The notes below the pieces were generated by a model. That model ran no database searches and had not been told where the DNA came from. It worked only from the letters and a program-made list of their open reading frames with translations. From a virus (lineage: Duplodnaviria > Heunggongvirae > Uroviricota > Caudoviricetes): a DNA stretch of 64,000 nucleotides. Positions within the stretch are counted from its first letter, which is position 1, and each line of letters starts with the position of its first letter. Below, piece after piece: positions 1-64,000 of this stretch. The position numbers were made by a program, and so were the translations under genes. The DNA lies in the IMG/VR virus record IMGVR_UViG_3300032167_000010, one strand, 5' to 3'.

Positions 1-1824
1 AGCTACGGACACGTAGAATTAGATTTACAAAATCGTGGCTTCTGTTTAGTATCAGGACAAAATAATTATATAAAAGATAATGCTTTATCTAATGGCGCAG
101 GCAAATCATTTCTATGGAGTGCTATTTGTTATGCATTAACTGGCGAAACCATAAATGGTATTAAAACTAATTTAAAAAATATTAATATTGATGAAGCTGA
201 TTGTTGGGTACAATTAGATTTTATGTATAATAAAGATTTATATAATATACATAGAATAATTACTCCGAAATCGGACCTTAAAATTTTTAAAAACGATGTC
301 GATGTTAGTGGAAAGGGGCTTAGAGAATCTGAAAAGAAATTTCAAGAGCTACTTCCTGAACTAACCAAAGACCTTATCGCATCAACAATAATTATTGGTC
401 AGTCAATGCCAAATAAATTTTCATCATTTAGCCCAAGTGGCCGTAAAGATTTATTAGAAAAGCTAACTAAATCAGACTTTATGATTGAAGATTTGAAAAA
501 TCGCATTACCGCTCGTCAACAGGCACTTAGTAGTAAAATAAGAGAGTACGAAGATAGCTTACTTGCTAATCGTACTCAATTAAATAGTCACGTAGCTAAT
601 TTAGAAAAACTTAAGCAATTTTTAGCCAATCAGCAAAGACCTGATTTTGATAGCTTAATTGCAGCACAAGCTACCAAATTAACCCAGTTAGAAATGCAAA
701 AAACACAATATGAGACAGATATTACTTCAGTAGAAACTGAGATAGAGACCTTAAATAAAAGACTACTAGAGCTATCTAATGAAAAAGCTAAAGTGAGTAG
801 CGAAGAACTTGCAGCTTATACTGCATCCTACACTCAACGTACCACTGAAAAAACTAGACTTGAATTTGATATTAAAGCTTTGAAAAAAGAAATTGATAAA
901 CTAAAAGCTATTGTAGATACTTGCCCTACTTGCGGACAACACATTCCAAATGTACAAAAGCCTGACACAAGTGCTTTGGACGCTAAGCTAATTCCGTATC
1001 AAGAAGCACTTGATAAAATTAATCAAGATATTTTAAATTGTAATATGCAACATCAAGAATATTTGTCTAAAATTGAAGCTGCGTATAAAGGCGAAATTAA
1101 CGATTTAACAGGTCGAATATCTACGGCTAAGACTTCTTTGCAAAATATAAAAACGAGTCACAGAAGCTGTATTTCAAGCCTAGAATTTGAAAAAACAAAT
1201 TATAATAAGCTTATCTATGATAGACAGAACTGGGATAAGTTTATTAAAAAACAGGCCGATGAAATAAGCACTATTGAAACAGAAATTGCCAGATTAACAA
1301 ATGTAATTTCTATTACAAGTTTAGCTAAAGACGATTATGACCAACGTATTGCTATCATTAAAAAGATGGACCAGTTAACCAAACGAGACTTCCGTGGCTA
1401 CTTATTAACAAATATTATTAATTACATTGATAGCAAAGCAAAAGACTATTGTTCAACTGTTTTTGGCACTAGAGAACTTGTGATTGAAATAAATGGAAAT
1501 GCTCTCGATATTACTTATTGTGGTAAAGCCTTTGATGGGTTATCAGGCGGTGAGAAACAAAGAGTGGACTTAATTTTACAATTAGCAATTAGAGACTTAT
1601 TAACATCATATTTAGGACTTAGTGCTAATATTATTGTTTTAGATGAAATAACTGATTTCTTGGATAAAAAAAGCTGTCAAGCAGTTATGCAACTATTAGA
1701 AAAAGAATTAAATACTATCGAGTCTGTTTTCATCATTTCCCACCACGCGGAAGAGCTTGAGCTGCCAGTAGACTCTGAGATAGTTGTAATAAAAAATGAA
1801 AATGGTATTAGCGAATTAAGCTAA
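1..1824 (+). CDS. SbcC/Rad50/T4 gp46-like recombination ATPase (5' partial)
   Basis: Frame 1 is open from base 1 and contains Walker A NGAGKS (about 91-108, upstream of the ORF-track start), a coiled coil, CPTC zinc hook, LSGGE signature, Walker B IIVLDE and ISHH. Confidence 0.92.
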   Translation, partial: SYGHVELDLQNRGFCLVSGQNNYIKDNALSNGAGKSFLWSAICYALTGETINGIKTNLKNINIDEADCWVQLDFMYNKDLYNIHRIITPKSDLKIFKNDVDVSGKGLRESEKKFQELLPELTKDLIASTIIIGQSMPNKFSSFSPSGRKDLLEKLTKSDFMIEDLKNRITARQQALSSKIREYEDSLLANRTQLNSHVANLEKLKQFLANQQRPDFDSLIAAQATKLTQLEMQKTQYETDITSVETEIETLNKRLLELSNEKAKVSSEELAAYTASYTQRTTEKTRLEFDIKALKKEIDKLKAIVDTCPTCGQHIPNVQKPDTSALDAKLIPYQEALDKINQDILNCNMQHQEYLSKIEAAYKGEINDLTGRISTAKTSLQNIKTSHRSCISSLEFEKTNYNKLIYDRQNWDKFIKKQADEISTIETEIARLTNVISITSLAKDDYDQRIAIIKKMDQLTKRDFRGYLLTNIINYIDSKAKDYCSTVFGTRELVIEINGNALDITYCGKAFDGLSGGEKQRVDLILQLAIRDLLTSYLGLSANIIVLDEITDFLDKKSCQAVMQLLEKELNTIESVFIISHHAEELELPVDSEIVVIKNENGISELS

Positions 1825-1838
1825 TAAAAGAGGATAAA

Positions 1839-2657
1839 ATGCTGTTTAAAAAACCGAATGATATGAAATACACGGATATGTGTGTATTTATAGACCAAAA
1901 TGTGCCAAAAATTATAAACCCAGGTGAAAACCCTGAGCTTGAAAATACTATTTATAACTATCTGTGGTTATTGGTAAAAGCACTTGCAATTAAAAAATGC
2001 ATGTTTAAAAATTTCCAAGACTATGATATGTATTCATATTATGCCGCAAATCGTTTATTTTTGGCTTTACGAAAAAACCAACTTAACCAAGGTAAAACGA
2101 TTAAAGGAAAATTAATTAGACCGATTAAATCTTGCCTTAACTATACTAAAGCTTTGTTATATCCAATGAAAATTGAATACCAGCGTGAAAGTTTTAAGGA
2201 AATTATTGAAGAAGAGTTCGTTTCAACAAAATTTGACGCATTAGCCTTTAAAGAGCGCTTAAAAGATAGCGCCAGGGCTAGTACTGGAGTAAACCATCAT
2301 TTCGGTGAATATGTTAGAGATGCTTTAAAGAAAAGTAATTATATTTTGGATAAAGTACTCCAAAAATCACCATTCAACAGTTCAACTCCAGAATATCAAA
2401 ATTTAAAAATTTCAATTCTTTTAACAAGTATTCAAGTACTAAAAACTAAGAAAAAACTTGTGGCATCTCCACAAAGTATTATATTATGGCACCTTCCTAA
2501 AAGTATGTCTAATTATACAAGAGTTTTATTAAAAGAGTTTTTTATGGCACTAAAATTAGAGATTATAGATTGTTATAAAGAGGCTGATTTAAGCGACGGC
2601 GACCTAGAAAAAATTATATCAACAGCTGCGGAGGACTGGCATGCAGAACAAGAATAA
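1839..2657 (+). CDS. Hypothetical protein (possible transcription factor)
   Basis: 272 aa with SD AGAGGA; helical and basic. Function not established. Confidence 0.7.
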   Translation: MLFKKPNDMKYTDMCVFIDQNVPKIINPGENPELENTIYNYLWLLVKALAIKKCMFKNFQDYDMYSYYAANRLFLALRKNQLNQGKTIKGKLIRPIKSCLNYTKALLYPMKIEYQRESFKEIIEEEFVSTKFDALAFKERLKDSARASTGVNHHFGEYVRDALKKSNYILDKVLQKSPFNSSTPEYQNLKISILLTSIQVLKTKKKLVASPQSIILWHLPKSMSNYTRVLLKEFFMALKLEIIDCYKEADLSDGDLEKIISTAAEDWHAEQE

Positions 2658-3042
2658 CATTAAAAAGAATTTAAATAACTTACACTTATCCGATATATAC
2701 TCATTAATGCTTTTTGTATTATTTAAAGTACAAGGCATACCAGAGTATGCATTAACTAGTGAATTATGTTACCTTTTAGATGGTGCTAATATGACACGTT
2801 TACTTACGTATTTTGCTGGTAGAACTGTAACCTTTCCAACTGAATCAGAAATGACAGTTGTTACAAATGCTTTACTTATGTATCAGTACATAAATATTGA
2901 CGGCGAAACTTTTACCACTGCACAAAATAAGTTAGGTAAATTAACTAAAAAAGAAAAAGAGGCTGTAACAGATTTATATGTCAAGCTGTTGCCTATTATG
3001 AAACAATATAATATTGATAGGAGTCAAATTCAAAAAGGATAA
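2641..3042 (+). CDS. Possible Mor-like transcription activator
   Basis: RLLTYFAGRTVTFP resembles the Mor-family L..FGG..(I/L)Y(I/V)P segment. Confidence 0.45.
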   Translation: MQNKNNIKKNLNNLHLSDIYSLMLFVLFKVQGIPEYALTSELCYLLDGANMTRLLTYFAGRTVTFPTESEMTVVTNALLMYQYINIDGETFTTAQNKLGKLTKKEKEAVTDLYVKLLPIMKQYNIDRSQIQKG

Positions 3043-3272
3043 TGGCTAAATTTGATAGAAATTTAAGAACTTTTGAAACAAGAGTTAGTTTTATACGAGA
3101 TGTTTTTTCAAATAAATATAGACCAATAGAAATTATGGCGCACTGTATAAAATATAAGCTAGACAAATCATATGAAATATATTTAACAGACATCTTAAAA
3201 AATGTTTGGAACCTGAATGGACAAGACCCCATGAAGGTTTTAAAACGTATAGATAGCAAAATAAAGGAGTAA
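3042..3272 (+). CDS. Hypothetical protein
   Basis: TAATG coupling to the previous gene; SD AAGGA. Confidence 0.7.
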   Translation: MAKFDRNLRTFETRVSFIRDVFSNKYRPIEIMAHCIKYKLDKSYEIYLTDILKNVWNLNGQDPMKVLKRIDSKIKE

Positions 3273-3274
3273 TT

Positions 3275-3604
3275 ATGGCTACACAGACAAATCTTATTGG
3301 CGATATAGGAACGCTATTAAAAATTCCTACGAAAATAACTACTGAATTAACTGATAAAGCTTGCTTATGCATTGGCAGTGCTATTAGTGAAGCAAAACAT
3401 AATGGCCAAGATCAAATGACTTTAAATATCGGTATTGGAACTTTAAGTATTAATTTAGTAGATATGGAATGTAAATTTATTCCAGGAAAAAATTTAAAAA
3501 CTGCTATTAAAACTGCGCTCAGCTCGTCCATAGACCCATTAGAATATGAATTAGAGCAGATTTTTGCAGATAAGCTTTTAGCTGTTTGTGATGAGGTAAT
3601 TTAA
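3275..3604 (+). CDS. Hypothetical protein
   Basis: SD AAGGAG; tightly packed in the operon. Confidence 0.75.
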   Translation: MATQTNLIGDIGTLLKIPTKITTELTDKACLCIGSAISEAKHNGQDQMTLNIGIGTLSINLVDMECKFIPGKNLKTAIKTALSSSIDPLEYELEQIFADKLLAVCDEVI

Positions 3605-3606
3605 TT

Positions 3607-4161
3607 ATGAATGACAATTATCCAGTAGAAATTGAAGAATCTGAAACTGGATTAGTACCTGTTGTGACGCTTAATGAAGAGTCTGCAGCCTTAATTGAAC
3701 GTATTATTGCGGAAACAGACGAACAAAAAGCAAAGGATTTAACGCAACTTTTTAATGCCAACCAGAATAAAAAAACTATGGTTAGGGTTAATAAATTAAG
3801 TGATTTACTTGATACCATAACAGATCAAGCATTAGCTAGATTTACGGCCAGACCGGACGAAATTTCGAATAAGGAACTTTTTGATGGCTTAAAAATTGTA
3901 CAAGACCTTATTGAACGTGGACAAAAACAAGTATCTAATGCAGGAGAAACTCCACTGATTCAGATTAATCAACAAACAAATGAAGTTAATTTAGGCGGTT
4001 CTAGTAGTAATCTAAGTAGAGATTCTAGAGAAAGAGTTAAGTCGGCGGTAATAAGTTTACTATCAAGTATTACTAATGCTCAAACTACTGTAGAAACACC
4101 TACGGAAGAATTGCAAATAGAAGATGAAACAATTCAGGAGGACTCTAATGGAAACGAATAG
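3607..4161 (+). CDS. Hypothetical helical protein
   Basis: SD GAGGT; 184 aa. Confidence 0.75.
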   Translation: MNDNYPVEIEESETGLVPVVTLNEESAALIERIIAETDEQKAKDLTQLFNANQNKKTMVRVNKLSDLLDTITDQALARFTARPDEISNKELFDGLKIVQDLIERGQKQVSNAGETPLIQINQQTNEVNLGGSSSNLSRDSRERVKSAVISLLSSITNAQTTVETPTEELQIEDETIQEDSNGNE

Positions 4162-4456
4162 TACAATACAAAAAATCTTGGCCCGTTTAGAACTGGAAGA
4201 AACAGGTAGATATGATAACAAATTTTATGTTATTGACATAACTGATAGCAACGAATATGCTAAGATGTACACAAAGTTAAGTAAAAATGCTATTGATACA
4301 GAATATCCTACTTTTGGCACAAATACAAACAATTCTACTGTAAAAGTTACTAATTATTTTGAATTAGAAGAAGATAATCAAAAATATAATATTTTCTTAA
4401 TTGCAGACTTTGATAATGACAAATACTATCTAAAAATCGGAGGCTTTGAAAAATAA
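4148..4456 (+). CDS. Hypothetical protein
   Basis: SD AGGAGG before ATG at 4148 (preferred over 4124). Confidence 0.75.
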   Translation: METNSTIQKILARLELEETGRYDNKFYVIDITDSNEYAKMYTKLSKNAIDTEYPTFGTNTNNSTVKVTNYFELEEDNQKYNIFLIADFDNDKYYLKIGGFEK

Positions 4457-4818
4457 TGATTTTTGAGTATTCAGCAACTAGAACTTTTAATGAGATGATA
4501 GACATAGTTGATATTGGAAATATGGCCTTACGCTGCACTAAAGAAAAAGATGCTTGTGAGTATTTTATTATTACAAAAACTGTATTTGGCAAAACATCTA
4601 TTATTAAGTTTGGACCAGTATGTCCAGATATTGATATGTTAATTGATGGTTTTGAAGTGGAATATAAAAAAATGGATTATAAAGAATCTAAGATAGAAAA
4701 AGAGATAGATAAATTTATAAATGACTTCAAAAAAGAAGTTTCTTTAGTAGAAGAAATTACTGAATATGAAGCGTGGCAAAATTTTCCTGAAATACAGCAA
4801 TTATTTAAATTATCTTAA
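4456..4818 (+). CDS. Hypothetical protein
   Basis: TAATG coupling; SD GGAGG. Confidence 0.75.
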   Translation: MIFEYSATRTFNEMIDIVDIGNMALRCTKEKDACEYFIITKTVFGKTSIIKFGPVCPDIDMLIDGFEVEYKKMDYKESKIEKEIDKFINDFKKEVSLVEEITEYEAWQNFPEIQQLFKLS

Positions 4819-4829
4819 GGAGTTATGTT

Positions 4830-5198
4830 ATGGCAGTAAAAGATGTAAGAGAGTATTTTTATACAATGCTCAGTCAATATTTAGAAGAAAAACAAAATTT
4901 AGCTGATTTTGAAGAGGCGTTAAAAGAAGGTTTTATAACAGAAGAACAAATGCAAGAAGCGATGAACAATGTTGCAGCACTCGAAACTAATTATCATAGG
5001 CTTGTGTATATTATGTACCTTTTAGATATGCCTAAGCGTAAAGCTAAAAAAACACAATATGTAAAACAATACAAAACAATTTTAGAAGAACTTAAGAAAT
5101 TGGGAGCAGATTTAGATTCAGTAAAAGCTGAAAATTCGGATGCACTTATTCATTTTAAAGCTGCGCTTAATACGCTTAAAAAAGAAAGCAAGCAATAA
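4830..5198 (+). CDS. Hypothetical helical protein
   Basis: SD AAGGAG; followed by a terminator. Confidence 0.75.
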   Translation: MAVKDVREYFYTMLSQYLEEKQNLADFEEALKEGFITEEQMQEAMNNVAALETNYHRLVYIMYLLDMPKRKAKKTQYVKQYKTILEELKKLGADLDSVKAENSDALIHFKAALNTLKKESKQ

Positions 5199-5212
5199 AT
5201 GCTTGCTTTTTA
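5185..5212 (+). terminator. Intrinsic terminator
   Basis: Stem AAAGCAAGCA/TGCTTGCTTT plus T-run. Confidence 0.8.
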
Positions 5213-5270
5213 AAAATTATTGAATTATTAATTTATTAATTTAATAACATTAAAAATTTGCTAAATTTAA

Positions 5271-5278
5271 TGTATAAT
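5271..5278 (+). promoter_or_regulatory. Middle-type promoter TGTATAAT
   Basis: Recurrent (T/C)GTAT(A/T)AT motif; a GCTAAATTT late-like variant lies at 5260. Confidence 0.5.
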
Positions 5279-5316
5279 ATATTGTATAGTAAAATTATAT
5301 AAAGGTGAAAATTAAT

Positions 5317-6093
5317 ATGGAAAAAATTATTACTAATGTTGAACTTTTGACAAATGCGTCAGAACCATTAACTTTTTTAACCGAAAAAGGTGCACAAAAA
5401 GAAGAAGGTACTGAAATTATTACTAAGATTAAAGAGGTGCTTGAAGCTAATTCAGAAGTCTTGGCGCTATCTGCTCCTCAAATTGGTATCAATAAGCGTA
5501 TTTTTTGTTTAAGATTTAACGACCAAATTAAAACATTTATAAACCCAATTATTACAAAAAAGAAAGGTTTAAATATTGTTGTTGAAACTTGTAGCTCGAT
5601 GCCGGGTAAAGAAATTGTAATAGGCAGACCTGAAGAAATTACAGTTGTTTATTATAACGATAATTTTGATTATGAAGATAATAAACTTGTTGGAGTTGCA
5701 GCCAGTCTTTTTGATCAACAAGCTCAAATTTTAGATGGCGTACTTCCAAGTGAACTTGGGTTGGTGTCGGATATCGAAAAAGATGGTAAAATTGAAGATT
5801 CTGATTTAGCTGAAATTATTCCATTCTACAAAGATACCTTCTTACCTGCGCGTTTAGAAAGTCTAAAAACAGTTATCGAATCAGATGAAACAGCGAAAAA
5901 AGATTTTAATCATTTGAAATTTACTGAAGGCGTTATTAACGGACGTATAGCTGTTATTGAACCTGAAAGTGAAACTGCTAACAGGGCTAAGGCTAAAAAA
6001 GCTGCAAATAAAGCAATATTTAATGCAGGCAAACAACAAAAACTAATGCAGCAAGCAGAGTTTAAAAACTTTGTTAAACGTGTTAGCAGATAA
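5317..6093 (+). CDS. Peptide deformylase-like protein lacking HExxH
   Basis: LALSAPQIG (motif 1), ETCSSMPG (EGCLS-like motif 2) and DQQAQILDG in place of QHExDHLxG; SD AAAGGTG. Confidence 0.8.
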   Translation: MEKIITNVELLTNASEPLTFLTEKGAQKEEGTEIITKIKEVLEANSEVLALSAPQIGINKRIFCLRFNDQIKTFINPIITKKKGLNIVVETCSSMPGKEIVIGRPEEITVVYYNDNFDYEDNKLVGVAASLFDQQAQILDGVLPSELGLVSDIEKDGKIEDSDLAEIIPFYKDTFLPARLESLKTVIESDETAKKDFNHLKFTEGVINGRIAVIEPESETANRAKAKKAANKAIFNAGKQQKLMQQAEFKNFVKRVSR

Positions 6094-6105
6094 TAGGAGA
6101 ATTTT

Positions 6106-6258
6106 ATGGCAAAAAAGATGATAAGTTTAGAAATACCAGATGAGCTTAGAGAGGCCTTGCGTATTGAAGCATTTAAACGCTCTGTAAGTATTTCAGCAGT
6201 AATTAGACAACTGTTAGAAGAAGCTCTACGAAAGGAGTTAGAAAATGAGCAAAACTAA
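6106..6258 (+). CDS. Ribbon-helix-helix (CopG/Arc-like) DNA-binding protein, 50 aa
   Basis: Not in the ORF track. MAKKMISLEIPDELREALRIEAFKRSVSISAVIRQLLEEALRKELENEQN; SD AGGAG. Confidence 0.8.
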   Translation: MAKKMISLEIPDELREALRIEAFKRSVSISAVIRQLLEEALRKELENEQN

Positions 6259-8086
6259 AACCAACACTGACAAAATACTTGTAATCGTGGAGTCTCCAAA
6301 TAAAGTTAAAACTATTTCAAGTATTTTAAAAAATGCTGGTTACGCTAAAGCAGTGGTGCTTGCTTCAGTTGGGCATATTATGGTACTAAATGATGGCGGC
6401 CCTGCCTACAACTCAGGAATTTATCCAAAACAAAAATTTAAAATGAATTTAGCTGTAGCGGAAGGTAAACAAAAAGTTGTAAATGAAATAACAATGCAAG
6501 CCAAAAAGGCTGATAAAATTTATCTTTGCTCTGATGCTGATCGCGAAGGTGAATTAATTTCGTGGAGCATCATTAAATTTTGTAAGCTAGATACTGATAA
6601 ATGTTTTCGTGCTACTTTTCACGAAATTACTCCAAAAGCCGTTATTCAGGCATTAGAAAACCCAGTAGCTTTTGACGATAACCTTGTAAATGCTGGACTT
6701 ACTAGAATGATGATAGATAAGTTAATTGGTTATGGCTTGTCGCCACTTGCTAAAAAATATCTTGGTGCAAAATCAGTAGGTCGCTGTCAGTCAGTCGGCC
6801 TTAAACTAGTATCTGACAGAGAAAAAGAAATATCTGACTTTATACCGGAAATGTACTTTAATTTGTATTTAAATTTTACAAAAAACGGTGTATCTTTTAA
6901 GGCAAAGTATTCTGGGTATAATGATGAGGTTATTGAAAAATTTACTAAGCAGGTCGACGTTGACGCAGTTATAAATAATTGCAAAGGCGGTACTTATGTT
7001 ATTGAAAATATAAAAACAATAAAGCATCAAGAGTCTCCAAAGCCACCTTTTTGCACGGCCACTTTTCAGCAAGAAGCTGCGAACAAACTTGGATTAAAAG
7101 TTAAAGATGCGATGAGCTGTGCGCAAAAACTTTTTGAAAGTGGAAAAATTACATACCATAGAACAGACTCTACTGAACTAGCACCTGAATTTATTCCAGC
7201 GTTAAAAGCTTATATTGAAACTACCTATGGTACTGATAAATACGTTGGACCTAGAAAAGCTAAAAAGAAAGAAACTGACCAAAATGGCCATGAGGCTCTT
7301 AGAATAACAGATCCCACTTTAACACCTGCGGCTTTTGAAGCAACAGGAGCTGCTAATTTACTAGTAAAAGTTTATAGGCTAATCTGGCAACGTACTATTG
7401 CTACAGCTATGCCAAATGCCACTATTTCTGAAACTGTTTATATAATAAATAATAACAACCACAAGTTCGTGCTTAGTTCTAAAGAGCTTATAAAAGCAGG
7501 CTATAAAGAAGTTTATGAATTTGATGATGGCCAAGCACTGTGCACGCTACCAGTATTCACAGTAGGAGAGCTTTTGGAAAATACTGAACTTGAATCAGTA
7601 CAGTCATTTACAAAACCAAAAAGTAGATTTACTGAGGCTGGACTAGTAAAAGAACTTCAGTCTAGATCAATTGGACGTCCTAGTACTTATGCGACAATAG
7701 TTGAAACAGTGTTGAGCCCAACACGCGGATATGCTAATTTAGAAGAAAAGCACATTGTTCCAACTGACCGTGGTATGCAGTTAGCTGATTACTGTGATAG
7801 GTCATTTCCAACGTTAATAAATTTAAATTATACTAAAGAAATGGAAGAAAGCTTAGATAAAATTGCTGACGGAAAAACTAACTGGTTAGACTTTATGGAA
7901 ATTTTCTATAAAAATATACAAGAAGTTATTGGTACCACAAATGAGACCGGTATTGCTCCGGAGTTACCAGAAAGGGAATGTCCAATCTGCGGAAAACCGA
8001 TGGTGGTTAGAAGAAGCAGATTTGGAAAATTATTTTATGGATGTTCTACTTACCCAAAATGTAGAGGAATTATTAGCATTGACTAA
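6245..8086 (+). CDS. topA: DNA topoisomerase I (type IA)
   Basis: TOPRIM VIVESPNK and SDADREGE; catalytic ITYHRTDS; IGRPSTYA; C-terminal CPICG...YGCSTYPKC zinc ribbon. Confidence 0.96.
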   Translation: MSKTKTNTDKILVIVESPNKVKTISSILKNAGYAKAVVLASVGHIMVLNDGGPAYNSGIYPKQKFKMNLAVAEGKQKVVNEITMQAKKADKIYLCSDADREGELISWSIIKFCKLDTDKCFRATFHEITPKAVIQALENPVAFDDNLVNAGLTRMMIDKLIGYGLSPLAKKYLGAKSVGRCQSVGLKLVSDREKEISDFIPEMYFNLYLNFTKNGVSFKAKYSGYNDEVIEKFTKQVDVDAVINNCKGGTYVIENIKTIKHQESPKPPFCTATFQQEAANKLGLKVKDAMSCAQKLFESGKITYHRTDSTELAPEFIPALKAYIETTYGTDKYVGPRKAKKKETDQNGHEALRITDPTLTPAAFEATGAANLLVKVYRLIWQRTIATAMPNATISETVYIINNNNHKFVLSSKELIKAGYKEVYEFDDGQALCTLPVFTVGELLENTELESVQSFTKPKSRFTEAGLVKELQSRSIGRPSTYATIVETVLSPTRGYANLEEKHIVPTDRGMQLADYCDRSFPTLINLNYTKEMEESLDKIADGKTNWLDFMEIFYKNIQEVIGTTNETGIAPELPERECPICGKPMVVRRSRFGKLFYGCSTYPKCRGIISID

Positions 8087-8114
8087 TAATTTAATAGATC
8101 AAAGCATTTTAATT

Positions 8115-8123
8115 GCTAAATTA
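8115..8123 (+). promoter_or_regulatory. Late-type promoter GCTAAATTA
   Basis: Same 9-mer precedes the portal-proximal, protease, neck, sheath and tail operons. Confidence 0.7.
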
Positions 8124-8168
8124 ATTAGATTATTTTATAAGTATAAAAAATTAAAGGAGAATTAATAA

Positions 8169-9212
8169 ATGGCTAGTATTTTTACCACACCAGAAATGCA
8201 AGCAGCAGCAAAGTCTTTTATGCACGATGTAATGGTTGCTGCAGGTGTTCGTGGTTCACAACGTCAGAATTCGACTCGTGTTTTTACGTATCCTGAAGAA
8301 GTTAAAGCATCACAAGCAATTTCTGACGAACTTATAAATAGAGAGTTTAAAGATATTGATAGCAGCATTAATCGATTATCTGGTGAAAGCTTCCAAGCTA
8401 CGTTAAATGGTGGAGGTTGGAAACGTTTCAAAGTAGAAGCTATAGCAAAAGCTATTGTTTATATGGCTGAGCTTCTTAATCTATACTGGGATGACACTAT
8501 TAGAACACCCTATGAAATAGATGAATTTAAGAAAACTGTTTTAGGTATAATGGTATACAAATATGGCAGATATATTTCTGCTGTTAAAGATCCAAAAGCT
8601 CCAAAAACTAAAACTACCAGTAGCTCAAATACTGGAAATGCTACTACTGGTACTGTTAAATCAGCACCTCAAAATGGGTATAAGTCTTCAGGTCCTCAAT
8701 CAGGAAATGTCAGAGATTTACAAGATGTTAGTGGTGGTGCTGGTACTCCTGGCCAAAAGGTTATGGCTGGTGGCAGTTTAATTTATAAAATTATTGCAGA
8801 TAAAGTTGGTAAAAATACTCCTAACGTATTTATTAAACCTTTAAGTGCTTCCGGCGAAACTAATGGTACTAATAAAATTTTTATTAGTAGCGGTAATGGT
8901 TATACAGACTGCACTTGCTATTTTGATGATCCTAACAGTGCTCAAGCATTCTTAGATAAAATTGTTCAAAATAATCGAGTTCCTGCAAATATAGTTAACT
9001 TACGTGTCGTTAAAATGACAGCCGACCCTAACGGTTATTTCCTTGTAGGTACTGAATTTGGTACTGTAGCAGTTAGTGCAAAGACATTAAATGAAGCCTT
9101 AACTGAGGCTGCAAAATTAACAGAAGAAAGGGGCGAATGCTGGGAAAAGGCCACTAAAGATTACACTAAAGAAGAACTTAGAGAGCTCCACGACTGGATG
9201 CGTAGAGACTAA
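8169..9212 (+). CDS. Hypothetical putative virion protein
   Basis: First gene after the late motif; C-terminal TLNEALTEAAKLTEE. Confidence 0.75.
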   Translation: MASIFTTPEMQAAAKSFMHDVMVAAGVRGSQRQNSTRVFTYPEEVKASQAISDELINREFKDIDSSINRLSGESFQATLNGGGWKRFKVEAIAKAIVYMAELLNLYWDDTIRTPYEIDEFKKTVLGIMVYKYGRYISAVKDPKAPKTKTTSSSNTGNATTGTVKSAPQNGYKSSGPQSGNVRDLQDVSGGAGTPGQKVMAGGSLIYKIIADKVGKNTPNVFIKPLSASGETNGTNKIFISSGNGYTDCTCYFDDPNSAQAFLDKIVQNNRVPANIVNLRVVKMTADPNGYFLVGTEFGTVAVSAKTLNEALTEAAKLTEERGECWEKATKDYTKEELRELHDWMRRD

Positions 9213-9234
9213 TTCGGAGGATAGGAAGTTTATT

Positions 9235-10659
9235 ATGAAAATAAAAAAACAAAATTTAAATGAAAGCGCACTTACAAAAGAAATTGAACTTTTAGAAGAC
9301 GCTGTTGAAACAGAAGAAACATCTGCTGAATCTACTGAAGATATGGTTATTGATGACGTTGTAGATGCTTCAATAGATGAAATTGCTACAGCTATAAAAG
9401 ATGCTGCTAAAGAAGCTTCTGATGGTAAAGAAACTTATTCTGATGTAAATGCTAAAAAAATTGCTAATGAAATTAAAACTTACGCAAGCGGTTTTGACGC
9501 TGCAGCTTGGGCCCCAGTAGATGTAAAAAGCGAATTTACTGATATGTTAGATGATTGCCTTGCTAATGCTTTAGTAGCTCATTCATCAGGTACACACGAT
9601 GGCGTAGATTTACTTGTTTGCGGATTACCTGGTTCTGGTAAAACTGGAATATTTAAGGAATGGGCAAAATCACGTGGCGTGAATGATTTCTATTTAAATG
9701 CAAAAAATGATGACCTTGGTGCTATTCTTAACGGTTTCCCAATTAGCACTACTGAAACTGATGCGGACGGTAATACTGTGCATGTAGTTGACCGTGCATT
9801 TTCTAAGGCACTTAACAAATTAGACCGTGAACGTTCAGTATTATTCTTAGATGAATTTAATCGTGCTGCACCAAAACTTCGTGCTACATTATTGACACTA
9901 ATAAATGAACACAAAGTAGAAGGTAAAGATAAAGATGGTTTTAGACGCTTTGATAATTTATTATTTACTGTAGCATGTATTAACCCATCAGTTCCTACTG
10001 ACCCAGGTGCTATGGACTTAAACGATGCAGAAATGTCCCGTTTCGTAAATAAATTAGATTGGGATTCTAAGCCTGACGAAGCTATTAAGTATACAAATTT
10101 CTACTTAAATAAATTAATAAAAGAGCTTGACCCAAATAGTCCTAACTATGCCTTTATGTATATTCGTTATACAAAAATCTTAAATCTTGCTAGAGCTCTT
10201 TTAACTGATTACCGTTTTGAATTTGACAAACGTGATGACTTACTTGACTTATTCAATGAAAAAGCTACAATGCTTAACCAACGTGCATTAACTGATGCAC
10301 TTATGTCCCACGGATACAGTAAACAAAAGTTCTTAAATTGGGTAGATAAATATTCAGGTTTCCTTGATAAAGACAAACAAAATATTCACGACATTTTAGA
10401 TTCTTGGGATGAGCCTGATGTAAAAGTCCCAACAGCCGGTGATGAAACCGCTGCTACTGACACTTCAGACGCTTCGGATACTTCAGTTACAACAAATAAT
10501 ACTACTGATAGTGATGATTTTGACAGCGTATTTGGAACAGACGGTGATGAATCTGATACAGACTTATTCGGTAGCACAACATCAGCTGCTGGCCAAGCTG
10601 CAAAAGTAAGTGCGTCAGACGCTTTAAATCGTATTAAAGGCTTTGATTTTAGCCTATAA
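9235..10659 (+). CDS. MoxR/dynein-related AAA+ ATPase
   Basis: Walker A GLPGSGKT, Walker B LFLDEFNRA, sensor ACIN, EMSRF arginine-finger region. Confidence 0.9.
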   Translation: MKIKKQNLNESALTKEIELLEDAVETEETSAESTEDMVIDDVVDASIDEIATAIKDAAKEASDGKETYSDVNAKKIANEIKTYASGFDAAAWAPVDVKSEFTDMLDDCLANALVAHSSGTHDGVDLLVCGLPGSGKTGIFKEWAKSRGVNDFYLNAKNDDLGAILNGFPISTTETDADGNTVHVVDRAFSKALNKLDRERSVLFLDEFNRAAPKLRATLLTLINEHKVEGKDKDGFRRFDNLLFTVACINPSVPTDPGAMDLNDAEMSRFVNKLDWDSKPDEAIKYTNFYLNKLIKELDPNSPNYAFMYIRYTKILNLARALLTDYRFEFDKRDDLLDLFNEKATMLNQRALTDALMSHGYSKQKFLNWVDKYSGFLDKDKQNIHDILDSWDEPDVKVPTAGDETAATDTSDASDTSVTTNNTTDSDDFDSVFGTDGDESDTDLFGSTTSAAGQAAKVSASDALNRIKGFDFSL

Positions 10660-10685
10660 TAACTTTAAATTAAGGAGATTATACT

Positions 10686-11864
10686 ATGCAAATAAATAGA
10701 GCATTGCTTGAGTCTTCTGATATTACTAGGCACTTTATGACTGACAGAGAACGAAAAGTTAAAAAAGCTCTCTGTCAGCTTTTAATAGACAGAGGTCATA
10801 GAAAATACGCAGAACGCTTTTGGAAGCTAGATTTTAATATTATAGACTCTAAAAAGCATCCTGATTTTACTGCAGCTATATCTTTTGATGACGCAACAGT
10901 GTTTATCAGTGATGGGTTTCTTGGTGGTGGACAAGGTATTTTTAATCAGCTAGATGTTTTACTACGCCACGAAATGGCACATAATTTAATGATGCATCAG
11001 ATTAGATTAATGCACATATTTAAGAAATTACACGCAAATGACCCAGATGAGGCCTATGAACGTATTAAATATAGTTCTAGTCTTCATACCCTTTTAAATA
11101 TTATAGAAGATTTTGAAATTTCTAATAAACGATATACCGCTGCAGATAAAGATGTTGTAAGAAAAATGCAGCTGAATGGTAAGGTTATTGGTGGCTTAGT
11201 TACTGAAGATCATCGTGGCTGGGACAAAATGCCTTTAGAACAAATGTATGACGAGCTTTCTAAAGAGTTAATTAGAATTAATAGTGAAATTAGAAGTGAT
11301 CCTTACTGGCAACCGAAGTCAAAATTTGCTAATAATAAACAAATATATGATCAAATTGAGATAGTTGGCAGTGGAAGTACGCGTGATACTGGTGCTATTG
11401 CAGCATATAGAGATTATATGCGTCCTTCTGGTATAAAGGCTCCTATTGACTTTTTTATGAAGTCTAGTATTTATAAAAACTGGCCAGAAACATTTAAAAA
11501 GCTAATAACCAACATTTATGAAGGATTAAAGAATTTAACGTCAGATGCTGAAAAACAATCTATATTAGATATTGTAAAAGCTATTTCTGAGACAAGTCCA
11601 CAAGAAACTTTTGATATAGTTCATCCTATTAATGGTAATATAATTAGTACTTTATATACTCCAGAAGACAAAATGATTATCATGGATGTGCTAAAAAACT
11701 TAGTTGGCAATATAAATTATAATCCGTTAAAATTTAATATTAAGCGTAAGAAAAATTCTCAAGAATACAAAGATGCTTGGAATAAAGTAATGAAACAATT
11801 AGATTCAAGTAAATTTGACGATGAGACTTTAGCACAAATTCAAGCAGCTATTGCTAACGCATAG
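10686..11864 (+). CDS. Zincin-like metallopeptidase (MoxR-partner, DUF2201 N-terminal-like)
   Basis: LLRHEMAH followed by LNIIEDFEI; adjacent to the AAA and VWA genes. Confidence 0.7.
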   Translation: MQINRALLESSDITRHFMTDRERKVKKALCQLLIDRGHRKYAERFWKLDFNIIDSKKHPDFTAAISFDDATVFISDGFLGGGQGIFNQLDVLLRHEMAHNLMMHQIRLMHIFKKLHANDPDEAYERIKYSSSLHTLLNIIEDFEISNKRYTAADKDVVRKMQLNGKVIGGLVTEDHRGWDKMPLEQMYDELSKELIRINSEIRSDPYWQPKSKFANNKQIYDQIEIVGSGSTRDTGAIAAYRDYMRPSGIKAPIDFFMKSSIYKNWPETFKKLITNIYEGLKNLTSDAEKQSILDIVKAISETSPQETFDIVHPINGNIISTLYTPEDKMIIMDVLKNLVGNINYNPLKFNIKRKKNSQEYKDAWNKVMKQLDSSKFDDETLAQIQAAIANA

Positions 11865-11883
11865 TACTGAGAGGCGAATAATT

Positions 11884-13755
11884 ATGGATATAAATAAAAT
11901 TTTACAGGATCTTGGGTTAAATCTTTCAAATCCTGATGCGAAAAAAGGCGCTACTGAGGCTATACAAGCAATTTTGCAGTCTAGAATACCTATGGGTGGT
12001 TTAGGAGGTATGACACCTCCTGGCGGTGAAGTTGATGTTGAAATTGACCCAGATTTAATTCAACCCTCAGATAAACAGCCTTCTAGCGCAGACGACGATA
12101 TAGACGCAGAAATAAACGATGAAGAAAACATCTTAGATCAAGTAAAACGTAATAAGTCAGAAGAGGATTCTGGCGATACTACAAATAACGACTCTGGTAG
12201 TAATTCTTCAGACAGCGACTCCTCTGATGATTCTTCTGATAATAAATCTTCTAATACTAATGATGAGTCTTCAAACAGTTCTAAAAAAGCAGATGATGCT
12301 AAAAAAGACGACATAGACACTAAAGATAGCAATGATACTAGTTCTGACATAGAAGAAATTGCTGATGATGACAAAGAAAGCGTCGGCAGTGAAGAAGATG
12401 AATCAGAAGAAGACCTAGAAGATGATAATTTTTACGATGACGATTCTAAAGAAATTGATGCCAATGAAAATCCAGAGGATGAAGAGGAGTTAGAAGGTGA
12501 AGATGATTCTAGCGATGATTTTGATGAAGATGACTTCGAAGATGAAGAAGCTGAGGAAGACGACTTCGATGATGAAATCGAATCTGACTCTGATGTAGGT
12601 TCTGAAGGAGACTCTGGAGATTCTGATTTTGATGAAGAAGACTTAGAAGACGAAGAAGCTGACTTTAATGATGATTTTGATGAAGATGATTTAATTGATG
12701 ACTCTCTTAAAGATATTGAAGATGCTGAAATAAAAACAAAAGCTAATGCTCGTAAAATTAAACGTGAACGTACTCTAACGGCCGCTAAAAATACTCTAGA
12801 CGCCGCTAAGGCAAGAAATGCAGCACCTGCTTTAGTAAGAGAACTTGAAAAAGCTATAGAAGCTCTTGAAGCTTTGACAGAGGCAGTTAAACCTAAAAAT
12901 ATTAAAGATGTTTCAGATGAAGAGTTTAATTTACTAGTTAACCGTGTTTTTGATGCTATTGATGCATTAGGTGATAAAAGCTTAACTTTTACTACTGATG
13001 AGGAACGTCAGCTTAAGGCAAAAGAAATAAAAGCAGATATGGCTAGCTCTGAAACTCAGCATGAGCTTTCAGCGGAAGATGCTGCACTAATTCGTGACGA
13101 GCATCAAGCTACAAAAGCTAGAGATAAAGAAGCATCTAAATATCAAGCTAGAGGACGTAGCTCTTTTAAAGGCTTTCAAGACTTCTTAAATAGCCTATAT
13201 CGTGCTATTGCGCTTCAAGTAAGTACTGAAGAAGAACGAAATGACTCTTGGTCTGCTATAAGTCGTAGAAATAGTGGAGCAGGTGTAATACAACAAGGTA
13301 AACGTATCCAAGATTTAAATAATAAAAGAATTCCAGTGATAGATTTCTACTTTGACCAATCTGCCTCATGGGATGCTTCGGATATTAAAATTGGTGAAAA
13401 AGCCGTTTCTGCCCTTGCTGATATGGAAGCAGACGGTAAAATAAAAATAAATATATATTATTTTGCTAACCATGTGCATACTGATGCTTCGTCAGCTCGA
13501 GATGAAGGTGGTACAAGAGCTTGGAATGACATTGTTAAAAATATAGTTTCTACTAATGCAGCTAATGTAATTATTATGACAGATGATGATATGGAAAATT
13601 GGTGGGAACCTCAAAAGAAACCTCCATTAACCTACACAGTACCTGGGTATGTTTGGTATTTATGGAAAGATGGTTATAATGCCCCAAGATTACCGCGTGA
13701 TTTAAAAGGCAGAGGCGGAGTTCAACAATTCTCATTTAGTGCTAGTGATATATAA
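11884..13755 (+). CDS. VWA-domain protein with long acidic region
   Basis: MIDAS-like FYFDQSAS, GGT and IIMTDD at the C-terminus; roughly 200 aa D/E/S-rich tract; ATG at 11884 preferred. Confidence 0.8.
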   Translation: MDINKILQDLGLNLSNPDAKKGATEAIQAILQSRIPMGGLGGMTPPGGEVDVEIDPDLIQPSDKQPSSADDDIDAEINDEENILDQVKRNKSEEDSGDTTNNDSGSNSSDSDSSDDSSDNKSSNTNDESSNSSKKADDAKKDDIDTKDSNDTSSDIEEIADDDKESVGSEEDESEEDLEDDNFYDDDSKEIDANENPEDEEELEGEDDSSDDFDEDDFEDEEAEEDDFDDEIESDSDVGSEGDSGDSDFDEEDLEDEEADFNDDFDEDDLIDDSLKDIEDAEIKTKANARKIKRERTLTAAKNTLDAAKARNAAPALVRELEKAIEALEALTEAVKPKNIKDVSDEEFNLLVNRVFDAIDALGDKSLTFTTDEERQLKAKEIKADMASSETQHELSAEDAALIRDEHQATKARDKEASKYQARGRSSFKGFQDFLNSLYRAIALQVSTEEERNDSWSAISRRNSGAGVIQQGKRIQDLNNKRIPVIDFYFDQSASWDASDIKIGEKAVSALADMEADGKIKINIYYFANHVHTDASSARDEGGTRAWNDIVKNIVSTNAANVIIMTDDDMENWWEPQKKPPLTYTVPGYVWYLWKDGYNAPRLPRDLKGRGGVQQFSFSASDI

Positions 13756-13768
13756 AAGGAATAATAAA

Positions 13769-14179
13769 ATGGAATATGAGTTAAAAGATAAATTACAAGT
13801 AACAAAAGAGTTTCTAAATGACCTTGAAGTAAAAAGCTGGCAAGAAATTGAGCATTTACAGAATCAAATAGTAAATATAGAAGCAACTAAAGAAAATCTT
13901 GAACTAATACAGCTTCTTAAAAATCTACTAACTAGCTATTATGTGTTTACTGGTGGCTTAGAAAATCTTAATGATAATACTAATAAACTGACTATAAATG
14001 AGCCTAAATCTATTGAGTCCATTAAACTCGAACCTGAAGCCACTTTTAGTGATGAATTTGTTACATCTGAGGTCGCTTTAGAACAAAATATGGACAGTAG
14101 TGAACCATTTGAATATTTTGTAGATTTTGATGAGCCTGTTGGCGAACCGCTAACAGACGAAGAACTTTATAATAATTAA
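13769..14179 (+). CDS. Hypothetical acidic protein
   Basis: SD AAAGGA before ATG at 13769. Confidence 0.75.
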   Translation: MEYELKDKLQVTKEFLNDLEVKSWQEIEHLQNQIVNIEATKENLELIQLLKNLLTSYYVFTGGLENLNDNTNKLTINEPKSIESIKLEPEATFSDEFVTSEVALEQNMDSSEPFEYFVDFDEPVGEPLTDEELYNN

Positions 14180-14188
14180 TTAAATACA

Positions 14189-14225
14189 AAGAAGCATTTG
14201 TAGTCTTACGAATGCTTCTTTTTTT
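14189..14225 (+). terminator. Intrinsic terminator
   Basis: AAGAAGCATT/AATGCTTCTT plus T-run. Confidence 0.8.
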
Positions 14226-14229
14226 ATTT

Positions 14230-14238
14230 GCTAAATTA
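14230..14238 (+). promoter_or_regulatory. Late-type promoter GCTAAATTA
   Basis: Exact motif just after a terminator. Confidence 0.7.
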
Positions 14239-14327
14239 TACGACGGCCGCGGTAGCAAGCTTAGCCTTTCACTGTTGCTGCGGTTTGTCATTTATTTAAT
14301 AATATTTCATAAGGAGAAACGCTTCTA

Positions 14328-15062
14328 ATGACTCAAAATAAAAAAGCTTTTATTGAAGCTAAAAAAAGAAAAAACAAGAAACCCTATAGCTCAGTTACTT
14401 ATACTACTGGTGATGTTGCTTTAAATATTGGTAGGTTTAATCAGGCTTTTGGCACTACTGAGGGAAGTGAAGTCGGTATTGGTGGTGAAGGCTCTTTATG
14501 TGAAGCAAAGCGTTATGTGCGCAGATATTATATTCGTCCACAAAATATCTTCTGTTCAAATAAAGCAGAAATTCTTAAAGCATTAATTGAGCTTGATGAT
14601 GCTAACTGCTCTGTATATACTCTAAATAATCTTGGTGATGATAAAGACGTTAATAAGCTAATGACTAGTGATATTATATATTATTATGATGATGGCATTC
14701 TTTATGATAAAAATAAAGTAAAAGTTATGGACTATGATCTTTCTATTAAAAAAGAAGAAAATCGTAAGAAATTTGCTAATGTTGATAAAGCACCCGATAA
14801 AGAATTTAAAGCAGAATATGAAGATCGCATGACAGACGCTACTGAACTAGAAGAAGCTTTTAACTTAGATTTTGACGACGTTAATGTTTTTGGTGAAAAG
14901 CTAACCGAGGCTAAAGAACGTTTCTGTTGTATTTGTGGTGAGCCTATTGAGGGGTATGGAAATAATCCTGAGCCTTATATGTCTGCTGAGGAAGGTAAAT
15001 GTTGTGATGCCTGCAATCTTAGATTCGTTATTCCAGCTAGAATGGACATGATGGAGGATTAA
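14328..15062 (+). CDS. Hypothetical protein with C-terminal zinc finger
   Basis: CCICG...CCDAC; L-x-E motifs LCEA, LEEA, LTEA. Confidence 0.75.
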   Translation: MTQNKKAFIEAKKRKNKKPYSSVTYTTGDVALNIGRFNQAFGTTEGSEVGIGGEGSLCEAKRYVRRYYIRPQNIFCSNKAEILKALIELDDANCSVYTLNNLGDDKDVNKLMTSDIIYYYDDGILYDKNKVKVMDYDLSIKKEENRKKFANVDKAPDKEFKAEYEDRMTDATELEEAFNLDFDDVNVFGEKLTEAKERFCCICGEPIEGYGNNPEPYMSAEEGKCCDACNLRFVIPARMDMMED

Positions 15063-15065
15063 TTT

Positions 15066-16478
15066 ATGTATAGCATCTATATACCCACTGTTGAAGATGT
15101 GGAAAAACTTCTTTCTGCGAAACTTAGCTATGACGCTGCTATTGCAAAAGGTCAAGCACACTACCATCAATGGACTTATAAAAACTTTAATCTGACTCCA
15201 TGGGGTATTGCTTTTAATATAAGTAAAAGTAAGTTTAACAAAAAAGCGGCACTTGGTAAAAATAATGGTCAAACAGAAGACGGACAAAGAGCTCTTGCAA
15301 TGCGTTATTTTATCGTAGCTGTTGCTATTGGTTGGCAAGAGCTTGTCGACCAATTAAAGCGTACAATAAAAAACTGGGGTGTTACTGAAGAGGTGTTTAA
15401 AGATGTTGCACTTACTACATGGCAAGACCCTATTATTATGCAAGCAATTTCGAAGGCTATAGAAAACGTACAAAATAGCGGTAAAATAAAACTCACAGAG
15501 GCAGTTGAAAAGCATAATACATTAAATTCTAAACTTTTTACAAAAGAAAAAGTTCTCAAAGATAAAGTTAGAGCTAAAATGCTCGAAATTGTTGATGAAT
15601 TTTTAGCTGACCTTAAAGAGCAAGATATTAAAATTAAAGTTGATGATATTTTATTAATCGGTTCAAATGCCAGCTACAATTATACTAAAGATAGCGATAT
15701 TGACCTTCATATCTTAACAAATGTAAAAGCAACTGACTATTCGTCAGAAGTTGCAAATGCTTTATATAGTGCTTATCGTTCGTTATTTAATAAAAACTTA
15801 GATATAGAATTTTTTGGTATCCCACTTGAAATTTTCGTAGAGACTGAAGATAGTACCAGAGTAAGTAACGGTATATATTCAGTAAAGAAAAATAAGTGGG
15901 TTAAAAAGCCTGAACAAGAAGAGATTCCTGATTATGATGCCAAAGCTTTAAATAAGCTAGTTGATGAATGGGAAGAAAAGTGTAAAAAACTTATTGCAGA
16001 TATAAAGGCTGACAGACTTAATGATGAGAAAAAAGTAGTTAAAATGCTTGAAAACATTTATGAAAAGCTCCGCAAAAAAGGTATTGCAAAAGGCGAATAT
16101 TCAATAGAAAATCTTGCATTTAAAGAGCTACGTAATAAAGGTTACTTAGACCAACTTAAAGACCATAAACATGAATTAATTTCTAAAAGACTTTCTCTTG
16201 AAGAAAAACTTGACAGACAGACTCGTCTAGATGTATACAATCAAATATCTAGAGCTGCTGGAACTCATCCTATTATTCAAGATAATGGAATGTTCTTTAT
16301 CTATAATATAAAGCCTTCTGAAATTAATTCAAAGGCTGCAGCACTCAAAAAGCTTCCTTGTGTTGCTGAAGTTATTGCCTATGAAAACGGCAAATATGAT
16401 TTTTCAAATATGCTTGACATTGCTATGAACAAAATGCCAAGTAAATACTATGATATTCGTGGTAAATTAAAAAATTAA
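15066..16478 (+). CDS. Pol-beta superfamily nucleotidyltransferase
   Basis: LLIGSNASYNYTKDSDIDLHI (hG[GS]...DxD) plus a third acidic strand LEIFVE; the domain starts after KLTEA. Confidence 0.85.
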   Translation: MYSIYIPTVEDVEKLLSAKLSYDAAIAKGQAHYHQWTYKNFNLTPWGIAFNISKSKFNKKAALGKNNGQTEDGQRALAMRYFIVAVAIGWQELVDQLKRTIKNWGVTEEVFKDVALTTWQDPIIMQAISKAIENVQNSGKIKLTEAVEKHNTLNSKLFTKEKVLKDKVRAKMLEIVDEFLADLKEQDIKIKVDDILLIGSNASYNYTKDSDIDLHILTNVKATDYSSEVANALYSAYRSLFNKNLDIEFFGIPLEIFVETEDSTRVSNGIYSVKKNKWVKKPEQEEIPDYDAKALNKLVDEWEEKCKKLIADIKADRLNDEKKVVKMLENIYEKLRKKGIAKGEYSIENLAFKELRNKGYLDQLKDHKHELISKRLSLEEKLDRQTRLDVYNQISRAAGTHPIIQDNGMFFIYNIKPSEINSKAAALKKLPCVAEVIAYENGKYDFSNMLDIAMNKMPSKYYDIRGKLKN

Positions 16479-16485
16479 AATTATA

Positions 16486-16513
16486 AAAGCACTCTATTTA
16501 TTTAGAGTGCTTT
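16486..16513 (+). terminator. Intrinsic terminator
   Basis: AAAGCACTCTA/TAGAGTGCTTT. Confidence 0.8.
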
Positions 16514-16532
16514 ATTTTTATTAAATTTATTT

Positions 16533-16541
16533 GCTAAATTA
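16533..16541 (+). promoter_or_regulatory. Late-type promoter GCTAAATTA
   Basis: Exact motif after a terminator. Confidence 0.7.
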
Positions 16542-16575
16542 TACAGTAAATGACTTTTTGAAAGGCGGTTTAAGC

Positions 16576-17511
16576 ATGAAAAAACAAAACCTACAAGAGC
16601 AGTGCCTACTTGAGCTGCTTAAACTCAATGAAGCAACTCGTACTCAACTTGTGGCGCAATCTAGAAACGTTGGCACGTATAAAAATCAAGAGCGCGGCAA
16701 AACTCGCATGGACCGCAAGAAATACTCTAAAATAGCTAATGCTGTTAAGAGCTATAATGAAATTAATATGAATCTGCTATTTAAACAGGATATTCTTCAA
16801 GTTAATATACCAGTCGTTGGTGAAACCGATGAGTATACTGTTACAATAAAAATTGAAGGTGTTGTTGCTGAGATTCAAAAAAATATTAAAAATAATGGTA
16901 ATAAACTTGAATTTAGAACTATTATTCAAGCGCTAACAAAAGTTTTTAATACTACTGACGTTTATGTAAGGTGCACTTGTCCAGATTTTAAATACAGATT
17001 TGCTCATTGGAACATTCTGAAAAATGTATCAGTAGATGACACAGCTAGCGACCCAGGTCCTGGTAAAGGGATAGCAAACCCTAATGATGATAAAGGACGC
17101 GGTTGTAAACATATTTTATTAGTATTAAGTAATGGAGCTTGGATGATGAAAGTTGCTTCAGTAATTCAAAACTACTGCCACTTCTTATCTGAGAAAAAGC
17201 CGGAAGCTTTCTTAAAATTAGTATTTCCTAAACTCTATGGCGTGCCTGCTGATGAAGCAGCTGATAACGATATCGTTGCAGATAATGAAGACCTTGAAAC
17301 AGGTAAAGACCTTATTGATATTGTGAATGAGTACGGTAAAAATAGAGGGCGCTTCAAAAAAGGTAGTAATAAAAATCCTATTACTAATACTGGCGGTAGA
17401 CAGAAAACAGAGCCACCTAAAGAAGAAGATGTCACTACGGAAGAAGCAGCAGAGGAAAAACCAGAAGCAGCCACACAAGAAGACAACGAGAATGATGAAA
17501 CAAAAAGCTAA
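16576..17511 (+). CDS. SWIM zinc-finger protein
   Basis: VRCTCPDF...CKH (CxC...CxH); ATG at 16576 with SD AAAGG. Confidence 0.75.
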   Translation: MKKQNLQEQCLLELLKLNEATRTQLVAQSRNVGTYKNQERGKTRMDRKKYSKIANAVKSYNEINMNLLFKQDILQVNIPVVGETDEYTVTIKIEGVVAEIQKNIKNNGNKLEFRTIIQALTKVFNTTDVYVRCTCPDFKYRFAHWNILKNVSVDDTASDPGPGKGIANPNDDKGRGCKHILLVLSNGAWMMKVASVIQNYCHFLSEKKPEAFLKLVFPKLYGVPADEAADNDIVADNEDLETGKDLIDIVNEYGKNRGRFKKGSNKNPITNTGGRQKTEPPKEEDVTTEEAAEEKPEAATQEDNENDETKS

Positions 17512-17540
17512 GAATAGCTGCCTATGGCAGCTATTCTTTT
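17510..17540 (+). terminator. Intrinsic terminator
   Basis: 13 bp perfect stem AAGAATAGCTGCC/GGCAGCTATTCTT. Confidence 0.85.
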
Positions 17541-17568
17541 TATTTTAAATACCTTACTAAAATAATTT

Positions 17569-17577
17569 GCTAAATTA
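17569..17577 (+). promoter_or_regulatory. Late-type promoter GCTAAATTA
   Basis: Exact motif. Confidence 0.7.
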
Positions 17578-17674
17578 TACGCAGGGAGCAACGGAGTCGC
17601 GATCCGTTGAGATAATTAGGCTATTTCCTGATGACCTGAAGCTGCAAAACATATTTTACAGGAGAAATATAAAA

Positions 17675-18445
17675 ATGGAAAACGCCATGACTAAGTTAGA
17701 TGGGCGTATGTATTATGTATACATGCATCAAAATACCGTAAATAAAAAACGTTATTTCGGCTTGACTTGCCAGAAGCCAGCTTATAGGTGGGGTAGGGGT
17801 AGCGCTTATAAAAATAATAAGCCTTTTTATGATGATATAGAAGCATTTGGCTGGGAAAATTTTACGCACGAAATAGTTGCTTCAGAACTAAGCAGAATAG
17901 CAGCAAAGCAACTTGAACAAAAGCTTATTGCAGAGTTTGACTCAACAAATCCTAAACTCGGCTACAATAAAACTATTGGAGGCGAGGGCCACTTGAAGTA
18001 TAAAACAGAAACGGAACGCTGCGAAGCACTGCGAGAACAAAAAAGACGTGGTAATCGTAAATTTATGCAAAACCCAGAACAGCAAGAAAAAGCACGTCGA
18101 TACTCAAAACAATACAGATTAGACAACAAAAACAACCAAAAGCTTGCGATAAATAACCCAGAAAAACGAAAACAGTATCAAGCAAAATTTTGGTCGGACC
18201 CTGCCCACAAAGAAAAGCACAGAGAAGCTCACAAAGCAAGTAATAAGCAACAGTACCGCGAAGTAGATGGTTTACGCTGTAAACTAAAAGCTCTGTATGA
18301 ACAATATCCTGCTTACTTCGCCAGTGAACAGGTCAACGCTGTGTTTGGTAAGAAAAATAGAAACTACCTAGTAAATTCAAAGAAAGTTCTGACAAAAATT
18401 TATTTAAGCATACAAACTCAGCTAGAAGACTCTGAACAAAAATAA
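17675..18445 (+). CDS. Free-standing GIY-YIG homing endonuclease-like protein
   Basis: YYVYMHQNTVNKKRYFGLT, R-W, E..LI and GYNKT motifs; basic C-terminus; SD AGGAG before ATG at 17675. Confidence 0.8.
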   Translation: MENAMTKLDGRMYYVYMHQNTVNKKRYFGLTCQKPAYRWGRGSAYKNNKPFYDDIEAFGWENFTHEIVASELSRIAAKQLEQKLIAEFDSTNPKLGYNKTIGGEGHLKYKTETERCEALREQKRRGNRKFMQNPEQQEKARRYSKQYRLDNKNNQKLAINNPEKRKQYQAKFWSDPAHKEKHREAHKASNKQQYREVDGLRCKLKALYEQYPAYFASEQVNAVFGKKNRNYLVNSKKVLTKIYLSIQTQLEDSEQK

Positions 18446-18466
18446 AAACTATCTTATTTCAAAATA

Positions 18467-18475
18467 TTGTATAAT
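18467..18475 (+). promoter_or_regulatory. Middle-type promoter TTGTATAAT
   Basis: Between the endonuclease and terminase genes. Confidence 0.45.
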
Positions 18476-18496
18476 ATATAAGGAGAATTCGAATTG

Positions 18497-20542
18497 ATGA
18501 TATCAAACGAATTAAATTTAGAACAACTAAATAGTCTGTCTCCTGAAGAACGAGCTCTGGCCCTAGAGATACTAAAAGAAATATCACAAGAAGGCCAGTC
18601 TGCTTTATTAGATGACCTAAAATATTCAGACTTCGAAGAGATACCTGTCGATATAATGACATTTATTTCTGACGAGCGCTATCTTGGACGTGGCCTGTGG
18701 ATAAAGGATGAATTTACAAATGAGCGAAAATGCACAGTGTTCCCGTACTGGATTGAAAAACTAAAAGAAATTTTTCCTGATAATATAACGACTAGATATA
18801 ATACGGTTATTCTAACAGGCTCTATCGGTCTTGGTAAATCATTTATTGCAGTTGTATGTCAGTTATATTTATTATATAGAATGCTTTGTTTAAAAGACCC
18901 TTATACATATTATGGGTTGCAACCCATAGATAAGATCACGTTCTCAATGTTAAACGTAACTATTGAAGCAGCACAAGGCGTTGGCTGGGATAAAATGCAA
19001 CAGCTACTACAAAGCTCTGACTGGTTTATGGAACGAGGTAATATGAATGCTAGCCGAACAAACCCACAATGGCAACCGCCTAAAGGAATTGAGCTTGTAT
19101 TTGGTTCTAGTAATAGACACGTAGTTGGTCGTGCGCTATTTTCAAATTTCTCAGATGAAGTTAACTTTGGCGTTGGTAATAACGTAGAGAAACAGAAAGC
19201 TAAGCTTAAGAAAATGATTTCTCAGATCGACGCTCGTATGATTTCTCGTTTTGGTAAAGGTACCTACCTTCCAACGATGAACATCATCGCTTCTTCAAAA
19301 GATTCAGAACAAGCGTTTATGGAATCTTATATTGAAATGAAGCGACAAAATGAAAGTAAAACTACTCTTATTGTAGACGAACCGCAGTGGATTGTTAGAA
19401 ATGATAAAGGCTCGCCAGATGACCCTGGTAGCTTCTATGTCGCTGTTGGTAATAAATTCTTAGCACATGAGCTGCTTCCAGTAAACGCTACAGAAGAAGA
19501 AGTAAATGCCTATAGAGAAAAAGGCTATTATATGTTAAAAGTTCCTCCTATTTATCGAGAAGCTTTTGAAGATAATATCGACCTTGCTTTGACAGATAAC
19601 GCAGGTATTTCTACTTCAAGCTCTACTAAATATATTTCTGGTGTTAGACTAAATCAAATTAAAACCGATACTTATAAAAATCCATTTACTAAAGATATTA
19701 TTGAAGTTGGTAATAGTCCTGAGGATATTATGCAGTACTCTAATTTCTTTGACTTATCGAGAGTCACCCCGAGAGATATGGCAAGACCCTTGTTCATCCA
19801 TCTGGATATGTCGCTATCTGGGGACAAAACCGGTATTGCAGGCATATGGATAACGGGTAAAAGACCTCCACAGGCTGGAAGTAATGACCCGGGCAAAGAG
19901 CTTGAGTTTAAGCTCGCTTTCTCAGTATCTGTAAAAGCTCCAAAAGGATTCCAAGTAAGCTTTGAGAAAAATAGAAACTTTATACGCTGGTTACGAGACC
20001 GTGGCTTTGCGATTAAAGGAGTTTCGTCAGATACTTATCAATCTGCTCAGATTCAACAACAACTAAAAGCAGACGGTTTTAATACTAAGATACTTTCGGT
20101 TGACCGTGTAGACAGTACAACTAAGCAGTGCTTACCGTATGCTTTCTTTAAATCTGCTATCTATGAAAGACATTTGCAGATGTATAAAGATTGCACATTA
20201 CTAACAGAAGAAATTGTTAGTTTAGAAAGACTTTCTGATGGGCACATTGACCACCCGCAAAACTTTTCAAAAGACCAAGCCGACGCCGTCTGCGGTTCAT
20301 TATTTCTAGCGAGTGAGTTTGCTGAAGAATATTCGTATGACTATGGCGAAAACTTAGAGACTTCTTTAGAAGTAAACAGTGCTTCTGATGATTTTAAAAA
20401 GCAACAAATGATTGCGGACTTCCAAGAAGAGCTTACTAAAATATATAGTGAAATGTATATGGCTCAAGAAGCCTTAGACTATAAGAAAAAACAAGAATAT
20501 GAAACATACCAAGATATTATGAATGGTATTATTATTTTATAA
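18497..20542 (+). CDS. Terminase large subunit
   Basis: Walker A LTGSIGLGKS, Walker B FSDE, RNase H-like HLDMSLSGD, IDHP...KDQADA; directly upstream of the portal gene. Confidence 0.92.
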   Translation: MISNELNLEQLNSLSPEERALALEILKEISQEGQSALLDDLKYSDFEEIPVDIMTFISDERYLGRGLWIKDEFTNERKCTVFPYWIEKLKEIFPDNITTRYNTVILTGSIGLGKSFIAVVCQLYLLYRMLCLKDPYTYYGLQPIDKITFSMLNVTIEAAQGVGWDKMQQLLQSSDWFMERGNMNASRTNPQWQPPKGIELVFGSSNRHVVGRALFSNFSDEVNFGVGNNVEKQKAKLKKMISQIDARMISRFGKGTYLPTMNIIASSKDSEQAFMESYIEMKRQNESKTTLIVDEPQWIVRNDKGSPDDPGSFYVAVGNKFLAHELLPVNATEEEVNAYREKGYYMLKVPPIYREAFEDNIDLALTDNAGISTSSSTKYISGVRLNQIKTDTYKNPFTKDIIEVGNSPEDIMQYSNFFDLSRVTPRDMARPLFIHLDMSLSGDKTGIAGIWITGKRPPQAGSNDPGKELEFKLAFSVSVKAPKGFQVSFEKNRNFIRWLRDRGFAIKGVSSDTYQSAQIQQQLKADGFNTKILSVDRVDSTTKQCLPYAFFKSAIYERHLQMYKDCTLLTEEIVSLERLSDGHIDHPQNFSKDQADAVCGSLFLASEFAEEYSYDYGENLETSLEVNSASDDFKKQQMIADFQEELTKIYSEMYMAQEALDYKKKQEYETYQDIMNGIIIL

Positions 20543-20556
20543 GGAGACCATAGAAT

Positions 20557-22515
20557 ATGGCGGAAAATAAAAATCCAAAAAAGAAAACGTCTCATCCACT
20601 AGTTGGAAGTCAAGCTAAACCGGTAACTCTAGATACCACTACCACTTTGGATATTGATGTTAAAAATACACTAGTAGATAACATTATTGAAGCTGGCCTA
20701 TCCGGTGGGCTTGATATGGCAGCTATTGAAAACTTTACAAGTGTGTCAAACTCACGTGACCAAATTTATCAAATGATTGATACGATGTCACAGGACTCTT
20801 CAGTATCTGCAATATTAAGAACATTTGCAGAAGACGTGTGTGAACCTTCAGATAATGGCCACGTTATTTGGTGTGAGGCTAGCGATTCCCAAATTAGTAA
20901 ATTTGTAAATTACTTATTAAATGTCATGAATGCTGATAAAAATATGTATGGCTGGACACATTCTTTACTTAAATATGGTGACCTATACTTACGTCTTTTT
21001 AGAGAGTCAGACTACACAGATGAGTTGTTTAAATCAGACAAAATTGACCAAGCCTATACAGCTAGAAGCACTTTAAATGAAGCTTTTGGCTTGGATTTTG
21101 AAGAAAAGAAAGAAGAAAACAAAGAAAAACTGGACGAGGCGGTTAAGTTAAATCTACATAAAGCTTTAGACTTATATAGCTATTATGTTGAAGCTGTTGA
21201 TGACCCCGGTACTATGTTTGAATTGACCAAATTTGGTAAAACTTATGGTTATATAGAAACTCCTAATGTAGAGTCAAACCTAGATGCGCTCTCTGCTTTC
21301 ACAGGTACAACCACTTCTGGAGTATACAACTTTAGAATGAAGTCAGCTGATGTAAATGTATGGCAAGCGGATGACTTTGTACATGCATGTTTAGAAGACA
21401 ACTTTACTAGATATCCAGAGACTGTAGAATTATTTATTGATACAGAAGGTAAAAAGAGCCAATCTTATAGTGTACGCCGTGGTAAGTCTCTTCTTTATGA
21501 CTCATATAAGATCTGGCGTGAAAAAGCACTTCTTGAAAATGCTGCATTATTAAACAGAATTACTCGTTCAAGTATTGTTCGTAAAGTTGGTGTTGAAGTT
21601 GGCGATATGCCAAAAGAGCAAGTACAACAAACACTCCGTCGCGTTAAAGAAATGATGGAACAGAAGAGTGCTATCAATGTCGGCAATGGGATGACAGAAT
21701 ACAATAACCCAGGGCCTATTGAAAATAATATTTATTTTGCTACACACGGTGGTCAAGGTAATATTACTGTTGAAGCTGTTGGCGGTGATGTTGAAGTTAA
21801 GAATCTAGCTGACCTTGATTGGTGGAATAATAAATTCTATTCATCTTACGGCATACCCAAGCAATATTTTGGGTGGACAGATGATGGTGCAGGCTTTAAT
21901 GGTGGTACGTCATTAACAATTTTGTCAAGTGTTTATGCTAAAAGTGTTAAGCGTGTTCAAAATGCGATGATCCAAGCACTAACTGATGCTATAAATCTTT
22001 TCTTGCTAAATAGAGGCTTAAAGAGTTATTTAAATAACTTTACCTTGAAAATGAAAGCGCCAGTTACTCAGGAAGAAATTGATTATCGTGCTGACCTTAC
22101 CAATAAGATTAATGCCATTAGTAGTATTCAAGGATTATTTACTGACATTGAAGATAAACCACGTAGACTACGTATTCTTAAAGCACTTATTGGTAACTTA
22201 AACTTCGGAGATGACCTAAATGTCGAAATCGATTCAGAAATTAAAGCTCTTGAAGAGGCTGCGGCAAAGGCAGTTGAAGAAGCAGAACAAACCGAGACAG
22301 AAACTGCTGAAGAAAATTCTTCAGAAGCGCCTGCAGAGGATACTAGTGATTCAACTGATATGGATCTTGGCTCATTAGATGCACTAGAATCGTTTAGTGC
22401 ACACGAAGGTGATATATTATTAGAAGACCAAACAGGACTTGATATACTAACTGAAGATGATCTTCCTTCTCCTGCTGACCTTGACGCAGACAAAGATTTT
22501 TCAGAAAATAACTAA
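20557..22515 (+). CDS. Portal protein (T4 gp20-like)
   Basis: LLENAALLNRITRSSIVRKVGVEVGDMPK and KFYSSYGIP match T4-type portal segments; position after terL. Confidence 0.9.
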   Translation: MAENKNPKKKTSHPLVGSQAKPVTLDTTTTLDIDVKNTLVDNIIEAGLSGGLDMAAIENFTSVSNSRDQIYQMIDTMSQDSSVSAILRTFAEDVCEPSDNGHVIWCEASDSQISKFVNYLLNVMNADKNMYGWTHSLLKYGDLYLRLFRESDYTDELFKSDKIDQAYTARSTLNEAFGLDFEEKKEENKEKLDEAVKLNLHKALDLYSYYVEAVDDPGTMFELTKFGKTYGYIETPNVESNLDALSAFTGTTTSGVYNFRMKSADVNVWQADDFVHACLEDNFTRYPETVELFIDTEGKKSQSYSVRRGKSLLYDSYKIWREKALLENAALLNRITRSSIVRKVGVEVGDMPKEQVQQTLRRVKEMMEQKSAINVGNGMTEYNNPGPIENNIYFATHGGQGNITVEAVGGDVEVKNLADLDWWNNKFYSSYGIPKQYFGWTDDGAGFNGGTSLTILSSVYAKSVKRVQNAMIQALTDAINLFLLNRGLKSYLNNFTLKMKAPVTQEEIDYRADLTNKINAISSIQGLFTDIEDKPRRLRILKALIGNLNFGDDLNVEIDSEIKALEEAAAKAVEEAEQTETETAEENSSEAPAEDTSDSTDMDLGSLDALESFSAHEGDILLEDQTGLDILTEDDLPSPADLDADKDFSENN

Positions 22516-22539
22516 TATATAAAAATTGAGAGGCTAAAA

Positions 22540-23013
22540 ATGATTACAAAAAATGACTGCTTAACTATCTTAGTAGCACTTGAAGATAAGGGTATAAGTA
22601 TTAATAAACCAATGAAAGCTTTAGTAACATCTAAAGAAATTCCAATGGAAGTTTTAAAATTTATTTTAGATAACCGCGGAAGTGACGTTGCTAATTTCTA
22701 TGAAATGCTTCGTAAAAAGCATAATCAAAAGAAATCACCTCTATATCATAATATTGTTAAAGATATAGAAGACACCGATGAAGTCATTACTACTCTTGCT
22801 TGCTTGTTAGTGCAAATTACTTTATATAGTAATAAACTTAGCACTAATAAAGAGATTTTTCAGCGTGAGGTGCGTGCTGAAGAGATTACAAGAGTGCTTA
22901 ACAAGTACTATGACTCAGGTGACTTTAGTCAGTGCTTAGCGCTACTTAAGCTGATAAAAGCAGATATGCTAGTGCTTGAGTACATCAGTGGGCGTAGACA
23001 AGCCTTAAATTAA
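22540..23013 (+). CDS. Hypothetical protein (head module)
   Basis: SD GAGAGG. Confidence 0.75.
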   Translation: MITKNDCLTILVALEDKGISINKPMKALVTSKEIPMEVLKFILDNRGSDVANFYEMLRKKHNQKKSPLYHNIVKDIEDTDEVITTLACLLVQITLYSNKLSTNKEIFQREVRAEEITRVLNKYYDSGDFSQCLALLKLIKADMLVLEYISGRRQALN

Positions 23014-23035
23014 ATTAAAATTTTAAATAAAAAAT

Positions 23036-23070
23036 AAACTACGTTAACAAAAGTGACGTAGTTTATTTTT
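23036..23070 (+). terminator. Intrinsic terminator
   Basis: AAACTACGTTA/TGACGTAGTTT. Confidence 0.7.
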
Positions 23071-23085
23071 TATTTAAAATTATTC

Positions 23086-23094
23086 GCTAAATTA
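23086..23094 (+). promoter_or_regulatory. Late-type promoter GCTAAATTA
   Basis: Exact motif. Confidence 0.7.
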
Positions 23095-23152
23095 ATTGAT
23101 TAGACGGATGTCTAAAAATATGTAAATAATACCTAATAAGGAGACATTTATA

Positions 23153-23548
23153 ATGGAATTAAAAAATGGCTATAAATTAATTTATGAAGTCGTTGAAAAT
23201 GGGGTAAGAAAATTCAGAGCCTCTAAAACTGGCGTACCTGCAGTAGATGATTATGTTATTACCTCTAACACAATCGGCACTAATAAGCTTGTTTACGAGT
23301 ATAAAGGCAACTTCTATGGTACCGGTGATAAATTCATTCCTACATACAATGAAGATGGCACCCCTGCCGATACAGCGCTTATCTCTGATGAAGCTTTTGC
23401 AGAAGTGTTTGTTGAAGCTACTGAACCAGTAGCTGCTTCAGTAGAACCTGAAGCAAGCGAAGAACCTGAAAAAGAACCCGTTGCTGAACCTGAGATAAAG
23501 GATGAAATTCCAGCTCCAGAAGAACCTGCAGCTGACCCTGTTGAATAA
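23153..23548 (+). CDS. Hypothetical protein with P/E-rich tail
   Basis: Own late motif; SD AAGGAG. Confidence 0.75.
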   Translation: MELKNGYKLIYEVVENGVRKFRASKTGVPAVDDYVITSNTIGTNKLVYEYKGNFYGTGDKFIPTYNEDGTPADTALISDEAFAEVFVEATEPVAASVEPEASEEPEKEPVAEPEIKDEIPAPEEPAADPVE

Positions 23549-23582
23549 ATTATTAAATTATTAATTAAATAATTTAATATTA

Positions 23583-23591
23583 GCTAAATTA
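23583..23591 (+). promoter_or_regulatory. Late-type promoter GCTAAATTA
   Basis: Upstream of the protease and capsid genes. Confidence 0.75.
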
Positions 23592-23620
23592 TTTAGATTA
23601 CTGTAACTAAGAGGATAATT

Positions 23621-25561
23621 ATGGATTTAAAAAATAAGAAAATTCTTGAAGCGTTACAGATGCAGCCATTGTCCCAAGAGGAAATGAGCTCTAGACATAT
23701 CTTAGGCAGAATGTACGGTCCTATCGCATCTTGTGTAGAGAGTACCAGAAATACTAGACTATACAATAGAGAGCTTTGGGAAAAAGCTCTTAAAGATGAG
23801 ATTTTCTTAGAGAAAGTTGCTACTAAAGCACTTTTCTTGGAACTTGGACATCCCGCTGACAGAGAAGAAACTGATATGAAGCAAACATGTGCTTGTATCC
23901 CAGAAGTTCCTAAAATTGTCGGCGATGACCTTTGTGCCTATGTTGATATTTTAGACACCCCTAATGGTAGACTGCTAAAAACGCTTGTAGATTATGGATT
24001 CGTTCCTGGAATCAGCTCTCGCGGTTCTGGTGACGTTATGGATAATAATCAAGTAGACCCTGAAACTTTCTTTTTGGAAACTTGGGATATTGTTCAATTA
24101 CCAGCAGTTAAAAAAGCAAGATTAAATATCTGTGAATCTTTAGACTCTGAAGGCGTTAAGCTTAAAAAAGCTTTAGCTGAGTCTTATAAGGCTGCTAAAG
24201 AAGAGGACAAAGACACTATGAAAAAAGCATTAGAAAATCTTAATATTGATATTGAAGAAGAGCTTTCTGAAAATGAAGTAGTTGAAGAAACAGCTCATAA
24301 GAAACTTCTTACTGCAGATGATATTCCTTGGGCAGATGATGAAGAAGAAATTCTTAATGAAGAAATGCCTGCCGACGAAGAAGAGGTAGAAGAAACAGCT
24401 GAGGTAGAAGAAGAGACTACAGAAAATACTTCCGAAGAAGCTACAGAGGCAGAAGAAACCGAAGATGAAGCTGCTGAAGAACCCATAGAAGAAGTTCCTG
24501 AAGACGGAACTGTAGATGTTGATTCTACTGAAGAAGATGAAATTAATACCGTTGGTGATGCTATTGAAATGCTTCAAGAGTATGACGACGATATGTTATT
24601 ACAACTTGAACCTATTGAAATCGATGGTGAAGAGTATGAAGTAGATACTATTAACCACTTTATCGATGACGAAGGTGACAAAGATATATTAGTACTTGGT
24701 GTTAACTGCAAAGAAGCTGAAGAAAGTTCAGATGATGCAGATTCAAATATAGAGACTGAAACTGAAACTGAAGAAACTCCTGTTGAAACTATTGAAGAAG
24801 TAGACGAAACGGAAGATTCAGCCGACGATGACGGAGAAGACGAAGTAATCGAAAGCTTGAAAGAAGTAGTTAGACAGAAGGAAGCTTTGGAAAACGAAGT
24901 TAGTGATTTGCGTAAAGCTAAATCAGTTGGTGATGCCAAAGAACAAGAGTTACAAGAAAAACTAGACCGTTACAGAACTGCGTTTAAAAATACAAGCGCT
25001 GAAGCTGCAAAAGTTCCTGAGCTAGAAGCTAAGGTTAAAGAGCTCACTGAAAAATTAGCACAATCAAATGTAACAATTACAACGTTAACTGAAAAGGTTA
25101 ACAAAGCACAACAGCTAAAAGAGAGTATTGAAGGCAATAAAGCAAATGAAAAACGCTTAAATGAAGAGTTGTCTAAAGCTACTGAAAAGTCTAAAGCTCT
25201 TGAAGCTAAGTTAGAAGGTCAAACAAAAGTTTATACTGAAAAGTTAAACGAAAGAACAAATTTAGCTAAAGCTTATAAAGCTCGCTTTATTGAAACTCTT
25301 ACAAAATATGTTGAATCTAAAGCAAGCCAATTGGGCGTAGCACCTTCTGAAATTACAAGCCGCCTCAATGAAAATTATACTCTTAAAGATGTTGATGCTG
25401 TTTGTGACCAAATTCTTGAATCTACTGTTAACTTCAGTAGACTTCCTTTCGGCGGAAGAACTAAGACGTCGGCACGTGTTACTGAGTCTGTTTCTAAACA
25501 GCGAGTAAATTACGATGATGATCTTAGTGACCTTTATGAGCTCGCTGGATTGAAGAAATAA
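23621..25561 (+). CDS. Prohead protease fused to acidic/coiled-coil scaffold (T4 gp21 + gp22-like)
   Basis: ELGHP, GISSRGSG and WDIV protease motifs, then acidic and coiled-coil regions rich in L/I-x-E-S. Confidence 0.9.
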   Translation: MDLKNKKILEALQMQPLSQEEMSSRHILGRMYGPIASCVESTRNTRLYNRELWEKALKDEIFLEKVATKALFLELGHPADREETDMKQTCACIPEVPKIVGDDLCAYVDILDTPNGRLLKTLVDYGFVPGISSRGSGDVMDNNQVDPETFFLETWDIVQLPAVKKARLNICESLDSEGVKLKKALAESYKAAKEEDKDTMKKALENLNIDIEEELSENEVVEETAHKKLLTADDIPWADDEEEILNEEMPADEEEVEETAEVEEETTENTSEEATEAEETEDEAAEEPIEEVPEDGTVDVDSTEEDEINTVGDAIEMLQEYDDDMLLQLEPIEIDGEEYEVDTINHFIDDEGDKDILVLGVNCKEAEESSDDADSNIETETETEETPVETIEEVDETEDSADDDGEDEVIESLKEVVRQKEALENEVSDLRKAKSVGDAKEQELQEKLDRYRTAFKNTSAEAAKVPELEAKVKELTEKLAQSNVTITTLTEKVNKAQQLKESIEGNKANEKRLNEELSKATEKSKALEAKLEGQTKVYTEKLNERTNLAKAYKARFIETLTKYVESKASQLGVAPSEITSRLNENYTLKDVDAVCDQILESTVNFSRLPFGGRTKTSARVTESVSKQRVNYDDDLSDLYELAGLKK

Positions 25562-25614
25562 ACTTTAAGCTCAAAAACAAAATAGAAAAATTAAAATTTA
25601 AAAAGAGGTATATT

Positions 25615-26934
25615 ATGAGACAAAATCTTTTAGAGACTTATTCTCGTCAACTCAAAGTTGCAGAAGCTTATGTTTCTAAGAACTTTGATGGCAAACAAAT
25701 GTCTAGCAACACAGCTCTTACTACTGCTGTTCTTTTAGACAATACTAACCGTTGGATTACTGAATCTCTCAGCAATGAAATCGGTGCTTCTAACCGTGGC
25801 GATATGGGCGCTTGGAAGAAATTCTGCTTAAATTTAACTAATATTGCAGTTCCTTCTCTTATTGCTAACGACTTAGTTATCGTTCATCCTATGACTTCTT
25901 ACTCTGGTTCTGTAGCATACCTTGAATACGTTTCTCTTACTGATAAGGGCGGCGTTAAGAAAGGTGATATGTTCAACAGCGTATTCGGACATGGTGAAAT
26001 GGACGAAGCTCGTCAAAACTTCACTTCTCAAGTTGTTATCGAAACTGTTGGTGAAGATGGCAAACTTACTTTCGTAGGCACAGATGATGTGATTGTTGCT
26101 GACGGCTTCAAATACATGGACGAAGAAAGCCACGCTATGAAAACTGCTACTTACAAAGTAAATGGTAAGTATACTAACGAAGCTCCTAAGGCTGGTGATA
26201 AAGTTGCATATGTAATCGACAGATTCCAAATGGAAAAAGTTCCTGCTAAGGAAATTCCTGCTATCGGTCCTAGAATGAAACACATCCCTCTAGTTGCTGA
26301 ACCTAGACGTATCGCTGTTCGTTATGATCAAATCACCGCTTTCCAAGCTAAAACTGATTATGGTTTCTCTCTTGACAAACAAATCGCTGAACAAGCTTGC
26401 GGTGAATTAGCATACGAAATCGATACTGAAATCGTAGCAATGCTTAAAGAAGGTGCAGGTGAAGCTCAAGCTGAACTTACTTGGAGCAAAACACTTCCTG
26501 CAGGTGTTTCTAAATTCGAACACTATAATGGTTTCCTTGAAGTTGTTGAAATGGCTAAAGCTATTATCTACAACAGAACTAAGAAATTCCATCCTAACTA
26601 CATGGTAATCGCTTCTGACGTTCTTCCTGTTCTTCGTTTCATCAACGGTTTCACCGCTGTTAAAACTGCTAAAATGAACGGTCCTTACAAAGTAGGTGAA
26701 TTAGACGGCTTAGCTGTTTACGTATCTCCTTTAATGGGTTCTGGCGAATTCTTCTTAGGTTTAAATGGTAGCGATATGATGAGCTCTGCTGGTGTTTATG
26801 CTCCTTACATGGCAATCGTTCCTACTCAATTACTTGGAACTCCAGACGGTGGTCTTGCTCAAGGCTTCTCTACTTGGTATGCTAAAGCTCTTCTTAACAA
26901 GAACTTATTAGTTGCTGGTAAAATTGAAGCGTAA
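25615..26934 (+). CDS. Major capsid protein (T4 gp23-like)
   Basis: PSLIANDLVIVHPM, QIAEQACGELAYEIDTEI and YAPYM; strong codon bias; probable cleavage at WITE|S. Confidence 0.93.
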   Translation: MRQNLLETYSRQLKVAEAYVSKNFDGKQMSSNTALTTAVLLDNTNRWITESLSNEIGASNRGDMGAWKKFCLNLTNIAVPSLIANDLVIVHPMTSYSGSVAYLEYVSLTDKGGVKKGDMFNSVFGHGEMDEARQNFTSQVVIETVGEDGKLTFVGTDDVIVADGFKYMDEESHAMKTATYKVNGKYTNEAPKAGDKVAYVIDRFQMEKVPAKEIPAIGPRMKHIPLVAEPRRIAVRYDQITAFQAKTDYGFSLDKQIAEQACGELAYEIDTEIVAMLKEGAGEAQAELTWSKTLPAGVSKFEHYNGFLEVVEMAKAIIYNRTKKFHPNYMVIASDVLPVLRFINGFTAVKTAKMNGPYKVGELDGLAVYVSPLMGSGEFFLGLNGSDMMSSAGVYAPYMAIVPTQLLGTPDGGLAQGFSTWYAKALLNKNLLVAGKIEA

Positions 26935-26958
26935 TTAAGACTTAAAATTTAAATATTA

Positions 26959-26988
26959 AAAACCTCTCTAATATTAGAGAGGTTTTTT
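26959..26988 (+). terminator. Intrinsic terminator
   Basis: AAAACCTCTCTAA/TTAGAGAGGTTTT. Confidence 0.85.
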
Positions 26989-27009
26989 CTTTACCTTTGC
27001 AAATTATCT

Positions 27010-27018
27010 GCTAAATTA
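27010..27018 (+). promoter_or_regulatory. Late-type promoter GCTAAATTA
   Basis: Exact motif. Confidence 0.7.
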
Positions 27019-27054
27019 ATTAGATAAAAATTTTAAATAGGAGTTTTTGTTTCT

Positions 27055-28008
27055 ATGGATAGACGTAGATTTTATACTAACAATAGTCTTACTGAAAGTT
27101 TTCTTTCTGAGAATCAAAAAGCTAAACTTTTAGAAGAAACTTTTGATGAACTTAGTCGTTTATATGAAGCTGATGAAACCTCAGCACAAGATACTGCTAA
27201 TGCCGCTGAAGCTCAAAAACAAACAAGTGAAAATGAAGCACAGGCAAAAGATGTTTTAAATAAGCTAAAAGATACAGATTACGAACAGTTTGTTAAAATT
27301 TTAAATAGTGATGGAAAGTCAAAAGAATTTTTAGCTTTTTTAACTAAACATTATAATTTAGGCGATAATACAATTCAAACAGTTAAACAATCTGGTGCAA
27401 AACTTGCAAAAGGTAAATGTTCGCAATTAATTCCTACCCAACAAAATATTTCGTTAAGTAAGTCTTTAGGTATGATTAATAAACCAGGTTGGTCTGAAAA
27501 AATCATTAATACTCCTTTAGAAGCTTTTGATGATCCTACTATTGTATATGCCGGAAAGTATATAATTGATGGTCATCACAGATGGTCTAAAGCTTATGCG
27601 CTTAACGGAGGGGATTCAGAAATTAAAGTATTAAATTTCCCTGCTATTGATGGCGTATCTTGGGAAGATATGCTAAAAGCAACTCAGTTGGCGATTGTTG
27701 CAGCTAATCCTAATGCTAAGCTAGTTAATGAAGTGGGAAATGATAATATGCTAAAATCATCTAAAGATGAAATTAAAGAATTTGTTATTAATAATGTTTG
27801 TGATGAGGTTGTAAATGCTCTTAAAGCCAAAGGCAGAGGCAACAATAAAGAGACAGTTGCAGATAAGATTGGCGACAATGTGCTTGAGATGCAAAAAACT
27901 AGTCAACCAGTAAGCGGAGCTGCACCTAGGTCTGTTATGCCACAAACTGACGCGGCCCCTGGCTCTCTAGATAAATTGCAAAAAGCGGTAATAGATTTAG
28001 AAGCTTAA
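27055..28008 (+). CDS. ParB/Srx-like domain protein
   Basis: YIIDGHHRW; upstream LIPTQ strand; N-terminal SLTES, LLEE and LYEA. Confidence 0.75.
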   Translation: MDRRRFYTNNSLTESFLSENQKAKLLEETFDELSRLYEADETSAQDTANAAEAQKQTSENEAQAKDVLNKLKDTDYEQFVKILNSDGKSKEFLAFLTKHYNLGDNTIQTVKQSGAKLAKGKCSQLIPTQQNISLSKSLGMINKPGWSEKIINTPLEAFDDPTIVYAGKYIIDGHHRWSKAYALNGGDSEIKVLNFPAIDGVSWEDMLKATQLAIVAANPNAKLVNEVGNDNMLKSSKDEIKEFVINNVCDEVVNALKAKGRGNNKETVADKIGDNVLEMQKTSQPVSGAAPRSVMPQTDAAPGSLDKLQKAVIDLEA

Positions 28009-28032
28009 ATTTACTAAAACAGTATAAATTAT

Positions 28033-28062
28033 AGAGAACTAATAATATTAGTTCTCTTTTTT
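28033..28062 (+). terminator. Intrinsic terminator
   Basis: AGAGAACTAA/TTAGTTCTCT plus T-run. Confidence 0.8.
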
Positions 28063-28082
28063 ATTACTTATTAAATTTATTT

Positions 28083-28091
28083 GCTAAATTA
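28083..28091 (+). promoter_or_regulatory. Late-type promoter GCTAAATTA
   Basis: Exact motif. Confidence 0.7.
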
Positions 28092-28121
28092 ATTAGATAT
28101 ATGCACGAGGAGTAAGAAACT

Positions 28122-28838
28122 ATGAAACTTGAAAATATTTTAGATGAAATCAAGCTCGAACTTACCGGCTATATACTAGATATGGAAATAACCGACGAAA
28201 CATTAGTTTCTGTAATTAATAAAGCTTTACGTGAACTGGCAAGATACTGGGATGAATCGACTAAAATTACTATTCCATATGCTTCTTGTATAAACCTAGA
28301 AGGTGAGTTTTTTGAAGAAAAAGTTAGTTCTATTGTAAAAGTGTATAGAACTGAAGGAATGGGCGATAGTGGCGGTTTGTCTGTTATTAATGACCCTGTC
28401 CAAATGGCTCAATTCGCTATATTTAGTAATGGTGGCACGATGTATAACCTACAAGATTATGTTATGAATTATGCATCATGGATGACAATGTACCAAATGA
28501 AAAATACAATGTCAACTGATATGTCTTTTACGGAAGACCGTCATAATAAAAAATTATATATTAATAACTATAATGCTCCACGTATGGTCACTGTTGAGTA
28601 TATTCCTAAGCTAACTTCGGTTGAGGATATCCAAAGTGATTATTGGATAGATATTTTAATTAAGTATTGTGTAGCATTAACAAAAGTAGTTCTCGGAAGA
28701 ATTAGAACTAGATTTACTCAGACAAATGCCCTTTGGACACAAGACGGTGAAAAAATTTTAGAAGAAGGTAATACTGAGTTAAAGGAACTTCGCGAAATAC
28801 TTCGTGTAAATAGTAATATGGTCTATATAATTGACTAA
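28122..28838 (+). CDS. Neck/head-completion protein (gp13-like)
   Basis: WI..Y..AL.K..LG.IR..F pattern and DGE.IL.EG..E; position in the module. Confidence 0.7.
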   Translation: MKLENILDEIKLELTGYILDMEITDETLVSVINKALRELARYWDESTKITIPYASCINLEGEFFEEKVSSIVKVYRTEGMGDSGGLSVINDPVQMAQFAIFSNGGTMYNLQDYVMNYASWMTMYQMKNTMSTDMSFTEDRHNKKLYINNYNAPRMVTVEYIPKLTSVEDIQSDYWIDILIKYCVALTKVVLGRIRTRFTQTNALWTQDGEKILEEGNTELKELREILRVNSNMVYIID

Positions 28839-28852
28839 GGAGATTAAATAAT

Positions 28853-31162
28853 ATGAAAGAATCTGTTACAAAATTTGATTTAGAGTCTGCATTTAAAGCA
28901 CTTGATGAAATAGAAATGCCAGCAGGTGAAAAGGGCATAAAAGCAAATAGGCCGGCACTTACGGAAATTTTTTCTCGTAAGTCTAAATTTGATTCTCTTT
29001 TTGAGGAATACTATGATGTAGGCAGCACAGAAGAACTTGGAGCTGCCAAAGAGGAACGTGAAGCTGAAATCGCAAAAGCTAAACTTGAACGTATTGAGAA
29101 AATTGTCGACCTTGATGCAAAATCACCAGAAGATTTACTAACTTCTTACGTTGGTAAATATATAATTCAATGCCCTCAGTGTATGACGCTCTTCTATAAA
29201 AATAAAGAAGACATCGTAGAAGCTGAAGATGATCCAAATACTGTAAACGTTGGAGAAGTTTGTCAGCACTGCGGTAATGAATCGGGTTATACATTAGTTG
29301 GTAAAGTAGGTGAGGCTGACGCAGAAGCTCCAGCTGAAGAGTTGTCTACTGAAGAGGTTCCTATTGAGGAAAAACCAGTAGAAGAAACTACTGAAGAATC
29401 TACTGATGAAGCTACTGATGAAGGTTTAGAAGATTTGGCTGACCTTGAAGACTTAGACCTTGACCTTGAAGAGCCAGCAGAAGAGGAAAAAACTGAAGAG
29501 TCTTTCACTGCTCATATGGGTGAAGCGTTAATGGAAGAAGTTCAGGATGATGCTGACCTTGATGCTAAATTAAAAGCTCACAATGAATATATCGAATATT
29601 TAAGAAATGTTATTGCTCAAGAAGAAGCCGCTGTAGAAAAGGAAAATAATGAACAAGTTAAAGCTGCTATTCAAAGGCGTATTGATGCTTTTAAAGCTGA
29701 CCTTGAAGCAGCACTTCCTGATGAAGTTAAAAATGAACTTGTAGCAGAGACTCAAGAAAATCCAGTAGAAGAGGCTGAACTTGATGCAAGTGAATCAGTA
29801 GAATCTGCTGATGAAGAAACATCTACTGAAATACAAGAAGAGTCATTAGAAATCGATGGTACTCCACTTACAGAATCATTAAAAGAAGGAGCTGAACTTG
29901 AAGTTTCAGCTGATGAGTTTAAAGAGTTAATAGATTCACCAGAGTTTAAAAAGCCTATTTCTGATGTAGCAGTTAGAGCTATGTTAAATTCAGAAAAAGC
30001 AGCTGAAGAGGAAAATAAAGAAGTAAAAGAATCAAAGTCTATCTATCAATGTGACGACTGTGGTTATGAGATAGAACTTGACGATGAAGAATATGATGGT
30101 ATGTGTCCAAATTGTCACGAACATCATGGTTTTTATAAATTAGAAGAAGGTATTTTCGACGGCACAGGTGTTACACGTAACCAACAGGCCGACTGGATTT
30201 TAAAAAATGCTAGGGAAAACTATAATGATAGTAAATCTGCACAAGCATTTAATACTTTTGTAATTTACTACTTCAAAGGCAATTTTAGAAAAGACCAAAA
30301 TGATACAGAAGGAAAAGGTAAAAAAATAACAGTAGCTCCGAAGCCAGATAATAAAGACCTAGTAGTTGGCCAGGCTCCTGACGCTAAAACAAGCTATAAA
30401 GATGCTGCTAGATTAGCCGCTGGTTGGAGTATGATAGAAGGCAATGGCCCAGCTATGATTTTTATGGCAAAAAAACTTGAAGATACAAATAAAACTTTCT
30501 TCTGTGAATATTTTAAAGGTGATTTAATACAAAGCTCAGACCAATTAGCTTCTATGTTAGACAAAATCAAAAACAGTCTAAAGGGTGCTAAAAAAATGGC
30601 TAAAGCTAAACCAGGTCAACCAGACTATAAAGAGGTTAAGGCTTCAGAAGTTAAAGCTGGCACAAAAGTAAAGTATGGTGATGAAGTCGGAACAGTTACA
30701 GAAGTGTCTGAGACTAGAAATAAGCAAGAATTTAAATTTATACTTGATTTCGGTGATGGAAGCAAACCAGAAGAGATGCATGTAGCTAAGACTGGTAAGG
30801 TTAGCGTCGCAGTAACTACAGAAAGCTTACAGTCAGTTATGGTAGAAGTCGAAGAGCTTCAAGAAGAAGCACTAGAAAAGCTTATTTCTGACTCGCTTGT
30901 AGAAGCTTATGGTAATGTTGCTGGCTATAGAGTTACTGGTTGCGAGTATTTAAATGAAAAACTAGTGGTCGACGGTACTGCATACTTTACTTCTGGTAAT
31001 ACGAGAAAATTAACATATACCTTCACGGAAGCTTATAAGAATGAAGGTAAGGTTGAGCTTAAAGGCTTAAATGAAAAGCTTGGCACAGATAAACAGTTTA
31101 CTTTGACAGGTAAAATTGAAAACAAAACTCTTATTACAGAATCTTTTAAATGTAATAAATAA
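28853..31162 (+). CDS. Large acidic multi-domain putative internal head protein
   Basis: Two zinc ribbons (CPQC/CQHC and CDDC/CPNC); many x-x-E-S/A motifs. Confidence 0.7.
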   Translation: MKESVTKFDLESAFKALDEIEMPAGEKGIKANRPALTEIFSRKSKFDSLFEEYYDVGSTEELGAAKEEREAEIAKAKLERIEKIVDLDAKSPEDLLTSYVGKYIIQCPQCMTLFYKNKEDIVEAEDDPNTVNVGEVCQHCGNESGYTLVGKVGEADAEAPAEELSTEEVPIEEKPVEETTEESTDEATDEGLEDLADLEDLDLDLEEPAEEEKTEESFTAHMGEALMEEVQDDADLDAKLKAHNEYIEYLRNVIAQEEAAVEKENNEQVKAAIQRRIDAFKADLEAALPDEVKNELVAETQENPVEEAELDASESVESADEETSTEIQEESLEIDGTPLTESLKEGAELEVSADEFKELIDSPEFKKPISDVAVRAMLNSEKAAEEENKEVKESKSIYQCDDCGYEIELDDEEYDGMCPNCHEHHGFYKLEEGIFDGTGVTRNQQADWILKNARENYNDSKSAQAFNTFVIYYFKGNFRKDQNDTEGKGKKITVAPKPDNKDLVVGQAPDAKTSYKDAARLAAGWSMIEGNGPAMIFMAKKLEDTNKTFFCEYFKGDLIQSSDQLASMLDKIKNSLKGAKKMAKAKPGQPDYKEVKASEVKAGTKVKYGDEVGTVTEVSETRNKQEFKFILDFGDGSKPEEMHVAKTGKVSVAVTTESLQSVMVEVEELQEEALEKLISDSLVEAYGNVAGYRVTGCEYLNEKLVVDGTAYFTSGNTRKLTYTFTEAYKNEGKVELKGLNEKLGTDKQFTLTGKIENKTLITESFKCNK

Positions 31163-31192
31163 AATAAATTAAAGTATAGAAAGGAGCTTTAG

Positions 31193-31705
31193 ATGTCTAA
31201 CAATATAAAAGACTATGGACTACTAATAAATGGCGATATTAAACTTCATCGCTCATGGTTTAAACAAATGGTAGCCCTTCATGGTATTAATTGTAAATAT
31301 AAAGCTCCTTTAAAGAATAAAGAATATGATATTTACGGCGATCTTCAAACAAGTTATAAACCTGAAATCGTAGTAGGTTGTTTATTTCAAGAACACCCAG
31401 ACCAAAAGTCTTTAAAGAAAGCTGGTTGGGTAGCAGAGCTTCAAGAAGGCTCTTCTATTATACATGTTCCTTATGATCTACCAGACCTTCAGGTTGGAGC
31501 ACTCTTTGATGTTCCCAGCGGACTTGACACTGGTAAAGATAGGACATTCCGTGTAATCAGCCTATCAAATATTATGATATATCCTGCTTCAATTGCTTGT
31601 GAAATAGCCCTTGAATATACATCAAACGATGAGCACCATTTAATTACGACTGCTCATGAACAAGAAGATATGCCACTACTTATTGATAGGGAGGACGATG
31701 ATTAA
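31193..31705 (+). CDS. Head closure/neck protein (gp14-like)
   Basis: Position and beta-rich sequence. Confidence 0.55.
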   Translation: MSNNIKDYGLLINGDIKLHRSWFKQMVALHGINCKYKAPLKNKEYDIYGDLQTSYKPEIVVGCLFQEHPDQKSLKKAGWVAELQEGSSIIHVPYDLPDLQVGALFDVPSGLDTGKDRTFRVISLSNIMIYPASIACEIALEYTSNDEHHLITTAHEQEDMPLLIDREDDD

Positions 31706-32853
31706 TGTCCCAAAGATTATTTGAAGCTAATTTTATTACTATTAATACAAGTGCCTGGGATAGACCAATTACTCTATCAAATACTCAAGCAGAAGAGCAC
31801 TCGGCGGAAGAAACTCAAGAAAATGGTACTACTACGGAAACTATAAACACCAATGAGTATCCACATAAAGCAACGACTTCTAAAGAATGGACAGCTTGGG
31901 GTGAATGGCTTGAAGCCAGACTTGAAGAGAACAAAAACCTTGACAAAGAGTCTAAAATGAGCGATATTGAAATTACAAACGAATTTTTTGAAAACTTTTT
32001 TGTAACTAACTGGGGACAGGATGTTGGCTCTAAATTAAAGGCATTTACTAATATTAAAAAATATTTTATCCGTAATAATGATGTTTATACAGCTGCTTTT
32101 ACTCCAGAGACAAGTCCATTGTTAAAGTATCTAACAAAGACATTCGTAACGGGCTTAATCCGTGAGGGTATCTTCCAATCAGGAACTTTTAATGCTATAC
32201 TATTAGCATATAAAGATAATATTGTAAAAGCAAATGAATTTGCTAGGGATATAGCAACAGACGGCAGTGAATATAACATTTTATACTGCAATGACTTATA
32301 TAAAAAGAGTCCAAGTGTAATGCTTGATTATTTAAAGCAGCAACAACTTGTTTTAAAGAGTGGTGGTGATAGTGTTATAATTAAGAATAAATTAACTTTT
32401 CTTAAAACTAATGCTTTTACATCTTTTGAACCAGAAGATCGCGCAAAAGAGATTAAAGCGAAAATAAAAGCAGGTACTTTGCCAGAAGACTTAAAAGAAC
32501 TAGCAACTTGCGAACTCAACAATCTTGACTTAGTAAAGCTAATCGTTGGTAGTGACTATACTACAACAACAGCACTAAATAGTATAGGGCAAGATACGGT
32601 GGTAGCGAAGCTTCCTTCATTGGCAGATAAGTTTGCTGCTATATTTGCATTATCGTTAACTACTTCTAGTACTGAGGCTAAAAAAGCGCTTAAAAATGAT
32701 GTATTTGGTAGGCTTAGCGCTGAAGATAAATTTAATGCTGCTGTAAAGATAGCAAGTTCAGGTATCTTACCAAAAGGACAACTTAATAAATCTGATGCAG
32801 ATACTTTAGTTGCTAAAATCATAAGCAGTATATCAAAGGACTCCCCTAAGTAA
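31705..32853 (+). CDS. Hypothetical putative virion protein
   Basis: N-terminal RLFEA; late operon. Confidence 0.7.
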   Translation: MSQRLFEANFITINTSAWDRPITLSNTQAEEHSAEETQENGTTTETINTNEYPHKATTSKEWTAWGEWLEARLEENKNLDKESKMSDIEITNEFFENFFVTNWGQDVGSKLKAFTNIKKYFIRNNDVYTAAFTPETSPLLKYLTKTFVTGLIREGIFQSGTFNAILLAYKDNIVKANEFARDIATDGSEYNILYCNDLYKKSPSVMLDYLKQQQLVLKSGGDSVIIKNKLTFLKTNAFTSFEPEDRAKEIKAKIKAGTLPEDLKELATCELNNLDLVKLIVGSDYTTTTALNSIGQDTVVAKLPSLADKFAAIFALSLTTSSTEAKKALKNDVFGRLSAEDKFNAAVKIASSGILPKGQLNKSDADTLVAKIISSISKDSPK

Positions 32854-32854
32854 T

Positions 32855-33181
32855 ATGTTTTTTAAAGTAAATAATAATCGTTATTTATCTGAAGAGTATC
32901 TACATACAAATACACTAATGCATGCATATTTTTTAATTAAAAATTATCCTATTAGAGCTTCAGAAAAAATATTAAATGATTTTATCACTCAACAATACAA
33001 GATGTCTTTAAAAGATATGTGTATTAAGTTATTGCTAAACTTGACTTTTTATAAAGACGATAATGGCAATATCATATTGTTGTTCAAAGACCAAAAATAT
33101 GATAAAATAGCGCAGCTTATTACCTATGGAAATGGTGCTATTCCGGGAAGTAAGATTTTACAACTATCATTAAATAATTAA
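32855..33181 (+). CDS. Hypothetical structural-module protein
   Basis: LITYGNG; position. Confidence 0.65.
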   Translation: MFFKVNNNRYLSEEYLHTNTLMHAYFLIKNYPIRASEKILNDFITQQYKMSLKDMCIKLLLNLTFYKDDNGNIILLFKDQKYDKIAQLITYGNGAIPGSKILQLSLNN

Positions 33182-33193
33182 GGAGAATTGCTA

Positions 33194-33850
33194 ATGGCTA
33201 TAAGTTATTATGATGAGGCAGTTACCCAGAAAATAAAGGGTTGGCTTGCTGATTCTTCTAAATTAAGAGTCTTATCACCTGATGAGTCTACAAGGCTAAT
33301 ACAATTAACGGCAGAAGACTCAGAAGATAAACCATTTACACTGCCTCTTATTGCAATATCTAGAAATAAAGATATTGAGATTGAAAACTCAATTAAACAA
33401 AACAAATCATTCGATGGGCTGATTATAGGAAGAGATGCTGTCAGTAAAACTACTGTGCATCTAAATGTTATTCCAGTAAAAACTACATACCAGTTAGATA
33501 TTTATACTAAAAAGCGCATTGAAGCAGATGAGTATATTAGACAGTATTTATTTAAATTAATAAATAATCCACAAATAATTATCGAGATACCCTATAACAA
33601 CTATCTTATTAGACACACAGCGAACCTGAGAGTACTTAGCACTGTATCTGACACTAGTGATATTTCTGCTCACATATTCCCTGGACAGTTTTATAAGTGG
33701 ACTATTCAGTTAGAACTTCAAGATGGTTTCTTGTTTAGTATACCACAAAAACAAAGCTGGAAAATTATTGGGGTTGAAGTTGCTATTGCTGATAAAATTT
33801 CAGACCCTGTTGAAGATGATATATTAGAATACAAAGAAGATTTTATTTAA
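33194..33850 (+). CDS. Tail terminator/completion protein (gp15-like)
   Basis: LPLIAISR and PVKTTYQLDIYT; directly before the sheath gene. Confidence 0.65.
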   Translation: MAISYYDEAVTQKIKGWLADSSKLRVLSPDESTRLIQLTAEDSEDKPFTLPLIAISRNKDIEIENSIKQNKSFDGLIIGRDAVSKTTVHLNVIPVKTTYQLDIYTKKRIEADEYIRQYLFKLINNPQIIIEIPYNNYLIRHTANLRVLSTVSDTSDISAHIFPGQFYKWTIQLELQDGFLFSIPQKQSWKIIGVEVAIADKISDPVEDDILEYKEDFI

Positions 33851-33869
33851 GATTCACTAAAAATAATAT

Positions 33870-33878
33870 GCTAAATTA
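33870..33878 (+). promoter_or_regulatory. Late-type promoter GCTAAATTA
   Basis: Upstream of the sheath gene. Confidence 0.75.
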
Positions 33879-33949
33879 TTTGAATGAAATTTGTAATAAA
33901 ATTTCAAATAGAAATTATTTTAGAAATTAATAAGGAGATATAAATTAGT

Positions 33950-35608
33950 ATGCCTAAAATACTTATTAACGAGAAAGATTATACTTCTCCCGGCACGCCT
34001 GGTAGTTATGGAAATTATACTGTTTTAATTACGGGTTATCAAAAAGAATTTACATCAGCCCAGATCACTGCAGCAAATACAGCCATTAGCGACTATAAAA
34101 CGGCTATAGCTACGAAGTCTGCGATTATTCCAGTATTGGATGAAACTGCCACAATGATTATGGCTAGACAAGAGGCTATTGATGCAAATGGTGCCTATGA
34201 GTTTAACTCTAAACAAGCCTTCGAAGATATTATTGGGGAGTGTTCTGACGAAAAAACATTTACAATCCTTGGAGAAGAAGACCCAAGAATCGAAACCCAC
34301 TATGGTAATAGAATGGCACGTGAGCTATTAAGCCTAGGCTATCCTATCATTTATAAGCCCATTCAAACTATTTTAGATATGAACGATGAAGCCTTCTGGG
34401 AATGTTTTAAAGACAAGGCTAACTATGACTTTAGATTTATTAGTCATGGTATGCTTGAAACTGTTTATTCTGAAGAAGCTTTAGATGAGCTTAAAGCGCG
34501 CTTAGATGATGTTAAACTTGATGTTGCTAAATTTAAAGAAGTTGAAGATGCTGAAGACTATGAAAGCTACCTTTCAGCTGAAGCAGTAAATAAAAAATCT
34601 GATGGTAGCTTATACTTTACAGATGGTAGCCTACAGTATAGCTACGATCAAGCCCTAATACAATATACAGAAGAAGACGGGGTTATCCCGGCTATAAGCG
34701 CTGCTGAGGAAGCTATTGCTGCGTACGATACTACAGCAATAACTCCTACAGTATTTAATAATATTAATGCAATCATTGCAAATCTTGCTAGCTACAAGAC
34801 AGGTCTTACTGCTGGTCGTGGCGACTGCACGGCGCTTATTGAATTAGACGAAAAGTGCTATGTGAGCGGCGTTGGTAAACCTGAGCATCGTATTGTAAAC
34901 GGGATTAATGCAATGACGGGTATTAATGGAAATGTTGGTGCTTATTGTGCAATGACTGTTCCAAGTGTTTACTATAAAGGTATTGTAGGCAAACTTCCTG
35001 GTGCTTTCCACTACTTAGCTTGCTTTATGAATTCAATAAGCTCAGGTTTTGCTGAATGGTATGCAGTGGCTGGATACACTCGCGGCGTGTCTAGCTATAT
35101 AATCGATCGTACATCTGTTAAACTTGGCGAAATTGCTATTAATACTCTTGAACCAAGAAACATTATCGATCAAAGCAGTCAACCTAAATTTGCTTGTAAT
35201 GTAATAGCTAACTTCAGAGGAAGTTATTATTTATGGGGTAATAGAACTGCTGAACCTGTTCAGCAGGCAAATGGCGGCGGTGACTTAGTCGCATCTCATT
35301 TCTTAAATATTAGACAACTCTGTTCAACAATTAAAAAGCAGCTTTATGTTTCTTGCCGCAGATTTACTTTTGACCCAAATAGCGATACTCTTTGGTATAG
35401 TTTTACAGGGTCTATCGTACCTACTCTTGAAAAAATGAAGGCAGATCAAGGTATTAGAGACTATAAAATTATCAAAGTGCGTACTGACAAAAAAGCAACT
35501 CTAAAAGCTAAGATTAGAATTATTCCTGTCGAGGCTGTAGAAGATTTTGACATCGAAATTTCTCTTGAAGATTCTTTCGGTGAAACTTCAGTAGTTGCAA
35601 ATGGTTAA
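33950..35608 (+). CDS. Contractile tail sheath protein
   Basis: WYAVAGYTRG, LWGNRT, LNIRQL and FDPNSDTLW. Confidence 0.92.
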   Translation: MPKILINEKDYTSPGTPGSYGNYTVLITGYQKEFTSAQITAANTAISDYKTAIATKSAIIPVLDETATMIMARQEAIDANGAYEFNSKQAFEDIIGECSDEKTFTILGEEDPRIETHYGNRMARELLSLGYPIIYKPIQTILDMNDEAFWECFKDKANYDFRFISHGMLETVYSEEALDELKARLDDVKLDVAKFKEVEDAEDYESYLSAEAVNKKSDGSLYFTDGSLQYSYDQALIQYTEEDGVIPAISAAEEAIAAYDTTAITPTVFNNINAIIANLASYKTGLTAGRGDCTALIELDEKCYVSGVGKPEHRIVNGINAMTGINGNVGAYCAMTVPSVYYKGIVGKLPGAFHYLACFMNSISSGFAEWYAVAGYTRGVSSYIIDRTSVKLGEIAINTLEPRNIIDQSSQPKFACNVIANFRGSYYLWGNRTAEPVQQANGGGDLVASHFLNIRQLCSTIKKQLYVSCRRFTFDPNSDTLWYSFTGSIVPTLEKMKADQGIRDYKIIKVRTDKKATLKAKIRIIPVEAVEDFDIEISLEDSFGETSVVANG

Positions 35609-35628
35609 TTAAAAGGAGAATTTAAATT

Positions 35629-36240
35629 ATGGCAACAACAGGATTATCTGCTAAACATATTAGTACAAATCTAGCAAACTATGAAGCAGCTAGAACTGGT
35701 TTTTTTACCTTGCTAGTTGACTTTAGTCAAGCTTCAGATGGAAATTCACAAATATCAAAGCTTATTAAAGCTAATCAAGGCGCTGGTGAAAATGATATAT
35801 TTGATAATGAAAGCGCAAAAGAAATCTTAAAACTTAATGTAGTTACTGCTCCTGTTCCTCACTTTTCAGTAAAAGTAGAAGAATTTAAACGTGGTAACGA
35901 TACAGTTAGATTTGCTGGTACACCTACTTTTGAAGCCGGCTCTATTAAAGTAGATGACTTCATTGGGGTAAAAACAAAAGACATTCTTATGGCTTGGCAA
36001 GGTCTTACATATAACGTTCATACTCGTAAGGGTGGACGTATGAAGGACTATAAGAAAACCGCAACTCTTATTGAATACACACAAGATTTCGCAGAAGTTA
36101 GAAGCTGGACGCTTTATGGCTGCTGGATTAGTAAAATCAGCGAAAGTGAATTTGATAAGTCAAACGATGGTATGCGTCAAATTACCGCTGAGATTCAGTA
36201 CGATTATGCGTACTTAAATGGCGATGACGAAGAAAATTAA
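35629..36240 (+). CDS. Tail tube protein (gp19-like)
   Basis: FAGTPTF, RSWTLYGCW and ITAEIQYDYA; follows the sheath gene. Confidence 0.88.
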   Translation: MATTGLSAKHISTNLANYEAARTGFFTLLVDFSQASDGNSQISKLIKANQGAGENDIFDNESAKEILKLNVVTAPVPHFSVKVEEFKRGNDTVRFAGTPTFEAGSIKVDDFIGVKTKDILMAWQGLTYNVHTRKGGRMKDYKKTATLIEYTQDFAEVRSWTLYGCWISKISESEFDKSNDGMRQITAEIQYDYAYLNGDDEEN

Positions 36241-36258
36241 TAATTAATTAATAAAAAT

Positions 36259-36290
36259 AAAAGACTTAGACAACATTGTCTAAGTCTTTT
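36259..36290 (+). terminator. Intrinsic terminator
   Basis: 15 bp stem AAAAGACTTAGACAA/TTGTCTAAGTCTTTT. Confidence 0.85.
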
Positions 36291-36317
36291 ATTTTTATTA
36301 AATCTATTTTCTTTTTT

Positions 36318-36326
36318 GCTAAATTA
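36318..36326 (+). promoter_or_regulatory. Late-type promoter GCTAAATTA
   Basis: Exact motif. Confidence 0.7.
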
Positions 36327-36365
36327 TATAGTAAGACTAAAATACATTTTCAGTGGAGCTTTATT

Positions 36366-36530
36366 ATGGGACGTAAAAAAGTTGATAGGAGTGACAAAGT
36401 AATACAAACTTTTGAATCTTCTAAACCGTTAGTTGAAAGACTTAAAGATACAGCTAAAGAACGAAGTATCACAGTATCAGCTCTTATAAGATATATTTTA
36501 GAGCACTACTTTGAAAATCGTGAACTATAA
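36366..36530 (+). CDS. Ribbon-helix-helix protein, 54 aa
   Basis: Not in the ORF track. MGRKKVDRSDKVIQTFESSKPLVERLKDTAKERSITVSALIRYILEHYFENREL; SD GGAG. Confidence 0.75.
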   Translation: MGRKKVDRSDKVIQTFESSKPLVERLKDTAKERSITVSALIRYILEHYFENREL

Positions 36531-36562
36531 ACAAAATAATTTTAAAGGAAAGGTAAATTATT

Positions 36563-37330
36563 ATGGAAACTAGACAAACAGATTACACTATTATGGAAGG
36601 CTTTACTTTGCCTTCAGGCGGTAAAATTTATGACAAAACAATTAACCCGCTTATTGAACTACGTTCAATGACAGCCAGAGATGAAATGAAAAGGCTATCA
36701 CCTTCTAGTACGCCGCTAAAAACTCTTGCTGATATTATAGAAGGTTGCTGTGTAGAAAAACCAGCTATTCACGTTTATGATATGGCTTTAGGCGACTATG
36801 AATTCTTACTTCACAAACTAAGAATCGTTACTTATGGGGAAGACTACAAAGTATCTCTACGCTGCTCTGAATGCGGCGAGCTAATTGAAACAGTTGCAAA
36901 GCTTGACCAATTAGACGTTAAAAACTTTGATGAAGAAATTGTAAACAGTCTTAGAACTTTCTCGCTTCCAAAAACAGGGCGTGTAATATCACTTAACTTT
37001 ACATCACCAAGAAGTGTTGAAGAAGCTGAAGTGAAAGTAAGAGATATGAAACGTAGATATAAAGATGCTACACTTGATTTTGATACACTAGTAAGATTAC
37101 TTGTTAATATTGACACTGTAGATGGTGAAAAGAAAAATGACCACGAACTACAGACTATGATTACTAGCTTGCCTGCTATTGATTTACAAAAGATTTTAAA
37201 CAATATCGATAAGTTAAATCAGCAAGTTGGATTGGAAAATGTTTTATACCTAACATGTCCAAAGTGTGGGGAAGAGATATCAACCTTTTTTCGCTTCGGG
37301 CCCGAGTTTTTTAGACCCACAACTATCTAA
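36563..37330 (+). CDS. Baseplate hub assembly/tail chaperone (gp26-like)
   Basis: LRSMTARDE, CSECG and CPKCG; between the tube and tape measure genes. Confidence 0.75.
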   Translation: METRQTDYTIMEGFTLPSGGKIYDKTINPLIELRSMTARDEMKRLSPSSTPLKTLADIIEGCCVEKPAIHVYDMALGDYEFLLHKLRIVTYGEDYKVSLRCSECGELIETVAKLDQLDVKNFDEEIVNSLRTFSLPKTGRVISLNFTSPRSVEEAEVKVRDMKRRYKDATLDFDTLVRLLVNIDTVDGEKKNDHELQTMITSLPAIDLQKILNNIDKLNQQVGLENVLYLTCPKCGEEISTFFRFGPEFFRPTTI

Positions 37331-37532
37331 AGACGGAACACCGTACGGGCCGAAACGATATAAAGAAATTGTAAAAGAATGTTGGTATGTGAGCGATAAT
37401 CTACATACCAGCTATACTGATGTTTTAAACTTAGCGTATCAAGATAGAATTTATCTAATCGAATGTATTAATGAAAAGAAAGAGGCCACTGCTAAGGCAC
37501 TAGAAGAAGCTAGAATGTCTAATGGTCGATAA
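37266..37532 (+). CDS. Overlapping chaperone extension ORF (possible frameshift product)
   Basis: +1 frame relative to the upstream gene; GTG start has no SD; directly before the tape measure gene. Confidence 0.55.
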   Translation: MGKRYQPFFASGPSFLDPQLSKDGTPYGPKRYKEIVKECWYVSDNLHTSYTDVLNLAYQDRIYLIECINEKKEATAKALEEARMSNGR

Positions 37533-37546
37533 AAGGAGGAGGCTGT

Positions 37547-40500
37547 ATGCCAGCTAATGATAATTCTGGTAAGATGACGCCAGAGCTAATACGAGACTTA
37601 TCTAGAGTGTTTTCAGAAGTAGATGCTCTTATGAAAAAACAAGAAGAGCTTATTACTATTGTGCTTAAAGGCGAGAAAACTATTGCAGATGTTCGTATTG
37701 CAGAGCTAGACACTTATTTTGAAAAATACTCTAAAAAGCTAAACGATATTGCTAAGCAGCATAAAGATGAGCTAAGTGATGCTTTTTCTGTATTAGATAA
37801 AAAACTTGCAGAAGGCTCTAAAACGTCTTCTAATAAGCGTAAGGCAGTTAATGAAGAGAAAGCTGTTAGCAGTACTAAGAGTCAATCAGCCTCAGGCACA
37901 AACGTTTATAATGCGTCAAAAGCTATTAGTGAAATTCGCAGCCTGCTAAAGACGGGTATTGATGTTAATGATAAACAACAACAGCGATTATTAACCAATA
38001 TTTTAGATACGCTTAAAAATCAGCCAAGTGGCCCTAAATCAGCAATTTCTAATACAACTAATAGTGGCACAGAAAAAACCTCTAGCACTCCTGAAGAGAA
38101 GGCTGCACTCAGAGAAGCCTATCCTATTGTAAGGGGTATTAATGAAGCTAATACCATAAGGTATGCTGCAGACAATGAAATCGCCGCTACAAATGAGTTA
38201 GAAAAAGGTGCGGGACAACAACCAGTTGAACCAATTCAAACGCCACAGGAATCTTCTGTGGGAACTCACGATAGTGATAATAAAAGTGATATTGCTATTA
38301 CAGAAGATGATGTCAAAGCTGAAGACGTAAGTAAATTTCTCAAGGATCTTAAAAAGCAATATGAAAAAGCTGCTAAAGATAGAATACTTGCTAAAAATAA
38401 ACTTATTGCTGCTGGACAAATAGAAGAAGAAATAATAGTCCAAGCTTCTATCGACAAACAATTGGCTGACTCTTATGACAAACAGAAAGATTATATAACT
38501 AAAATAAGAGAACTTCAAGCCGAAGCTAAAGCTAGCCAAAATGATGAAATACTAGAAGTTAAAGTAAAAGAAGTTAAAGATAAGGCAGAACTTGTCCAGG
38601 AACAGAAAAAAGCAGATTTACGTAAAAAAGAAGAAGATAAGATTTTTGCGTGGAGAGCTTTAAAGGAAGCTGATTTACAAGCTAAAAAAAGTAAATTAAC
38701 TGCAGAAGAGTACGCTAAACAGTTAGCTAGTCTTGACAAAGAAACTGAAGCTAGACTGAAGAAAAGTAACGCCAAAGCTGAAAAAGAATTAGAAAAAGAA
38801 AACAAAAAAGATAAAGAAAAGAGTCGTTTAGAGAGTAGGTCTGAGCTTAAAAAACTACTAACAAGTCCACTAGGCCCAGGAGATGGTCTAAAAGAACGTT
38901 TCGCCGCTCTTAAAGAGCATACTGCAAATAAAATAACTGCAGATGAAAATGGTAACATCTCTAAAGGGAAAAAAGCTGTGGCGGCTCTCGATACTGCCGC
39001 AGCAGCGATTAGTGACCTTGCTAAACAGTTAGAAAATACTGTAGATGCTATTGGTAAATTTAAAGGTACTATCGACACCCGTCTACAAGGCTCTAAAAAT
39101 GATAAGCGCATGGGTTCTTATTGGGATCAGCTTATCGTAGATATGACCAGTGTAGGTGCTGTTACGCCCTTCTTTAAACAAGAAGATTTTGCTAATAACA
39201 TAAAGTCCTTAGTGGATAGAGGTATTGCTTTTGACCTTAAACAGCGTGCCTTCTTAATGACTATTAAAGATAAAATTGCTACTACTTTTGATGTCGCTGA
39301 TGGCACGTTACTAAGATTGATTAGACTGCAGCAAGAAGACTCTACTGCCGGGCGTCTTGGTATGGAGTCAGCTCTAAACTCCTTCTTGAATGAAATGTAT
39401 GAAAATACAGAGTATCTAAAAGATGTCGCTTCTAGTGTTCGTGGCAGTTTATTAGAAATGGAAGCACTGATGGATGACAGTAAAGCGGCTACTGAAGTTG
39501 AATACCAAGTACAAAAATGGATGGGTTCTTTATACTCTGTTGGTATGTCGCAAGAGGCTGTGCAAAATATCGCTAATACTTTAGGCCAAATTGCAGCTGG
39601 ACAAATTGATGGACTTACTGGCGGTAGTGGAGCTGGAAACCTATTAGTTATGGCAGCAAATGCATCTGGTAAGTCAATAGCTGAAATTCTAACTGAGGGT
39701 TTAAATGCTGATGAAACCAATAGTTTACTACAAGCAACAGTAAATTATTTAGCGGACATTGCAGAGTCTACTAAAGGTAATAATGTAGTACAACAGCAAA
39801 TTGCTGGGGTTTTTGGAGTTAAAGCTTCGGACTTACGAGCAGCAACAAATCTAAGAAGTGACCCCAAAGACAACAAAAATTCTATTGGGGATATTTATAA
39901 TGAAAATTTAAAATATAGCAACATGTTAAATCAGTTATTTAGTATGGCTGGTTCTATGTATGCTCGTACAAGTGTTGCTGAAATGCTGAGTAACATTTGG
40001 GCTAATGGTCAATATACCCTTGCCGGAAGTATGGCAAATAACCCAGTATCTTATCTTACTTATAAAGTGGCTTCCCTACTGGATAGCGTAGCTGGCGGAA
40101 TCGCGTTGCCATTCATCAATGTCATGGGCTTTGGTATAGACCTTGAGACGACAGTAGCAGACTTAATGAGAGTTGCTTCGATGAGTGGCGGTGTACTAAG
40201 TTCTCTTGGCTCGATGATTAAGGGGCTTAGAAATTCATTCAGCGGACAAGCAATGCTTAGAAAATTGGGCATTGAAGAAGGCAATGGCGCTTTACAAATA
40301 AATACTCGCGGTGGTGAAGGGCTCGGTGCAGAGCCTACTCCTGAAGGAAATAAAGTGTCTGAATCTGGTTTTATTGGGAACGCTGATAGTAGTAATATTA
40401 AAGAAACTACTATGCAAGCCGCGAATGATGATAAGAAAAAACAAATGATTAAAGCTAAAGAAGAAGAGCCCACAAATCAGGTAGATATGTTAAACAGCTC

Positions 40501-40771
40501 TGTAGTGAAAATCTATGAAATACTGGATGATGTAGCGAAGGGCACTAAAACACTGAGAGTTAGAGTAGATAATTACGGCTTAACCGGTGATAATAAGTCT
40601 ACTAAGTCGCAAGGCGGTGTTAACGGTCTGTCAGGAAACGCCACAAGTTTTTCGAATGACACTATGATTTCTAGTGGGGGAGCTAACAGCGTCAGCGGAG
40701 TGGATAATGGCCTAAGCAGTAGTCGAGCAAACAATTCAGTAACTAACCTAGGCGGTTGGACTGTCGGATAA
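37547..40771 (+). CDS. Tape measure protein
   Basis: 1074 aa, largely helical and Ala/Lys-rich; position; SD AGGAGG. Confidence 0.8.
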   Translation: MPANDNSGKMTPELIRDLSRVFSEVDALMKKQEELITIVLKGEKTIADVRIAELDTYFEKYSKKLNDIAKQHKDELSDAFSVLDKKLAEGSKTSSNKRKAVNEEKAVSSTKSQSASGTNVYNASKAISEIRSLLKTGIDVNDKQQQRLLTNILDTLKNQPSGPKSAISNTTNSGTEKTSSTPEEKAALREAYPIVRGINEANTIRYAADNEIAATNELEKGAGQQPVEPIQTPQESSVGTHDSDNKSDIAITEDDVKAEDVSKFLKDLKKQYEKAAKDRILAKNKLIAAGQIEEEIIVQASIDKQLADSYDKQKDYITKIRELQAEAKASQNDEILEVKVKEVKDKAELVQEQKKADLRKKEEDKIFAWRALKEADLQAKKSKLTAEEYAKQLASLDKETEARLKKSNAKAEKELEKENKKDKEKSRLESRSELKKLLTSPLGPGDGLKERFAALKEHTANKITADENGNISKGKKAVAALDTAAAAISDLAKQLENTVDAIGKFKGTIDTRLQGSKNDKRMGSYWDQLIVDMTSVGAVTPFFKQEDFANNIKSLVDRGIAFDLKQRAFLMTIKDKIATTFDVADGTLLRLIRLQQEDSTAGRLGMESALNSFLNEMYENTEYLKDVASSVRGSLLEMEALMDDSKAATEVEYQVQKWMGSLYSVGMSQEAVQNIANTLGQIAAGQIDGLTGGSGAGNLLVMAANASGKSIAEILTEGLNADETNSLLQATVNYLADIAESTKGNNVVQQQIAGVFGVKASDLRAATNLRSDPKDNKNSIGDIYNENLKYSNMLNQLFSMAGSMYARTSVAEMLSNIWANGQYTLAGSMANNPVSYLTYKVASLLDSVAGGIALPFINVMGFGIDLETTVADLMRVASMSGGVLSSLGSMIKGLRNSFSGQAMLRKLGIEEGNGALQINTRGGEGLGAEPTPEGNKVSESGFIGNADSSNIKETTMQAANDDKKKQMIKAKEEEPTNQVDMLNSSVVKIYEILDDVAKGTKTLRVRVDNYGLTGDNKSTKSQGGVNGLSGNATSFSNDTMISSGGANSVSGVDNGLSSSRANNSVTNLGGWTVG

Positions 40772-40784
40772 AAGGAGGAAATAA

Positions 40785-42431
40785 ATGTTAAAATATAATA
40801 ACACACATATTTTTACAGGATATTTGAAGCAGTTACTTTCTTCTTTTAACCTGCCCACCTGTAAAGTGTATACTCATGAATTTGCTAGACACTTAGAAAG
40901 CACTGGAAGAGAGGACCTCAGAGTTTTAAAATCGTTTGACCAATATAATGCTAATGGAAAACCTACTAAAACGATGCGTATTGGCTACTTAAAAGACGAT
41001 AACATTTTTAACTACTACGGCGTAAAAGTAACTGAGTCAAACTCTTTTAAGTGTAACTGGCAGCGAACTTCAGAGGTATTTTATTCTGCTGAAAAGTCCA
41101 TAAAAGGACTAACTAGAACTTTAGTAAGTGCTGGGTCTAGCTATGATACGATAACACATAAATATCTTGGGGAGTATTTGCGCTTTATTAGAGATTATTA
41201 TAACGTTAATTTAATGTCAATGTATAACTGTTTTAGTGATGAAATCTGTTATATTAATAATACTAATATAAGCGTACCCGAAAAAGAGAGCCCTACAAAA
41301 TTAATTATTAATTCATCTAATACTAACTATAAAATTTATAGGATTCCGGTAAAACTATTTGCGGACTATACTATTGCACTAGAGTGCCCTAGTAGTATTG
41401 AGATATTCTGTGGCTTATATAATAGCATGTTAGATACGTCTGAAGCGCTAGGTGAAAAGATTATACAAAAAACATATAAAAAGATAACAAATACTTTATT
41501 TAGCCAACCATTTTTATATAATAAACTAAATGTAAAGTTTTGGCAAAAAAAGGTTGGCAGTAACCCTATAAATGAATTAGAAGACATCTGCTGGGATATT
41601 ACTGCGCGTGAGCAGGACTTATACTTATTTATTAAGATACCCGCTACCTGTAGGTCATCTATTGTAGTGTTAGAGGGTGACTACCGTGAATATAATAGTT
41701 CATGTTATAAGGCCGATCGTAAAGAGTATACATATGTCAGCGCTAACGTTCCACAAACTATCGGTACTATTGCTGAGACCCCAGTAGCTGAAGTCTATGC
41801 TAAAACTGTCTGGAGCTATAATCAAAACAGAGCTATTTTAAATTTCTCTAATGCTAACGATTTGAATAACTGTGTATTTAAGCCTATAAGTAAATTACAA
41901 TTACTTGCTTTTAATACTGGAGAGTCTTATCCATTTGCGGATAGGTTAATTGAATATCTAATAGGTAGTGCTATTACGTCTATGGATGATATACATGACA
42001 ATATTATAAGAGCTCAAAGAGTAATGTCTCAAAACAATAACTTCTTTGTGATAGAAGGTTTGTGGGAAGAAAAAATGCAAAACATTTTGTACGACTACAT
42101 GATGAACTCAGGACCTATAGAGGTAAAAACTCTTGCTTTTGGTGCTGATAAAACCGACAGTGAAAACTATGGTAAAATTATTGACCCCGAAACCTATGAG
42201 TATAACTATGTAGAAAAACCAATACTTATAGATACACATGAAGGTTATCACAGACAATTAGGACATGCTAATAAAAGCTTATTATTTGACATTCTAGGTT
42301 ATGTTGATAAAGATACCGAAATGGCTTATGCATGCTATACTAAAAAACCTAATAAACAAGATAAGCTAGTCGCGTCTGTTGGAAATACAATTCAAAATGT
42401 AGACATCTATAATGGACTTTATGATATTTAA
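40785..42431 (+). CDS. Hypothetical tail/baseplate protein
   Basis: Position after the tape measure gene. Confidence 0.6.
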   Translation: MLKYNNTHIFTGYLKQLLSSFNLPTCKVYTHEFARHLESTGREDLRVLKSFDQYNANGKPTKTMRIGYLKDDNIFNYYGVKVTESNSFKCNWQRTSEVFYSAEKSIKGLTRTLVSAGSSYDTITHKYLGEYLRFIRDYYNVNLMSMYNCFSDEICYINNTNISVPEKESPTKLIINSSNTNYKIYRIPVKLFADYTIALECPSSIEIFCGLYNSMLDTSEALGEKIIQKTYKKITNTLFSQPFLYNKLNVKFWQKKVGSNPINELEDICWDITAREQDLYLFIKIPATCRSSIVVLEGDYREYNSSCYKADRKEYTYVSANVPQTIGTIAETPVAEVYAKTVWSYNQNRAILNFSNANDLNNCVFKPISKLQLLAFNTGESYPFADRLIEYLIGSAITSMDDIHDNIIRAQRVMSQNNNFFVIEGLWEEKMQNILYDYMMNSGPIEVKTLAFGADKTDSENYGKIIDPETYEYNYVEKPILIDTHEGYHRQLGHANKSLLFDILGYVDKDTEMAYACYTKKPNKQDKLVASVGNTIQNVDIYNGLYDI

Positions 42432-42446
42432 AGGAGGAAGGACTAA

Positions 42447-43067
42447 ATGCCAGAAACAGAACAAAGTATTATAAATAGAATTTTACCGGACTGTTATTTG
42501 TACATATCACATTTAAATGAGCCTTATCAATACTGGATGCTACCCGGGTACCCGGATACCGTTTCAGACTCGATGAATGTACAATTTAAAGAAAGCACTG
42601 CTCTTGGTAGGTCTGCTCCTGTTTATACTTTTAGCAACTCTGGTCCAAGGTCTGTGAATATTCAGTTGGAATTCCATAGAGATATGTTTGAAGATATAAA
42701 TAATTTTCGCTATCCAAAAGATGCAAGTGGAAATCACACCGGGCCTTTTGTTGATGGTGACGACATGGCTGATACTTTTATTAAAGCCATTCAAGCTATA
42801 GCAGTACCTAAGTATAATCTTTCTAACAAAGCTATAGAACCTCCACTAGTAGCCGTTAGATTTGGTCGTGAAGTTTTTATCAAAGGTATTGTATCCAGTC
42901 AAGTACAAGTGACTTATAAAAAACCTATTTTATCTAATGAAAAATACGCGATCATAGGTATTAGTTTTACAATTTCAGAAGTAGACCCTTATGATGCTTC
43001 TACTGTATTTACTAATGGCTCGTTTAGAGGCCTTACAGCAACACTTAGAACCGGTATGAACTTTTAA
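42447..43067 (+). CDS. Tail tube initiator-like protein
   Basis: GRSAPVYTFSNSGPRSVNIQLEF and PPLVAVRFG. Confidence 0.7.
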   Translation: MPETEQSIINRILPDCYLYISHLNEPYQYWMLPGYPDTVSDSMNVQFKESTALGRSAPVYTFSNSGPRSVNIQLEFHRDMFEDINNFRYPKDASGNHTGPFVDGDDMADTFIKAIQAIAVPKYNLSNKAIEPPLVAVRFGREVFIKGIVSSQVQVTYKKPILSNEKYAIIGISFTISEVDPYDASTVFTNGSFRGLTATLRTGMNF

Positions 43068-43079
43068 GGAGGATTTTAA

Positions 43080-43409
43080 ATGGATACTTTAAAAAATAAA
43101 GCATATGCTAGTTTTGATTACATAAGTAGATATACAGACACTCCCTATTATTATGATACTCTTACTGATAAACAAATATTCGGTATTGGAACCAACTTAA
43201 AAGATAACGCAGAGTTTGTGACACATACAGTAAAGAGCAATGATACTCTAAACTCGCTTGCTTTAAAATATTATAATAATCCAACTTTCTGGTGGGTAAT
43301 AGCTTATTTTAATAATATACAAGATGCATTTAAACCGCTTAGAGATAAGTATACTACCCTAAAAATACCTAATATATCGAGTATTCAATTTGGAAGGTTT
43401 AACAAATGA
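43080..43409 (+). CDS. LysM-domain baseplate protein (gp53-like)
   Basis: HTVKSNDTLNSLALKYYNNPTFWWVIA. Confidence 0.85.
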   Translation: MDTLKNKAYASFDYISRYTDTPYYYDTLTDKQIFGIGTNLKDNAEFVTHTVKSNDTLNSLALKYYNNPTFWWVIAYFNNIQDAFKPLRDKYTTLKIPNISSIQFGRFNK

Positions 43410-44704
43410 GTGAAAATAAAATAATACTAAATAGAAAACTGCTTTCTAGTCAAGCACGAATACAAGTGCCCTGGGTTAAAGTTACTATTGGTGATTATAC
43501 TTTTGGTGTTTTTGACGAGGAAACAAAAACTTGGAGTAAAGATTCACAAGATTTTTTCCAACCGTTCAACATTCAATATCCACAATATATTACAGATTTA
43601 CAAGTCAAAAAAGTTAACGGCCAAGTAAATACTTATACCTTAAATATTGAGTATCCAGTTACTCTTTATGATGACCCAAATTTTTTTGAAAAAGTATTTT
43701 CAAGCGTAAGTAGTTCTAGAAAAATTATCTTTTCATATGGCGACGCTGAAATGCCTGCTTACGTATATAAAAATGAAGAAGCCATTATTACAAATATCTC
43801 TCAAACATTTTCACTCGTAGGTAGCACTATTAATTATACTGTTACTGCTGTGAGTAGTGCGGCACTTTCTACTGATGGAAGTCTCACTGTCCTCGGCACA
43901 GGTGATGGATTAAAGAAAAAACCTAGTGATGAAATTAAAAGTCTTTTTAAGAATAATAAAAGCTTACGAAATACTTTTACTGGTATGTCTGATGCTGACT
44001 TAAATACACTTATCGCTGGTGATGATATGTCTGTCGAACTTGAATCTAAGCATAATATATCTGCACTAGACTATCTAAATTATTTAGTTGGCTGTATGAT
44101 TCCAGAGGGTTCTCAAGCAGGTCTTAGTAAAGAAATCTATGCATTAACCATCCATGATGACTCTATGACAAGTTCCAGTGGTGCGAATAGCGCTAAAGGA
44201 CCTTGGTTCGAAGTAAGAAAAGTTTCAACAGTTATGGAACAGGATGAAGCTTATGAAATTGATATAGGTATAAATACCTCTACTATAGTAAGAAACTTTA
44301 CATTAAATCAAAATGCAAATTATTCGATTTATTATGATTATCAAAACTTAGCTCATCCGGAGAAATATATTCGTGTTTTAAATGGCGACGGTCTTTGGGA
44401 AGATAAATATGCTCCAACAAGTATGGCACGTCCAGGAGATTTTAAATCAAAACCGAGTGATACTGTTTGGTGGACTAAAGCTACTCAGTTCCCAGTAAAA
44501 GCAAATATCCAAGTACAAGGTCTATTACGTCCTGCAACGCTCTTACAATATGTAAAACTTAATGTTATCTTTCCAGGAGGTAGATATCACATATCTAGTG
44601 GTCTTTACATTGTAACCAGTCAAGTAGATAATATTGGACCGAACGGTTATGCTACCAATCTAGAACTTACTAGAATAAAAGGTGATATGGATAAATTTAA
44701 TTAA
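43406..44704 (+). CDS. Baseplate hub protein (gp27-like)
   Basis: C-terminal SSGLYIVTSQVDNIGPNGYATNLELTR; position. Confidence 0.7.
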   Translation: MSENKIILNRKLLSSQARIQVPWVKVTIGDYTFGVFDEETKTWSKDSQDFFQPFNIQYPQYITDLQVKKVNGQVNTYTLNIEYPVTLYDDPNFFEKVFSSVSSSRKIIFSYGDAEMPAYVYKNEEAIITNISQTFSLVGSTINYTVTAVSSAALSTDGSLTVLGTGDGLKKKPSDEIKSLFKNNKSLRNTFTGMSDADLNTLIAGDDMSVELESKHNISALDYLNYLVGCMIPEGSQAGLSKEIYALTIHDDSMTSSSGANSAKGPWFEVRKVSTVMEQDEAYEIDIGINTSTIVRNFTLNQNANYSIYYDYQNLAHPEKYIRVLNGDGLWEDKYAPTSMARPGDFKSKPSDTVWWTKATQFPVKANIQVQGLLRPATLLQYVKLNVIFPGGRYHISSGLYIVTSQVDNIGPNGYATNLELTRIKGDMDKFN

Positions 44705-44733
44705 ATACAAAACTAATAATTTTATATTATAAA

Positions 44734-44766
44734 AAGAACTTAGGTAAAAATACTTAGGTTCTTTTA
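44734..44766 (+). terminator. AAGAAC...GTTCTT family terminator
   Basis: Shared outer stem; loop contains AAAATA. Confidence 0.65.
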
Positions 44767-44783
44767 TTTTGCCAAATTTTTAC

Positions 44784-44791
44784 CGTATAAT
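44784..44791 (+). promoter_or_regulatory. Middle-type promoter CGTATAAT
   Basis: Recurrent motif after a terminator. Confidence 0.45.
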
Positions 44792-44815
44792 AAAATATAA
44801 AATAACTGGAGGAAC

Positions 44816-45103
44816 TTGATGATTAATATTATTACAGCAAAAGAAGCAACAGCTCTTTCTAATGAAGAACTATCTGTAAAGCAGATTAGAAAGCTTATTT
44901 TTGATGGTATTTATAATAAAGCTCAAGAAGGTGACTTTGTGTATGAATACTTATCTAGGAATGAACTACCGAGTGGAATTTGTTTAGAACTAGTTAGCTT
45001 AGGTTATCAAATAGCTAAATCTAGATATGCAGATGATGAGGGTAATTATCATTACAATGTCTATTGGGGAACTGATGTTGTCGCACAGTTTTATGAAAAA
45101 TAA
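44816..45103 (+). CDS. Hypothetical protein
   Basis: SD GGAGG. Confidence 0.7.
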   Translation: MMINIITAKEATALSNEELSVKQIRKLIFDGIYNKAQEGDFVYEYLSRNELPSGICLELVSLGYQIAKSRYADDEGNYHYNVYWGTDVVAQFYEK

Positions 45104-45116
45104 TTAGGAGGAAGTT

Positions 45117-45593
45117 ATGTTAGATTATTCATCACTAGATACTAAAATTCAAAAATGGTTTGTTGAAAATCAACCTGACGATCAAATGAAATATAAAGAA
45201 ACTTGGTGGAATAATAATCTTCTTATTAGAGATAGGCTATTAAAACTATTCCCTCACTATTATGCTGAAGTAGTCGGAACGCACTGCTCTAAATCTATTA
45301 AATGTCCTGTGATTAAAACTGGATATAAAGGCGTAGAAATTATTTGGCAGTATAACTTTCATGACTGGCAAATTATGATTAAAAGTCCAGTTGATTTAGA
45401 ATTACACGACTTAGAGTTATATAATGCTGACGGAACTTATTTTTATTATCAAGGTATTCCAGAAGATTATAAATTTGACCGTTATTCTAAAACAAATAAA
45501 AAACAGTTTGCTATTGATATTTCGGGCGACCGATTTGATGTTTGGGGATTTGCTTTAGAACTTAGAAAAGCTATTGATAATGCAATAACCTAA
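45117..45593 (+). CDS. Hypothetical aromatic-rich protein
   Basis: SD AGGAGG. Confidence 0.75.
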   Translation: MLDYSSLDTKIQKWFVENQPDDQMKYKETWWNNNLLIRDRLLKLFPHYYAEVVGTHCSKSIKCPVIKTGYKGVEIIWQYNFHDWQIMIKSPVDLELHDLELYNADGTYFYYQGIPEDYKFDRYSKTNKKQFAIDISGDRFDVWGFALELRKAIDNAIT

Positions 45594-45608
45594 TTTGGAG
45601 GACTGACT

Positions 45609-45881
45609 GTGGAAGTAGAACGAATAGCAAAAGAAGTGGTTATGTTTTTAGAATCACAATATGGTAGAAATACTTTTGATTTTAAATTTAATACGTCTTA
45701 TAATTCTATTAGCGACAAAGAATTGCACCTTAATATATGTGCTAAAAATGGAAAAGTTCTTAAAGTAATTACAAGTGATTTTCTTAAATATATTTTTAAC
45801 ATCCGCCCGATGCTATACATAGCAGAGAGAAAAATGTGGTTGTGGCAAAAAGAACTTATAGATGAAATTGAGGGGAGTTAA
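45609..45881 (+). CDS. Hypothetical protein
   Basis: SD GGAGG with GTG start. Confidence 0.7.
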   Translation: MEVERIAKEVVMFLESQYGRNTFDFKFNTSYNSISDKELHLNICAKNGKVLKVITSDFLKYIFNIRPMLYIAERKMWLWQKELIDEIEGS

Positions 45882-45883
45882 TT

Positions 45884-46177
45884 ATGGCAACAAAATATTG
45901 TATTTATAAAAAAATCTTGGGGAAATATTGAAGCTTGGGAATATATCGACGACCTTAAATTCAAAATTATTGACACTACTATAATTAACAGCAGTAGCAT
46001 TAGAAATTATTATCATACTGACAAAGCGCCACTATTGATGTAAATAAACGACCAGAGGATATTGCTAATAATATAGAAGTCCTTGTAAACTCTATAAAAC
46101 AAAAAAAATTGGAAGTAGAAAAGCTTAAGAAAGAATTAAAGTGGCTTGAAAATAAATTATTTACTTCTTTAACTTAA
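45884..46177 (+). pseudogene. Doubly frameshifted small gene
   Basis: SD and ATG; A7 run near 45908 breaks the frame; the middle reads in +1 (KKSWGNIEAW...); the C-terminus returns to frame 0 (...KWLENKLFTSLT*). Confidence 0.55.
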
Positions 46178-46188
46178 CATTAATATAT

Positions 46189-46219
46189 AAGAACAGTATA
46201 AAATATGCTGTTCTTTTTT
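46189..46219 (+). terminator. AAGAAC...GTTCTT family terminator
   Basis: Stem plus T-run. Confidence 0.75.
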
Positions 46220-46226
46220 CTTATTT

Positions 46227-46235
46227 GCTAAATTA
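46227..46235 (+). promoter_or_regulatory. Late-type promoter GCTAAATTA
   Basis: Exact motif within the accessory region. Confidence 0.65.
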
Positions 46236-46284
46236 TATAGATTAACAAATAACAACTTTTCAATTTATTGGAGTAAGTAAAAAT

Positions 46285-46863
46285 ATGAATACACATTTTT
46301 TAGGAGTCCTTCAAGCCTTAGACAATATTACTGAAGGTGGGGCGGATTATCAAGAAAAATATAAACAATATATTATTGATCATAAAAGAAGAGTAAAGCA
46401 GTTCGCTGACTGGATGAAAGAAAATCTTCCTGAAGTTTTTTCTGATATAGATTATAACGTAGACATCGACGACTTCGACGAACTAATAAGAGAACACGAC
46501 GAGTCTAAATTTTCAGAAGAAGAATTTGAACCTTACGCTCAGAAGTTCTACGGCAAGCAAGATATTAATGGAAAGCCACTAGAGTATATTCCTGGCTGGG
46601 ACGAAGCTTGGAAGCATCACTGGATGAATAACGAACATCACCCAGAATATTGGTTAGGAAAAGATATGCCTTATATCTACATCTTAGAAATGATTTGTGA
46701 CTGGGGTTCGTTTGGACTTCAAGATGGAGACTATACAGAGTTAGTTGATTACTACTACGGCGAGGCTCGCGACGATGATGAGAAAAATCTTTCTGATAAT
46801 ACTAAGAAAATTATAGAAGAAATTCTTTCTAAAATAGAATCTAAGATAGGAGGTAATAATTAA
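46285..46863 (+). CDS. HD-superfamily phosphohydrolase (DUF5662-like)
   Basis: HKRRV, HDESKF, WKHHW..NEHHPEYW and EMICDW. Confidence 0.75.
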   Translation: MNTHFLGVLQALDNITEGGADYQEKYKQYIIDHKRRVKQFADWMKENLPEVFSDIDYNVDIDDFDELIREHDESKFSEEEFEPYAQKFYGKQDINGKPLEYIPGWDEAWKHHWMNNEHHPEYWLGKDMPYIYILEMICDWGSFGLQDGDYTELVDYYYGEARDDDEKNLSDNTKKIIEEILSKIESKIGGNN

Positions 46864-47921
46864 TGGCATTTAAAGATAAAACTAAATTGGCCTGCTCAAT
46901 AGATTTTGATGATGAATGGACTCAAGAAGACTGTCACTGGAAATACGATAGAGTATTTATTTTTAGCTATAAAGTTGATAGCAGTGTTAGGAATTCAAGA
47001 TTACACCTTTATTATAGATTTAGTCAATCTGATGATTTCACAGAAATACCGATTGGCAATTGTAAATTAGTAAATAATACTTACTATTATTCAATAAAAC
47101 TTTCTGATCCAGTCTTCGCGTGGATAATGAATAAAAGAGATTCAGTAGGACATTTAAGTGTAGAAATTAAAGCGACTGGTAGAACTTTGGTGTTACCTTT
47201 CATAGACTTAGAAGCTACTGCTGCTTATCTATATGATTATGTACTTCCACCTAGTTCTGAAAACTTAGATATTAATCTAACTAGAAAGTCGGCTGATAAT
47301 ATTATATGCTCTTGGAACAGACCTGAAGACTTATTAGATAATCCATCTGTCGCTGGCTATAGTATAGAATTATTCTGTAAGAAAAAAGACACTGATACTT
47401 TTATTCAATATAAAAATCTAGGTTGGGCAGTTTATCCTGATGACTGTGAAGACGAAACACTTCGTGGACAATTTGTTACTGATAATGAAGGTAGTCGCAA
47501 ATTAACTAAAATTACTAATAATAGTGATCCTGCCCTCAGCAATGTACCAGGTGAAATTTCATTTAAGGGAATAGGCAGTTCCTATGAGCTCCGAACAAGA
47601 GGGCCAGGTGAAATTAGTTTCTTTTTCAGGCCAAGAGACTTCGACATTCAAAAAGATGATTTCTTTATGATTAAAGTGTATCCTTATGTTGTTTACGGAA
47701 GTTACTTTGATGGTACTTACATGACACCAGGTACCCTACTTGCTTCAGAATCAGAAAAAGATAATGAAACAGACGGAATGGAATTTAAACTAGGTGTCGT
47801 TCGTGTTAAAACTGACAGTGGTTGGGTAGAAGGTCAAGTCTGGGTAATGACAGAGACTGGTTGGAAAGAAGCAGACTCTATTTACACAAAAACAGCTGAC
47901 GGCTGGAAAGAATCAATTTAA
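46863..47921 (+). CDS. Putative tail/virion accessory protein (FN3-like)
   Basis: CSWNRP...VAGYSIE; C-terminal GW-repeat VKTDSGW...TETGW...TADGW. Confidence 0.6.
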   Translation: MAFKDKTKLACSIDFDDEWTQEDCHWKYDRVFIFSYKVDSSVRNSRLHLYYRFSQSDDFTEIPIGNCKLVNNTYYYSIKLSDPVFAWIMNKRDSVGHLSVEIKATGRTLVLPFIDLEATAAYLYDYVLPPSSENLDINLTRKSADNIICSWNRPEDLLDNPSVAGYSIELFCKKKDTDTFIQYKNLGWAVYPDDCEDETLRGQFVTDNEGSRKLTKITNNSDPALSNVPGEISFKGIGSSYELRTRGPGEISFFFRPRDFDIQKDDFFMIKVYPYVVYGSYFDGTYMTPGTLLASESEKDNETDGMEFKLGVVRVKTDSGWVEGQVWVMTETGWKEADSIYTKTADGWKESI

Positions 47922-47928
47922 TTATTAA

Positions 47929-47962
47929 AAGAACGGTATGGAAAAATATCGTTCTTTTTTTT
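47929..47962 (+). terminator. AAGAAC...GTTCTT family terminator
   Basis: Stem plus T-run. Confidence 0.75.
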
Positions 47963-47979
47963 ATTTTCTTATAATAGCG

Positions 47980-47988
47980 TTGTATAAT
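47980..47988 (+). promoter_or_regulatory. Middle-type promoter TTGTATAAT
   Basis: Recurrent motif. Confidence 0.45.
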
Positions 47989-48020
47989 ATACTAAAGTAA
48001 TTTTAAGAGAGGTACTAATT

Positions 48021-48425
48021 ATGAGTATGTACAATATGATGAACGGCTTTAATCCAGCATGTGTACTTATTATGCCTATGCTTGGAAAAAAGCAAAATGA
48101 ATGGCCAAGATTTAGAGACTGTTTTGTGACCGATGATAACAACATTGCTATCTATACAAGAGTAGGCGGAGGTAATAGAAACTCTGGCTACGGAGAAGAA
48201 GAACTTTATAAAGATGAAAACTTTATTAGAACTTATGATGATGAAGACGATACTACTTACGGAACTTATGAGTTTAAGGTACCTGAAAAGTGGAAGGCAG
48301 ACTTCGATGCAATTATCTCCGGCGATATGTCAAAAGTATCAGATGAATATATCTCTTACTTAAAAGAGTTCTTCCCGACTTTAAATGAGAAAGGTTTCTT
48401 TGATAATGTCTTTAAGAAAGATTAA
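48021..48425 (+). CDS. Hypothetical protein
   Basis: SD GAGAGG; IYTRVGGGNR. Confidence 0.75.
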   Translation: MSMYNMMNGFNPACVLIMPMLGKKQNEWPRFRDCFVTDDNNIAIYTRVGGGNRNSGYGEEELYKDENFIRTYDDEDDTTYGTYEFKVPEKWKADFDAIISGDMSKVSDEYISYLKEFFPTLNEKGFFDNVFKKD

Positions 48426-48457
48426 TTTATATAAAGATATAGAGGAGAAACAAAATA

Positions 48458-48661
48458 ATGTTAAAGCTAGCGGATATAAAAGTAGTAGGAATTCCGTTTA
48501 TAAATAGTGATTGGAAAATGGAAACTACTTGTCCAGCCTGTGGAGAAACAATAGAATTTAGTGGGCGAGTAGATAAACAAACTGAGAGAATGATTACGGA
48601 TACTAAGTTCTGTAAATTCTGCGGACAAAAAATAGATTGGGATGTAAAACATTTATTATAA
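48458..48661 (+). CDS. Small zinc-ribbon protein
   Basis: CPACG...CKFCG. Confidence 0.7.
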   Translation: MLKLADIKVVGIPFINSDWKMETTCPACGETIEFSGRVDKQTERMITDTKFCKFCGQKIDWDVKHLL

Positions 48662-48671
48662 AATATATATA

Positions 48672-48706
48672 AAGAACTTAGATATGAAAAATATTTAAGT
48701 TCTTTT
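48672..48706 (+). terminator. AAGAAC...GTTCTT family terminator
   Basis: Stem plus T-run. Confidence 0.75.
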
Positions 48707-48725
48707 TATTTTTAGCTCGTGCTCA

Positions 48726-48734
48726 TTGTATTAT
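48726..48734 (+). promoter_or_regulatory. Middle-type promoter TTGTATTAT
   Basis: Recurrent motif. Confidence 0.4.
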
Positions 48735-48762
48735 ATATTACAAATACAAGGAGACTATACTT

Positions 48763-49110
48763 ATGGAAGAGAATAAAGAAAAGCAGATTGAAGAAATGGC
48801 GAGAAAACTCAATACTTATATGTATCCCAGAAGGTTGAGTTGTTTAGAAGATTGCAAAGATATAGTTAAATTTATATTAGAAGATAGAGTTGTGCTTTCA
48901 AGTAAGCAATGTGCCGAAATAATTCAAGATAATTACAACATAGGCTATGAAAGAGGTAGCAAGGAAACGGTAGAGAAGTATAAAGTAGCAATGATGCTTT
49001 CTATACAAGAAATGCAAAAATACTTAGAACTCGATGAAGAGCAGGCGAAAATCTTATATCATCATAATAGCGAAATTGCAAAACAATTTGGAGATATGAT
49101 AAAGGAGTAG
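48763..49110 (+). CDS. Hypothetical protein
   Basis: SD AGGAG. Confidence 0.7.
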   Translation: MEENKEKQIEEMARKLNTYMYPRRLSCLEDCKDIVKFILEDRVVLSSKQCAEIIQDNYNIGYERGSKETVEKYKVAMMLSIQEMQKYLELDEEQAKILYHHNSEIAKQFGDMIKE

Positions 49111-49113
49111 AAC

Positions 49114-49644
49114 ATGATAATTTGTTTAATTGGTTTAGGAATAATAATTTTAGGTTTATTATTTTATCTGTTTGTTTTATTGGCAGAAAAGAAATATAGA
49201 ATATATAGAAACAAAATATGGGAATTAGAGCAAGATATCAACACAGAAAAAGAGACCATATTAACTCATAATAATTTAGAATTTTATGGAAAGAAAAAAG
49301 ATTTTTGGTCAAAGTTTGCTGACTTTAAAGATTTCAATAACCTAGGCGCTTCTTTTGGCTTAAGTACTGCTGTTATTATAGCAATTATCTTTTTAATCTT
49401 TACCGGCTTTAAGTCTGAAGGTAAAAAAGACTATGAAGAATATTTATTAGTAAAAGAAACTATTGAATATTGTATAGACAATGATATAGCATTAGATAAC
49501 TCTATGCTAGAAAGAAGTATAAAATTAAATAAAGAAATAAGATTACATAAAGAACAAAAACAAAATCCTTGGTTAAGCTGGTTTGTATATAATGATATTT
49601 GTGAAATAGAAGAAATTAATCTTGATTTGTTTTTAAGTAAGTAA
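49114..49644 (+). CDS. Membrane protein (two predicted TM helices)
   Basis: Hydrophobic N-terminus and a central hydrophobic segment. Confidence 0.7.
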   Translation: MIICLIGLGIIILGLLFYLFVLLAEKKYRIYRNKIWELEQDINTEKETILTHNNLEFYGKKKDFWSKFADFKDFNNLGASFGLSTAVIIAIIFLIFTGFKSEGKKDYEEYLLVKETIEYCIDNDIALDNSMLERSIKLNKEIRLHKEQKQNPWLSWFVYNDICEIEEINLDLFLSK

Positions 49645-49697
49645 TATGGAATATATTATAAATTAAATATATAAAATACATAATAAGTAAATAGATA

Positions 49698-49726
49698 AGG
49701 AGTCGGATTAACTTCCGGCTTCTTTT
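49698..49726 (+). terminator. Intrinsic terminator
   Basis: AGGAGTCGGA/TCCGGCTTCT plus T-run. Confidence 0.65.
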
Positions 49727-49767
49727 ACTATTAGTTTAATAAAATAATAAATAGTTAAAATATTTAC

Positions 49768-49776
49768 GCTAAATTA
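49768..49776 (+). promoter_or_regulatory. Late-type promoter GCTAAATTA
   Basis: Exact motif. Confidence 0.65.
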
Positions 49777-49877
49777 ATTGAATGGGAAAATGAACTGGGA
49801 TAGTTAGACTCAATTTTAAAAATGACTTGCTTCTAGGTAGTTCTTAGAAGCTTTATTTATATAAGGAGTAAATAATA

Positions 49878-50660
49878 ATGAGAAGGCTTTATGAATGGAA
49901 GTATATGAATCCGCCTAATAACAATACGACTAATACTCAAACAAATAATTCTTCTACTAGGAATTATCCAGACCAGACAGCTAATTATAAAAAACTTCTT
50001 GCGCAGATTGATTCAGATAAAAAATATAAATATCACATTATGCTATTTACAGATAGAATCATTTCTTTAGACTTAAGTCCTAACTGCAGTCTGATGATAA
50101 AAATAGTTTTTAAACCCTATGTTCCTAATTACTTTGTGGAGATAGCTGGTAAAGATTATTACTGTAAGGACTACAGCGAAGTTCTTGACTTATTAGTAAG
50201 TAAGGGAATTATAAAAGATAAAAGTTTATATACGGCTTCTTCTTTAACCGAAGAACTTAGAGTTCCTTCTAAACTATATCACGCGACCTACAGACAGTTC
50301 TTAAACTCTATAAAGAAAAAAGGTTTAGGAAATACTAAAAGAAAGATGTGGAGCGATTCTAAGCCAGGAGTTGTCTATCTAGCTGATGATCCTTGGGTGG
50401 CGGAAAGTTATGCAGAGGAATCCGAATATATAGATTCTGTAGAAGACCCGGATGATTATTTAGATAATATAATTATTCTTGAGGTAGATGTTTCTAACCT
50501 AGATTCTTCTAAGTTATATATAGATGAAAATGTTATTCTAGACGACGGCGAACTAAATTCTACTTGGGAGTATCACGGAGTTATTCCTTGGGAAGTAATT
50601 AAAATTTTTAATTCTTCTATAGCGGAGGACTTCGAAGTTTATAATAATTTATGGAAATAA
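49878..50660 (+). CDS. ADP-ribosyltransferase-fold protein (Tpt1/KptA or HYE-like)
   Basis: LYHAT...SI...GL, VYLA, ILEVD and WEYHGVIP. Confidence 0.7.
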   Translation: MRRLYEWKYMNPPNNNTTNTQTNNSSTRNYPDQTANYKKLLAQIDSDKKYKYHIMLFTDRIISLDLSPNCSLMIKIVFKPYVPNYFVEIAGKDYYCKDYSEVLDLLVSKGIIKDKSLYTASSLTEELRVPSKLYHATYRQFLNSIKKKGLGNTKRKMWSDSKPGVVYLADDPWVAESYAEESEYIDSVEDPDDYLDNIIILEVDVSNLDSSKLYIDENVILDDGELNSTWEYHGVIPWEVIKIFNSSIAEDFEVYNNLWK

Positions 50661-50665
50661 AATAG

Positions 50666-50692
50666 AGGTCCCGATTTTTCGGAGGCCTTTTT
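50666..50692 (+). terminator. Intrinsic terminator
   Basis: AGGTC-CCGA/TCGG-A-GGCCT plus T-run. Confidence 0.65.
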
Positions 50693-50699
50693 CTTTTGC

Positions 50700-51420
50700 A
50701 ATTTATTATTAAGCTTTTAATTAGCCCTACGAGGCACGAAGACCTTCCGATGGAGAAATGGACTGGTTAAATATTAAAGTGTCCCAGAACTTAAATTTGG
50801 GGTCCTGATGAAGTTTTAACAACGTCCTTCACATGTATGTACATCAACGTACCCACACATGATGCCATAATAAGCCCATAAATTGATTTTAAGCCTCCTG
50901 CTTATATAAATTACCTAATTAATAATTAAAGCGTCTTAAAACTGAAATATGAAGCCCAGAATTGGTTTTAGAAGTACTTCTCCTATATATGTTTTTGAAA
51001 CTCCCGAAATTTTTAATTTTTTATTAATAAATTATTAATCTATTAAATTATTAAATTAATAGCCCCGCTTTATAAATAAAGTAAAATTTTCTAAAAAATT
51101 TTTTAATAATTTATTAAATTACTAAAGTATATACTGTATAATATTATTAGGAATCTAAATTATTAAATTTCTATATAAGACTGAGGCTTTGCCGAAGTCT
51201 ATAGACAGCTTGTCTGTCTATGCGCTTGCGCAATATCTAAAAAAATTTTTTAGTCTTAAATAAATATATAAATATATATATTAATAAAAAAAATATAATA
51301 TAAATATTTATATATAATATATATATTAGATCTAGAGGCGCGTGCGCATGCGCACATGTGAGCGCGCGTGCAAATATTTTTTAAAAAATTTTCAAAAAAT
51401 CAGAATTTTAAGTTAGGAGC
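50700..51420. other. Origin-like non-coding region
   Basis: About 720 bp without an ORF; very AT-rich tracts, tandem hairpins and an alternating purine-pyrimidine palindrome. Confidence 0.4.
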
Positions 51421-51429
51421 TATAATTTT

Positions 51430-51735
51430 ATGACCAACCAACCCCGTAAAACACAAATTATTAAATGTCCTCATTGTGGAGCAGAATATCTCCCAGGAGA
51501 GCTTTATATGCCAGGTTCCCTTATTGGACAACCAGACGAAGTAGTCAAAGACTCTTTAGGTAGAATTATCTATGAAGATTATTACAAAGAAACTAGAGAA
51601 CCTGATATGATAGAGCATTTTATCTGTAATTACTGTGACAAACCTTTCGTAATCGAAGCTACAGTTACATATAAAACTAGAGAAGAAGCTCCAGAAAGGG
51701 ATTTTAAGAACCAATATGTATCACTTTTAGACTAA
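51430..51735 (+). CDS. Zinc-ribbon protein
   Basis: CPHCG...CNYC. Confidence 0.75.
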   Translation: MTNQPRKTQIIKCPHCGAEYLPGELYMPGSLIGQPDEVVKDSLGRIIYEDYYKETREPDMIEHFICNYCDKPFVIEATVTYKTREEAPERDFKNQYVSLLD

Positions 51736-51969
51736 TTTTACATTTTTCTAGCTCAAATTTAGCCATTTTTTACACTTTTTCTAACTTTTTAGCTAAATTT
51801 GAGCATTTTCTTACGCGCGCGCACGTATATAATGCGCGAAACTTCCGAAATTACCGAAATCTCGATTATTATATTTTTTACTTAATCGTAATTGATCGGA
51901 TTTCGTCCGTAACTCCGACAATTTCGGTAATTTTATTTATTTCATTCCGTAACTTAGGAGATTTCATTA

Positions 51970-53697
51970 ATGATTAGAATATTTGAGATCTCGCCGGGAA
52001 AAAAGATATCAGGACTTAGCTCACTTCTCGTGGACTTTGATTATAATCAGTATATAGTAGATGCAATTAAAACTATTCCAACTTCCTACTACCATAAGAA
52101 AGATAAAGTCTGGGAGCTACCTGTATGTTATTTAGGAAGATTATTAGATAGTCTTACTTTCTTAGATGACATACAATTAAGATTACTTGATACTCCGAAA
52201 TCAGGCGAGTTTCGTTTTAATAAAAAATTTAATTTAGAACCACTTTCCGAAATTGAGAAAGTTTCGTTCAAGATGAAACCTTTTGAACATCAGTTCGAGG
52301 CAATTAACTTCGGGTTAGATAAAGAGAAGTGGCTTCTTCTAGATTCGATGGGTCTTGGAAAGACTAACTCTATTATCTGGTTAGCCGAGACCTTAAAGAG
52401 AAGAGGGATAATTGATCACTGTTTCATTATCTGTGGGGTTAATTCCCTTAAGCAAAACTGGAAGAAGGAAATTCAGAAGTTTTCGACCGAGTCGGCAGTA
52501 GTCCTAGGGGAATATACTACTAGAACCGGAACCGTTCGTTATCGTTCTATGGATAAGAGAGCCGAACAACTAAAGAATCCAATTGAAGAGTTCTTCGTTA
52601 TCACTAACTTAGAAAGTCTCAGGGATGACAGGATTATAGAAGCTTTCAATACTTCGAGTAATAAGTTTGGTATGATTGCTTTCGACGAAGCACATAAGGC
52701 AGCAACTAAAACTTCTCAACAAGGAACTAACTTACTTAAGCTAGAAGCTCCATTTAAGATTGCCGCTACGGGAACTCTGATTACCAACAATCCTCTTTCT
52801 GCTTACGTTCCACTTTCTTGGACTAATAATGATCCGGCTATTCTTTCTACTTATAAATCTCAGTACTGTAATTTCGGAGGTTTCAAAAATAACCAAGTAA
52901 TTGGATTTAAGAATCTAGATGTTTTACAAGAAGAGATTAAATCTTGTTCACTAAGAAGAACTCTAGATCAAGTAAGATCTGATATGCCACCGAAAACAGT
53001 AACGCTGGAACTCCTAGAACCTGACGATGACCAACGTAAGTTTTACGATGCTATTAAAGAAGGTGTCAAAGAAGAAGCTGATAAGATTGAGCTTAAGACC
53101 TCTAGTTTACTTGCTCTTACTACTAGACTGCGTCAAGCTTCTGCCTGTCCGAGTTTATTAACAACTCAGAAGGTAAGTAACTGTAAGATTGATAGATGTG
53201 TTGAGTTGATTCAAGAGCTTACCTCCCAAGGGGAAAAAGTTGTAGTGCTCTCAGTATTCAAAGAAACTCTAAATGAACTAGCAGCGAAACTCGGAGAATT
53301 TCGTTTTAGTATAAATACCGGAGATATTCCAGATCCTGTAGTAGCTAATAACGTATCTAGATTCCAAGATGACCCAAGAGAACAGGTGTTTGCCGGTACT
53401 TGGGGAAAAGTCGGAACTGGCTGGACCTTAAATTCTGCATCTTACTTAATCTGTCTAGATACTCCTTATACCGCAGCGATGTTTGATCAGGGAACTGATA
53501 GAATCTGGAGAGTAAATAATACTAGACCGGCTTTCATCACCGTTCTCATGTGTAAAGATACGATAGATGAAAGAGTTCAACAGATTATTGAAACTAAAAA
53601 AGAACTTGGAGAGTACTTAGTAGATGGAGTCGAATTTAATAACAACAATAACACAAGACTCGACGACGAACTCAGAGCGATCCTTAGAGATCTCTAA
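51970..53697 (+). CDS. SNF2-family (SF2) helicase/translocase
   Basis: DSMGLGKT, FDEAH, ATGT, TRLRQAS, GTGWTL and QGTDRIWR; HARP-like N-terminus. Confidence 0.92.
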   Translation: MIRIFEISPGKKISGLSSLLVDFDYNQYIVDAIKTIPTSYYHKKDKVWELPVCYLGRLLDSLTFLDDIQLRLLDTPKSGEFRFNKKFNLEPLSEIEKVSFKMKPFEHQFEAINFGLDKEKWLLLDSMGLGKTNSIIWLAETLKRRGIIDHCFIICGVNSLKQNWKKEIQKFSTESAVVLGEYTTRTGTVRYRSMDKRAEQLKNPIEEFFVITNLESLRDDRIIEAFNTSSNKFGMIAFDEAHKAATKTSQQGTNLLKLEAPFKIAATGTLITNNPLSAYVPLSWTNNDPAILSTYKSQYCNFGGFKNNQVIGFKNLDVLQEEIKSCSLRRTLDQVRSDMPPKTVTLELLEPDDDQRKFYDAIKEGVKEEADKIELKTSSLLALTTRLRQASACPSLLTTQKVSNCKIDRCVELIQELTSQGEKVVVLSVFKETLNELAAKLGEFRFSINTGDIPDPVVANNVSRFQDDPREQVFAGTWGKVGTGWTLNSASYLICLDTPYTAAMFDQGTDRIWRVNNTRPAFITVLMCKDTIDERVQQIIETKKELGEYLVDGVEFNNNNNTRLDDELRAILRDL

Positions 53698-54091
53698 GCG
53701 AGCTAGACAATTAGGATTAGTCGTTAAGTACGGAGCAATCAAATATAGAGACCAAGAAGTCTTATTTCTTTCTGACCCCTCAGGACATGAGTGTTGGGCA
53801 CAGTGGAATGGCTGGCTAATTAATCTTGGATTAGATAATATCTACTATAAAGAAGATACCTGTAAGTTTATAGATAGAAAACTAGATTTAATTACCGACT
53901 TCCGAAATTGTTCGGATTTCGTTGGTGCGAAATTAGAGTATTTTCATAATGGTGATTTTAGAGATATTCGTCTGGTCTATAAAGGAAGAATCCTTAAAGT
54001 CTTTCTGGTCGCCGGAAAAGTAGACGAAACTTTTCTAATTTCGGAATCAGAAAGAATTCTTAGAACTTCTGGATTATTAGAAGTGGATTAA
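53624..54091 (+). CDS. Hypothetical protein
   Basis: Overlaps the helicase end by 74 nt; start uncertain. Confidence 0.6.
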   Translation: MESNLITTITQDSTTNSERSLEISKRARQLGLVVKYGAIKYRDQEVLFLSDPSGHECWAQWNGWLINLGLDNIYYKEDTCKFIDRKLDLITDFRNCSDFVGAKLEYFHNGDFRDIRLVYKGRILKVFLVAGKVDETFLISESERILRTSGLLEVD

Positions 54092-54093
54092 TT

Positions 54094-54102
54094 GCTAAAT
54101 TA
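54094..54102 (+). promoter_or_regulatory. Late-type promoter GCTAAATTA
   Basis: Exact motif. Confidence 0.65.
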
Positions 54103-54131
54103 TATGACTAACTTAAATTAGGAGATATAGA

Positions 54132-55655
54132 ATGATTGAATATATTTATTTTGTAAAATGTCCCAACTGTGATGATGAACCTTTTAGTTTCTTCGACGCA
54201 GCTAAAGAATTTGCCTGTGGTTGTTTAAGTCAGAAACCTATCATCACTCAGGTTGAGGTTAATAGAAACGATTTCGGTGAGTGTACAGATTCGGCAGACC
54301 TCGGTACTGTTTGGTCTTGGGAAGATATGATGTCTGACACAGAAAAAGAACATTCAGATGAACCTTCACTTCTCACTAAAGATTTTTTAAATAGTATTAA
54401 TTCTGAAAATGATCCTGAATTCGATGCGCTTGATAATTCAGTAGAAGTAGAAGATGAGGATTTCCGTTTTCTTAATGATGAAGAACTTAATGAAGCTCTT
54501 GGCTTTACATTATCTAATGATAGAGAGTCTAAAGAGATCCTTCATATGTGCGAGTTTCTTGGATTAAAAAAAGTTACTGATTTAGAAGATTTCTTGAAAA
54601 GAGAATTTGATGTTACAAAACCCCTTTCTAAATCTGAGTGTTTAGAGTTACTCTTTGATTATAGATTAAAACTCGGTGACGACTATGACGGTCCAGTAAA
54701 TGATAGTAAATTTGAGAGCTGCTCTAGAAAGCCAATACCTGAGGGAATGACTATCGAACAACTCGTAGAAGAAATGGAAGAAAATGAAGACGAAGTAGAA
54801 TGCACTTGGTGTAATGAACTTTTTCCTAAAGATCAATGTCGCTATGAAGTAGACCTCGGATATCTATGTTCTAGATGCGAAGCTGCTATTAAGTCTCGTG
54901 GCGAAACTCTTACGTTTAGAGAAAACAATTATTGGGATTTCTTAGATGAAGAAAAAGAACCGGTTAAAGAATACATAGAAAGAGACCCTTTTGATCATCA
55001 CGACTCAGACTATAGTGATGAGGAAGCAGCAGATGCTTTAGCAGACGAGATTGACAGAGCTTGGGATTCTAGATACGACACAGCTGTTGATGATTTTTTC
55101 AATGAAGATTTCGATGATCCCGTATCAGAAGATGGGAAAGAAACCGAAGAATCTCTTTTTGATGAAGCAGAATCAGTAGAAGAAGTAGTAGATATCTTAG
55201 TTAAAGACGAAGAAGCAGCTATTGCTGCTTACGAAGAAGCAGCCGATAAAATAGAAGAGCTCACATCTGACGAAGATACTGAAGAAACTCAAGAAGTTCT
55301 TGACCACATTAAAGAAGAGGAAGAAGAACATATTGAGGAGCTTGAAGAGCTTCTTACTGAAGAATCTGAAGATCAAGATACTGATACTTTAGATGAACAT
55401 GTCAATGAAGAACATCCTGCTATTGAGTCTAATCAAAAATTAGACGGCATCGACAACGCAATGGTAGACTGTGAAGTTGCAGATGTTATTGCCCACAGTG
55501 AAGATGAAAAACCTGTTGACTGTAAAGGTAAAAAGAAACCTTTAGAAAAGCCTTTAACTGAAGCTGCTGCTATGATTGATTGCCCAGAGTGCGGCGCTAA
55601 GAAAGCTTTTGACAAAGAAACAGGTGTCTGTAACAACTGTGGATTTATAATTTAA
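54132..55655 (+). CDS. Acidic protein with zinc ribbons and a ferritin-like helical hairpin
   Basis: CPNC, CTWC/CSRC and CPEC/CNNC; DEEAAIAAYE...HIKEEEEEH. Confidence 0.65.
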   Translation: MIEYIYFVKCPNCDDEPFSFFDAAKEFACGCLSQKPIITQVEVNRNDFGECTDSADLGTVWSWEDMMSDTEKEHSDEPSLLTKDFLNSINSENDPEFDALDNSVEVEDEDFRFLNDEELNEALGFTLSNDRESKEILHMCEFLGLKKVTDLEDFLKREFDVTKPLSKSECLELLFDYRLKLGDDYDGPVNDSKFESCSRKPIPEGMTIEQLVEEMEENEDEVECTWCNELFPKDQCRYEVDLGYLCSRCEAAIKSRGETLTFRENNYWDFLDEEKEPVKEYIERDPFDHHDSDYSDEEAADALADEIDRAWDSRYDTAVDDFFNEDFDDPVSEDGKETEESLFDEAESVEEVVDILVKDEEAAIAAYEEAADKIEELTSDEDTEETQEVLDHIKEEEEEHIEELEELLTEESEDQDTDTLDEHVNEEHPAIESNQKLDGIDNAMVDCEVADVIAHSEDEKPVDCKGKKKPLEKPLTEAAAMIDCPECGAKKAFDKETGVCNNCGFII

Positions 55656-55707
55656 TAAAAACCGAATAACTAATGTGTCTCAGGTTAGTAAAATTCGTTT
55701 TAATATA

Positions 55708-55716
55708 TTGTATTAT
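55708..55716 (+). promoter_or_regulatory. Middle-type promoter TTGTATTAT
   Basis: Recurrent motif. Confidence 0.4.
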
Positions 55717-55771
55717 AGATGAGAGGACTTCTGTAATACAAAAAGAAAACTAATAGGAGAGTTAATTTAAA

Positions 55772-56290
55772 ATGAAAAAAACTATGAATGACATTAAAAA
55801 AGAACAAACAACACAAACTTATTCTTATTACTCTAAAGTACTTAATAAAGTATTTGATGATGTAGACTCGCTAATGGAAGCAGAAGCTGCTTATGCTGCT
55901 GAACAAAAAGCAAAAGAAGATAAGGCAGCTCAAAAGAAAGCTGAAGCAAAAAGGGTTGAAGATGCTTTTAAAGCGCTTAACTTAGAACGTAAGATGTACA
56001 AAGAAAACATTCTTAAACTTACGGAACGTTACAGTGAAGACCTTAAAAAGCTTAGAGATTCCTTCGATGCTGATAAGAAAGAGCTCGAAGAGATTCTTGC
56101 TGACGCTGAAGCTACTTATGCTAAAGAGCTTAAAGCTTTTACAGATGCACATCCAGAAGGATATCATCTTACTTTAAAAGATGGTGATTTTGAAACTACA
56201 ATCAGTGGACAAAGTAATAAAAACTTTAAGTCAGTAAATAAAGCTGAACCTAATTTATTAAATCTTTTTGATCTTTTATTTAAGATTTAA
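55772..56290 (+). CDS. Coiled-coil hypothetical protein
   Basis: SD AGGAG; A/K/E-rich. Confidence 0.75.
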   Translation: MKKTMNDIKKEQTTQTYSYYSKVLNKVFDDVDSLMEAEAAYAAEQKAKEDKAAQKKAEAKRVEDAFKALNLERKMYKENILKLTERYSEDLKKLRDSFDADKKELEEILADAEATYAKELKAFTDAHPEGYHLTLKDGDFETTISGQSNKNFKSVNKAEPNLLNLFDLLFKI

Positions 56291-56349
56291 TTTAAAACTG
56301 TACTGAGACAATTATAAAAATTATGATTTTTTATCGTATTATATAATAT

Positions 56350-56421
56350 GAGATGAAAATCTTATACATAGGTTTTATTCCTTTGTTGGCACCTTGATAT
56401 TCCTCCTGTCAAGGTGCTTTT
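56350..56421 (+). ncRNA. Candidate small RNA or attenuated leader with anti-SD terminator loop
   Basis: Promoter motif at 56335-56347; stem GCACCTTGA/TCAAGGTGC with loop TATTCCTCCTG and T-run. Confidence 0.45.
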
Positions 56422-56455
56422 ACTTTAATTAAACCATCAAATAAGGATATTTAAT

Positions 56456-56824
56456 ATGGACGATAAATTTGCACAGCAACTTACTTTGGAAATACTCCGT
56501 CAAGCAGAGGAAATGAGATTTACTAAATTTCATTTATTAGGAAATTGGCAGGAATATCAAGTATGTCGCCAAAATATTATTTCTACTAAATTAGTTATTA
56601 AAGTACTACAACAATCAGCTGCAGATCTATTTAAACGATATTGCAGAACCGTAATTACCGGAATTTCAGATATTAACCAGTTAATGGCATATTCACAATT
56701 AAAAGAAACTGAGAACTTCTATAGAACTGAACTTACTACATTTAGCCGTATGGCAGATGAATATGCTGACTATTTAAGTCATGGAAACTTTTTATATGCT
56801 TACACAGGCGGGGAGAGATTCTAA
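56456..56824 (+). CDS. Hypothetical protein
   Basis: SD AAGGA. Confidence 0.7.
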   Translation: MDDKFAQQLTLEILRQAEEMRFTKFHLLGNWQEYQVCRQNIISTKLVIKVLQQSAADLFKRYCRTVITGISDINQLMAYSQLKETENFYRTELTTFSRMADEYADYLSHGNFLYAYTGGERF

Positions 56825-57063
56825 TGTCAGTAAAAAATATAGAGCATCCATTAACTACTTTATTTCATGCATATGCCTATACGGCTGAGAGCACTATTTT
56901 AGAATTACAGAACATTGATCATAAGACGGTGGGTGCTCTGTATCTAGATCAACTACGTTATAAAAACTTCATAGTTTCAGAGACGAATAACTCTGAGAAA
57001 TACTATTTATTTATGGATGGTATTGGTATTTATTTTTCATTCTATAAGAAAATAAACCTCTAA
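56824..57063 (+). CDS. Hypothetical protein
   Basis: TAATG coupling; SD GGGAG. Confidence 0.65.
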   Translation: MSVKNIEHPLTTLFHAYAYTAESTILELQNIDHKTVGALYLDQLRYKNFIVSETNNSEKYYLFMDGIGIYFSFYKKINL

Positions 57064-57066
57064 ATA

Positions 57067-57075
57067 TTGTATAAT
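57067..57075 (+). promoter_or_regulatory. Middle-type promoter TTGTATAAT
   Basis: Recurrent motif. Confidence 0.45.
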
Positions 57076-57155
57076 ATAATAGTATGTGTACTAGTTAGGT
57101 GAATATACTGTCGTACAATATATGGTATTTCACCTTTTTCTTTTATACAATATTT

Positions 57156-57164
57156 GCTAAATTA
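57156..57164 (+). promoter_or_regulatory. Late-type promoter GCTAAATTA
   Basis: Exact motif upstream of nrdD. Confidence 0.6.
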
Positions 57165-57209
57165 AATACAAGAGTCCCAACTCTTTAAACTATTGAAAGG
57201 AGACAATTT

Positions 57210-59441
57210 ATGCAAAGAGTTATTAAACGTGATGGCCGAGAAGTCGAATTTGATAGAGAAAAAATTATCGAAGCGATCTCGTGTGCCAACCAAGAAATTA
57301 TTAAATCCAAACAAATTGGATCTAGGAAGATTAAACAGCTAACTGCTATAGTAGAAGAGAAGTGTTCTGCTTACAAGCGAGCTATTAAAGTAGAAGACAT
57401 TAATGATTTAATTGAAGATGAACTTATCTTCCGAAATTATAATGATCTCGTTCGTGCTTTTATTAAGTATAGGCATAACAAAGAGCTGGTTAGAAAATCC
57501 AATACTACAGATGATACTATTCTCAGTCTTATTAATCTTAGTAATGAAGAACTTAAACAAGAAAACTCAAATAAGAATCCGGTAATTAACTCTACACAGC
57601 GTGATTACATGGCTGGCGAAGTAAGTAAGGATTTATCTAGAAGAATCTTACTTCCTAAAGATGTAGTAAAAGCACATGATGAAGGAACGATCCATTTTCA
57701 TGATACTGATTACTTCGCTCAGAAGATGTATAACTGCTGCTTAGTTGGATTAGATGATATGTTAAATAATGGAACCGTGGTTTCTGGAACTTTAATAGAG
57801 AAACCCCATAGTTTCGCTACTGCGTGTAACGTTGCTACTCAGATAGTTGCTCAGGTTGCCTCTAATCAATATGGCGGTCAGAGTATTACACTTTCTCATT
57901 TAGCACCCTTTGTAGACATTAGTAGAAAGAAGATTAGAGCTGAGGTTTACGAAGAGCAGGAGAAAGCTGAGGCTCTACACTATGGTGAGCCTGTTCCTGT
58001 TAGCATAGACGTAGAAAAGCTAATTGATGAAATTACAGAAAAGCGTGTAAGAGCAGAGGTAAAGCGTGGCGTACAAACAATCCAGTATCAGGTTAATACT
58101 TTACTTACCACAAATGGTCAAGCACCGTTCATCACTGTCTTCATGTATCTAAATGAAGTAGAAGATGAGCAAACTAAGAAAGACCTCGCGATGATCATCG
58201 AAGAAGTTCTTCTTCAAAGATATCAAGGTATTAAGAATGAGAAAGGAGTTTGGATCACTCCAGCATTCCCTAAACTTATCTATGTACTAGAAGAAGATAA
58301 TATTAGGGAGGGTTCTGAATACTTCTACCTTACTGAACTTGCAGCAAAGTGTAGCGCTAAGCGTCTTGTACCTGATTATATAAGTGAGAAGATCATGAAA
58401 GAGATTAAAGGTGGCTACTGTTTCCCAGTAATGGGTTGTCGTAGTGCACTATCGACCTGGTTCGACGAAAACGGTAAGGCGAAGTTTTACCAAAGATTTA
58501 ATAAAGGAGTAGTTACTGTTAATCTTCCGGATGTAGCGTGTTCTGCGCTCGGAGAAAATTACGCTAAAGACTTAGATAGTTTCTGGAAGATCTTCGATGA
58601 TACTCTAGAGTTATGCCACAGAGCTTTGTTATGTCGCTATGAAAGACTTAAAGGTACTGTAAGTGACGTAGCTCCAATCCTATGGCAGCACGGTGCAATC
58701 GCTAGACTAAAGAAAGGTGAGACAATCGATAAGTTACTTACTGGTGGATATTCAACTATTAGTCTTGGATATGCAGGATTATGGGAATGTGTAGTAGAAC
58801 TTATTGGTAAAGACCTACTAGATGAAGAAGGTCAAGCACTTGGACTTGAGATCATGAAGTACATGAACAAAAAGTGTGACGATTGGAATAAAGAACTAAA
58901 TCTTGGATTTGGCATTTATGGAACACCAATAGAAAGTACTACATATAAGTTTGCCAAAGCTCTACAAAAAAGACACGGCGAAATTGCCGGAGTTTCAGAT
59001 CGTAACTTTATTACTAATAGCTACCATGTTCACGTAGAGAAACCTGTTAATCCATTTGAGAAACTTGCTATAGAAAGTAAGTTCCAGAGATTATCTACCG
59101 GTGGTGCGATCAGTTACATCGAAACAGCTAACTTAGAAAATAACTTAGAAGCAGTTATATCAGTAATCCAATACATCTACGAAAATATTATGTATGCCGA
59201 ACTTAACACTAAGTCAGACTACTGTCATGAGTGCGGTTGGGATCGTGAGATAGAAATAGTAGAAGATGAATCAGGAAAACTAATTTGGAAATGTCCTAAC
59301 TGCGGCAACACTAACCAAGATAAGATGAACGTGGCTAGAAGAACCTGTGGTTACATTGGTACGAACTTCTGGAGCGAAGGTAGAACTCAAGAGATTAATA
59401 ATAGATACGTTCACTTAGACTGTCACGACTGTGGGTGCTAA
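57210..59441 (+). CDS. nrdD: Anaerobic (class III) ribonucleotide reductase
   Basis: N-terminal ATP cone VIKRDG; YNCCL, MGCRS, CHEC/CPNC and glycyl-radical RRTCGYIG. Confidence 0.97.
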   Translation: MQRVIKRDGREVEFDREKIIEAISCANQEIIKSKQIGSRKIKQLTAIVEEKCSAYKRAIKVEDINDLIEDELIFRNYNDLVRAFIKYRHNKELVRKSNTTDDTILSLINLSNEELKQENSNKNPVINSTQRDYMAGEVSKDLSRRILLPKDVVKAHDEGTIHFHDTDYFAQKMYNCCLVGLDDMLNNGTVVSGTLIEKPHSFATACNVATQIVAQVASNQYGGQSITLSHLAPFVDISRKKIRAEVYEEQEKAEALHYGEPVPVSIDVEKLIDEITEKRVRAEVKRGVQTIQYQVNTLLTTNGQAPFITVFMYLNEVEDEQTKKDLAMIIEEVLLQRYQGIKNEKGVWITPAFPKLIYVLEEDNIREGSEYFYLTELAAKCSAKRLVPDYISEKIMKEIKGGYCFPVMGCRSALSTWFDENGKAKFYQRFNKGVVTVNLPDVACSALGENYAKDLDSFWKIFDDTLELCHRALLCRYERLKGTVSDVAPILWQHGAIARLKKGETIDKLLTGGYSTISLGYAGLWECVVELIGKDLLDEEGQALGLEIMKYMNKKCDDWNKELNLGFGIYGTPIESTTYKFAKALQKRHGEIAGVSDRNFITNSYHVHVEKPVNPFEKLAIESKFQRLSTGGAISYIETANLENNLEAVISVIQYIYENIMYAELNTKSDYCHECGWDREIEIVEDESGKLIWKCPNCGNTNQDKMNVARRTCGYIGTNFWSEGRTQEINNRYVHLDCHDCGC

Positions 59442-59442
59442 G

Positions 59443-59928
59443 ATGAGATACAATACCATTAGACAGATGGATATCGCTAACGGACCTGGTTGCCGAGTAT
59501 CGATATTCGTTCAAGGATGTGAATTCGACTGCCCTGGCTGTTTCAACACAGTAGCTAAAGACTTTAGTGGTGGTAAAGAATTTACGGATCAAACAATGGA
59601 ACTCCTCCTAGATCTCGCTAAGCCTGACTACATAGCAGGCATTAGTTGTCTGGGAGGGGAACCTCTTCATCCGCAGAACCGTCAAGCTGTTCTAGACCTA
59701 GTGAAGAAATTTAAGTCAGTATATCCCAATAAAACGGTTTGGATTTGGACTGGATACCTTTGGGAAGCTGTAGCATCTGACCTAATTAACTCTGAAGTAG
59801 ACGTAGTAGTCGATGGTAGATTTGTGGAAGCCTTAAAAGATCTTAGACTTAAGTATCGAGGAAGTAGTAATCAAAGGATTATTGATGTCAAAAAATCAAC
59901 TGCGGACTCTATAACATTATATAAATAA
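59443..59928 (+). CDS. nrdG: Class III RNR activating radical-SAM enzyme
   Basis: NGPGCRVSIFVQGCEFDCPGCFN, GGEP and RGSSNQRII. Confidence 0.96.
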   Translation: MRYNTIRQMDIANGPGCRVSIFVQGCEFDCPGCFNTVAKDFSGGKEFTDQTMELLLDLAKPDYIAGISCLGGEPLHPQNRQAVLDLVKKFKSVYPNKTVWIWTGYLWEAVASDLINSEVDVVVDGRFVEALKDLRLKYRGSSNQRIIDVKKSTADSITLYK

Positions 59929-59969
59929 ACGCGCGTAACGCGTGCGCACACGTATAACGTTTGTTATTA

Positions 59970-59998
59970 TTGACAAAACATTGCTTTTTGTTTAAAAT
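59970..59998 (+). promoter_or_regulatory. Sigma70-type promoter TTGACA-17-TAAAAT
   Basis: Near-consensus with 17 nt spacing. Confidence 0.55.
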
Positions 59999-60028
59999 AA
60001 CAAACGTTATTTTTTTTATATAAAAATG

Positions 60029-60057
60029 TTTACAAAATAACTTACCTATGTTATAAT
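60029..60057 (+). promoter_or_regulatory. Early promoter TTTACA-17-TGtTATAAT
   Basis: Consensus spacing with extended -10. Confidence 0.8.
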
Positions 60058-60063
60058 AAAGAA

Positions 60064-60200
60064 GTGCTATCCCAAAGCGCACACACTAAATACTCTATTC
60101 AAGCTGTCTAACGAGGCACAGAAGGAAAATAACATGTCCTCACTATTCTCATAACTCCCTATGTTCCAGAGTTAACGATCTTCCTTCTGTGTTCTCCTAC
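60064..60200 (+). ncRNA. Candidate structured RNA A
   Basis: 5' GTGC..GCAC hairpin; stem CACAGAAGGAA (60117-60127)/TTCCTTCTGTG (60181-60191); paralog at 62049. Confidence 0.6.
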
Positions 60201-60243
60201 ATAAAAATATTTTAAAATTTTTTTTTAAAGTGCCGCAAAACAG

Positions 60244-60272
60244 TTTACAAAGTTTTAATTTTATGTTATAAT
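60244..60272 (+). promoter_or_regulatory. Early promoter TTTACA-17-TGtTATAAT
   Basis: Preceded by AAAACAG and an A/T tract. Confidence 0.8.
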
Positions 60273-60365
60273 ATAAATGTAAGATTGATTATACCCCTTT
60301 GGGTTGCAGTTAATCCTAAATTAAACATATTATACCATAAAGGTATTATTTTGGAGGACTTACAT

Positions 60366-60593
60366 ATGGAAGTTAATAAGAATACAGATTGGACAGGCTA
60401 TTTAGTGAGACCTAAAAAAGAATGGCTTAATCCTAACGAACACGCTCATCCTTATGTTGTGATAGAAGACAGAGGACCTAGGGTGCTTATTCAGCTCTTA
60501 CCACAGTATCAGCCTAAGAACCTGACTTTTCCCTGCATAGAGTCTGGGTTTAAAAATTGGTATGAAGTAATTGATACTAAGTTAGTTAAATAA
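60366..60593 (+). CDS. Early hypothetical protein
   Basis: SD GGAGG before ATG at 60366 (preferred over TTG at 60285). Confidence 0.7.
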   Translation: MEVNKNTDWTGYLVRPKKEWLNPNEHAHPYVVIEDRGPRVLIQLLPQYQPKNLTFPCIESGFKNWYEVIDTKLVK

Positions 60594-60608
60594 TTAAGGA
60601 GGATACAT

Positions 60609-60956
60609 ATGTTGGAACCTGGAAAAGTTTATACGCTGGATATACCGGTAAAAGAAATTAGTAGAGTACTTGTTGCTGAAGGTTATACCAAGAAAGTAGA
60701 TTGTAAAAACTATTGGGATGCACACGGCGAAAGACACTACGACTTTAAGGCACCAACTCAATATAAATTCGATAGACCTAAGAAGTTCGAACTTTATAGA
60801 GTTGAAAGAGAATATCAATTTAATTATACTGGAAGTTCAGTATACGAATATCTTTTTCTTTACATTGATGGCGAGAAGTTAGATGTTGGCGAGATTACAG
60901 AGTTTAGAGAACTTAAAACAAAGATTAATCTTGATTGTTGCGTCGGGGCAGGTTAA
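60609..60956 (+). CDS. Early hypothetical protein
   Basis: SD AAGGAGG. Confidence 0.75.
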   Translation: MLEPGKVYTLDIPVKEISRVLVAEGYTKKVDCKNYWDAHGERHYDFKAPTQYKFDRPKKFELYRVEREYQFNYTGSSVYEYLFLYIDGEKLDVGEITEFRELKTKINLDCCVGAG

Positions 60957-60997
60957 TAAAAATTTTTTAAAAACTTTCAAAAATTACCAAAAAACAG

Positions 60998-61026
60998 TTT
61001 ACAAATCAATTAAAACATGTTATAAT
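60998..61026 (+). promoter_or_regulatory. Early promoter TTTACA-17-TGtTATAAT
   Basis: Consensus. Confidence 0.8.
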
Positions 61027-61077
61027 ATAAATGTAAGTTGACGAAATACTTACTAATACATATAAGAGGTTATAAAA

Positions 61078-61374
61078 ATGTACGGAAAGGAAACAGAAAA
61101 GAAGATTGAAGAACGTTTATTAGCAACTCATATTTCAGCTAATACTGAATTTGAAAAAGCTTGTTATGCAGGTGATAGTCAAAAGATTATGTCTATAGTT
61201 GAAACTGAAATGGAAAAGAATAACTTATTTACTAAAGGTTCACAAAAACTTAAGACAGATATTCTTAATATGCTTCAAGGAAAGATAAAAGTTCCTTCTT
61301 GGCAAGGACAACAAATTTTAATGTTTGTCTGGAACTCAAGATTAGCCGGTTGTGGTTATGCGGTTACGAAATAG
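61078..61374 (+). CDS. Early hypothetical protein
   Basis: SD AAGAGG. Confidence 0.75.
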   Translation: MYGKETEKKIEERLLATHISANTEFEKACYAGDSQKIMSIVETEMEKNNLFTKGSQKLKTDILNMLQGKIKVPSWQGQQILMFVWNSRLAGCGYAVTK

Positions 61375-61406
61375 TACATATTAAAAATTAAGTGAGGAAA
61401 CATAAT

Positions 61407-62009
61407 ATGACAATTAAAGATTTACAAAATAACGAAGAATTATTAAATTCTATTGTAGAAGACCTTGAAGACTTCGATGAGAACACTGAAGTCGTATATG
61501 AAGTCTGGGCATTTGGTTACGACGAAAACGATGAAATTACCGATGCTGAACTTTGTCTATTTAATTCTACCGACCCGGAAGTTGCAGTTAATTATGCTAA
61601 GACAGTAGAACTTGCTGACGTAATCCATCAAACTGAAAACGGACCTTGTTCTTCTAACAAAGTATTTAGAATTGCAGTAGAAGTTGAAACTGTTGTACCT
61701 ATTAATGACGACCTTGTAAACGTAGGAACTGTTTATTCTAAGACTCTGTGGGAAGCACCGACCTATGACGGACCTGAAGAAGATGAAGAAGAAGTTGATG
61801 TAGTTTATATTGTTAATAGAAGTGATTATGAAATTTTAGAAGATAATACGCTAAAGGTAAGCTGTGATCTTTTGAAAGGTTATAATAAAAATGATACAGT
61901 ACTTATCTGCCTTCCTCACGAAGAGAACGACTTTGTATTGTCTTATAAGATTATGTCTAGAGTGATGTACGAAGACGGCGATTATTACCACTGTGAACTT
62001 ACTTATTAA
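61407..62009 (+). CDS. Early acidic hypothetical protein
   Basis: SD GAGGA before ATG at 61407. Confidence 0.75.
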   Translation: MTIKDLQNNEELLNSIVEDLEDFDENTEVVYEVWAFGYDENDEITDAELCLFNSTDPEVAVNYAKTVELADVIHQTENGPCSSNKVFRIAVEVETVVPINDDLVNVGTVYSKTLWEAPTYDGPEEDEEEVDVVYIVNRSDYEILEDNTLKVSCDLLKGYNKNDTVLICLPHEENDFVLSYKIMSRVMYEDGDYYHCELTY

Positions 62010-62012
62010 GTA

Positions 62013-62041
62013 TTTACAAATCTTCGTACGTATATTATAAT
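62013..62041 (+). promoter_or_regulatory. Early promoter TTTACA-17-TATAAT
   Basis: Consensus spacing. Confidence 0.75.
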
Positions 62042-62048
62042 AATGAAT

Positions 62049-62160
62049 GTGCTCACCGGCACGCTATCCGTATTCCCTAGTTAACATGACAGGAAAACAC
62101 AGAAGGAACGTCTGACAATCCTCTTAAAGCCCTTAACACACTTTCTGTGTTTTCCTTACA
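62049..62160 (+). ncRNA. Candidate structured RNA B
   Basis: 5' GTGC-TCACCG-GCAC hairpin; 15 bp stem 62092-62106/62141-62155. Confidence 0.6.
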
Positions 62161-62203
62161 TAAAAATATTTTTAAAAATTTTTAAAAAAGTGCGTTAAAA
62201 CAG

Positions 62204-62232
62204 TTTACAAATATTGGAAAATGTGATATAAT
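62204..62232 (+). promoter_or_regulatory. Early promoter TTTACA-17-TGaTATAAT
   Basis: Consensus. Confidence 0.8.
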
Positions 62233-62265
62233 ATAATTACAAAATAATTTTGGAGGAAATTAAAT

Positions 62266-62580
62266 ATGACAGTTTATGTTGTTTGTTGGGGCTCAGGCAC
62301 TCACGATTGGGATGAAGAGGAAGTTTATACTTACACTAATGTACATAATGTATATATGTCTTTAGATATAGCAAGAGAGGGTTTAGTAAAACTTAAAGAA
62401 GAATTTTATAATGAAATTGTTAATGACCCTGACTTCGAAGAAGAAGATAGAGAGGAAGTAAAAAAGAATACTTACATACACGGTTCGGCTGAAGAGAATG
62501 AATTTACAATTGACACCACTTTTGGTTGTAATACACAAGAAGTCTATATTCGTATTGTAGAAAAAGAAATTATTGAATAA
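62266..62580 (+). CDS. Early acidic hypothetical protein
   Basis: SD GGAGG. Confidence 0.75.
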   Translation: MTVYVVCWGSGTHDWDEEEVYTYTNVHNVYMSLDIAREGLVKLKEEFYNEIVNDPDFEEEDREEVKKNTYIHGSAEENEFTIDTTFGCNTQEVYIRIVEKEIIE

Positions 62581-63326
62581 TGGAGGATATATATATGTTT
62601 TATAAGAAAGGAATTGATATTACAAACGACAAACAAATGTTTAATTTTTTGAAAGACCATTTTGCTTATCCTACAATGAACTCTTGGAATGGCCTTTACT
62701 CAATTGCGAACAATGTAAAAGTTCATAAACTTAACTTATCAGGAGATTGCTGGACTGCACTTGCCTTACTTCAAGCTGACGAATACTTTACTATCAATAT
62801 GATGATTGAAGATTGGGAAATCACTCATCCAGGTTATAGTGTTGGTTTTAATGGTAGAAGCGGTGGCTACTTAGTTTTATATAACGACAAAGGCTATAAA
62901 TCAATTCTTCCTGACGAAATCAATGAATGTGTAGACTACGAAGAATATAAACGTTGGTGCAAAGACTATTGCGGTTCTGTAAAGGAAAATAGAAAAGACC
63001 TTGTTTACTACACAAAGTTAGTACAAGACTTTGATAAACTCTGTGATGAGCTTAGAGACTACTGTGATGAATTATCTAATAAAAACTTTGCAGTAGAAGA
63101 AATGCAGAAATCCGTAGAAGCTTTTAATGACAGATATTATGATGACCTTTGCTATCTTAATATTAGTAATCTTGTTTGCGAAGACAACGGTTGCGTAGAC
63201 TGCTCAGAAATACGTGCGTTAGACTGTTTGTTCGAAGCCTTCAAAAGAATAGCTAGTCGTCCTGACAGTGGTTATAAACTTAAGTTTACTGAAGATGATT
63301 GCTGTCTTCAATTGGTAGAAGAATAA
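62580..63326 (+). CDS. Early hypothetical protein
   Basis: TAATG coupling; 248 aa; GFNGRSGGY. Confidence 0.8.
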   Translation: MEDIYMFYKKGIDITNDKQMFNFLKDHFAYPTMNSWNGLYSIANNVKVHKLNLSGDCWTALALLQADEYFTINMMIEDWEITHPGYSVGFNGRSGGYLVLYNDKGYKSILPDEINECVDYEEYKRWCKDYCGSVKENRKDLVYYTKLVQDFDKLCDELRDYCDELSNKNFAVEEMQKSVEAFNDRYYDDLCYLNISNLVCEDNGCVDCSEIRALDCLFEAFKRIASRPDSGYKLKFTEDDCCLQLVEE

Positions 63327-63359
63327 TTGTAAAAATTTGTAAAAAGCTGTCAAAAACAG

Positions 63360-63388
63360 TTTACAAACGTCTAATTTTGTGATATAAT
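63360..63388 (+). promoter_or_regulatory. Early promoter TTTACA-17-TGaTATAAT
   Basis: Consensus. Confidence 0.8.
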
Positions 63389-63420
63389 AGTACATATAAT
63401 GTTTTTGGAGGAAATACATA

Positions 63421-64000
63421 ATGTTAAATGAAACTAAGAAAGACCTTGTTTTTAATGCTCATAAACTAGTTAGGCCTTATGAGAGCTATACTATCGATGA
63501 GTTAGCGGATGCTTATTGCGAAGCGGTTGATACTAATAACAAAGCGCTTAAAGATATTTATATCTCCGCTTTGATACTTCGCTTTTGGTATACTATCGAT
63601 AAGATGTATCGTTCTAATACGGTAGCTCCTTGCTTAGAACGAACTGATTTTTTCTGGTGGTTGTATGAAGCGATAGAATATGCTTGTAAGTATAGAGGCT
63701 GGAAAGACCCTGCTAAGAAGCTTAATGCTCAGCAATGTATAAATAAGTGTATCAATACTATCAAGCTTCAAAAATATTATGACCTTCGTCTAGATAAGAA
63801 TAAGACAGTTAATCATTGCACTAGTCTCGAAACTCCTATTTGTGGTGGAGATGGTGATGATGCGACTAAAACTTTAGGTGACACTATCGAAACTAATGAC
63901 AATATAGACGAAAGCTCTATTGGTATGACTTTGTTAGTACAAAGCTATATAGACCGTAATAAAATAGTAGAGGCAGTTTTAATTGATAATATTGTTAATA
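63421..64000 (+). CDS. Sigma70-family sigma factor-like protein (3' partial)
   Basis: Not in the ORF track; frame stays open to the window end. ALILRFWYTIDKMY...DFFWWLYEAIEYA resembles region 2; SLETPICGGDGDDATKTLGDTI resembles the region 3 SLDxP...TLGD motif. Confidence 0.7.
   Translation, partial: MLNETKKDLVFNAHKLVRPYESYTIDELADAYCEAVDTNNKALKDIYISALILRFWYTIDKMYRSNTVAPCLERTDFFWWLYEAIEYACKYRGWKDPAKKLNAQQCINKCINTIKLQKYYDLRLDKNKTVNHCTSLETPICGGDGDDATKTLGDTIETNDNIDESSIGMTLLVQSYIDRNKIVEAVLIDNIVN

Follow-up and report, generated by a model that had tools for sequence, protein, structure and literature searches.

A phage-borne peptide deformylase homologue without its catalytic metal site very probably represents a pseudo-enzyme with an additional C-terminal domain

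In the 64,000-nucleotide stretch of viral DNA analysed in this study (hereafter, the window), we found a gene at 5317..6093 (+ strand) for a 258-residue homologue of peptide deformylase (PDF), designated P0001, in which most of the catalytic metal site is gone and which is very probably a pseudo-enzyme. The explanation that we favour overall, and consider on balance to be the right one, is that P0001 is a non-catalytic descendant of PDF that would act by binding, probably to the partner of its ancestor. Its distribution and conservation mark the gene as belonging to the core genes shared by a group of uncultivated jumbo myoviruses.

The window is part of a 167.8-kb virus record with an estimated completeness of 74%, and relatives of this phage reach lengths of 220-233 kb and are estimated to be 96-100% complete. 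The encoded proteins include a portal, a prohead protease, a major head protein, a tail sheath and a tail tube, as well as an SbcC-like protein, a helicase, a topoisomerase IA and an anaerobic ribonucleotide reductase. All window genes named here are located on one strand, at a GC content of about 33%. This gene content is that of a jumbo myovirus, which we take to come from an anaerobic habitat.

The open reading frame of the PDF-like gene is intact from the ATG at 5317 to the TAA at 6093, and a Shine-Dalgarno sequence, AAGGTG (5302..5307, + strand), could be read 9 nt 5' of the ATG. The ORF finder had placed the start at GTG 5305; since this triplet lies inside the Shine-Dalgarno sequence, it was rejected as the start codon of the PDF-like gene. 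The Pfam model PF01327 (Pep_deformylase; EC 3.5.1.88) matched residues 27-143 of P0001 (E 1.8e-19, 70.3 bits versus a cut-off of 22.8), and PHROG 2890, 'peptide deformylase', matched with 2.8e-19. The JGI name for the family of P0001 is likewise peptide deformylase, and the best PDB sequence match in a phmmer search was the PDF of cyanophage S-SSM7 (3uwa, 1.7e-09). The score in the NCBIfam equivalog models is the criterion by which NCBI assigns the name peptide deformylase; in these PDF models P0001 obtained 46.6 and 42.5 bits, below the respective cut-offs of 162 and 103.95.

The correspondence of the active-site motifs was fixed by residue-level alignments of P0001 to the solved structures 3uwa, 1rqc and 1lme. 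In the PDF mechanism, the metal is held by a cysteine and by the two histidines of HExxH, the glutamate of which serves as general base. The remnant of motif 1 is ALSAPQIG (residues 50-57; 5464..5487, + strand), where the canonical GIGLAAPQ (GxGxAAxQ) has become VLALSAPQ: Gln55 is kept, and both glycines of the consensus are replaced, by V48 and A50. In motif 2, ETCSS takes the place of EGCLS (residues 90-94; 5584..5598, + strand), with Cys92 retained, the glycine changed to threonine and the leucine to serine. The third motif is the most degenerate, as DQQAQILDG (residues 133-141; 5713..5739, + strand) stands for QHExxHxxG, so that QHExxH reads DQQAQI, with Q134 for the first histidine, Q135 for the glutamate and I138 for the second histidine. 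HExxH is therefore represented by QQAQI, which leaves neither of the metal histidines and no catalytic glutamate. To our knowledge, no PDF works without both histidine ligands and the general base. Since two of the three metal ligands are missing together with the general base, P0001 should not be a metallo-deformylase, and it would act by binding and not by catalysis.

The AlphaFold2 model of P0001, built on 128 family members, was of high confidence (pLDDT 94.4, pTM 0.78). Foldseek superposed it on 3uwa with an rmsd of 1.6 over 154 columns and a TM score of 0.88 normalised by target. VIA-align placed residues 1-158 of the model on dozens of solved PDFs with Z of 22-23 and an rmsd of 1.4-3.0 over 141-151 residues; the alignment with 3uwa had an rmsd of 1.4 over 141 residues, at 31% identity. 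The core of P0001, which we delimited to residues 1-143 (5317..5745, + strand) on the basis of the Pfam match to residues 27-143, Foldseek and VIA-align, is thus predicted with confidence to adopt the alpha+beta fold of PDFs.

Beyond residue ~158, the remaining 100 residues of P0001 had no counterpart in solved PDFs in the structure comparison, and the extension is therefore not simply a lengthened version of the ribosome-binding helix of the E. coli enzyme. In the model it consists of helices 161-189 and 191-207 and a 41-residue helix, 217-257. Two parts can be distinguished: an acidic, mostly helical C-terminal domain (residues 144-215; 5746..5961, + strand), which is common to the whole long-form family described below and has near-invariant G148 and G209, and a clade-specific long basic terminal helix (residues 217-257; 5965..6087, + strand) with a conserved AEFKNFV. 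The charge is divided accordingly, with -6 for the core, -8 for residues 144-223 and +9 for the last 35 residues. Searches of Pfam and PHROG with the extension returned only sub-threshold noise (ExsA_N and DUF7071 in the former, two PHROGs of unknown function in the latter), and a search of the ESM Atlas for look-alikes of residues 146-258 gave no usable match. When the extension was modelled by itself, from a 7-sequence alignment, the result was poor (pLDDT 61.1). The initial annotation of this DNA had reported a long C-terminal extension with a basic terminal helix, along with the retention of LSAPQIG of motif 1 and of the Cys of ETCSS and the replacement of HExxH by DQQAQI. The alignment to 3uwa bears out the reading of the motifs, and an extension of ~115 residues that ends in a helix, with a net charge of +9 over its last 35 residues, agrees with the remainder of the description.

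Outside the window, some 76 kb downstream of the PDF-like gene, this genome encodes a second PDF, of 138 aa (G000:C1:92486-92905, L001:1495-1911, + strand). All of its motifs are intact (GLAAPQIG, EGCLS, QHETDHLNG), and it ends three residues after motif 3 (HLNGILI), as do the short viral PDFs of the Vp16 type. On the same NCBIfam models as above it reached 146.5 and 98 bits, against cut-offs of 162 and 103.95. With only 29% identity between the two proteins, we rejected the origin of P0001 as a recent duplicate of the genome's own PDF. In the records of five relatives, only the degenerate form was present and no intact PDF, and two of these five are 96-100% complete; it is thus the degenerate form that belongs to the core, with the intact-motif PDF as an accessory gene. 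Evidently, as judged from this distribution, the two forms are not interchangeable.

To describe conservation among close relatives, we used a word-indexed search with P0001, which gave 982 clusters at E <= 0.001. The best 120 of these 982 were taken as the near-relative set; all of them were full-length and 77-84% identical to P0001. Q55, C92, D133, Q134 and D140 were invariant (120/120), Q135 was present in 118 of the 120, and position 138 was aliphatic (I/L/V/M) in every one, so that HExxH, whose presence in close homologues the initial annotation had named as grounds for giving up its proposal, occurs in none of them. We aligned the codons of seven distinct genes, that of the window and six from IMG/VR loci, in which synonymous sites were saturated; dN/dS amounted to 0.04-0.13 for the PDF domain, 0.06-0.24 for residues 144-215 and 0.13-0.65 for the basic tail. 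The PDF-like gene is thus under strong purifying selection, and the loss of HExxH is conserved under it, which had been proposed as a check. The idea that the protein is a pseudo-enzyme, put forward at the same time, gains support from this selection together with the clade-wide loss of both histidines.

These data also bear on the possibility that an active phage PDF has here been reduced to a decaying allele or pseudogene. Three catalytic residues have indeed been lost in P0001, and a PDF with intact motifs exists elsewhere in the same genome. However, the ORF is intact in every relative, the same substitutions recur in all 120 of them, and synteny is kept around the gene; the low dN/dS at saturated dS, the very confident AlphaFold2 model and the two near-complete relatives that hold the degenerate form alone are equally at odds with decay. 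Conservation, dN/dS and synteny led us to reject this explanation as extremely improbable.

To collect the wider family, we searched 1.84 billion representatives of clusters at 50% identity exhaustively with HMMER and obtained 2471 matches. About 120 of the best 150 of these were long forms, i.e. proteins of 190-288 aa that could be aligned through the extension, and the long-form phage family comprises at least ~120 clusters at 50% identity. In a maximum-likelihood tree of phage and metagenome sequences only, the backbone of which was weakly supported, the window protein was placed in a clade (SH-aLRT 99) made up of 23 clusters at 50% identity, and both histidines are absent throughout this clade. 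The loss of HExxH is accordingly taken to be ancestral to it. Twelve of its 23 representatives were scored as having no ligand at all, one of these, P0122, being a fragment in which the region is missing.

In a census of the active site, 133 representatives were classified, 14 short forms among them. Cys, His, Glu and His were all kept in 7 long forms, five of which have the motif-1 Gln changed to Ala; 10 long forms kept the three metal ligands and lost the catalytic Glu, 26 had the Cys only, 15 were partial and 64 had no ligand. Such graded loss of the active site is the pattern expected if catalysis is dispensable for the function of the long-form family. In P0158, P0161, P0170, P0205 and P0233, we noticed that Cys and HExxH are kept while motif 1 reads SAPAIG, with Ala for Gln, a pattern of loss opposite to that of P0001.

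Residue retention, computed over 116 long-form cluster representatives, was low for the catalytic positions: 37% for the Cys corresponding to C92 (42/115), 18% for the first His, 10% for the catalytic Glu and 20% for the second His. Retention at other positions was 99% for A53 (115/116), 96% for G57 (111/116), 97% for R61, 96-99% for N76-P77, 94% for each of R104 and G141, and 95% for each of G148 and G209. The motif-2 glutamate (E90), which pairs with R104, was retained in 89% and the motif-1 glutamine (Q55) in 87% (101/116). This pattern indicates constraint on the scaffold and the motif-1 strand, but none on the metal site; no other stretch in the family is conserved as well as that strand with its Gln. 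The retention of that Gln fits a ligand groove that has been kept, but could equally be structural. The charge of the extension was also compared across the family: its middle part is acidic, with a mean charge of -9.4 and a charge of <= -3 in 99% of long forms, whereas a basic C-terminal tail occurs in only ~45% of them, being always present, at +6 to +10, in the near family of the window protein.

Among deposited phage genomes, megablast gave no match, and tblastn gave only core-domain matches to ordinary PDFs with P0001 and P0161 and none with P0149. The long form is thus absent from the deposited phage genomes searched and is present in virome-derived UniProt entries named 'polypeptide deformylase'. 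Locus scans for distant family members returned none for P0161, P0149 and P0221; only P0144 gave two loci.

The genomic surroundings of the gene are conserved as well. In close relatives, the order is SbcC-like gene, eight small genes, PDF-like gene, small gene, topoisomerase IA, a gene for a 350-430-aa protein and an AAA ATPase, and the same order was found in the more distant phages L021 and L020, with synteny holding down to ~42-51% identity. In these two syntenic orthologues the cysteine is also lost (ETSVS in L021, IETNL in L020), which implies that the conserved function needs neither the histidines nor the cysteine. In the window, the small gene encodes a 50-aa ribbon-helix-helix (RHH) protein of the CopG/FitA-like type (6106..6258, + strand), starts 13 nt downstream of the PDF-like gene and overlaps the start of the topoisomerase gene; its matches to PF22513 (9.1e-06) and PF07878 (2.4e-05) were both just under the cut-offs. 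The RHH gene is conserved in close relatives, and L020 and L021 have an unrelated gene of 68-71 aa in its place. The conserved downstream neighbour, DNA topoisomerase IA (6245..8086, + strand; PF01131, 1.4e-102), contains Toprim, Topoisom_bac and zinc ribbon domains. Given this arrangement, the PDF-like gene likely heads a transcription unit with the small gene and the topoisomerase IA gene.

On its 5' side, the gene is divided from the preceding block of small genes by a terminator-like, GC-containing hairpin followed by a T run (5185..5209, + strand), located directly after the stop codon of the upstream gene. The scan had assigned this hairpin to the minus strand; its stem is symmetric, and we read it on the plus strand by eye. 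Among relatives the stem differs in sequence yet still pairs, being GCAAGCA/TGCTTGC in the window and GCGAGC/GCTCGC or GACGAG/CTCGTC elsewhere, and we interpret these changes as compensatory substitutions. The AT-rich spacer that follows (window 5185-5278 with the hairpin) contains direct repeats, TTATTAATTT, and then TTGCTAAATTTAATRTATAA, which holds a short palindrome. A sigma-70-like promoter candidate, TTAAAA-17 nt-TATAAT (5250..5278, + strand; 10/12 consensus matches), overlaps TTGCTAAATTTAATRTATAA. Five of six relatives share the latter motif upstream of the gene, and the window has a single copy of it; for this reason, we rejected it as a member of a class of shared phage promoters. This region might serve as a promoter and/or as an operator bound by the RHH protein, whose gene comes after the PDF-like one.

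If P0001 acts by binding, its likeliest partner would be that of its ancestor, i.e. the N-terminal end of the nascent chain and/or the ribosome surface round the exit tunnel. A groove could be supplied by the remnant motif-1 strand with its Gln and, in this clade, affinity for rRNA by the long basic terminal helix; during infection, the outcome might be altered co-translational N-terminal processing or altered handling of nascent chains. The conserved motif-1 strand with its Gln and the basic terminal helix of this clade are the features that point to the ancestral partner. The initial annotation had likewise suggested that the protein may occupy the exit site or trap formylated nascent chains, which is plausible. 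We nevertheless put forward the nascent N-terminus or the exit-tunnel surface as the specific partner only tentatively, and the fuller proposal, that the pseudo-deformylase family docks at or near the exit tunnel of the host ribosome or on nascent N-termini and so blocks or redirects PDF, MAP, trigger factor or SRP, seems to us rather doubtful. The limited occurrence of the basic tail, in less than half of the long forms, speaks against ribosome docking, as does the failure of the extension to superpose on the C-terminal helix of E. coli PDF past residue ~158. The family-wide part of the extension is strongly acidic and thus ill-suited to docking on rRNA. Moreover, the neighbouring genes belong to DNA metabolism (SbcC-like, RHH, topoisomerase) and not to translation. 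As to the groove, the conservation of Gln55 may be purely structural, and the free variation of the cleft residues across the wide family argues against a family-wide need to bind formyl-Met in the old pocket.

Alternatively, the PDF fold may have been reused as a scaffold for a role outside translation, an explanation that we consider unlikely on present evidence but regard as the main competitor. In one version, P0001 would bind DNA or protein and work together with topoisomerase IA and the RHH protein, which are co-transcribed with it. In another, it would counter host defences or assist in host takeover, with its acidic helical domain imitating nucleic acid or attaching to a basic host protein. 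Reuse as a scaffold accords with the constant position of the gene directly upstream of the small gene and topoisomerase IA and downstream of SbcC-like genes, although phage gene order is weak evidence of function, and with the acidity of the helical domain as a family-wide feature; against it, the extension has no homology to DNA-binding or known anti-defence domains in Pfam, PHROG or the ESM Atlas. Both versions agree with the free variation of the old active-site residues across the family, and with the finding of no MAP or formyltransferase gene in this genome and no tRNA in the window; against both, it is the motif-1 strand, Gln included, that is best conserved in the family, and this hints at the ligand groove of the ancestor.

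It could also be supposed that P0001 is an altered enzyme, either an amidase or esterase that uses the thiol of Cys92 or a deformylase with an unconventional metal site formed by Cys92 and Gln/Asp. The invariance of Cys92, Q134, D133 and D140 in the 120 nearest relatives and the conserved strand of the substrate groove would agree with this, and in some bacteria activity does not require that the three motifs be exactly conserved (PMC12690207). However, both histidine ligands and the general base are absent together, 12 of the 23 clade representatives (the fragment P0122 counted) are without any ligand and, above all, syntenic orthologues lack the Cys, which disfavours residual or altered catalysis; we consider it improbable. 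P0001 may, for all that, carry out a different, metal-independent chemistry. The non-catalytic, binding descendant of PDF thus remains the explanation that we prefer.

When compared with characterised proteins, P0001 shares its phage origin and the PDF core fold with the PDFs of S-SSM7 (3UWA/3UWB) and of Vibrio phage Vp16 (5MTC). Short viral PDFs are active, with all three motifs perfect and a truncated C-terminus (PMC5591237, PMC3660681), whereas P0001 lacks HExxH and the motif-1 glycines and has a helical extension of ~115 residues; it is the second PDF of the genome (138 aa, ending in HLNGILI) that fits the description of the short viral, type 4 or Vp16-like, enzymes. Further parallels are the weakly active or inactive type 3 PDFs of some Firmicutes (second def genes, S. 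aureus, S. pneumoniae), Archaea and trypanosomatid mitochondria (PMC5591237, PMC12690207), which, like P0001, have substitutions in conserved motifs and are kept beside or instead of an active PDF. These proteins are, however, cellular and, compared by description, are substituted mainly in motifs 1 and 2 and have C-termini that are not conserved; in P0001 the loss falls chiefly on motif 3, the gene is phage-borne and a conserved C-terminal domain has been added. The type 1B PDF of E. coli has a ribosome-binding C-terminal helix (Bingel-Erlenmeyer 2008, as cited in PMC5591237). It resembles P0001 in its core fold (Z 22.8), and the helical appendage of the P0001 clade also ends basic, but this appendage is six times longer, mostly acidic and not superposable past residue ~158, and the catalytic site is absent. 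The two-part architecture of P0001 was found again in A0A8S5MKA8 of Siphoviridae sp. ctrpg19 (BFVD; 217 columns, TM 0.86 normalised by target), for which the name 'polypeptide deformylase' is an automatic annotation only. Among open-access full texts, we found no paper on phage PDF homologues without a catalytic site or on their extension. Inactive homologues of PDF are thus known from cells, and what appears to be new here is their occurrence in phages with a novel, conserved C-terminal domain.

PDF genes have been ranked with the most abundant auxiliary genes that phages carry (PMC7162821, PMC5591237), and in surveys of huge phages PDF is listed as translation-related and as a sign of boosted protein maturation, with no comment on the active site (PMC7162821). 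As most long-form members cannot be deformylases, automatic 'peptide deformylase' names credit phages with more enzymatic capacity than they have. Given the size and diversity of the family and the selection acting on it, the dead fold must be of use to the phage. If P0001 and its relatives do bind at the exit site or to nascent N-termini, this would amount to a novel means by which phages take over their hosts, with the dead groove acting as a reader of the N-terminus. Such binding would also make the family a source of natural PDF-fold binders with graded active-site loss, in which the passage from an essential enzyme to a pseudo-enzyme could be studied.

Some further features of the window and of its relatives concern the host and gene mobility. 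The large subunit of an NrdD-like anaerobic ribonucleotide reductase (57210-59441; PHROG 487, 2.4e-202), which is followed by a 165-aa ORF, indicates an anaerobic host. A PDF-like protein 81% identical to P0001 is encoded on the 26-kb contig L019 (CALCHR010000172.1), which was binned with an uncultured Bacteroidales metagenome-assembled genome; this binning may be a weak hint of the host or an artefact. Finally, an ORF for a homing endonuclease of the GIY-YIG type (17567-18445; PHROG 314/7168/5123) is located just upstream of the portal region.

Follow-up and report, generated by a model that had tools for sequence, protein, structure and literature searches.

The internal proteins of phage T4, and Alt with them, carry a capsid-targeting sequence of 10–20 residues that is trimmed by the gp21 protease. 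In T4, the late promoter TATAAATA is recognized by gp55 and gp33 together with the clamp. Sets of MoxR, VWA, and zincin-like proteins generally serve as remodelling chaperones in the cytoplasm, and we know of no precedent for such a set inside a capsid. In phiKZ, 201phi2-1, and SPN3US, the prohead protease cleaves ejection proteins and inner-body proteins on the C-terminal side of Glu (PMC5694885). Polyvalent proteins are known from conjugative elements as well as from phages (Iyer et al. 2017, PMC5512222).

We analyzed a stretch of 64,000 nucleotides (“the window”) held by a 168-kb contig (a 167.8-kb genome) of an uncultured myovirus lineage, the relatives of which measure 200–233 kb. The phage is a giant one with a T4-like head, and the window covers its module of head, neck, and tail genes; portal, prohead protease, and capsid protein form a T4-type set in the lineage. 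Gene calls and operon classes were obtained with a simple custom caller. The locus combines a T4-type head with one strict late promoter for all late genes and with enzymes, encoded beside the head genes, that show an excess of cut sites. We lean moderately toward a joint reading in which GCTAAATTA would be the late promoter of the lineage, the S77 protease would cut at L/I-T/N-E↓S/A/G, and the head-proximal proteins would be trimmed in the prohead. What the sequences show is the conserved promoter, the family of the protease, and the enrichment and conservation of the sites.

Exact matching finds GCTAAATTA 15 times in the window, always on the + strand and 14 times between genes, which bears out all 14 intergenic positions and the one copy inside a coding sequence that had been claimed in a first-pass annotation. 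Shuffled windows contain 2.55 ± 1.67 copies (maximum 7). The whole 167.8-kb genome carries 31 copies on the + strand versus 2 on the − strand (31/33 on the coding strand), 29 of the 31 being intergenic, and five whole related genomes have 23–36 coding-strand copies each versus 1–6 on the opposite strand. The sequence context is ttATttGCTAAATTAwwt. We read GCTAAATTA as a conserved late-type promoter and probable core of the late promoter of this lineage. All copies listed below are exact, and fractions give the relatives that have the element upstream of the orthologue.

8115–8123, + strand: late promoter core before the five-gene operon 8169–14179; 10/10
14230–14238, + strand: late promoter core before 14328 and 15066; 10/10
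16533–16541, + strand: late promoter core before the SWIM protein gene; 28/28
17569–17577, + strand: late promoter core before the inserted GIY-YIG endonuclease gene
23086–23094, + strand: late promoter core before the 131-aa gene 23153; 11/11
23583–23591, + strand: late promoter core before the protease/scaffold and capsid genes; 27/30
27010–27018, + strand: late promoter core before the possibly ParB-like gene 27055
28083–28091, + strand: late promoter core before the neck/connector operon 28122–33850; 24/24
29564–29572, + strand: copy within a coding sequence, the 769-aa ORF 28853–31162
33870–33878, + strand: late promoter core before the sheath and tube genes; 14/14
36318–36326, + strand: late promoter core before the baseplate and tape-measure operon; 10/10
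46227–46235, + strand: late promoter core before the DUF5662 gene 46285 and gene 46863
49768–49776, + strand: late promoter core before the ART-like gene 49878; also upstream of the homologue in locus L078
54094–54102, + strand: late promoter core before the acidic zinc-ribbon protein gene 54132; in locus L048 the homologue is preceded by it too
57156–57164, + strand: late promoter core before nrdD

The copy at 29564 is probably a chance occurrence because it lies inside an ORF and lacks the T-rich upstream context. The 89-nt leader that follows the promoter at 14230 opens with a strong hairpin (−24.7 kcal/mol, z −2.4). Gene 27055 has a counterpart in only one related locus, where GCTAAATTA is found too. 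Like the T4 late promoter, GCTAAATTA is a short, strict, AT-rich element that has no −35 box and stands 21–100 nt before late genes, lysis included; its sequence differs from the T4 element and begins with GC.

The terminase–portal operon is an exception to the claim that GCTAAATTA heads the structural operons: in relatives it follows not this motif but a conserved extended −10 promoter, TGTATAATAT, which stands at 18468 here. GCTAAATTA also precedes non-structural genes, as had been noted, among them those for the endolysin and the following two proteins.

17675–18445, + strand: homing endonuclease of the GIY-YIG type; non-virion gene under late control (Pfam GIY-YIG, 9e-5)
57210–59441, + strand: NrdD, the anaerobic ribonucleotide reductase; metabolic gene under late control (Pfam NRDD, 3e-179)

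The GIY-YIG gene has no counterpart in related loci or at the same position, where 16576 abuts the terminase gene; the related genome G1 has only a 29%-identical, 160-aa GIY-YIG homologue elsewhere. A second promoter of nrdD, an extended −10, is located at 57068, and the G1 orthologue of nrdD directly follows the late motif. Because NrdD, the mobile endonuclease, and the endolysin are also headed by GCTAAATTA, the element is no marker of virion proteins, and the idea that it labels a virion payload is unsupported. The late promoter appears to turn on all late functions, from virion parts and lysis to NrdD and the homing endonuclease.

The following genes encode the T4-type head proteins and the terminase.

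18497–22515, + strand: large terminase (weak match) and T4 gp20-type portal (Portal_T4, 1e-36)
23621–25561, + strand: prohead protease of family S77 with a scaffold-like tail, long, acidic, and coiled, fused to it; KKILE↓A at the N-terminus (Peptidase_S77, 47.7 bits, above the cut-off; phrog_207)
25615–26934, + strand: gp23-type major capsid protein; predicted maturation site WITE50↓S (Pfam Gp23, 2e-27)

Both the Pfam match and the alignment of H77 and S132 with H85 and S140 of T4 gp21, by which the catalytic His and Ser are kept, point to a protease of the gp21 family (S77), as had been proposed. In T4, cleavage of gp23 falls at FLTE65↓A66, and the capsid protein of the window has ITE↓S at the matching place. 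The pattern [WFY][ILM][TS]E[SA] is present in all relatives whose capsid ORF covers the site (47 aligned).

Late proteins encoded close to the head genes carry similar sites at their N-termini or at module junctions. The operon 8169–14179 consists of five genes.

8169–9212, + strand: 347-aa protein; TLNE↓ALTE↓A sites at the C-terminus, conserved in seven orthologues
9235–10659, + strand: MoxR-type AAA+ ATPase; leader MKIKKQNLNE↓S, then an acidic tract (Pfam AAA_3, 32.2 bits, cut-off 27)
10686–11864, + strand: HExxH (zincin-like) protein; leader MQINRALLE↓S; H95, E96, and H99 invariant in eight orthologues
11884–13755, + strand: acidic tract of ~250 aa and C-terminal VWA domain (DUF2201/CoxE-like); ALTE↓A at residue 331, kept in close relatives
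13769–14179, + strand: 136-aa final gene of the operon

Neither Pfam nor PHROG gave a match for the 347-aa protein. In the MoxR ATPase, G1 and a second related genome, G3, retain both the leader and L-x-E-[SA], and the N-terminal L-x-E-[SG] of the HExxH protein is retained at 33–35% identity. For the VWA protein, a DQSAS MIDAS-like motif was identified by reading the sequence, and Atlas gave VWA_CoxE and DUF2201 as leads (TM 0.6–0.7). The MoxR–peptidase–VWA set proposed earlier corresponds to these three proteins, of which the HExxH protein has no Pfam or PDB match. As in RavA–ViaA, CbbQ–CbbO, GvpN, and the DUF2201_N/DUF2201 metallopeptidase–VWA systems, an AAA_3-type ATPase adjoins zincin-like and MIDAS-bearing VWA proteins. 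Here, however, the zincin and VWA proteins are separate genes, the VWA protein has its long acidic tract, and all three carry T4-type sites within a late head-gene cluster.

Further head-proximal late proteins are as follows.

14328–15062, + strand: 244-aa protein; leader ...AFIE↓AKKRK; KLTE↓A immediately ahead of a zinc-ribbon tail, CCICGE
15066–16478, + strand: nucleotidyltransferase-like protein; KLTE↓A exactly where the conserved domain begins (NTP_transf_2 weak, 20.8 bits versus a cut-off of 21)
16576–17511, + strand: SWIM zinc-finger protein with invariant CxC...CxH; KLNE↓A between a variable leader and a conserved body
27055–28008, + strand: accessory protein, possibly ParB-like (DGHHR motif); leader ...NNSLTE↓S
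28853–31162, + strand: 769-aa protein; PLTE↓S and C-terminal LITE↓SF
31705–32853, + strand: 382-aa protein; the first eight residues, MSQRLFE↓A, form a conserved leader, followed by a variable region; L-[FL]-E-[AS] in 5/6 orthologues

The nucleotidyltransferase-like protein matches phrog_36119 (1e-32) from residue 145, and the junction is kept in 12 orthologues. For the SWIM protein, L-x-E is found in 14 of 15 aligned sequences, with F-T-E in the G1 lineage; the G3 orthologue has an N-terminal NUDIX domain, and Thornevirus homologues are encoded between neck and sheath genes. The ParB-like reading of 27055 draws on the DGHHR motif and an Atlas ParB_N/ParBc_2 lead of only 0.87; with no Pfam match for this protein, it is weakly supported. 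Related genomes carry multi-site polyproteins: the G3 orthologue of 14328 has 1212 aa and six xLTEAK-type sites, and orthologues of 28853 have 1217 and 1375 aa, five to six sites, and the C-terminal ITESF.

Every pentapeptide quoted in the first-pass annotation (NLNES, ALLES, KLTEA, etc.) is present in the protein concerned. The enrichment of [LIV]xE[SA] that it called for in late ORFs did not emerge, the excess over shuffles being about equal in late (1.44×) and non-late (1.34×) proteins. L/I-x-E-[S/A] is likewise about as frequent in non-late as in late proteins, and neither this broad motif nor per-protein site counts discriminated the two classes. Within the N-terminal 20 residues, [LI]xE[SAG] occurs in 12 of 71 late versus 6 of 114 non-late proteins. 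A T4-type site in the MoxR, HExxH, VWA, nucleotidyltransferase, SWIM, and ParB-like proteins is borne out by [LI][TN]E[SAG], in which T/N at P2 was added after inspection of the data, a choice softened by the T4 site and by a prior-free tripeptide scan. This motif is 5–7-fold over expectation only in late proteins beside the head genes, both here and in two divergent relatives (observed versus expected, 11 versus 2.0 here, 18 versus 2.9 in G3, and 13 versus 1.9 in G1, orthologous sites not being independent), and the counts were reached by 0 of 400 shuffles in each genome. By the same test, there was no enrichment in tail proteins (6 versus 5.4, 2 versus 1.1, and 1 versus 1.6) or non-late proteins (5 versus 6.4, 7 versus 8.1, and 9 versus 8.8). 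The true residue order ranked top of the 24 four-position permutations for late proteins in all three genomes. In the prior-free scan of the pooled head-proximal proteins, LTE was the most over-represented tripeptide (34 versus 10.0, p 2e-9), an excess that survives correction for 8000 tests, and LTEA ranked second among tetrapeptides; in this genome alone, LTE ranked only seventh (p 1e-3).

As a control, the T4 substrates gp67, gp68, gp21, gp22, gp23, and gp24 (list from PMC5694885) have N-terminal sites and 1.5–5.9 sites per 100 aa. T4 core and scaffold proteins reach 3.3–5.9 versus 0.3–2.4 in tail proteins, with 8 sites in the 269 aa of gp22. The sites of the window lie in N-terminal leaders of 5–20 residues or at module junctions, and orthologues keep them. 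In some orthologues the residue after the site varies (A, S, G, D, or K), and an L-x-E conserved at a domain start could simply be part of the fold.

Three dispersed late genes show only a modest site excess.

46285–46863, + strand: DUF5662 protein; leader ...DNITE↓G (Pfam DUF5662, 3e-30)
49878–50660, + strand: two-domain protein; SLTE↓E seven residues before a predicted ART-superfamily domain (AF2 pLDDT 83)
54132–55655, + strand: acidic zinc-ribbon protein; PLTE↓A before the C-terminal ribbon

Non-late DUF5662 homologues in G1 and G3 begin at the domain, without leader or late motif; the Pfam search of 46285 returned only DUF5662, not the HD domain suggested earlier. The suggested ART reading of 49878 is supported: the AF2 model has an ADP-ribosyltransferase-superfamily fold, with Foldseek matches to Tpt1/KptA (E 5e-4), RES, DarT, and pertussis S1 and with invariant H, Y, and E. 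In locus L079 the ART-like domain lies between two YINE↓SE sites, and homologues are fused to ParB, GNAT, NUDIX, and ART-PolyVal domains. Protein 54132 shares its C-terminal ribbon module with the 14328 family; it has no family match, and a ferritin-like reading found no support.

Compared with T4 internal proteins and Alt, the locus shares the S77 family, the cut-site type (LTE↓A in gp23, ITE↓S here), short leaders ending in L/I-x-E, dispersed late genes, and an ART-fold enzyme among the candidates. It differs in its candidate cargo (putative MoxR AAA+, HExxH, VWA, nucleotidyltransferase, SWIM, and possibly ParB-like proteins) and in having sites also at internal module seams, and no leader matches the MKTYQEFIAE of T4. 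In phiKZ, 201phi2-1, and SPN3US, too, many head proteins including enzymes have a three-residue motif before the Glu cut, some in multi-site propeptides; however, those phages use A/S/G-x-E, long propeptides, and a packaged virion RNA polymerase, whereas the P3 residue here (L or I) matches T4, and leaders are mostly short. The polyvalent proteins offer an overlapping domain repertoire, genes beside portal and terminase, and a parallel to the 943–1375-aa multi-module proteins of the relatives, but modules here are mostly separate genes, and processing is predicted to occur by the prohead protease at LTE↓A seams rather than by an embedded metallopeptidase.

The S77 protease would most likely cut after Glu at L/I-T/N-E↓S/A/G, as T4 gp21 matures gp23 at LTE↓A. 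The MoxR, HExxH, acidic VWA, nucleotidyltransferase, SWIM, and possibly ParB-like proteins, together with 8169, 14328, 28853, and 31705, would enter the prohead core and be trimmed or diced in place, the site ending an N-terminal leader that resembles T4 capsid targeting or marking the seam of a variable and a conserved module. The cut itself is inferred, and so are packaging, persistence of the proteins in the mature head, and their ejection into the host cell.

A rather unlikely alternative is that the locus shows a late regulon only, the MoxR/HExxH/VWA set being a cytoplasmic head-building chaperone, the other enzymes acting late in the cell, none being packaged, and the motifs being helix caps or docking motifs. 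GvpN, CbbQ–CbbO, and RavA–ViaA are chaperones with their own clients, MoxR + DUF2201/VWA + metallopeptidase modules are widespread in phages and bacteria, a position beside head genes suits a chaperone equally well, and NrdD, endolysin, and the GIY-YIG endonuclease use the same promoter. Yet this leaves unexplained why LTE, the cut site of T4 gp23, is top-enriched here and not in tail proteins under the same promoter, and why short conserved N-terminal leaders end in L-x-E-S/A. That the proteins are core or scaffold parts, which enter, are cut, and are degraded and expelled like T4 gp22, gp67, and gp68 rather than delivered, seems less likely still: the long acidic tracts of 9235, 11884, and 54132 do resemble scaffold and core proteins, and the multi-site 28853 orthologues look like gp22, but conserved AAA+, HExxH, nucleotidyltransferase, and ART cores make little sense in a disposable scaffold, and the sites flank enzyme domains without cutting through them.

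We consider it highly improbable that the excess of the motif lacks biological meaning and is an artefact of its post hoc selection, of common ancestry, and of composition. The negative bulk tests, the refinement of P2 after inspection, and the relatedness of the three genomes speak for an artefact; the permutation control, the contrast between head and tail proteins in the shuffles, and the corrected LTE excess speak against it, as do the many G1 and G3 sites in lineage-specific regions and the lack of paralogy among the site-bearing proteins.

The observations of the first-pass annotation are confirmed overall and its interpretation is partly supported. By the joint reading, the head-proximal late proteins are probably substrates of the prohead protease, and the enzymes whose genes lie next to those for the head are probably trimmed within the nascent head and may ride with the phage DNA.

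The prohead protease of this virus and the site it probably cuts can be placed within a T4-type morphogenesis module that Pfam and PHROG searches identified in the window:

portal protein, gp20 type (1e-36)
protease, Peptidase_S77 (gp21-type), fused to a long acidic tail
capsid protein, gp23 (2e-27)
other parts: head–tail adaptor, gp15-like protein, sheath, gp19 tube, T4 baseplate protein, and tape measure

The protease, encoded by 23621 (genes are named by start coordinate in the window, + strand), scores 47.7 bits with PF03420 (Peptidase S77; cut-off 27) and 5e-25 with phrog_207. Its residues H77 and S132 align with T4 gp21 H85 and S140 (numbering counted from the T4 sequence), the catalytic His and Ser. 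In the T4 record, gp23 reads SFLTE65/A66EIGG (a slash marks a cut after Glu), E65/A66 being the known maturation cut. The capsid protein of the window reads RWITE50/SLSNEIGAS at the matching place, and [WFY][ILM][TS]E[SA] is kept, followed by variable residues, in all relatives whose ORF covers the capsid site (47 aligned). Because ITE/S is conserved at the position of T4 LTE65/A66, the 23621 protease is predicted to cut after Glu in L/I-x-E. The T4 gp21 substrates are gp67, gp68, gp21, gp22, gp23, and gp24 (PMC5694885). These carry [LI]xE[SAG] at residues 4–19 or in many copies and T4 tail proteins do so rarely; at the level of motifs, T4 shows the same logic as the window phage.

The window covers bases 10614–74613 of a virus contig of 167.8 kb (34% G+C) with approximately 246 genes, nearly all on the + strand, as called with a simple in-house ORF caller; gene calls and operon classes alike rest on simple in-house rules. 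The closest isolates are distant, namely Thornevirus (SP-15 and LIS04) and vB_BceM-HSE3, with capsid identities of 27–30%. Bacillus phage SP-15, Listeria phage LIS04, and Bacillus phage vB_BceM-HSE3 have the capsid, protease, and SWIM genes in common with the window phage. Comparison of 20 kb of the window with isolated phages by megablast gave no match, tblastn gave only distant matches (Thornevirus and phiRSL1-type), and literature searches gave no usable virion proteome for vB_BceM-HSE3 or SP-15. In IMG/VR, at least 67 related loci have capsid identities of 57–90%, several of them being genomes of 200–233 kb. Two divergent genomes were used for comparison: G3 (IMGVR_UViG_3300021400_000048, loci L098–L109; capsid identity to the window phage 75%) and G1 (IMGVR_UViG_3300028591_000080, loci L086–L097; 57%). 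TGA is a sense codon in both, and both were translated so for motif counts; in G3, coverage by ORFs of at least 150 aa rises from 54% with the standard code to 78% with TGA open. In-frame TGA codons number 390 across 85 genes, with up to 15 in late head-proximal genes and 0 in the capsid gene. This effect is absent from the window's own genome (70% to 72%). A non-late region of that genome (103536–104114; window coordinate 92923, outside the window) holds a 192-aa ORF that is 38% identical to capsid residues 291–382 and hence a partial capsid paralogue.

Late genes were defined as those headed by the 9-mer GCTAAATTA. The 15 copies that the first-pass annotation had located in the window are all present and all on the + strand (shuffles, 2.55 ± 1.67). 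Across the whole genome, the + strand carries 31 copies, of which 29 are intergenic even though intergenic DNA makes up only about 9% of the sequence, and the − strand carries 2. These 29 sites share the 9-mer without variation; their consensus, ttATttGCTAAATTAwwt, contains no −35-like block, and the gap from motif end to start codon is 21–101 nt at 27 of the 29. Related loci totaling 1.03 Mb have 252 copies on the coding strand versus 5 on the other, and five whole related genomes have 23–36 each versus 1–6; the motif stands upstream of orthologous genes in 10/10, 10/10, 28/28, 11/11, 27/30, 24/24, 14/14, and 10/10 cases. As in T4-type late promoters, a short conserved element lacking a −35 box precedes virion and lysis genes. 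It heads the structural operons (head, neck, tail, and baseplate) and non-structural genes, as had been annotated. Since NrdD, a GIY-YIG endonuclease, and an Amidase_2 endolysin (outside the window) are also headed by it, GCTAAATTA is, from its sequence context, an ordinary late promoter, and its proposed role as a marker of virion proteins has to be given up.

Two further promoter classes were found. The first, AAAACAGTTTACAAA-N14-TGnTATAATAT, is an early promoter that matches the host type almost perfectly; it has 23 copies, beginning at window position 60029. The other is an extended −10 element without −35, ttattGTATAATAT, which lies at 18468 and approximately 20 other sites (5271, 47981, and 57068 among them), often right after terminators. 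It precedes the terminase–portal operon in relatives, so that expression of terminase and portal may begin before that of the remaining head genes. At 5260–5290, GCTAAATTT (the late motif with one mismatch) overlaps an extended −10 promoter before the deformylase-like gene 5317, the G3 orthologue of which has the exact late motif. The leader after the 14230 motif (14239–14290) opens with a G+C-rich hairpin of 16 bp (−24.7 kcal/mol, z −2.4), and that at 17578 is also structured; an Rfam search of the window returned no family, for these two leaders or elsewhere. At 17512–18470, the GIY-YIG gene is inserted between the SWIM and terminase genes, preceded by a terminator and equipped with a late promoter of its own. 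Relatives have a gap of 27–60 nt there, or other inserts of 350–750 nt; the endonuclease is absent from the related loci and from the matching position in G1 and G3.

Cut sites of the form [LIV]xE[SA] had been proposed to be enriched in late ORFs. Each gene was assigned a class from the promoter or terminator closest upstream of it, and expected counts came from shuffling each protein. Every class exceeded its shuffles, with ratios of 1.44 for late and 1.34 for non-late proteins (1.21 and 1.18 for [LI]xE); these being about equal, the broad motif does not discriminate, and the proposed enrichment was not obtained. Site counts per protein were an uninformative guide, with the SNF2 helicase, tape measure, and NrdD coming out highest, and an N-terminal L-Y/F-E motif common to several late proteins was set aside because its class specificity was unclear. 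Three late proteins outside the window (genome 97458, 125915, and 126691) have the similar leaders MNFNDVYSTLETLYEA, MNNLWSTFLELDALYED, and MNFNSVFEELSSLYEE, which may be a second type of shared N-terminal signal.

The narrower site [LI][TN]E[SAG] does DISCRIMINATE, for late versus non-late proteins and for head versus tail. It was scored in the window genome, G3, and G1, the residue before Glu (P2) having been narrowed to T/N after inspection.

Table. Sites matching [LI][TN]E[SAG], observed versus expected, in the window genome; G3; G1
All late proteins: 21 vs 8.3 ± 2.8; 29 vs 8.7; 22 vs 7.3
Non-late proteins: 5 vs 6.3; 7 vs 8.2; 9 vs 8.4
Late, head-proximal: 11 vs 2.0; 18 vs 2.9; 13 vs 1.9
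Late, tail, baseplate, and fibre: 6 vs 5.4; 2 vs 1.1; 1 vs 1.6
Late, dispersed: 4 vs 1.0; 9 vs 4.8; 8 vs 3.7

The key control on these motif counts is the division of the late class. The counts in head-proximal proteins (late proteins encoded beside the head genes) were reached by 0 of 400 shuffles in each of the three genomes, whereas tail, baseplate, and fibre proteins expressed from the same promoter are near expectation; for late genes dispersed elsewhere the excess is modest.

The position of the sites was also considered. [LI]xE[SAG] falls within the first 20 residues of 12/71 late versus 6/114 non-late proteins (Fisher p 0.019; shuffles expect 2.6). Leaders ending in a predicted site are as follows (all + strand):

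9235, MoxR-type AAA+ ATPase: MKIKKQNLNE/S
10686, HExxH protein: MQINRALLE/S
14328, protein with zinc-ribbon tail: MTQNKKAFIE/AKKRK
23621, prohead protease: MDLKNKKILE/A
16576, SWIM protein: ...LLKLNE/A
27055, putative ParB-like protein: ...NNSLTE/S
31705, protein without family match: MSQRLFE/A
46285, DUF5662 protein: ...DNITE/G

Those of 9235, 10686, 14328, 16576, 27055, 31705, and 46285 have the form known from T4-type packaged proteins, a short leader ending in a protease site. The L-x-E-[SAG] of the 9235 and 10686 leaders is kept in orthologues of only 33–42% identity. Other sites lie at seams. KLTE/A of 15066, which has a weak nucleotidyltransferase likeness, is the exact start of homology to G1, G3, and phrog_36119, and in 16576 the conserved SWIM body is set off by KLNE/A from a variable leader, which is 190–500 aa long in G1 and G3 and in G3 contains a NUDIX domain. 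A zinc-ribbon tail is preceded by KLTE/A in 14328 and by PLTE/A in 54132. The G3 orthologue of 14328 (1212 aa) has six xLTEAK-type sites, and orthologues of the gene at 28853 have five or six. Two YINE/SE sites bracket the ART-like domain in contig L079, and in 49878 SLTE/E stands seven residues before the same domain.

The enzymes concerned were identified to varying degrees. Pfam and PHROG gave no match for 8169, 10686, 11884, 13769, 14328, 31705, 46863, and 54132 (the last annotated as ferritin-like, a label that thus found no support), nor for 9 of 10 late genes examined outside the window. Of the suggested MoxR–peptidase–VWA machine, the ATPase is supported by AAA_3 in 9235 (32.2 bits, cut-off 27) and the VWA part by a MIDAS-like DQSAS...T...D motif in nearby 11884, for which Atlas features (0.91) and structure comparison (TM 0.6–0.7) point to VWA_CoxE and DUF2201; the peptidase, 10686, matches no family, although its HExxH motif is invariant. 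Because the Atlas relatives of 11884 include viral DUF2201_N–DUF2201 metallopeptidase–VWA proteins, the triad is a known, widespread module, here split into three genes. PDB profile searches with the SWIM (16576) and HExxH (10686) alignments gave nothing credible, and the AF2 model of 16576 (pLDDT 58) was too poor for a structure search. The idea that 16576 might be the small terminase, prompted by its place ahead of the large terminase gene, was set aside in view of the long N-terminal additions in its orthologues and of Thornevirus homologues among neck and tail genes, between neck and sheath. For 27055, the ParB-like assignment keeps a DGHHR motif and an Atlas lead (0.87) but lacks a Pfam match, and PHROG returns one family of unknown function. 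The ART assignment of 49878 was confirmed at the level of fold: its C-terminal domain (AF2 pLDDT 83) is closest to Tpt1/KptA in Foldseek (E 5e-4, probability 1.0), with further matches to RES, DarT, pertussis S1, and Arr. H18, Y50, and E114 of the domain, candidates for the catalytic H-Y-E residues (R-H-R-R in Tpt1), do not vary among 29 homologues, and homologues are fused to ParBc, GNAT, NUDIX, and PF18760 ART-PolyVal. The two domains of 49878–50660 occur in the opposite order, ART first, in L078:9998–10738; the C-terminal tail (EDFEVYNNLWK and DEFKLYKNLWD, respectively) is common to the two proteins.

The most economical reading, towards which we lean somewhat, is that the prohead protease acts on the head-proximal late proteins, and hence that these proteins enter the prohead. 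One main alternative is a statistical artefact, to which a P2 chosen after inspection lends weight. Yet when the four motif positions were put in all 24 possible orders, the true one gave the most hits among the late proteins of each of the three genomes (a total of 72 vs a median of approximately 26), and it was unremarkable in other proteins (21). In a prior-free scan of pooled head-proximal proteins, LTE was the top tripeptide (34 vs 10.0, p 2e-9, a value inflated, like all pooled ones, by orthologous sites), LNE and ESL were among the top six, and LTEA was second of the tetrapeptides; in the window genome alone LTE ranked 7 (p 1e-3). The site-bearing proteins show no paralogy among them.

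The other main alternatives concern function. The MoxR–VWA proteins could form a cytoplasmic assembly chaperone that is never packaged, or the site-bearing proteins could be disposable core or scaffold proteins. Processing by the prohead protease explains why the excess is found in head-linked but not tail-linked products of one promoter, why the site is that of the T4 capsid cut, and why sites lie in leaders and at seams and not within domains.

If the head-proximal proteins are such substrates, the T4-type LTE/A site could serve as a general "cut here" linker in this phage lineage. Diverse enzymes would be drawn to the prohead, each by a short leader or as one module of a large polyprotein, would be cut up there by the prohead protease, and would leave with the DNA as a ready takeover or anti-defence kit comprising a MoxR AAA+/zincin/VWA remodelling machine, a nucleotidyltransferase, NUDIX, an ART-fold enzyme, and perhaps a ParB-like protein. 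This full sequence, up to ejection, we consider rather unlikely. Trimming of packaged proteins by a gp21-type protease is textbook knowledge in T4 and phiKZ-like phages; T4 Alt, the T4 IPs, and SPN3US ejection proteins are trimmed, stay in the head, and are ejected. Polyvalent proteins carry 2 to 15 effector domains per polypeptide (Iyer et al. 2017, PMC5512222), whereas the window genes carry one or two each; relatives hold multi-module forms of 943–1375 aa, in which only NUDIX and ART domains were recognized. The likeness is that the ART-like homologues share the domain repertoire of polyvalent proteins (PMC5512222) and that the window cluster adjoins terminase and portal genes. What is new here is the candidate cargo, together with the putative role of a T4-type site in forming the seams of polyvalent-like proteins.

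The contrast between head and tail motif counts is a computational test that can be reused for any phage with a gp21-type protease. The injected kit, if true, would mechanistically link polyvalent proteins to head maturation. If the sites are real, the prohead protease, and not embedded peptidases, would process polyvalent-type effectors, AAA+/VWA machines and nucleotidyltransferases would join the possible phage-delivered proteins, and a simple sequence rule would be at hand for finding proteins inside the head, some perhaps injected, across a large family of uncultured rumen or gut phages of 200–230 kb.

Follow-up and report, generated by a model that had tools for sequence, protein, structure and literature searches.

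A covariation-supported family of structured RNAs at the head of the early region of a giant phage and its rumen relatives

The Bacillota small RNAs RsaE/RoxS and LhrC and the hairpins of RNAIII have their own promoters and carry UCCC- or CCUC-type motifs in unpaired scaffold loops, with G-poor single strands that lend themselves to base-pairing with G-rich ribosome-binding sites (PMC6158497; PMC8216469; PMC2790875). In HK022, the paralogous two-hairpin RNAs putL and putR lie directly past early promoters, with read-through into the early genes; put RNA measures ~70 nt, has a compact fold and binds the zinc-binding domain of RNA polymerase (PMC9378689). The PeSL cassettes of T4-type phages are repeated, promoter-linked stem-loops of a plastic early region, patchy among close relatives, in which a short terminator hairpin stands upstream of an early promoter (PMC2839356; PMC4122927). 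Phage noncoding RNAs are otherwise poorly charted: very few are supported by covariation, and almost none of those come from large uncultured gut or rumen phages of Firmicutes. Here, we describe two short noncoding RNA genes that head the early region of a giant phage (record of 167.8 kb, ~168 kb), as seen in a 64-kb window, the stretch of DNA to which the positions below refer unless stated otherwise. They resemble the Bacillota small RNAs in having their own promoters, in the type of motif displayed in unpaired loops and in their G-poor strands; put in being two paralogous two-hairpin RNAs directly past early promoters, with read-through toward early genes; and PeSL cassettes in being repeated, promoter-linked and patchy among close relatives in a plastic early region.

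Anatomy of the two RNA units and their promoters

Both copies display the same order of elements, namely a TTTACA-17-TATAAT promoter, a 5' GUGC...GCAC hairpin, a G-poor linker, a loop closed by a long helix (P2), the hexamer UACAUA and the promoter of the next gene (Table 1). The initial annotation had reported two units with a promoter, this hairpin, a linker and a long stem with a common core enclosing loops of 53 and 34 nt, and all of these elements are present where it had placed them. It had further described a common sequence past each stem and then the next promoter, both of which are present; the A/T-rich stretch 3' of TACATA is not specific to the RNAs, being part of the upstream element common to nearly all early promoters. 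The window contains six TTTACA-17-TATAAT sites against 0.24 expected, and the whole phage genome 23; the early timing of both RNAs is predicted from this promoter type only. The early array runs in one direction for 26 kb and has several intrinsic terminators inside it, with none predicted on the + strand from 59944 to 64000; a classical terminator was thus rejected for the two copies in the window.

Table 1. Positions of the elements of both RNA units and of the early promoters that follow them
Feature	Position in window	Strand	Remarks
Promoter, RNA copy 1	60029..60057	+	TTTACA-17-TGTTATAAT; opens the early promoter array
Copy 1 5'-terminal hairpin, GUGC...GCAC	60064..60082	+	starts ~7 nt past the -10 element
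Copy 1 linker	60083..60112	+	G-poor A/C/U; family linker composition
Copy 1 P2, 5' strand	60113..60127	+	purine-rich, GAGGCACAGAAGGAA
Copy 1 loop	60128..60180	+	53 nt; C-rich, G-poor; GUCCUCA and AACUCCC motifs
Copy 1 P2, 3' strand	60181..60197	+	pyrimidine-rich
Copy 1 UACAUA hexamer	60198..60203	+	directly 3' of P2; outside predicted helices
Next early promoter after copy 1	60244..60272	+	drives gene 60366-60593
Promoter, RNA copy 2	62013..62041	+	without TG extension; directly 3' of the stop codon of the upstream 200-aa gene
Copy 2 5'-terminal hairpin	62049..62062	+	starts 7-8 nt past the -10 element
Copy 2 linker	62063..62090	+	G-poor; family linker composition
Copy 2 P2, 5' strand	62091..62106	+	AGGAAAACACAGAAGG
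Copy 2 loop	62107..62140	+	34 nt; AAUCCUCUU and GCCCUUAAC motifs
Copy 2 P2, 3' strand	62141..62156	+	pairs with 62091-62106
Copy 2 UACAUA hexamer	62157..62162	+	outside predicted helices
Next early promoter after copy 2	62204..62232	+	drives gene 62266-62580

The long helices of both copies (13-16 bp) have the CACAGAAGG core in common; in copy 1, P2 pairs 60115-60127 with 60181-60193 and can be extended to 60113 with 60197, and the loop has an optional inner hairpin (UAACUC/GAGUUA). A 16-mer, TACATAAAAATATTTT, recurs at 60198 and 62157, and neither CACAGAAGG / CCTTCTGTG nor this 3' 16-mer is found anywhere else in the genome of 167.8 kb. The folding energies are -27.4 and -27.7 kcal/mol (z = -2.9 and -3.4), with 0/200 shuffles folding as well and with weaker z-scores for the reverse strands of both copies.

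In keeping with the earlier statements that the copies share no ORF and match no known RNA family, we found no + strand ORF shared across the copies or their relatives, and Rfam 15, with RsaE, RoxS, LhrC, C4, 6S, riboswitches and ribozymes among its families, gave no match over the whole window at gathering thresholds; between 59900 and 62300, with E up to 10, it returned four chance-level matches, none over either RNA. A six-codon ATG frame in copy 1 was discarded as a gene, being lost (ATG to ACG) in the orthologue on the related contig L052. A small minus-strand ORF was likewise rejected by eye, as members do not all retain the AUG found within the reverse complement of AUCCUCAU, and the loops differ in length by numbers that are not multiples of three. 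ARAGORN found no tRNA or tmRNA genes in the window.

A family of 28 members with covarying helices

Homologues were located through synteny and promoters; since MAFFT did not keep the helices in register, we built the covariance models R1 and R2 and worked from their alignments. In all, the family counts 28 members, spread over about 20 contigs of related rumen phages: model R2 yields 26 + strand matches in 839 kb of related loci, to which L129 and L079 are added, and scores copy 1 at 69.4 bits (E 1.5e-11) and copy 2 at 28.7 bits (E 0.012). Two weak model matches (G004:18802-18933 and G000:5160-5284) lie inside coding sequence and were rejected. Other searches recovered little: blastn of the RNAs against the related loci detected A/T-rich tails only; GenBank phages gave no match to blastn with the 2.4-kb region or tblastn with the 200-aa neighbour; distant faecal phages reached via NrdD have other promoters and do not carry the element; and in IMG/VR the exact 3'-motif pattern retrieved nothing and a CACAGAAGG-type pattern the L042 contig only. 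The latter pattern found a single true member, L129, in bacterial genome assemblies, on a 24.5-kb Bacteroidales-binned contig that is probably a mis-binned phage contig; its second match there, L130, is false.

In the alignment of 24 sequences, 95.6% of the cells of the proposed helices are paired, against 37-55% in slid controls. Changes on both sides of a pair occupy 118 cells versus 32 in shuffles, with 0/500 shuffles reaching 118, these counts being taken from an alignment fitted to the covariance model itself; they involve 16/17 pairs of P2 and 2/4 pairs of helix 1, the 5' hairpin, which is 95% paired. A 12-sequence alignment gives the same picture, and an alignment-free scan recovered ungapped helices of 11-22 bp (G-U allowed) at the same place, with at least eight helix sequences that are unrelated to one another. 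P2 is hypervariable in sequence, changing freely while pairing is kept. The ~30 G-U cells in the 24-sequence alignment, the direction of the promoters and the far lower model scores of the reverse strand together assign the RNA to the + strand. Comparative sequence analysis thus confirms that both units belong to an undescribed structured RNA family supported by covariation, as the earlier proposal of a covariance-model search of related loci had anticipated. The further suggestion that the copies are more than a simple promoter duplication also held, because L052 carries orthologues of both and thus keeps the paralogues as a pair. The family provides a clean structural model with 28 natural variants and a defined place at the start of the early programme, and it offers two concrete handles on function, the C-rich loops and the UACAUA hexamer.

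Every copy is found in the opening few kb of the early array. L004, L008 and L020 lack the element at the same position. L042 and L053 possess a second tandem module, again ending in UACAUA. The next gene has its own promoter 21-60 nt downstream in 23/27 cases, and the downstream genes differ from member to member. Two members (L067:1019-1176 and L079) have a canonical terminator right after UACAUA; most have none, so that read-through into the next unit is likely, and in L071 and L075 the element is a plain 5' leader of a gene. The dedicated promoter, the separate promoter that follows, the two terminated members and the differing downstream genes speak for a stand-alone gene, while the L071 and L075 leaders, and a position in the early array that a purely trans-acting RNA would not require, count against a trans-acting small RNA.

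It is very improbable, in our estimate, that the element is a DNA-level or architectural feature without RNA function, be it a mobile, PeSL-like recombination cassette, an inverted-repeat protein site or a 3' stabiliser hairpin of the upstream mRNA. The region is indeed hyperplastic, with repeated promoters and cassettes gained and lost, as the three relatives without the element illustrate, and PeSL cassettes offer a precedent (PMC2839356; PMC4122927). However, G-U pairs would turn into A-C mismatches on the opposite strand or in DNA, a promoter of its own precedes the element, with the 5' hairpin exactly at the transcript start, its loop and linker are conserved above the neighbouring gene, and its composition skew is strand-specific; a recombination or DNA-binding site would need none of these features. 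Nor does it conform to PeSL, since here the promoter drives an RNA of 110-190 nt with covarying helices and conserved loop motifs.

A cis-acting role of the nascent RNA, whether anti-pausing or antitermination of its own polymerase after the manner of HK022 putL/putR or action as a 5' leader tuning the downstream genes, we judge unlikely. Two paralogous structured RNAs just past early promoters recall putL and putR (PMC9378689), and the 26-kb early array, which runs in one direction and contains several intrinsic terminators, has all copies at its upstream end. Read-through would be obligatory in most members, which have no terminator, and L071 and L075 are gene leaders; moreover, a -10-like CATTATAAT in the linker of one subgroup is reminiscent of the -10-like pause element of putL (PMC9378689). 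Against this, low-complexity, G-poor loops of 32-89 nt argue against a compact polymerase-binding fold, the strong promoter nearly always present for the next gene makes a leader role redundant, a strong terminator follows two members at once, and the + strand from 59944 to 64000 has no predicted intrinsic terminator. The RNAs bear no likeness to put in sequence or structure and, unlike put, combine long, floppy loops of variable length with a second promoter downstream and two terminated members.

C-rich loops and linkers

The unpaired parts of the family stand out in composition: loops contain 26.6% C and 10.4% G, and linkers 25% C and 6.8% G, versus 14.6% C and 19.4% G on the genome + strand (C to G ratios of 2.6, 3.7 and 0.75, respectively). 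UCCUC and UCCCC motifs recur in these parts across the family, with UCCC and CCUC each in 16/23 loops and CCCC in 12/23, although some members (L009 and L067:2029-2173) have degenerate versions of them. Minimum-energy folds leave the loops unpaired, and the spread in loop length (32-89 nt) is more in line with a display of linear motifs than with compact folding. Identity to the L052 orthologues is 90.5% for RNA2 and 78.9% for RNA1, against 70% for the neighbouring gene, suggesting that linker and loop are under selection on their sequence above the level of that gene. The initial annotation had viewed the loops as variable, guide-like regions; this did not survive comparison, as their motifs are common to the family and they are 79-90% identical between orthologues. 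The associated guide or anti-CRISPR idea is left without support because the loops are conserved and the closing helix is the hypervariable part.

The explanation that we consider best, with a probability somewhat below even, is that each unit encodes a stable early small RNA showing C-rich single strands in trans, with a 3' end perhaps cut at UACAUA. The host RNA polymerase would transcribe each noncoding RNA of ~110-190 nt from its near-consensus early promoter; the 5' hairpin and the long P2 scaffold would protect the RNA ends, and P2 holds open a G-poor, C-rich single-stranded loop of 32-89 nt. The exposed UCCUC- or UCCCC-type motifs could then base-pair with G-rich stretches, for example at ribosome-binding sites, in the manner of C-rich small RNAs from Gram-positive bacteria, or alternatively sequester a protein with affinity for C-rich single-stranded RNA. 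In two relatives the intrinsic terminator would form the 3' end, and elsewhere it would probably arise from an endonucleolytic cut at UACAUA, which would leave P2 as a protective 3' end and detach the RNA from transcripts that run on into the next unit. A C-rich small RNA of the anti-Shine-Dalgarno type and a protein decoy appear to be the best candidates; an anti-Shine-Dalgarno RNA would also strike the strong GGAGG sites of the phage itself, which counts against it.

Duplex predictions are consistent with the former. The loops are predicted to pair with phage translation-initiation regions at -12.2 kcal/mol versus -10.3 +/- 0.7 for shuffled loops, and at -10.3 versus -8.3 +/- 1.2, a modest excess (z about -1.6 to -2.6), and they pair better with initiation regions than with random genome windows; the highest-ranking predicted duplexes were unconvincing, and no specific phage target stood out among them. 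If the loops do act on ribosome-binding sites, the family would be the phage equivalent of the C-rich small RNAs known from Gram-positive bacteria. It is, however, unlike RsaE/RoxS, LhrC and RNAIII in being phage-encoded and in showing no sequence or structure homology to them and no Rfam match; where those RNAs have several small hairpins, the phage RNA has one long hypervariable helix with a loop of 32-89 nt, usually no terminator and a conserved UACAUA tail. A primer for an R-loop or replication origin was dismissed, the RNA being G-poor.

The C-rich composition also invites a reading as a trap or loading site for a single-stranded-RNA-binding protein (Rho at a rut-like site, a KH-domain or a cold-shock protein), in which Rho would end the RNA before the next promoter or a host factor would be titrated; this we regard as quite improbable. 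Rut sites are C-rich, G-poor and unstructured, and the C to G ratios of loops and linkers, the unpaired stretches of 30-90 nt and the want of an intrinsic terminator ahead of the next promoter in most members all agree with it. Yet a strong helix encloses the C-rich part, and the conserved specific motifs AUCCUCA and UCCCCU exceed mere composition.

The UACAUA hexamer

A conserved signal that was absent from the earlier description of the RNAs is the hexamer UACAUA, which lies single-stranded 0-8 nt past P2 in 26/28 members, against a background of once per 1.7 kb on the same strand; the two remaining members have the variants GCAUAU and UGUAUA. On the sense strand of the early region it occurs 41 times versus 11-15 expected (~3x), with 20/41 sites in leaders or intercistronic spacers, while it does not exceed expectation in the rest of the genome or on the opposite strand. 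It is also the top-ranked hexamer between ribosome-binding site and start codon, found there in 10/66 early genes versus 1/155 others (p = 2.8e-5). In relatives, ~7.7% of early genes have it at this place (7/90 vs 2/57 non-early, not significant alone).

MazF of B. subtilis, Listeria and S. aureus cuts the exact hexamer U^ACAUA (bioRxiv 10.64898/2026.08.06.743204), so that by sequence the UACAUA of both RNAs is a Bacillota MazF site, a likeness noticed after the fact. As in MazF (EndoA) substrates, the hexamer is exact and, by prediction, single-stranded; and as with the sites of T4 RegB, which cuts early mRNAs at ribosome-binding sites (PMC2988021), it is over-represented both in the leaders of early genes and at their ribosome-binding sites. 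These parallels raise the alternative, in our view unlikely, that the helix presents U^ACAUA to a MazF-type nuclease, presumably that of the host, with the RNA being matured by it or serving as its decoy or sensor, and with cuts in early leaders stopping early translation. The exact Bacillota hexamer, its placement past P2 and its recurrence in the second tandem modules of L042 and L053 point in this direction, as do its early sense-strand enrichment, its position before early start codons here and in relatives, and the RegB precedent. On the other side, the reading would require a host nuclease of this specificity, and no MazF or MazE gene was found in the phage record, which is 74% complete. 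The match is post hoc, UACAUA next to AUG may be just a favourable translation spacer, two members carry variants, the relatives' counts are not significant alone, and a cleavable decoy is poorly suited to inhibit a multiple-turnover nuclease. An unlikely extension of this reading is that the phage clade has wired a UACAUA-specific MazF-type nuclease into its early programme, the RNA being a helix-presented substrate and the host toxin, freed as host expression collapses, effecting a RegB-like shut-off of translation through the copies of the hexamer that many early genes carry ahead of the start codon. Should the hexamer be a nuclease site, the family would connect a widespread nuclease of toxin-antitoxin systems with the maturation of phage RNA and the shut-off of early genes. 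We rejected pairing between the UACAUA tail and the 5' ends of early mRNAs, as it spans only 5-7 bp and falls mostly upstream of the likely transcript start.

The same genome encodes another promoter-to-terminator RNA (genome positions 89591-89742) with a 9-bp closing helix and a U/C-rich loop of ~75 nt that contains CUCCUCC. If it is related to the new family at all, it is so only distantly: it has another promoter type, no 5' hairpin and a canonical terminator, and is missed by both R1 and R2; nevertheless, its helix is followed by CACAUAA and an A/U-rich stretch, much as UACAUA follows P2 in the new family.

Two early RNA units and their setting

The window belongs to a 167.8-kb virus record (34% G+C, 74% complete) whose NrdD is 81–85% identical to that of IMG/VR contigs sized 220–233 kb; judging by their names, many of the relatives' assemblies are presumably rumen samples. 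The promoter type (TTTACA-17-TATAAT, in many cases TG-extended) and the strong ribosome-binding sites (GGAGG) suggest that the host is Gram-positive, of Bacillota type. Twenty-three promoters, nearly identical to one another, occur in a one-directional early region that starts 3′ of nrdD-nrdG. The perfect 15-bp inverted repeat after nrdG, followed by a T run, is probably the nrdDG terminator, and its 27-nt loop contains a promoter-like sequence (see table). A terminator scan also returned a 12-bp hairpin with an anti-Shine-Dalgarno-like loop.

The layout that the initial annotation had proposed for two non-coding RNAs (promoter, hairpin, linker, helix, loop and tail) is borne out in both copies: a G-poor linker follows the 5′ hairpin and leads to a 13–16-bp helix with a CACAGAAGG core; the loop that this helix closes measures 53 nt (copy 1) or 34 nt (copy 2), and 3′ of the helix stand TACATAAAAATATTTT and the next promoter. 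The shared tail is likewise present in both; however, the A/T-rich tract 3′ of TACATA is an upstream element that almost every early promoter has, and it therefore lies outside the RNA signature. On the + strand the two copies fold with z = −2.9 and −3.4, no shuffle being as stable, and the core and tail words are confined to these units within their own genome. Rfam gave no match, in keeping with the annotation's failure to recognize a known RNA family, and no tRNA was found; among the window neighbors of the units, only NrdG has a Pfam family.

Coordinates of the RNA units and associated features (window numbering unless marked)
Feature	Coordinates	Strand	Remarks
Copy 1 (RNA1), 5′ hairpin to UACAUA	60064-60203	+	
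Promoter of copy 1	60029-60057	+	TTTACA-17-TATAAT
5′ hairpin of copy 1	60064-60082	+	begins 7–8 nt past −10 element
Promoter following copy 1	60244		
Copy 2 (RNA2), 5′ hairpin to UACAUA	62049-62162	+	
Promoter of copy 2	62013-62041	+	TTTACA-17-TATAAT
5′ hairpin of copy 2	62049-62062	+	begins 7–8 nt past −10 element
Promoter following copy 2	62204		
Early region	own genome 70600-97000; window 59987 onward	sense	UACAUA-enriched
Inverted repeat after nrdG	59954-59968 with 59996-60010		with T run, 59954-60018
Promoter-like sequence in its loop	59970-59998		TTGACA-17-TAAAAT
Terminator hairpin	56388-56418		loop UUCCUCC
Comparable unit beyond window	own genome 89591-89742		ORF-free, promoter to terminator

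Members and distribution of the family

A blastn comparison of the RNAs with related loci retrieved nothing. Reading of the loci fetched with NrdD revealed promoter-driven, ORF-free units at the copy-2 position in four relatives (L005, L009, L013 and L042), flanked by the acidic ~200-aa gene on one side and the MEKLYIVCWGS or MFYK genes on the other, with a common layout and differing helix sequences. The covariance-model search of related genomes suggested in the initial annotation did yield further homologs: a model built from L009 and L013 (R1) recovered L042, L005 and copy 1. Searching metagenomes with the conserved MFYK protein supplied 80 further early-region fragments, and many additional units emerged when R1 was used alongside an alignment-free scan for helices of 10 bp or more that enclose a loop of 20–90 nt and lie at most 8 nt from TACATA. 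A second model from 12 sequences (R2) found 26 + strand members in 839 kb (copy 1, 69.4 bits; copy 2, 28.7 bits), with reverse-strand scores far below these; counting L129 and L079, the family has 28 members. Whole-contig searches of four related records and the phage's own genome found no further copies elsewhere.

Two copies per contig occur in L052, L057, L067 and L069. In L052 each of the two positions is occupied by the ortholog of the corresponding window copy; the pair is therefore old and maintained rather than a recent duplication, which counters the simple promoter duplication that the annotation had listed among its refuting outcomes. The close relatives L004, L008 and L020 have no such unit where copy 2 would lie, in the interval from the acidic 200-aa gene to the MFYK gene, and the cassette has therefore been gained and lost within the clade; L020 instead has a promoter and a 10-bp hairpin of ~70 nt after nrdG. 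A clear member with the same flanking promoters (L129:4157-4275, − strand, 53.4 bits) lies on a contig of 24.5 kb assigned to the bin of an uncultured Bacteroidales; the contig's promoter and ribosome-binding-site style argue for a mis-binned phage contig that offers no host clue. The unit beyond the window has a 9-bp helix (GCCGCGGGG with CUCCGUGGC) around a ~75-nt U/C-rich loop with CUCCUCC, then CACAUAA and a canonical terminator; neither model picks it up, although its layout is the same as the family's.

Covariation and sequence conservation

The evidence for a new family of structured RNAs is strong. In a 24-sequence alignment, 95.6% of cells hold standard pairs, and both sides change at 16 of the 17 long-helix pairs and 2 of the 4 5′-hairpin pairs; the covariation claimed at the outset from two copies extends to 118 cells with both-side changes versus 32 ± 5 in shuffles (0/500 reaching 118). 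Sliding the partner strand by 1–3 columns lowers pairing to 37–55%, and a 12-sequence alignment agrees on the pairing. Both alignments come from fitting to the model. Checked independently, every sequence alone has an ungapped helix of 11–22 bp (G-U allowed), with at least eight unrelated helix sequences among the members. Purines predominate in the 5′ strand of the helix (77%) and pyrimidines in the 3′ strand, a bias we attribute to compensatory change via G-U intermediates. About 30 cells hold G-U pairs; read from the opposite strand, or in DNA, these would become A-C mismatches, and they fix + as the functional strand.

The unpaired regions are markedly rich in C and poor in G (loops, 26.6% C and 10.4% G; linkers, 25% and 6.8%; genome + strand, 14.6% and 19.4%). 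Loops range from 32 to 89 nt and share the motifs (G)CAUCCUCA, UCCCC(U) and CCUUAAC, with an inner hairpin, UAACUC/GAGUUA, in some members. A trap for Rho or another RNA-binding protein ranks among the less likely readings and is improbable. Compared with L052, the window phage's RNA2 is 90.5% and its RNA1 78.9% identical, as against 70% for the adjacent gene, and selection therefore acts on sequence beyond pairing; a purely architectural cassette, also ranked low, is highly improbable. In one subgroup (L057:1848-2003, L067:2029-2173, L069:2551-2709, L075:2819-2964 and L089:2265-2428) the linker holds a −10-like CATTATAAT followed by UUAACCUUAUCC, which may serve as a sigma-dependent pause element or may simply derive from a promoter.

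Downstream context, UACAUA and possible functions

A further early promoter lies 21–60 nt past the element in 23 of 27 units. A canonical terminator immediately follows L067:1019-1176 and the L079 element, while in L071 and L075 a gene's ribosome-binding site and start codon come directly after it; the genes 3′ of the element vary among members. We tentatively favor a stable trans-acting RNA displaying C-rich single strands. In favor of this reading are a promoter belonging to the unit itself, a 5′ hairpin and a closing helix that presumably protect the ends, the base composition with its shared motifs, a loop of varying length, the existence of two terminated members, and predicted pairing with initiation regions that modestly exceeds that of shuffled loops. 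The main rival, a put-like cis element or leader, is favored by the lack of terminators apart from those two, the two members of leader type, and the fact that the elements stand where the early array starts; we consider it unlikely.

UACAUA stands 0–8 nt past the helix in 26 of the 28 members (GCAUAU in L095 and UGUAUA in L098 being the exceptions), against a background of only 1 per 1.7 kb on the element's strand. The sense strand of the 26.4-kb early region has 41 occurrences versus 11–15 expected, a ~3-fold enrichment (e.g., window 60361, 60604, 61057, 61375, 63391 and 63415), with 20 of the 41 in leaders or intercistronic spacers; outside this region and on the opposite strand, counts are at or below expectation. 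The hexamer falls between ribosome-binding site and start codon in 10/66 early versus 1/155 other genes (p=2.8 × 10–5) and is the top-ranked hexamer in this comparison; in relatives it occupies this position in ~7.7% of early genes, a contrast with their own non-early side that is not significant alone. UACAUA is thus an early-transcript signal. We hypothesize that it is also a nuclease site, for which T4 RegB is a functional precedent (PMC2988021). The sequence is identical to the strict MazF target of Bacillota: according to a 2026 preprint (bioRxiv 10.64898/2026.08.06.743204), U^ACAUA is the strict hexamer at which MazF of Bacillus subtilis, and also of Listeria and Staphylococcus aureus, cleaves RNA. 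The 74% complete phage record has no MazF or MazE gene, and a MazF-linked role, which could be combined with either the trans-acting or the put-like reading, is unlikely. In L042:3770-3885 and L053:236-345 the alignment-free scan found a tandem second long helix (13 and 20 bp, ungapped) that begins inside the first UACAUA, closes a 59–81-nt loop and again ends with UACAUA, so that helix plus UACAUA seems to be the repeating unit.
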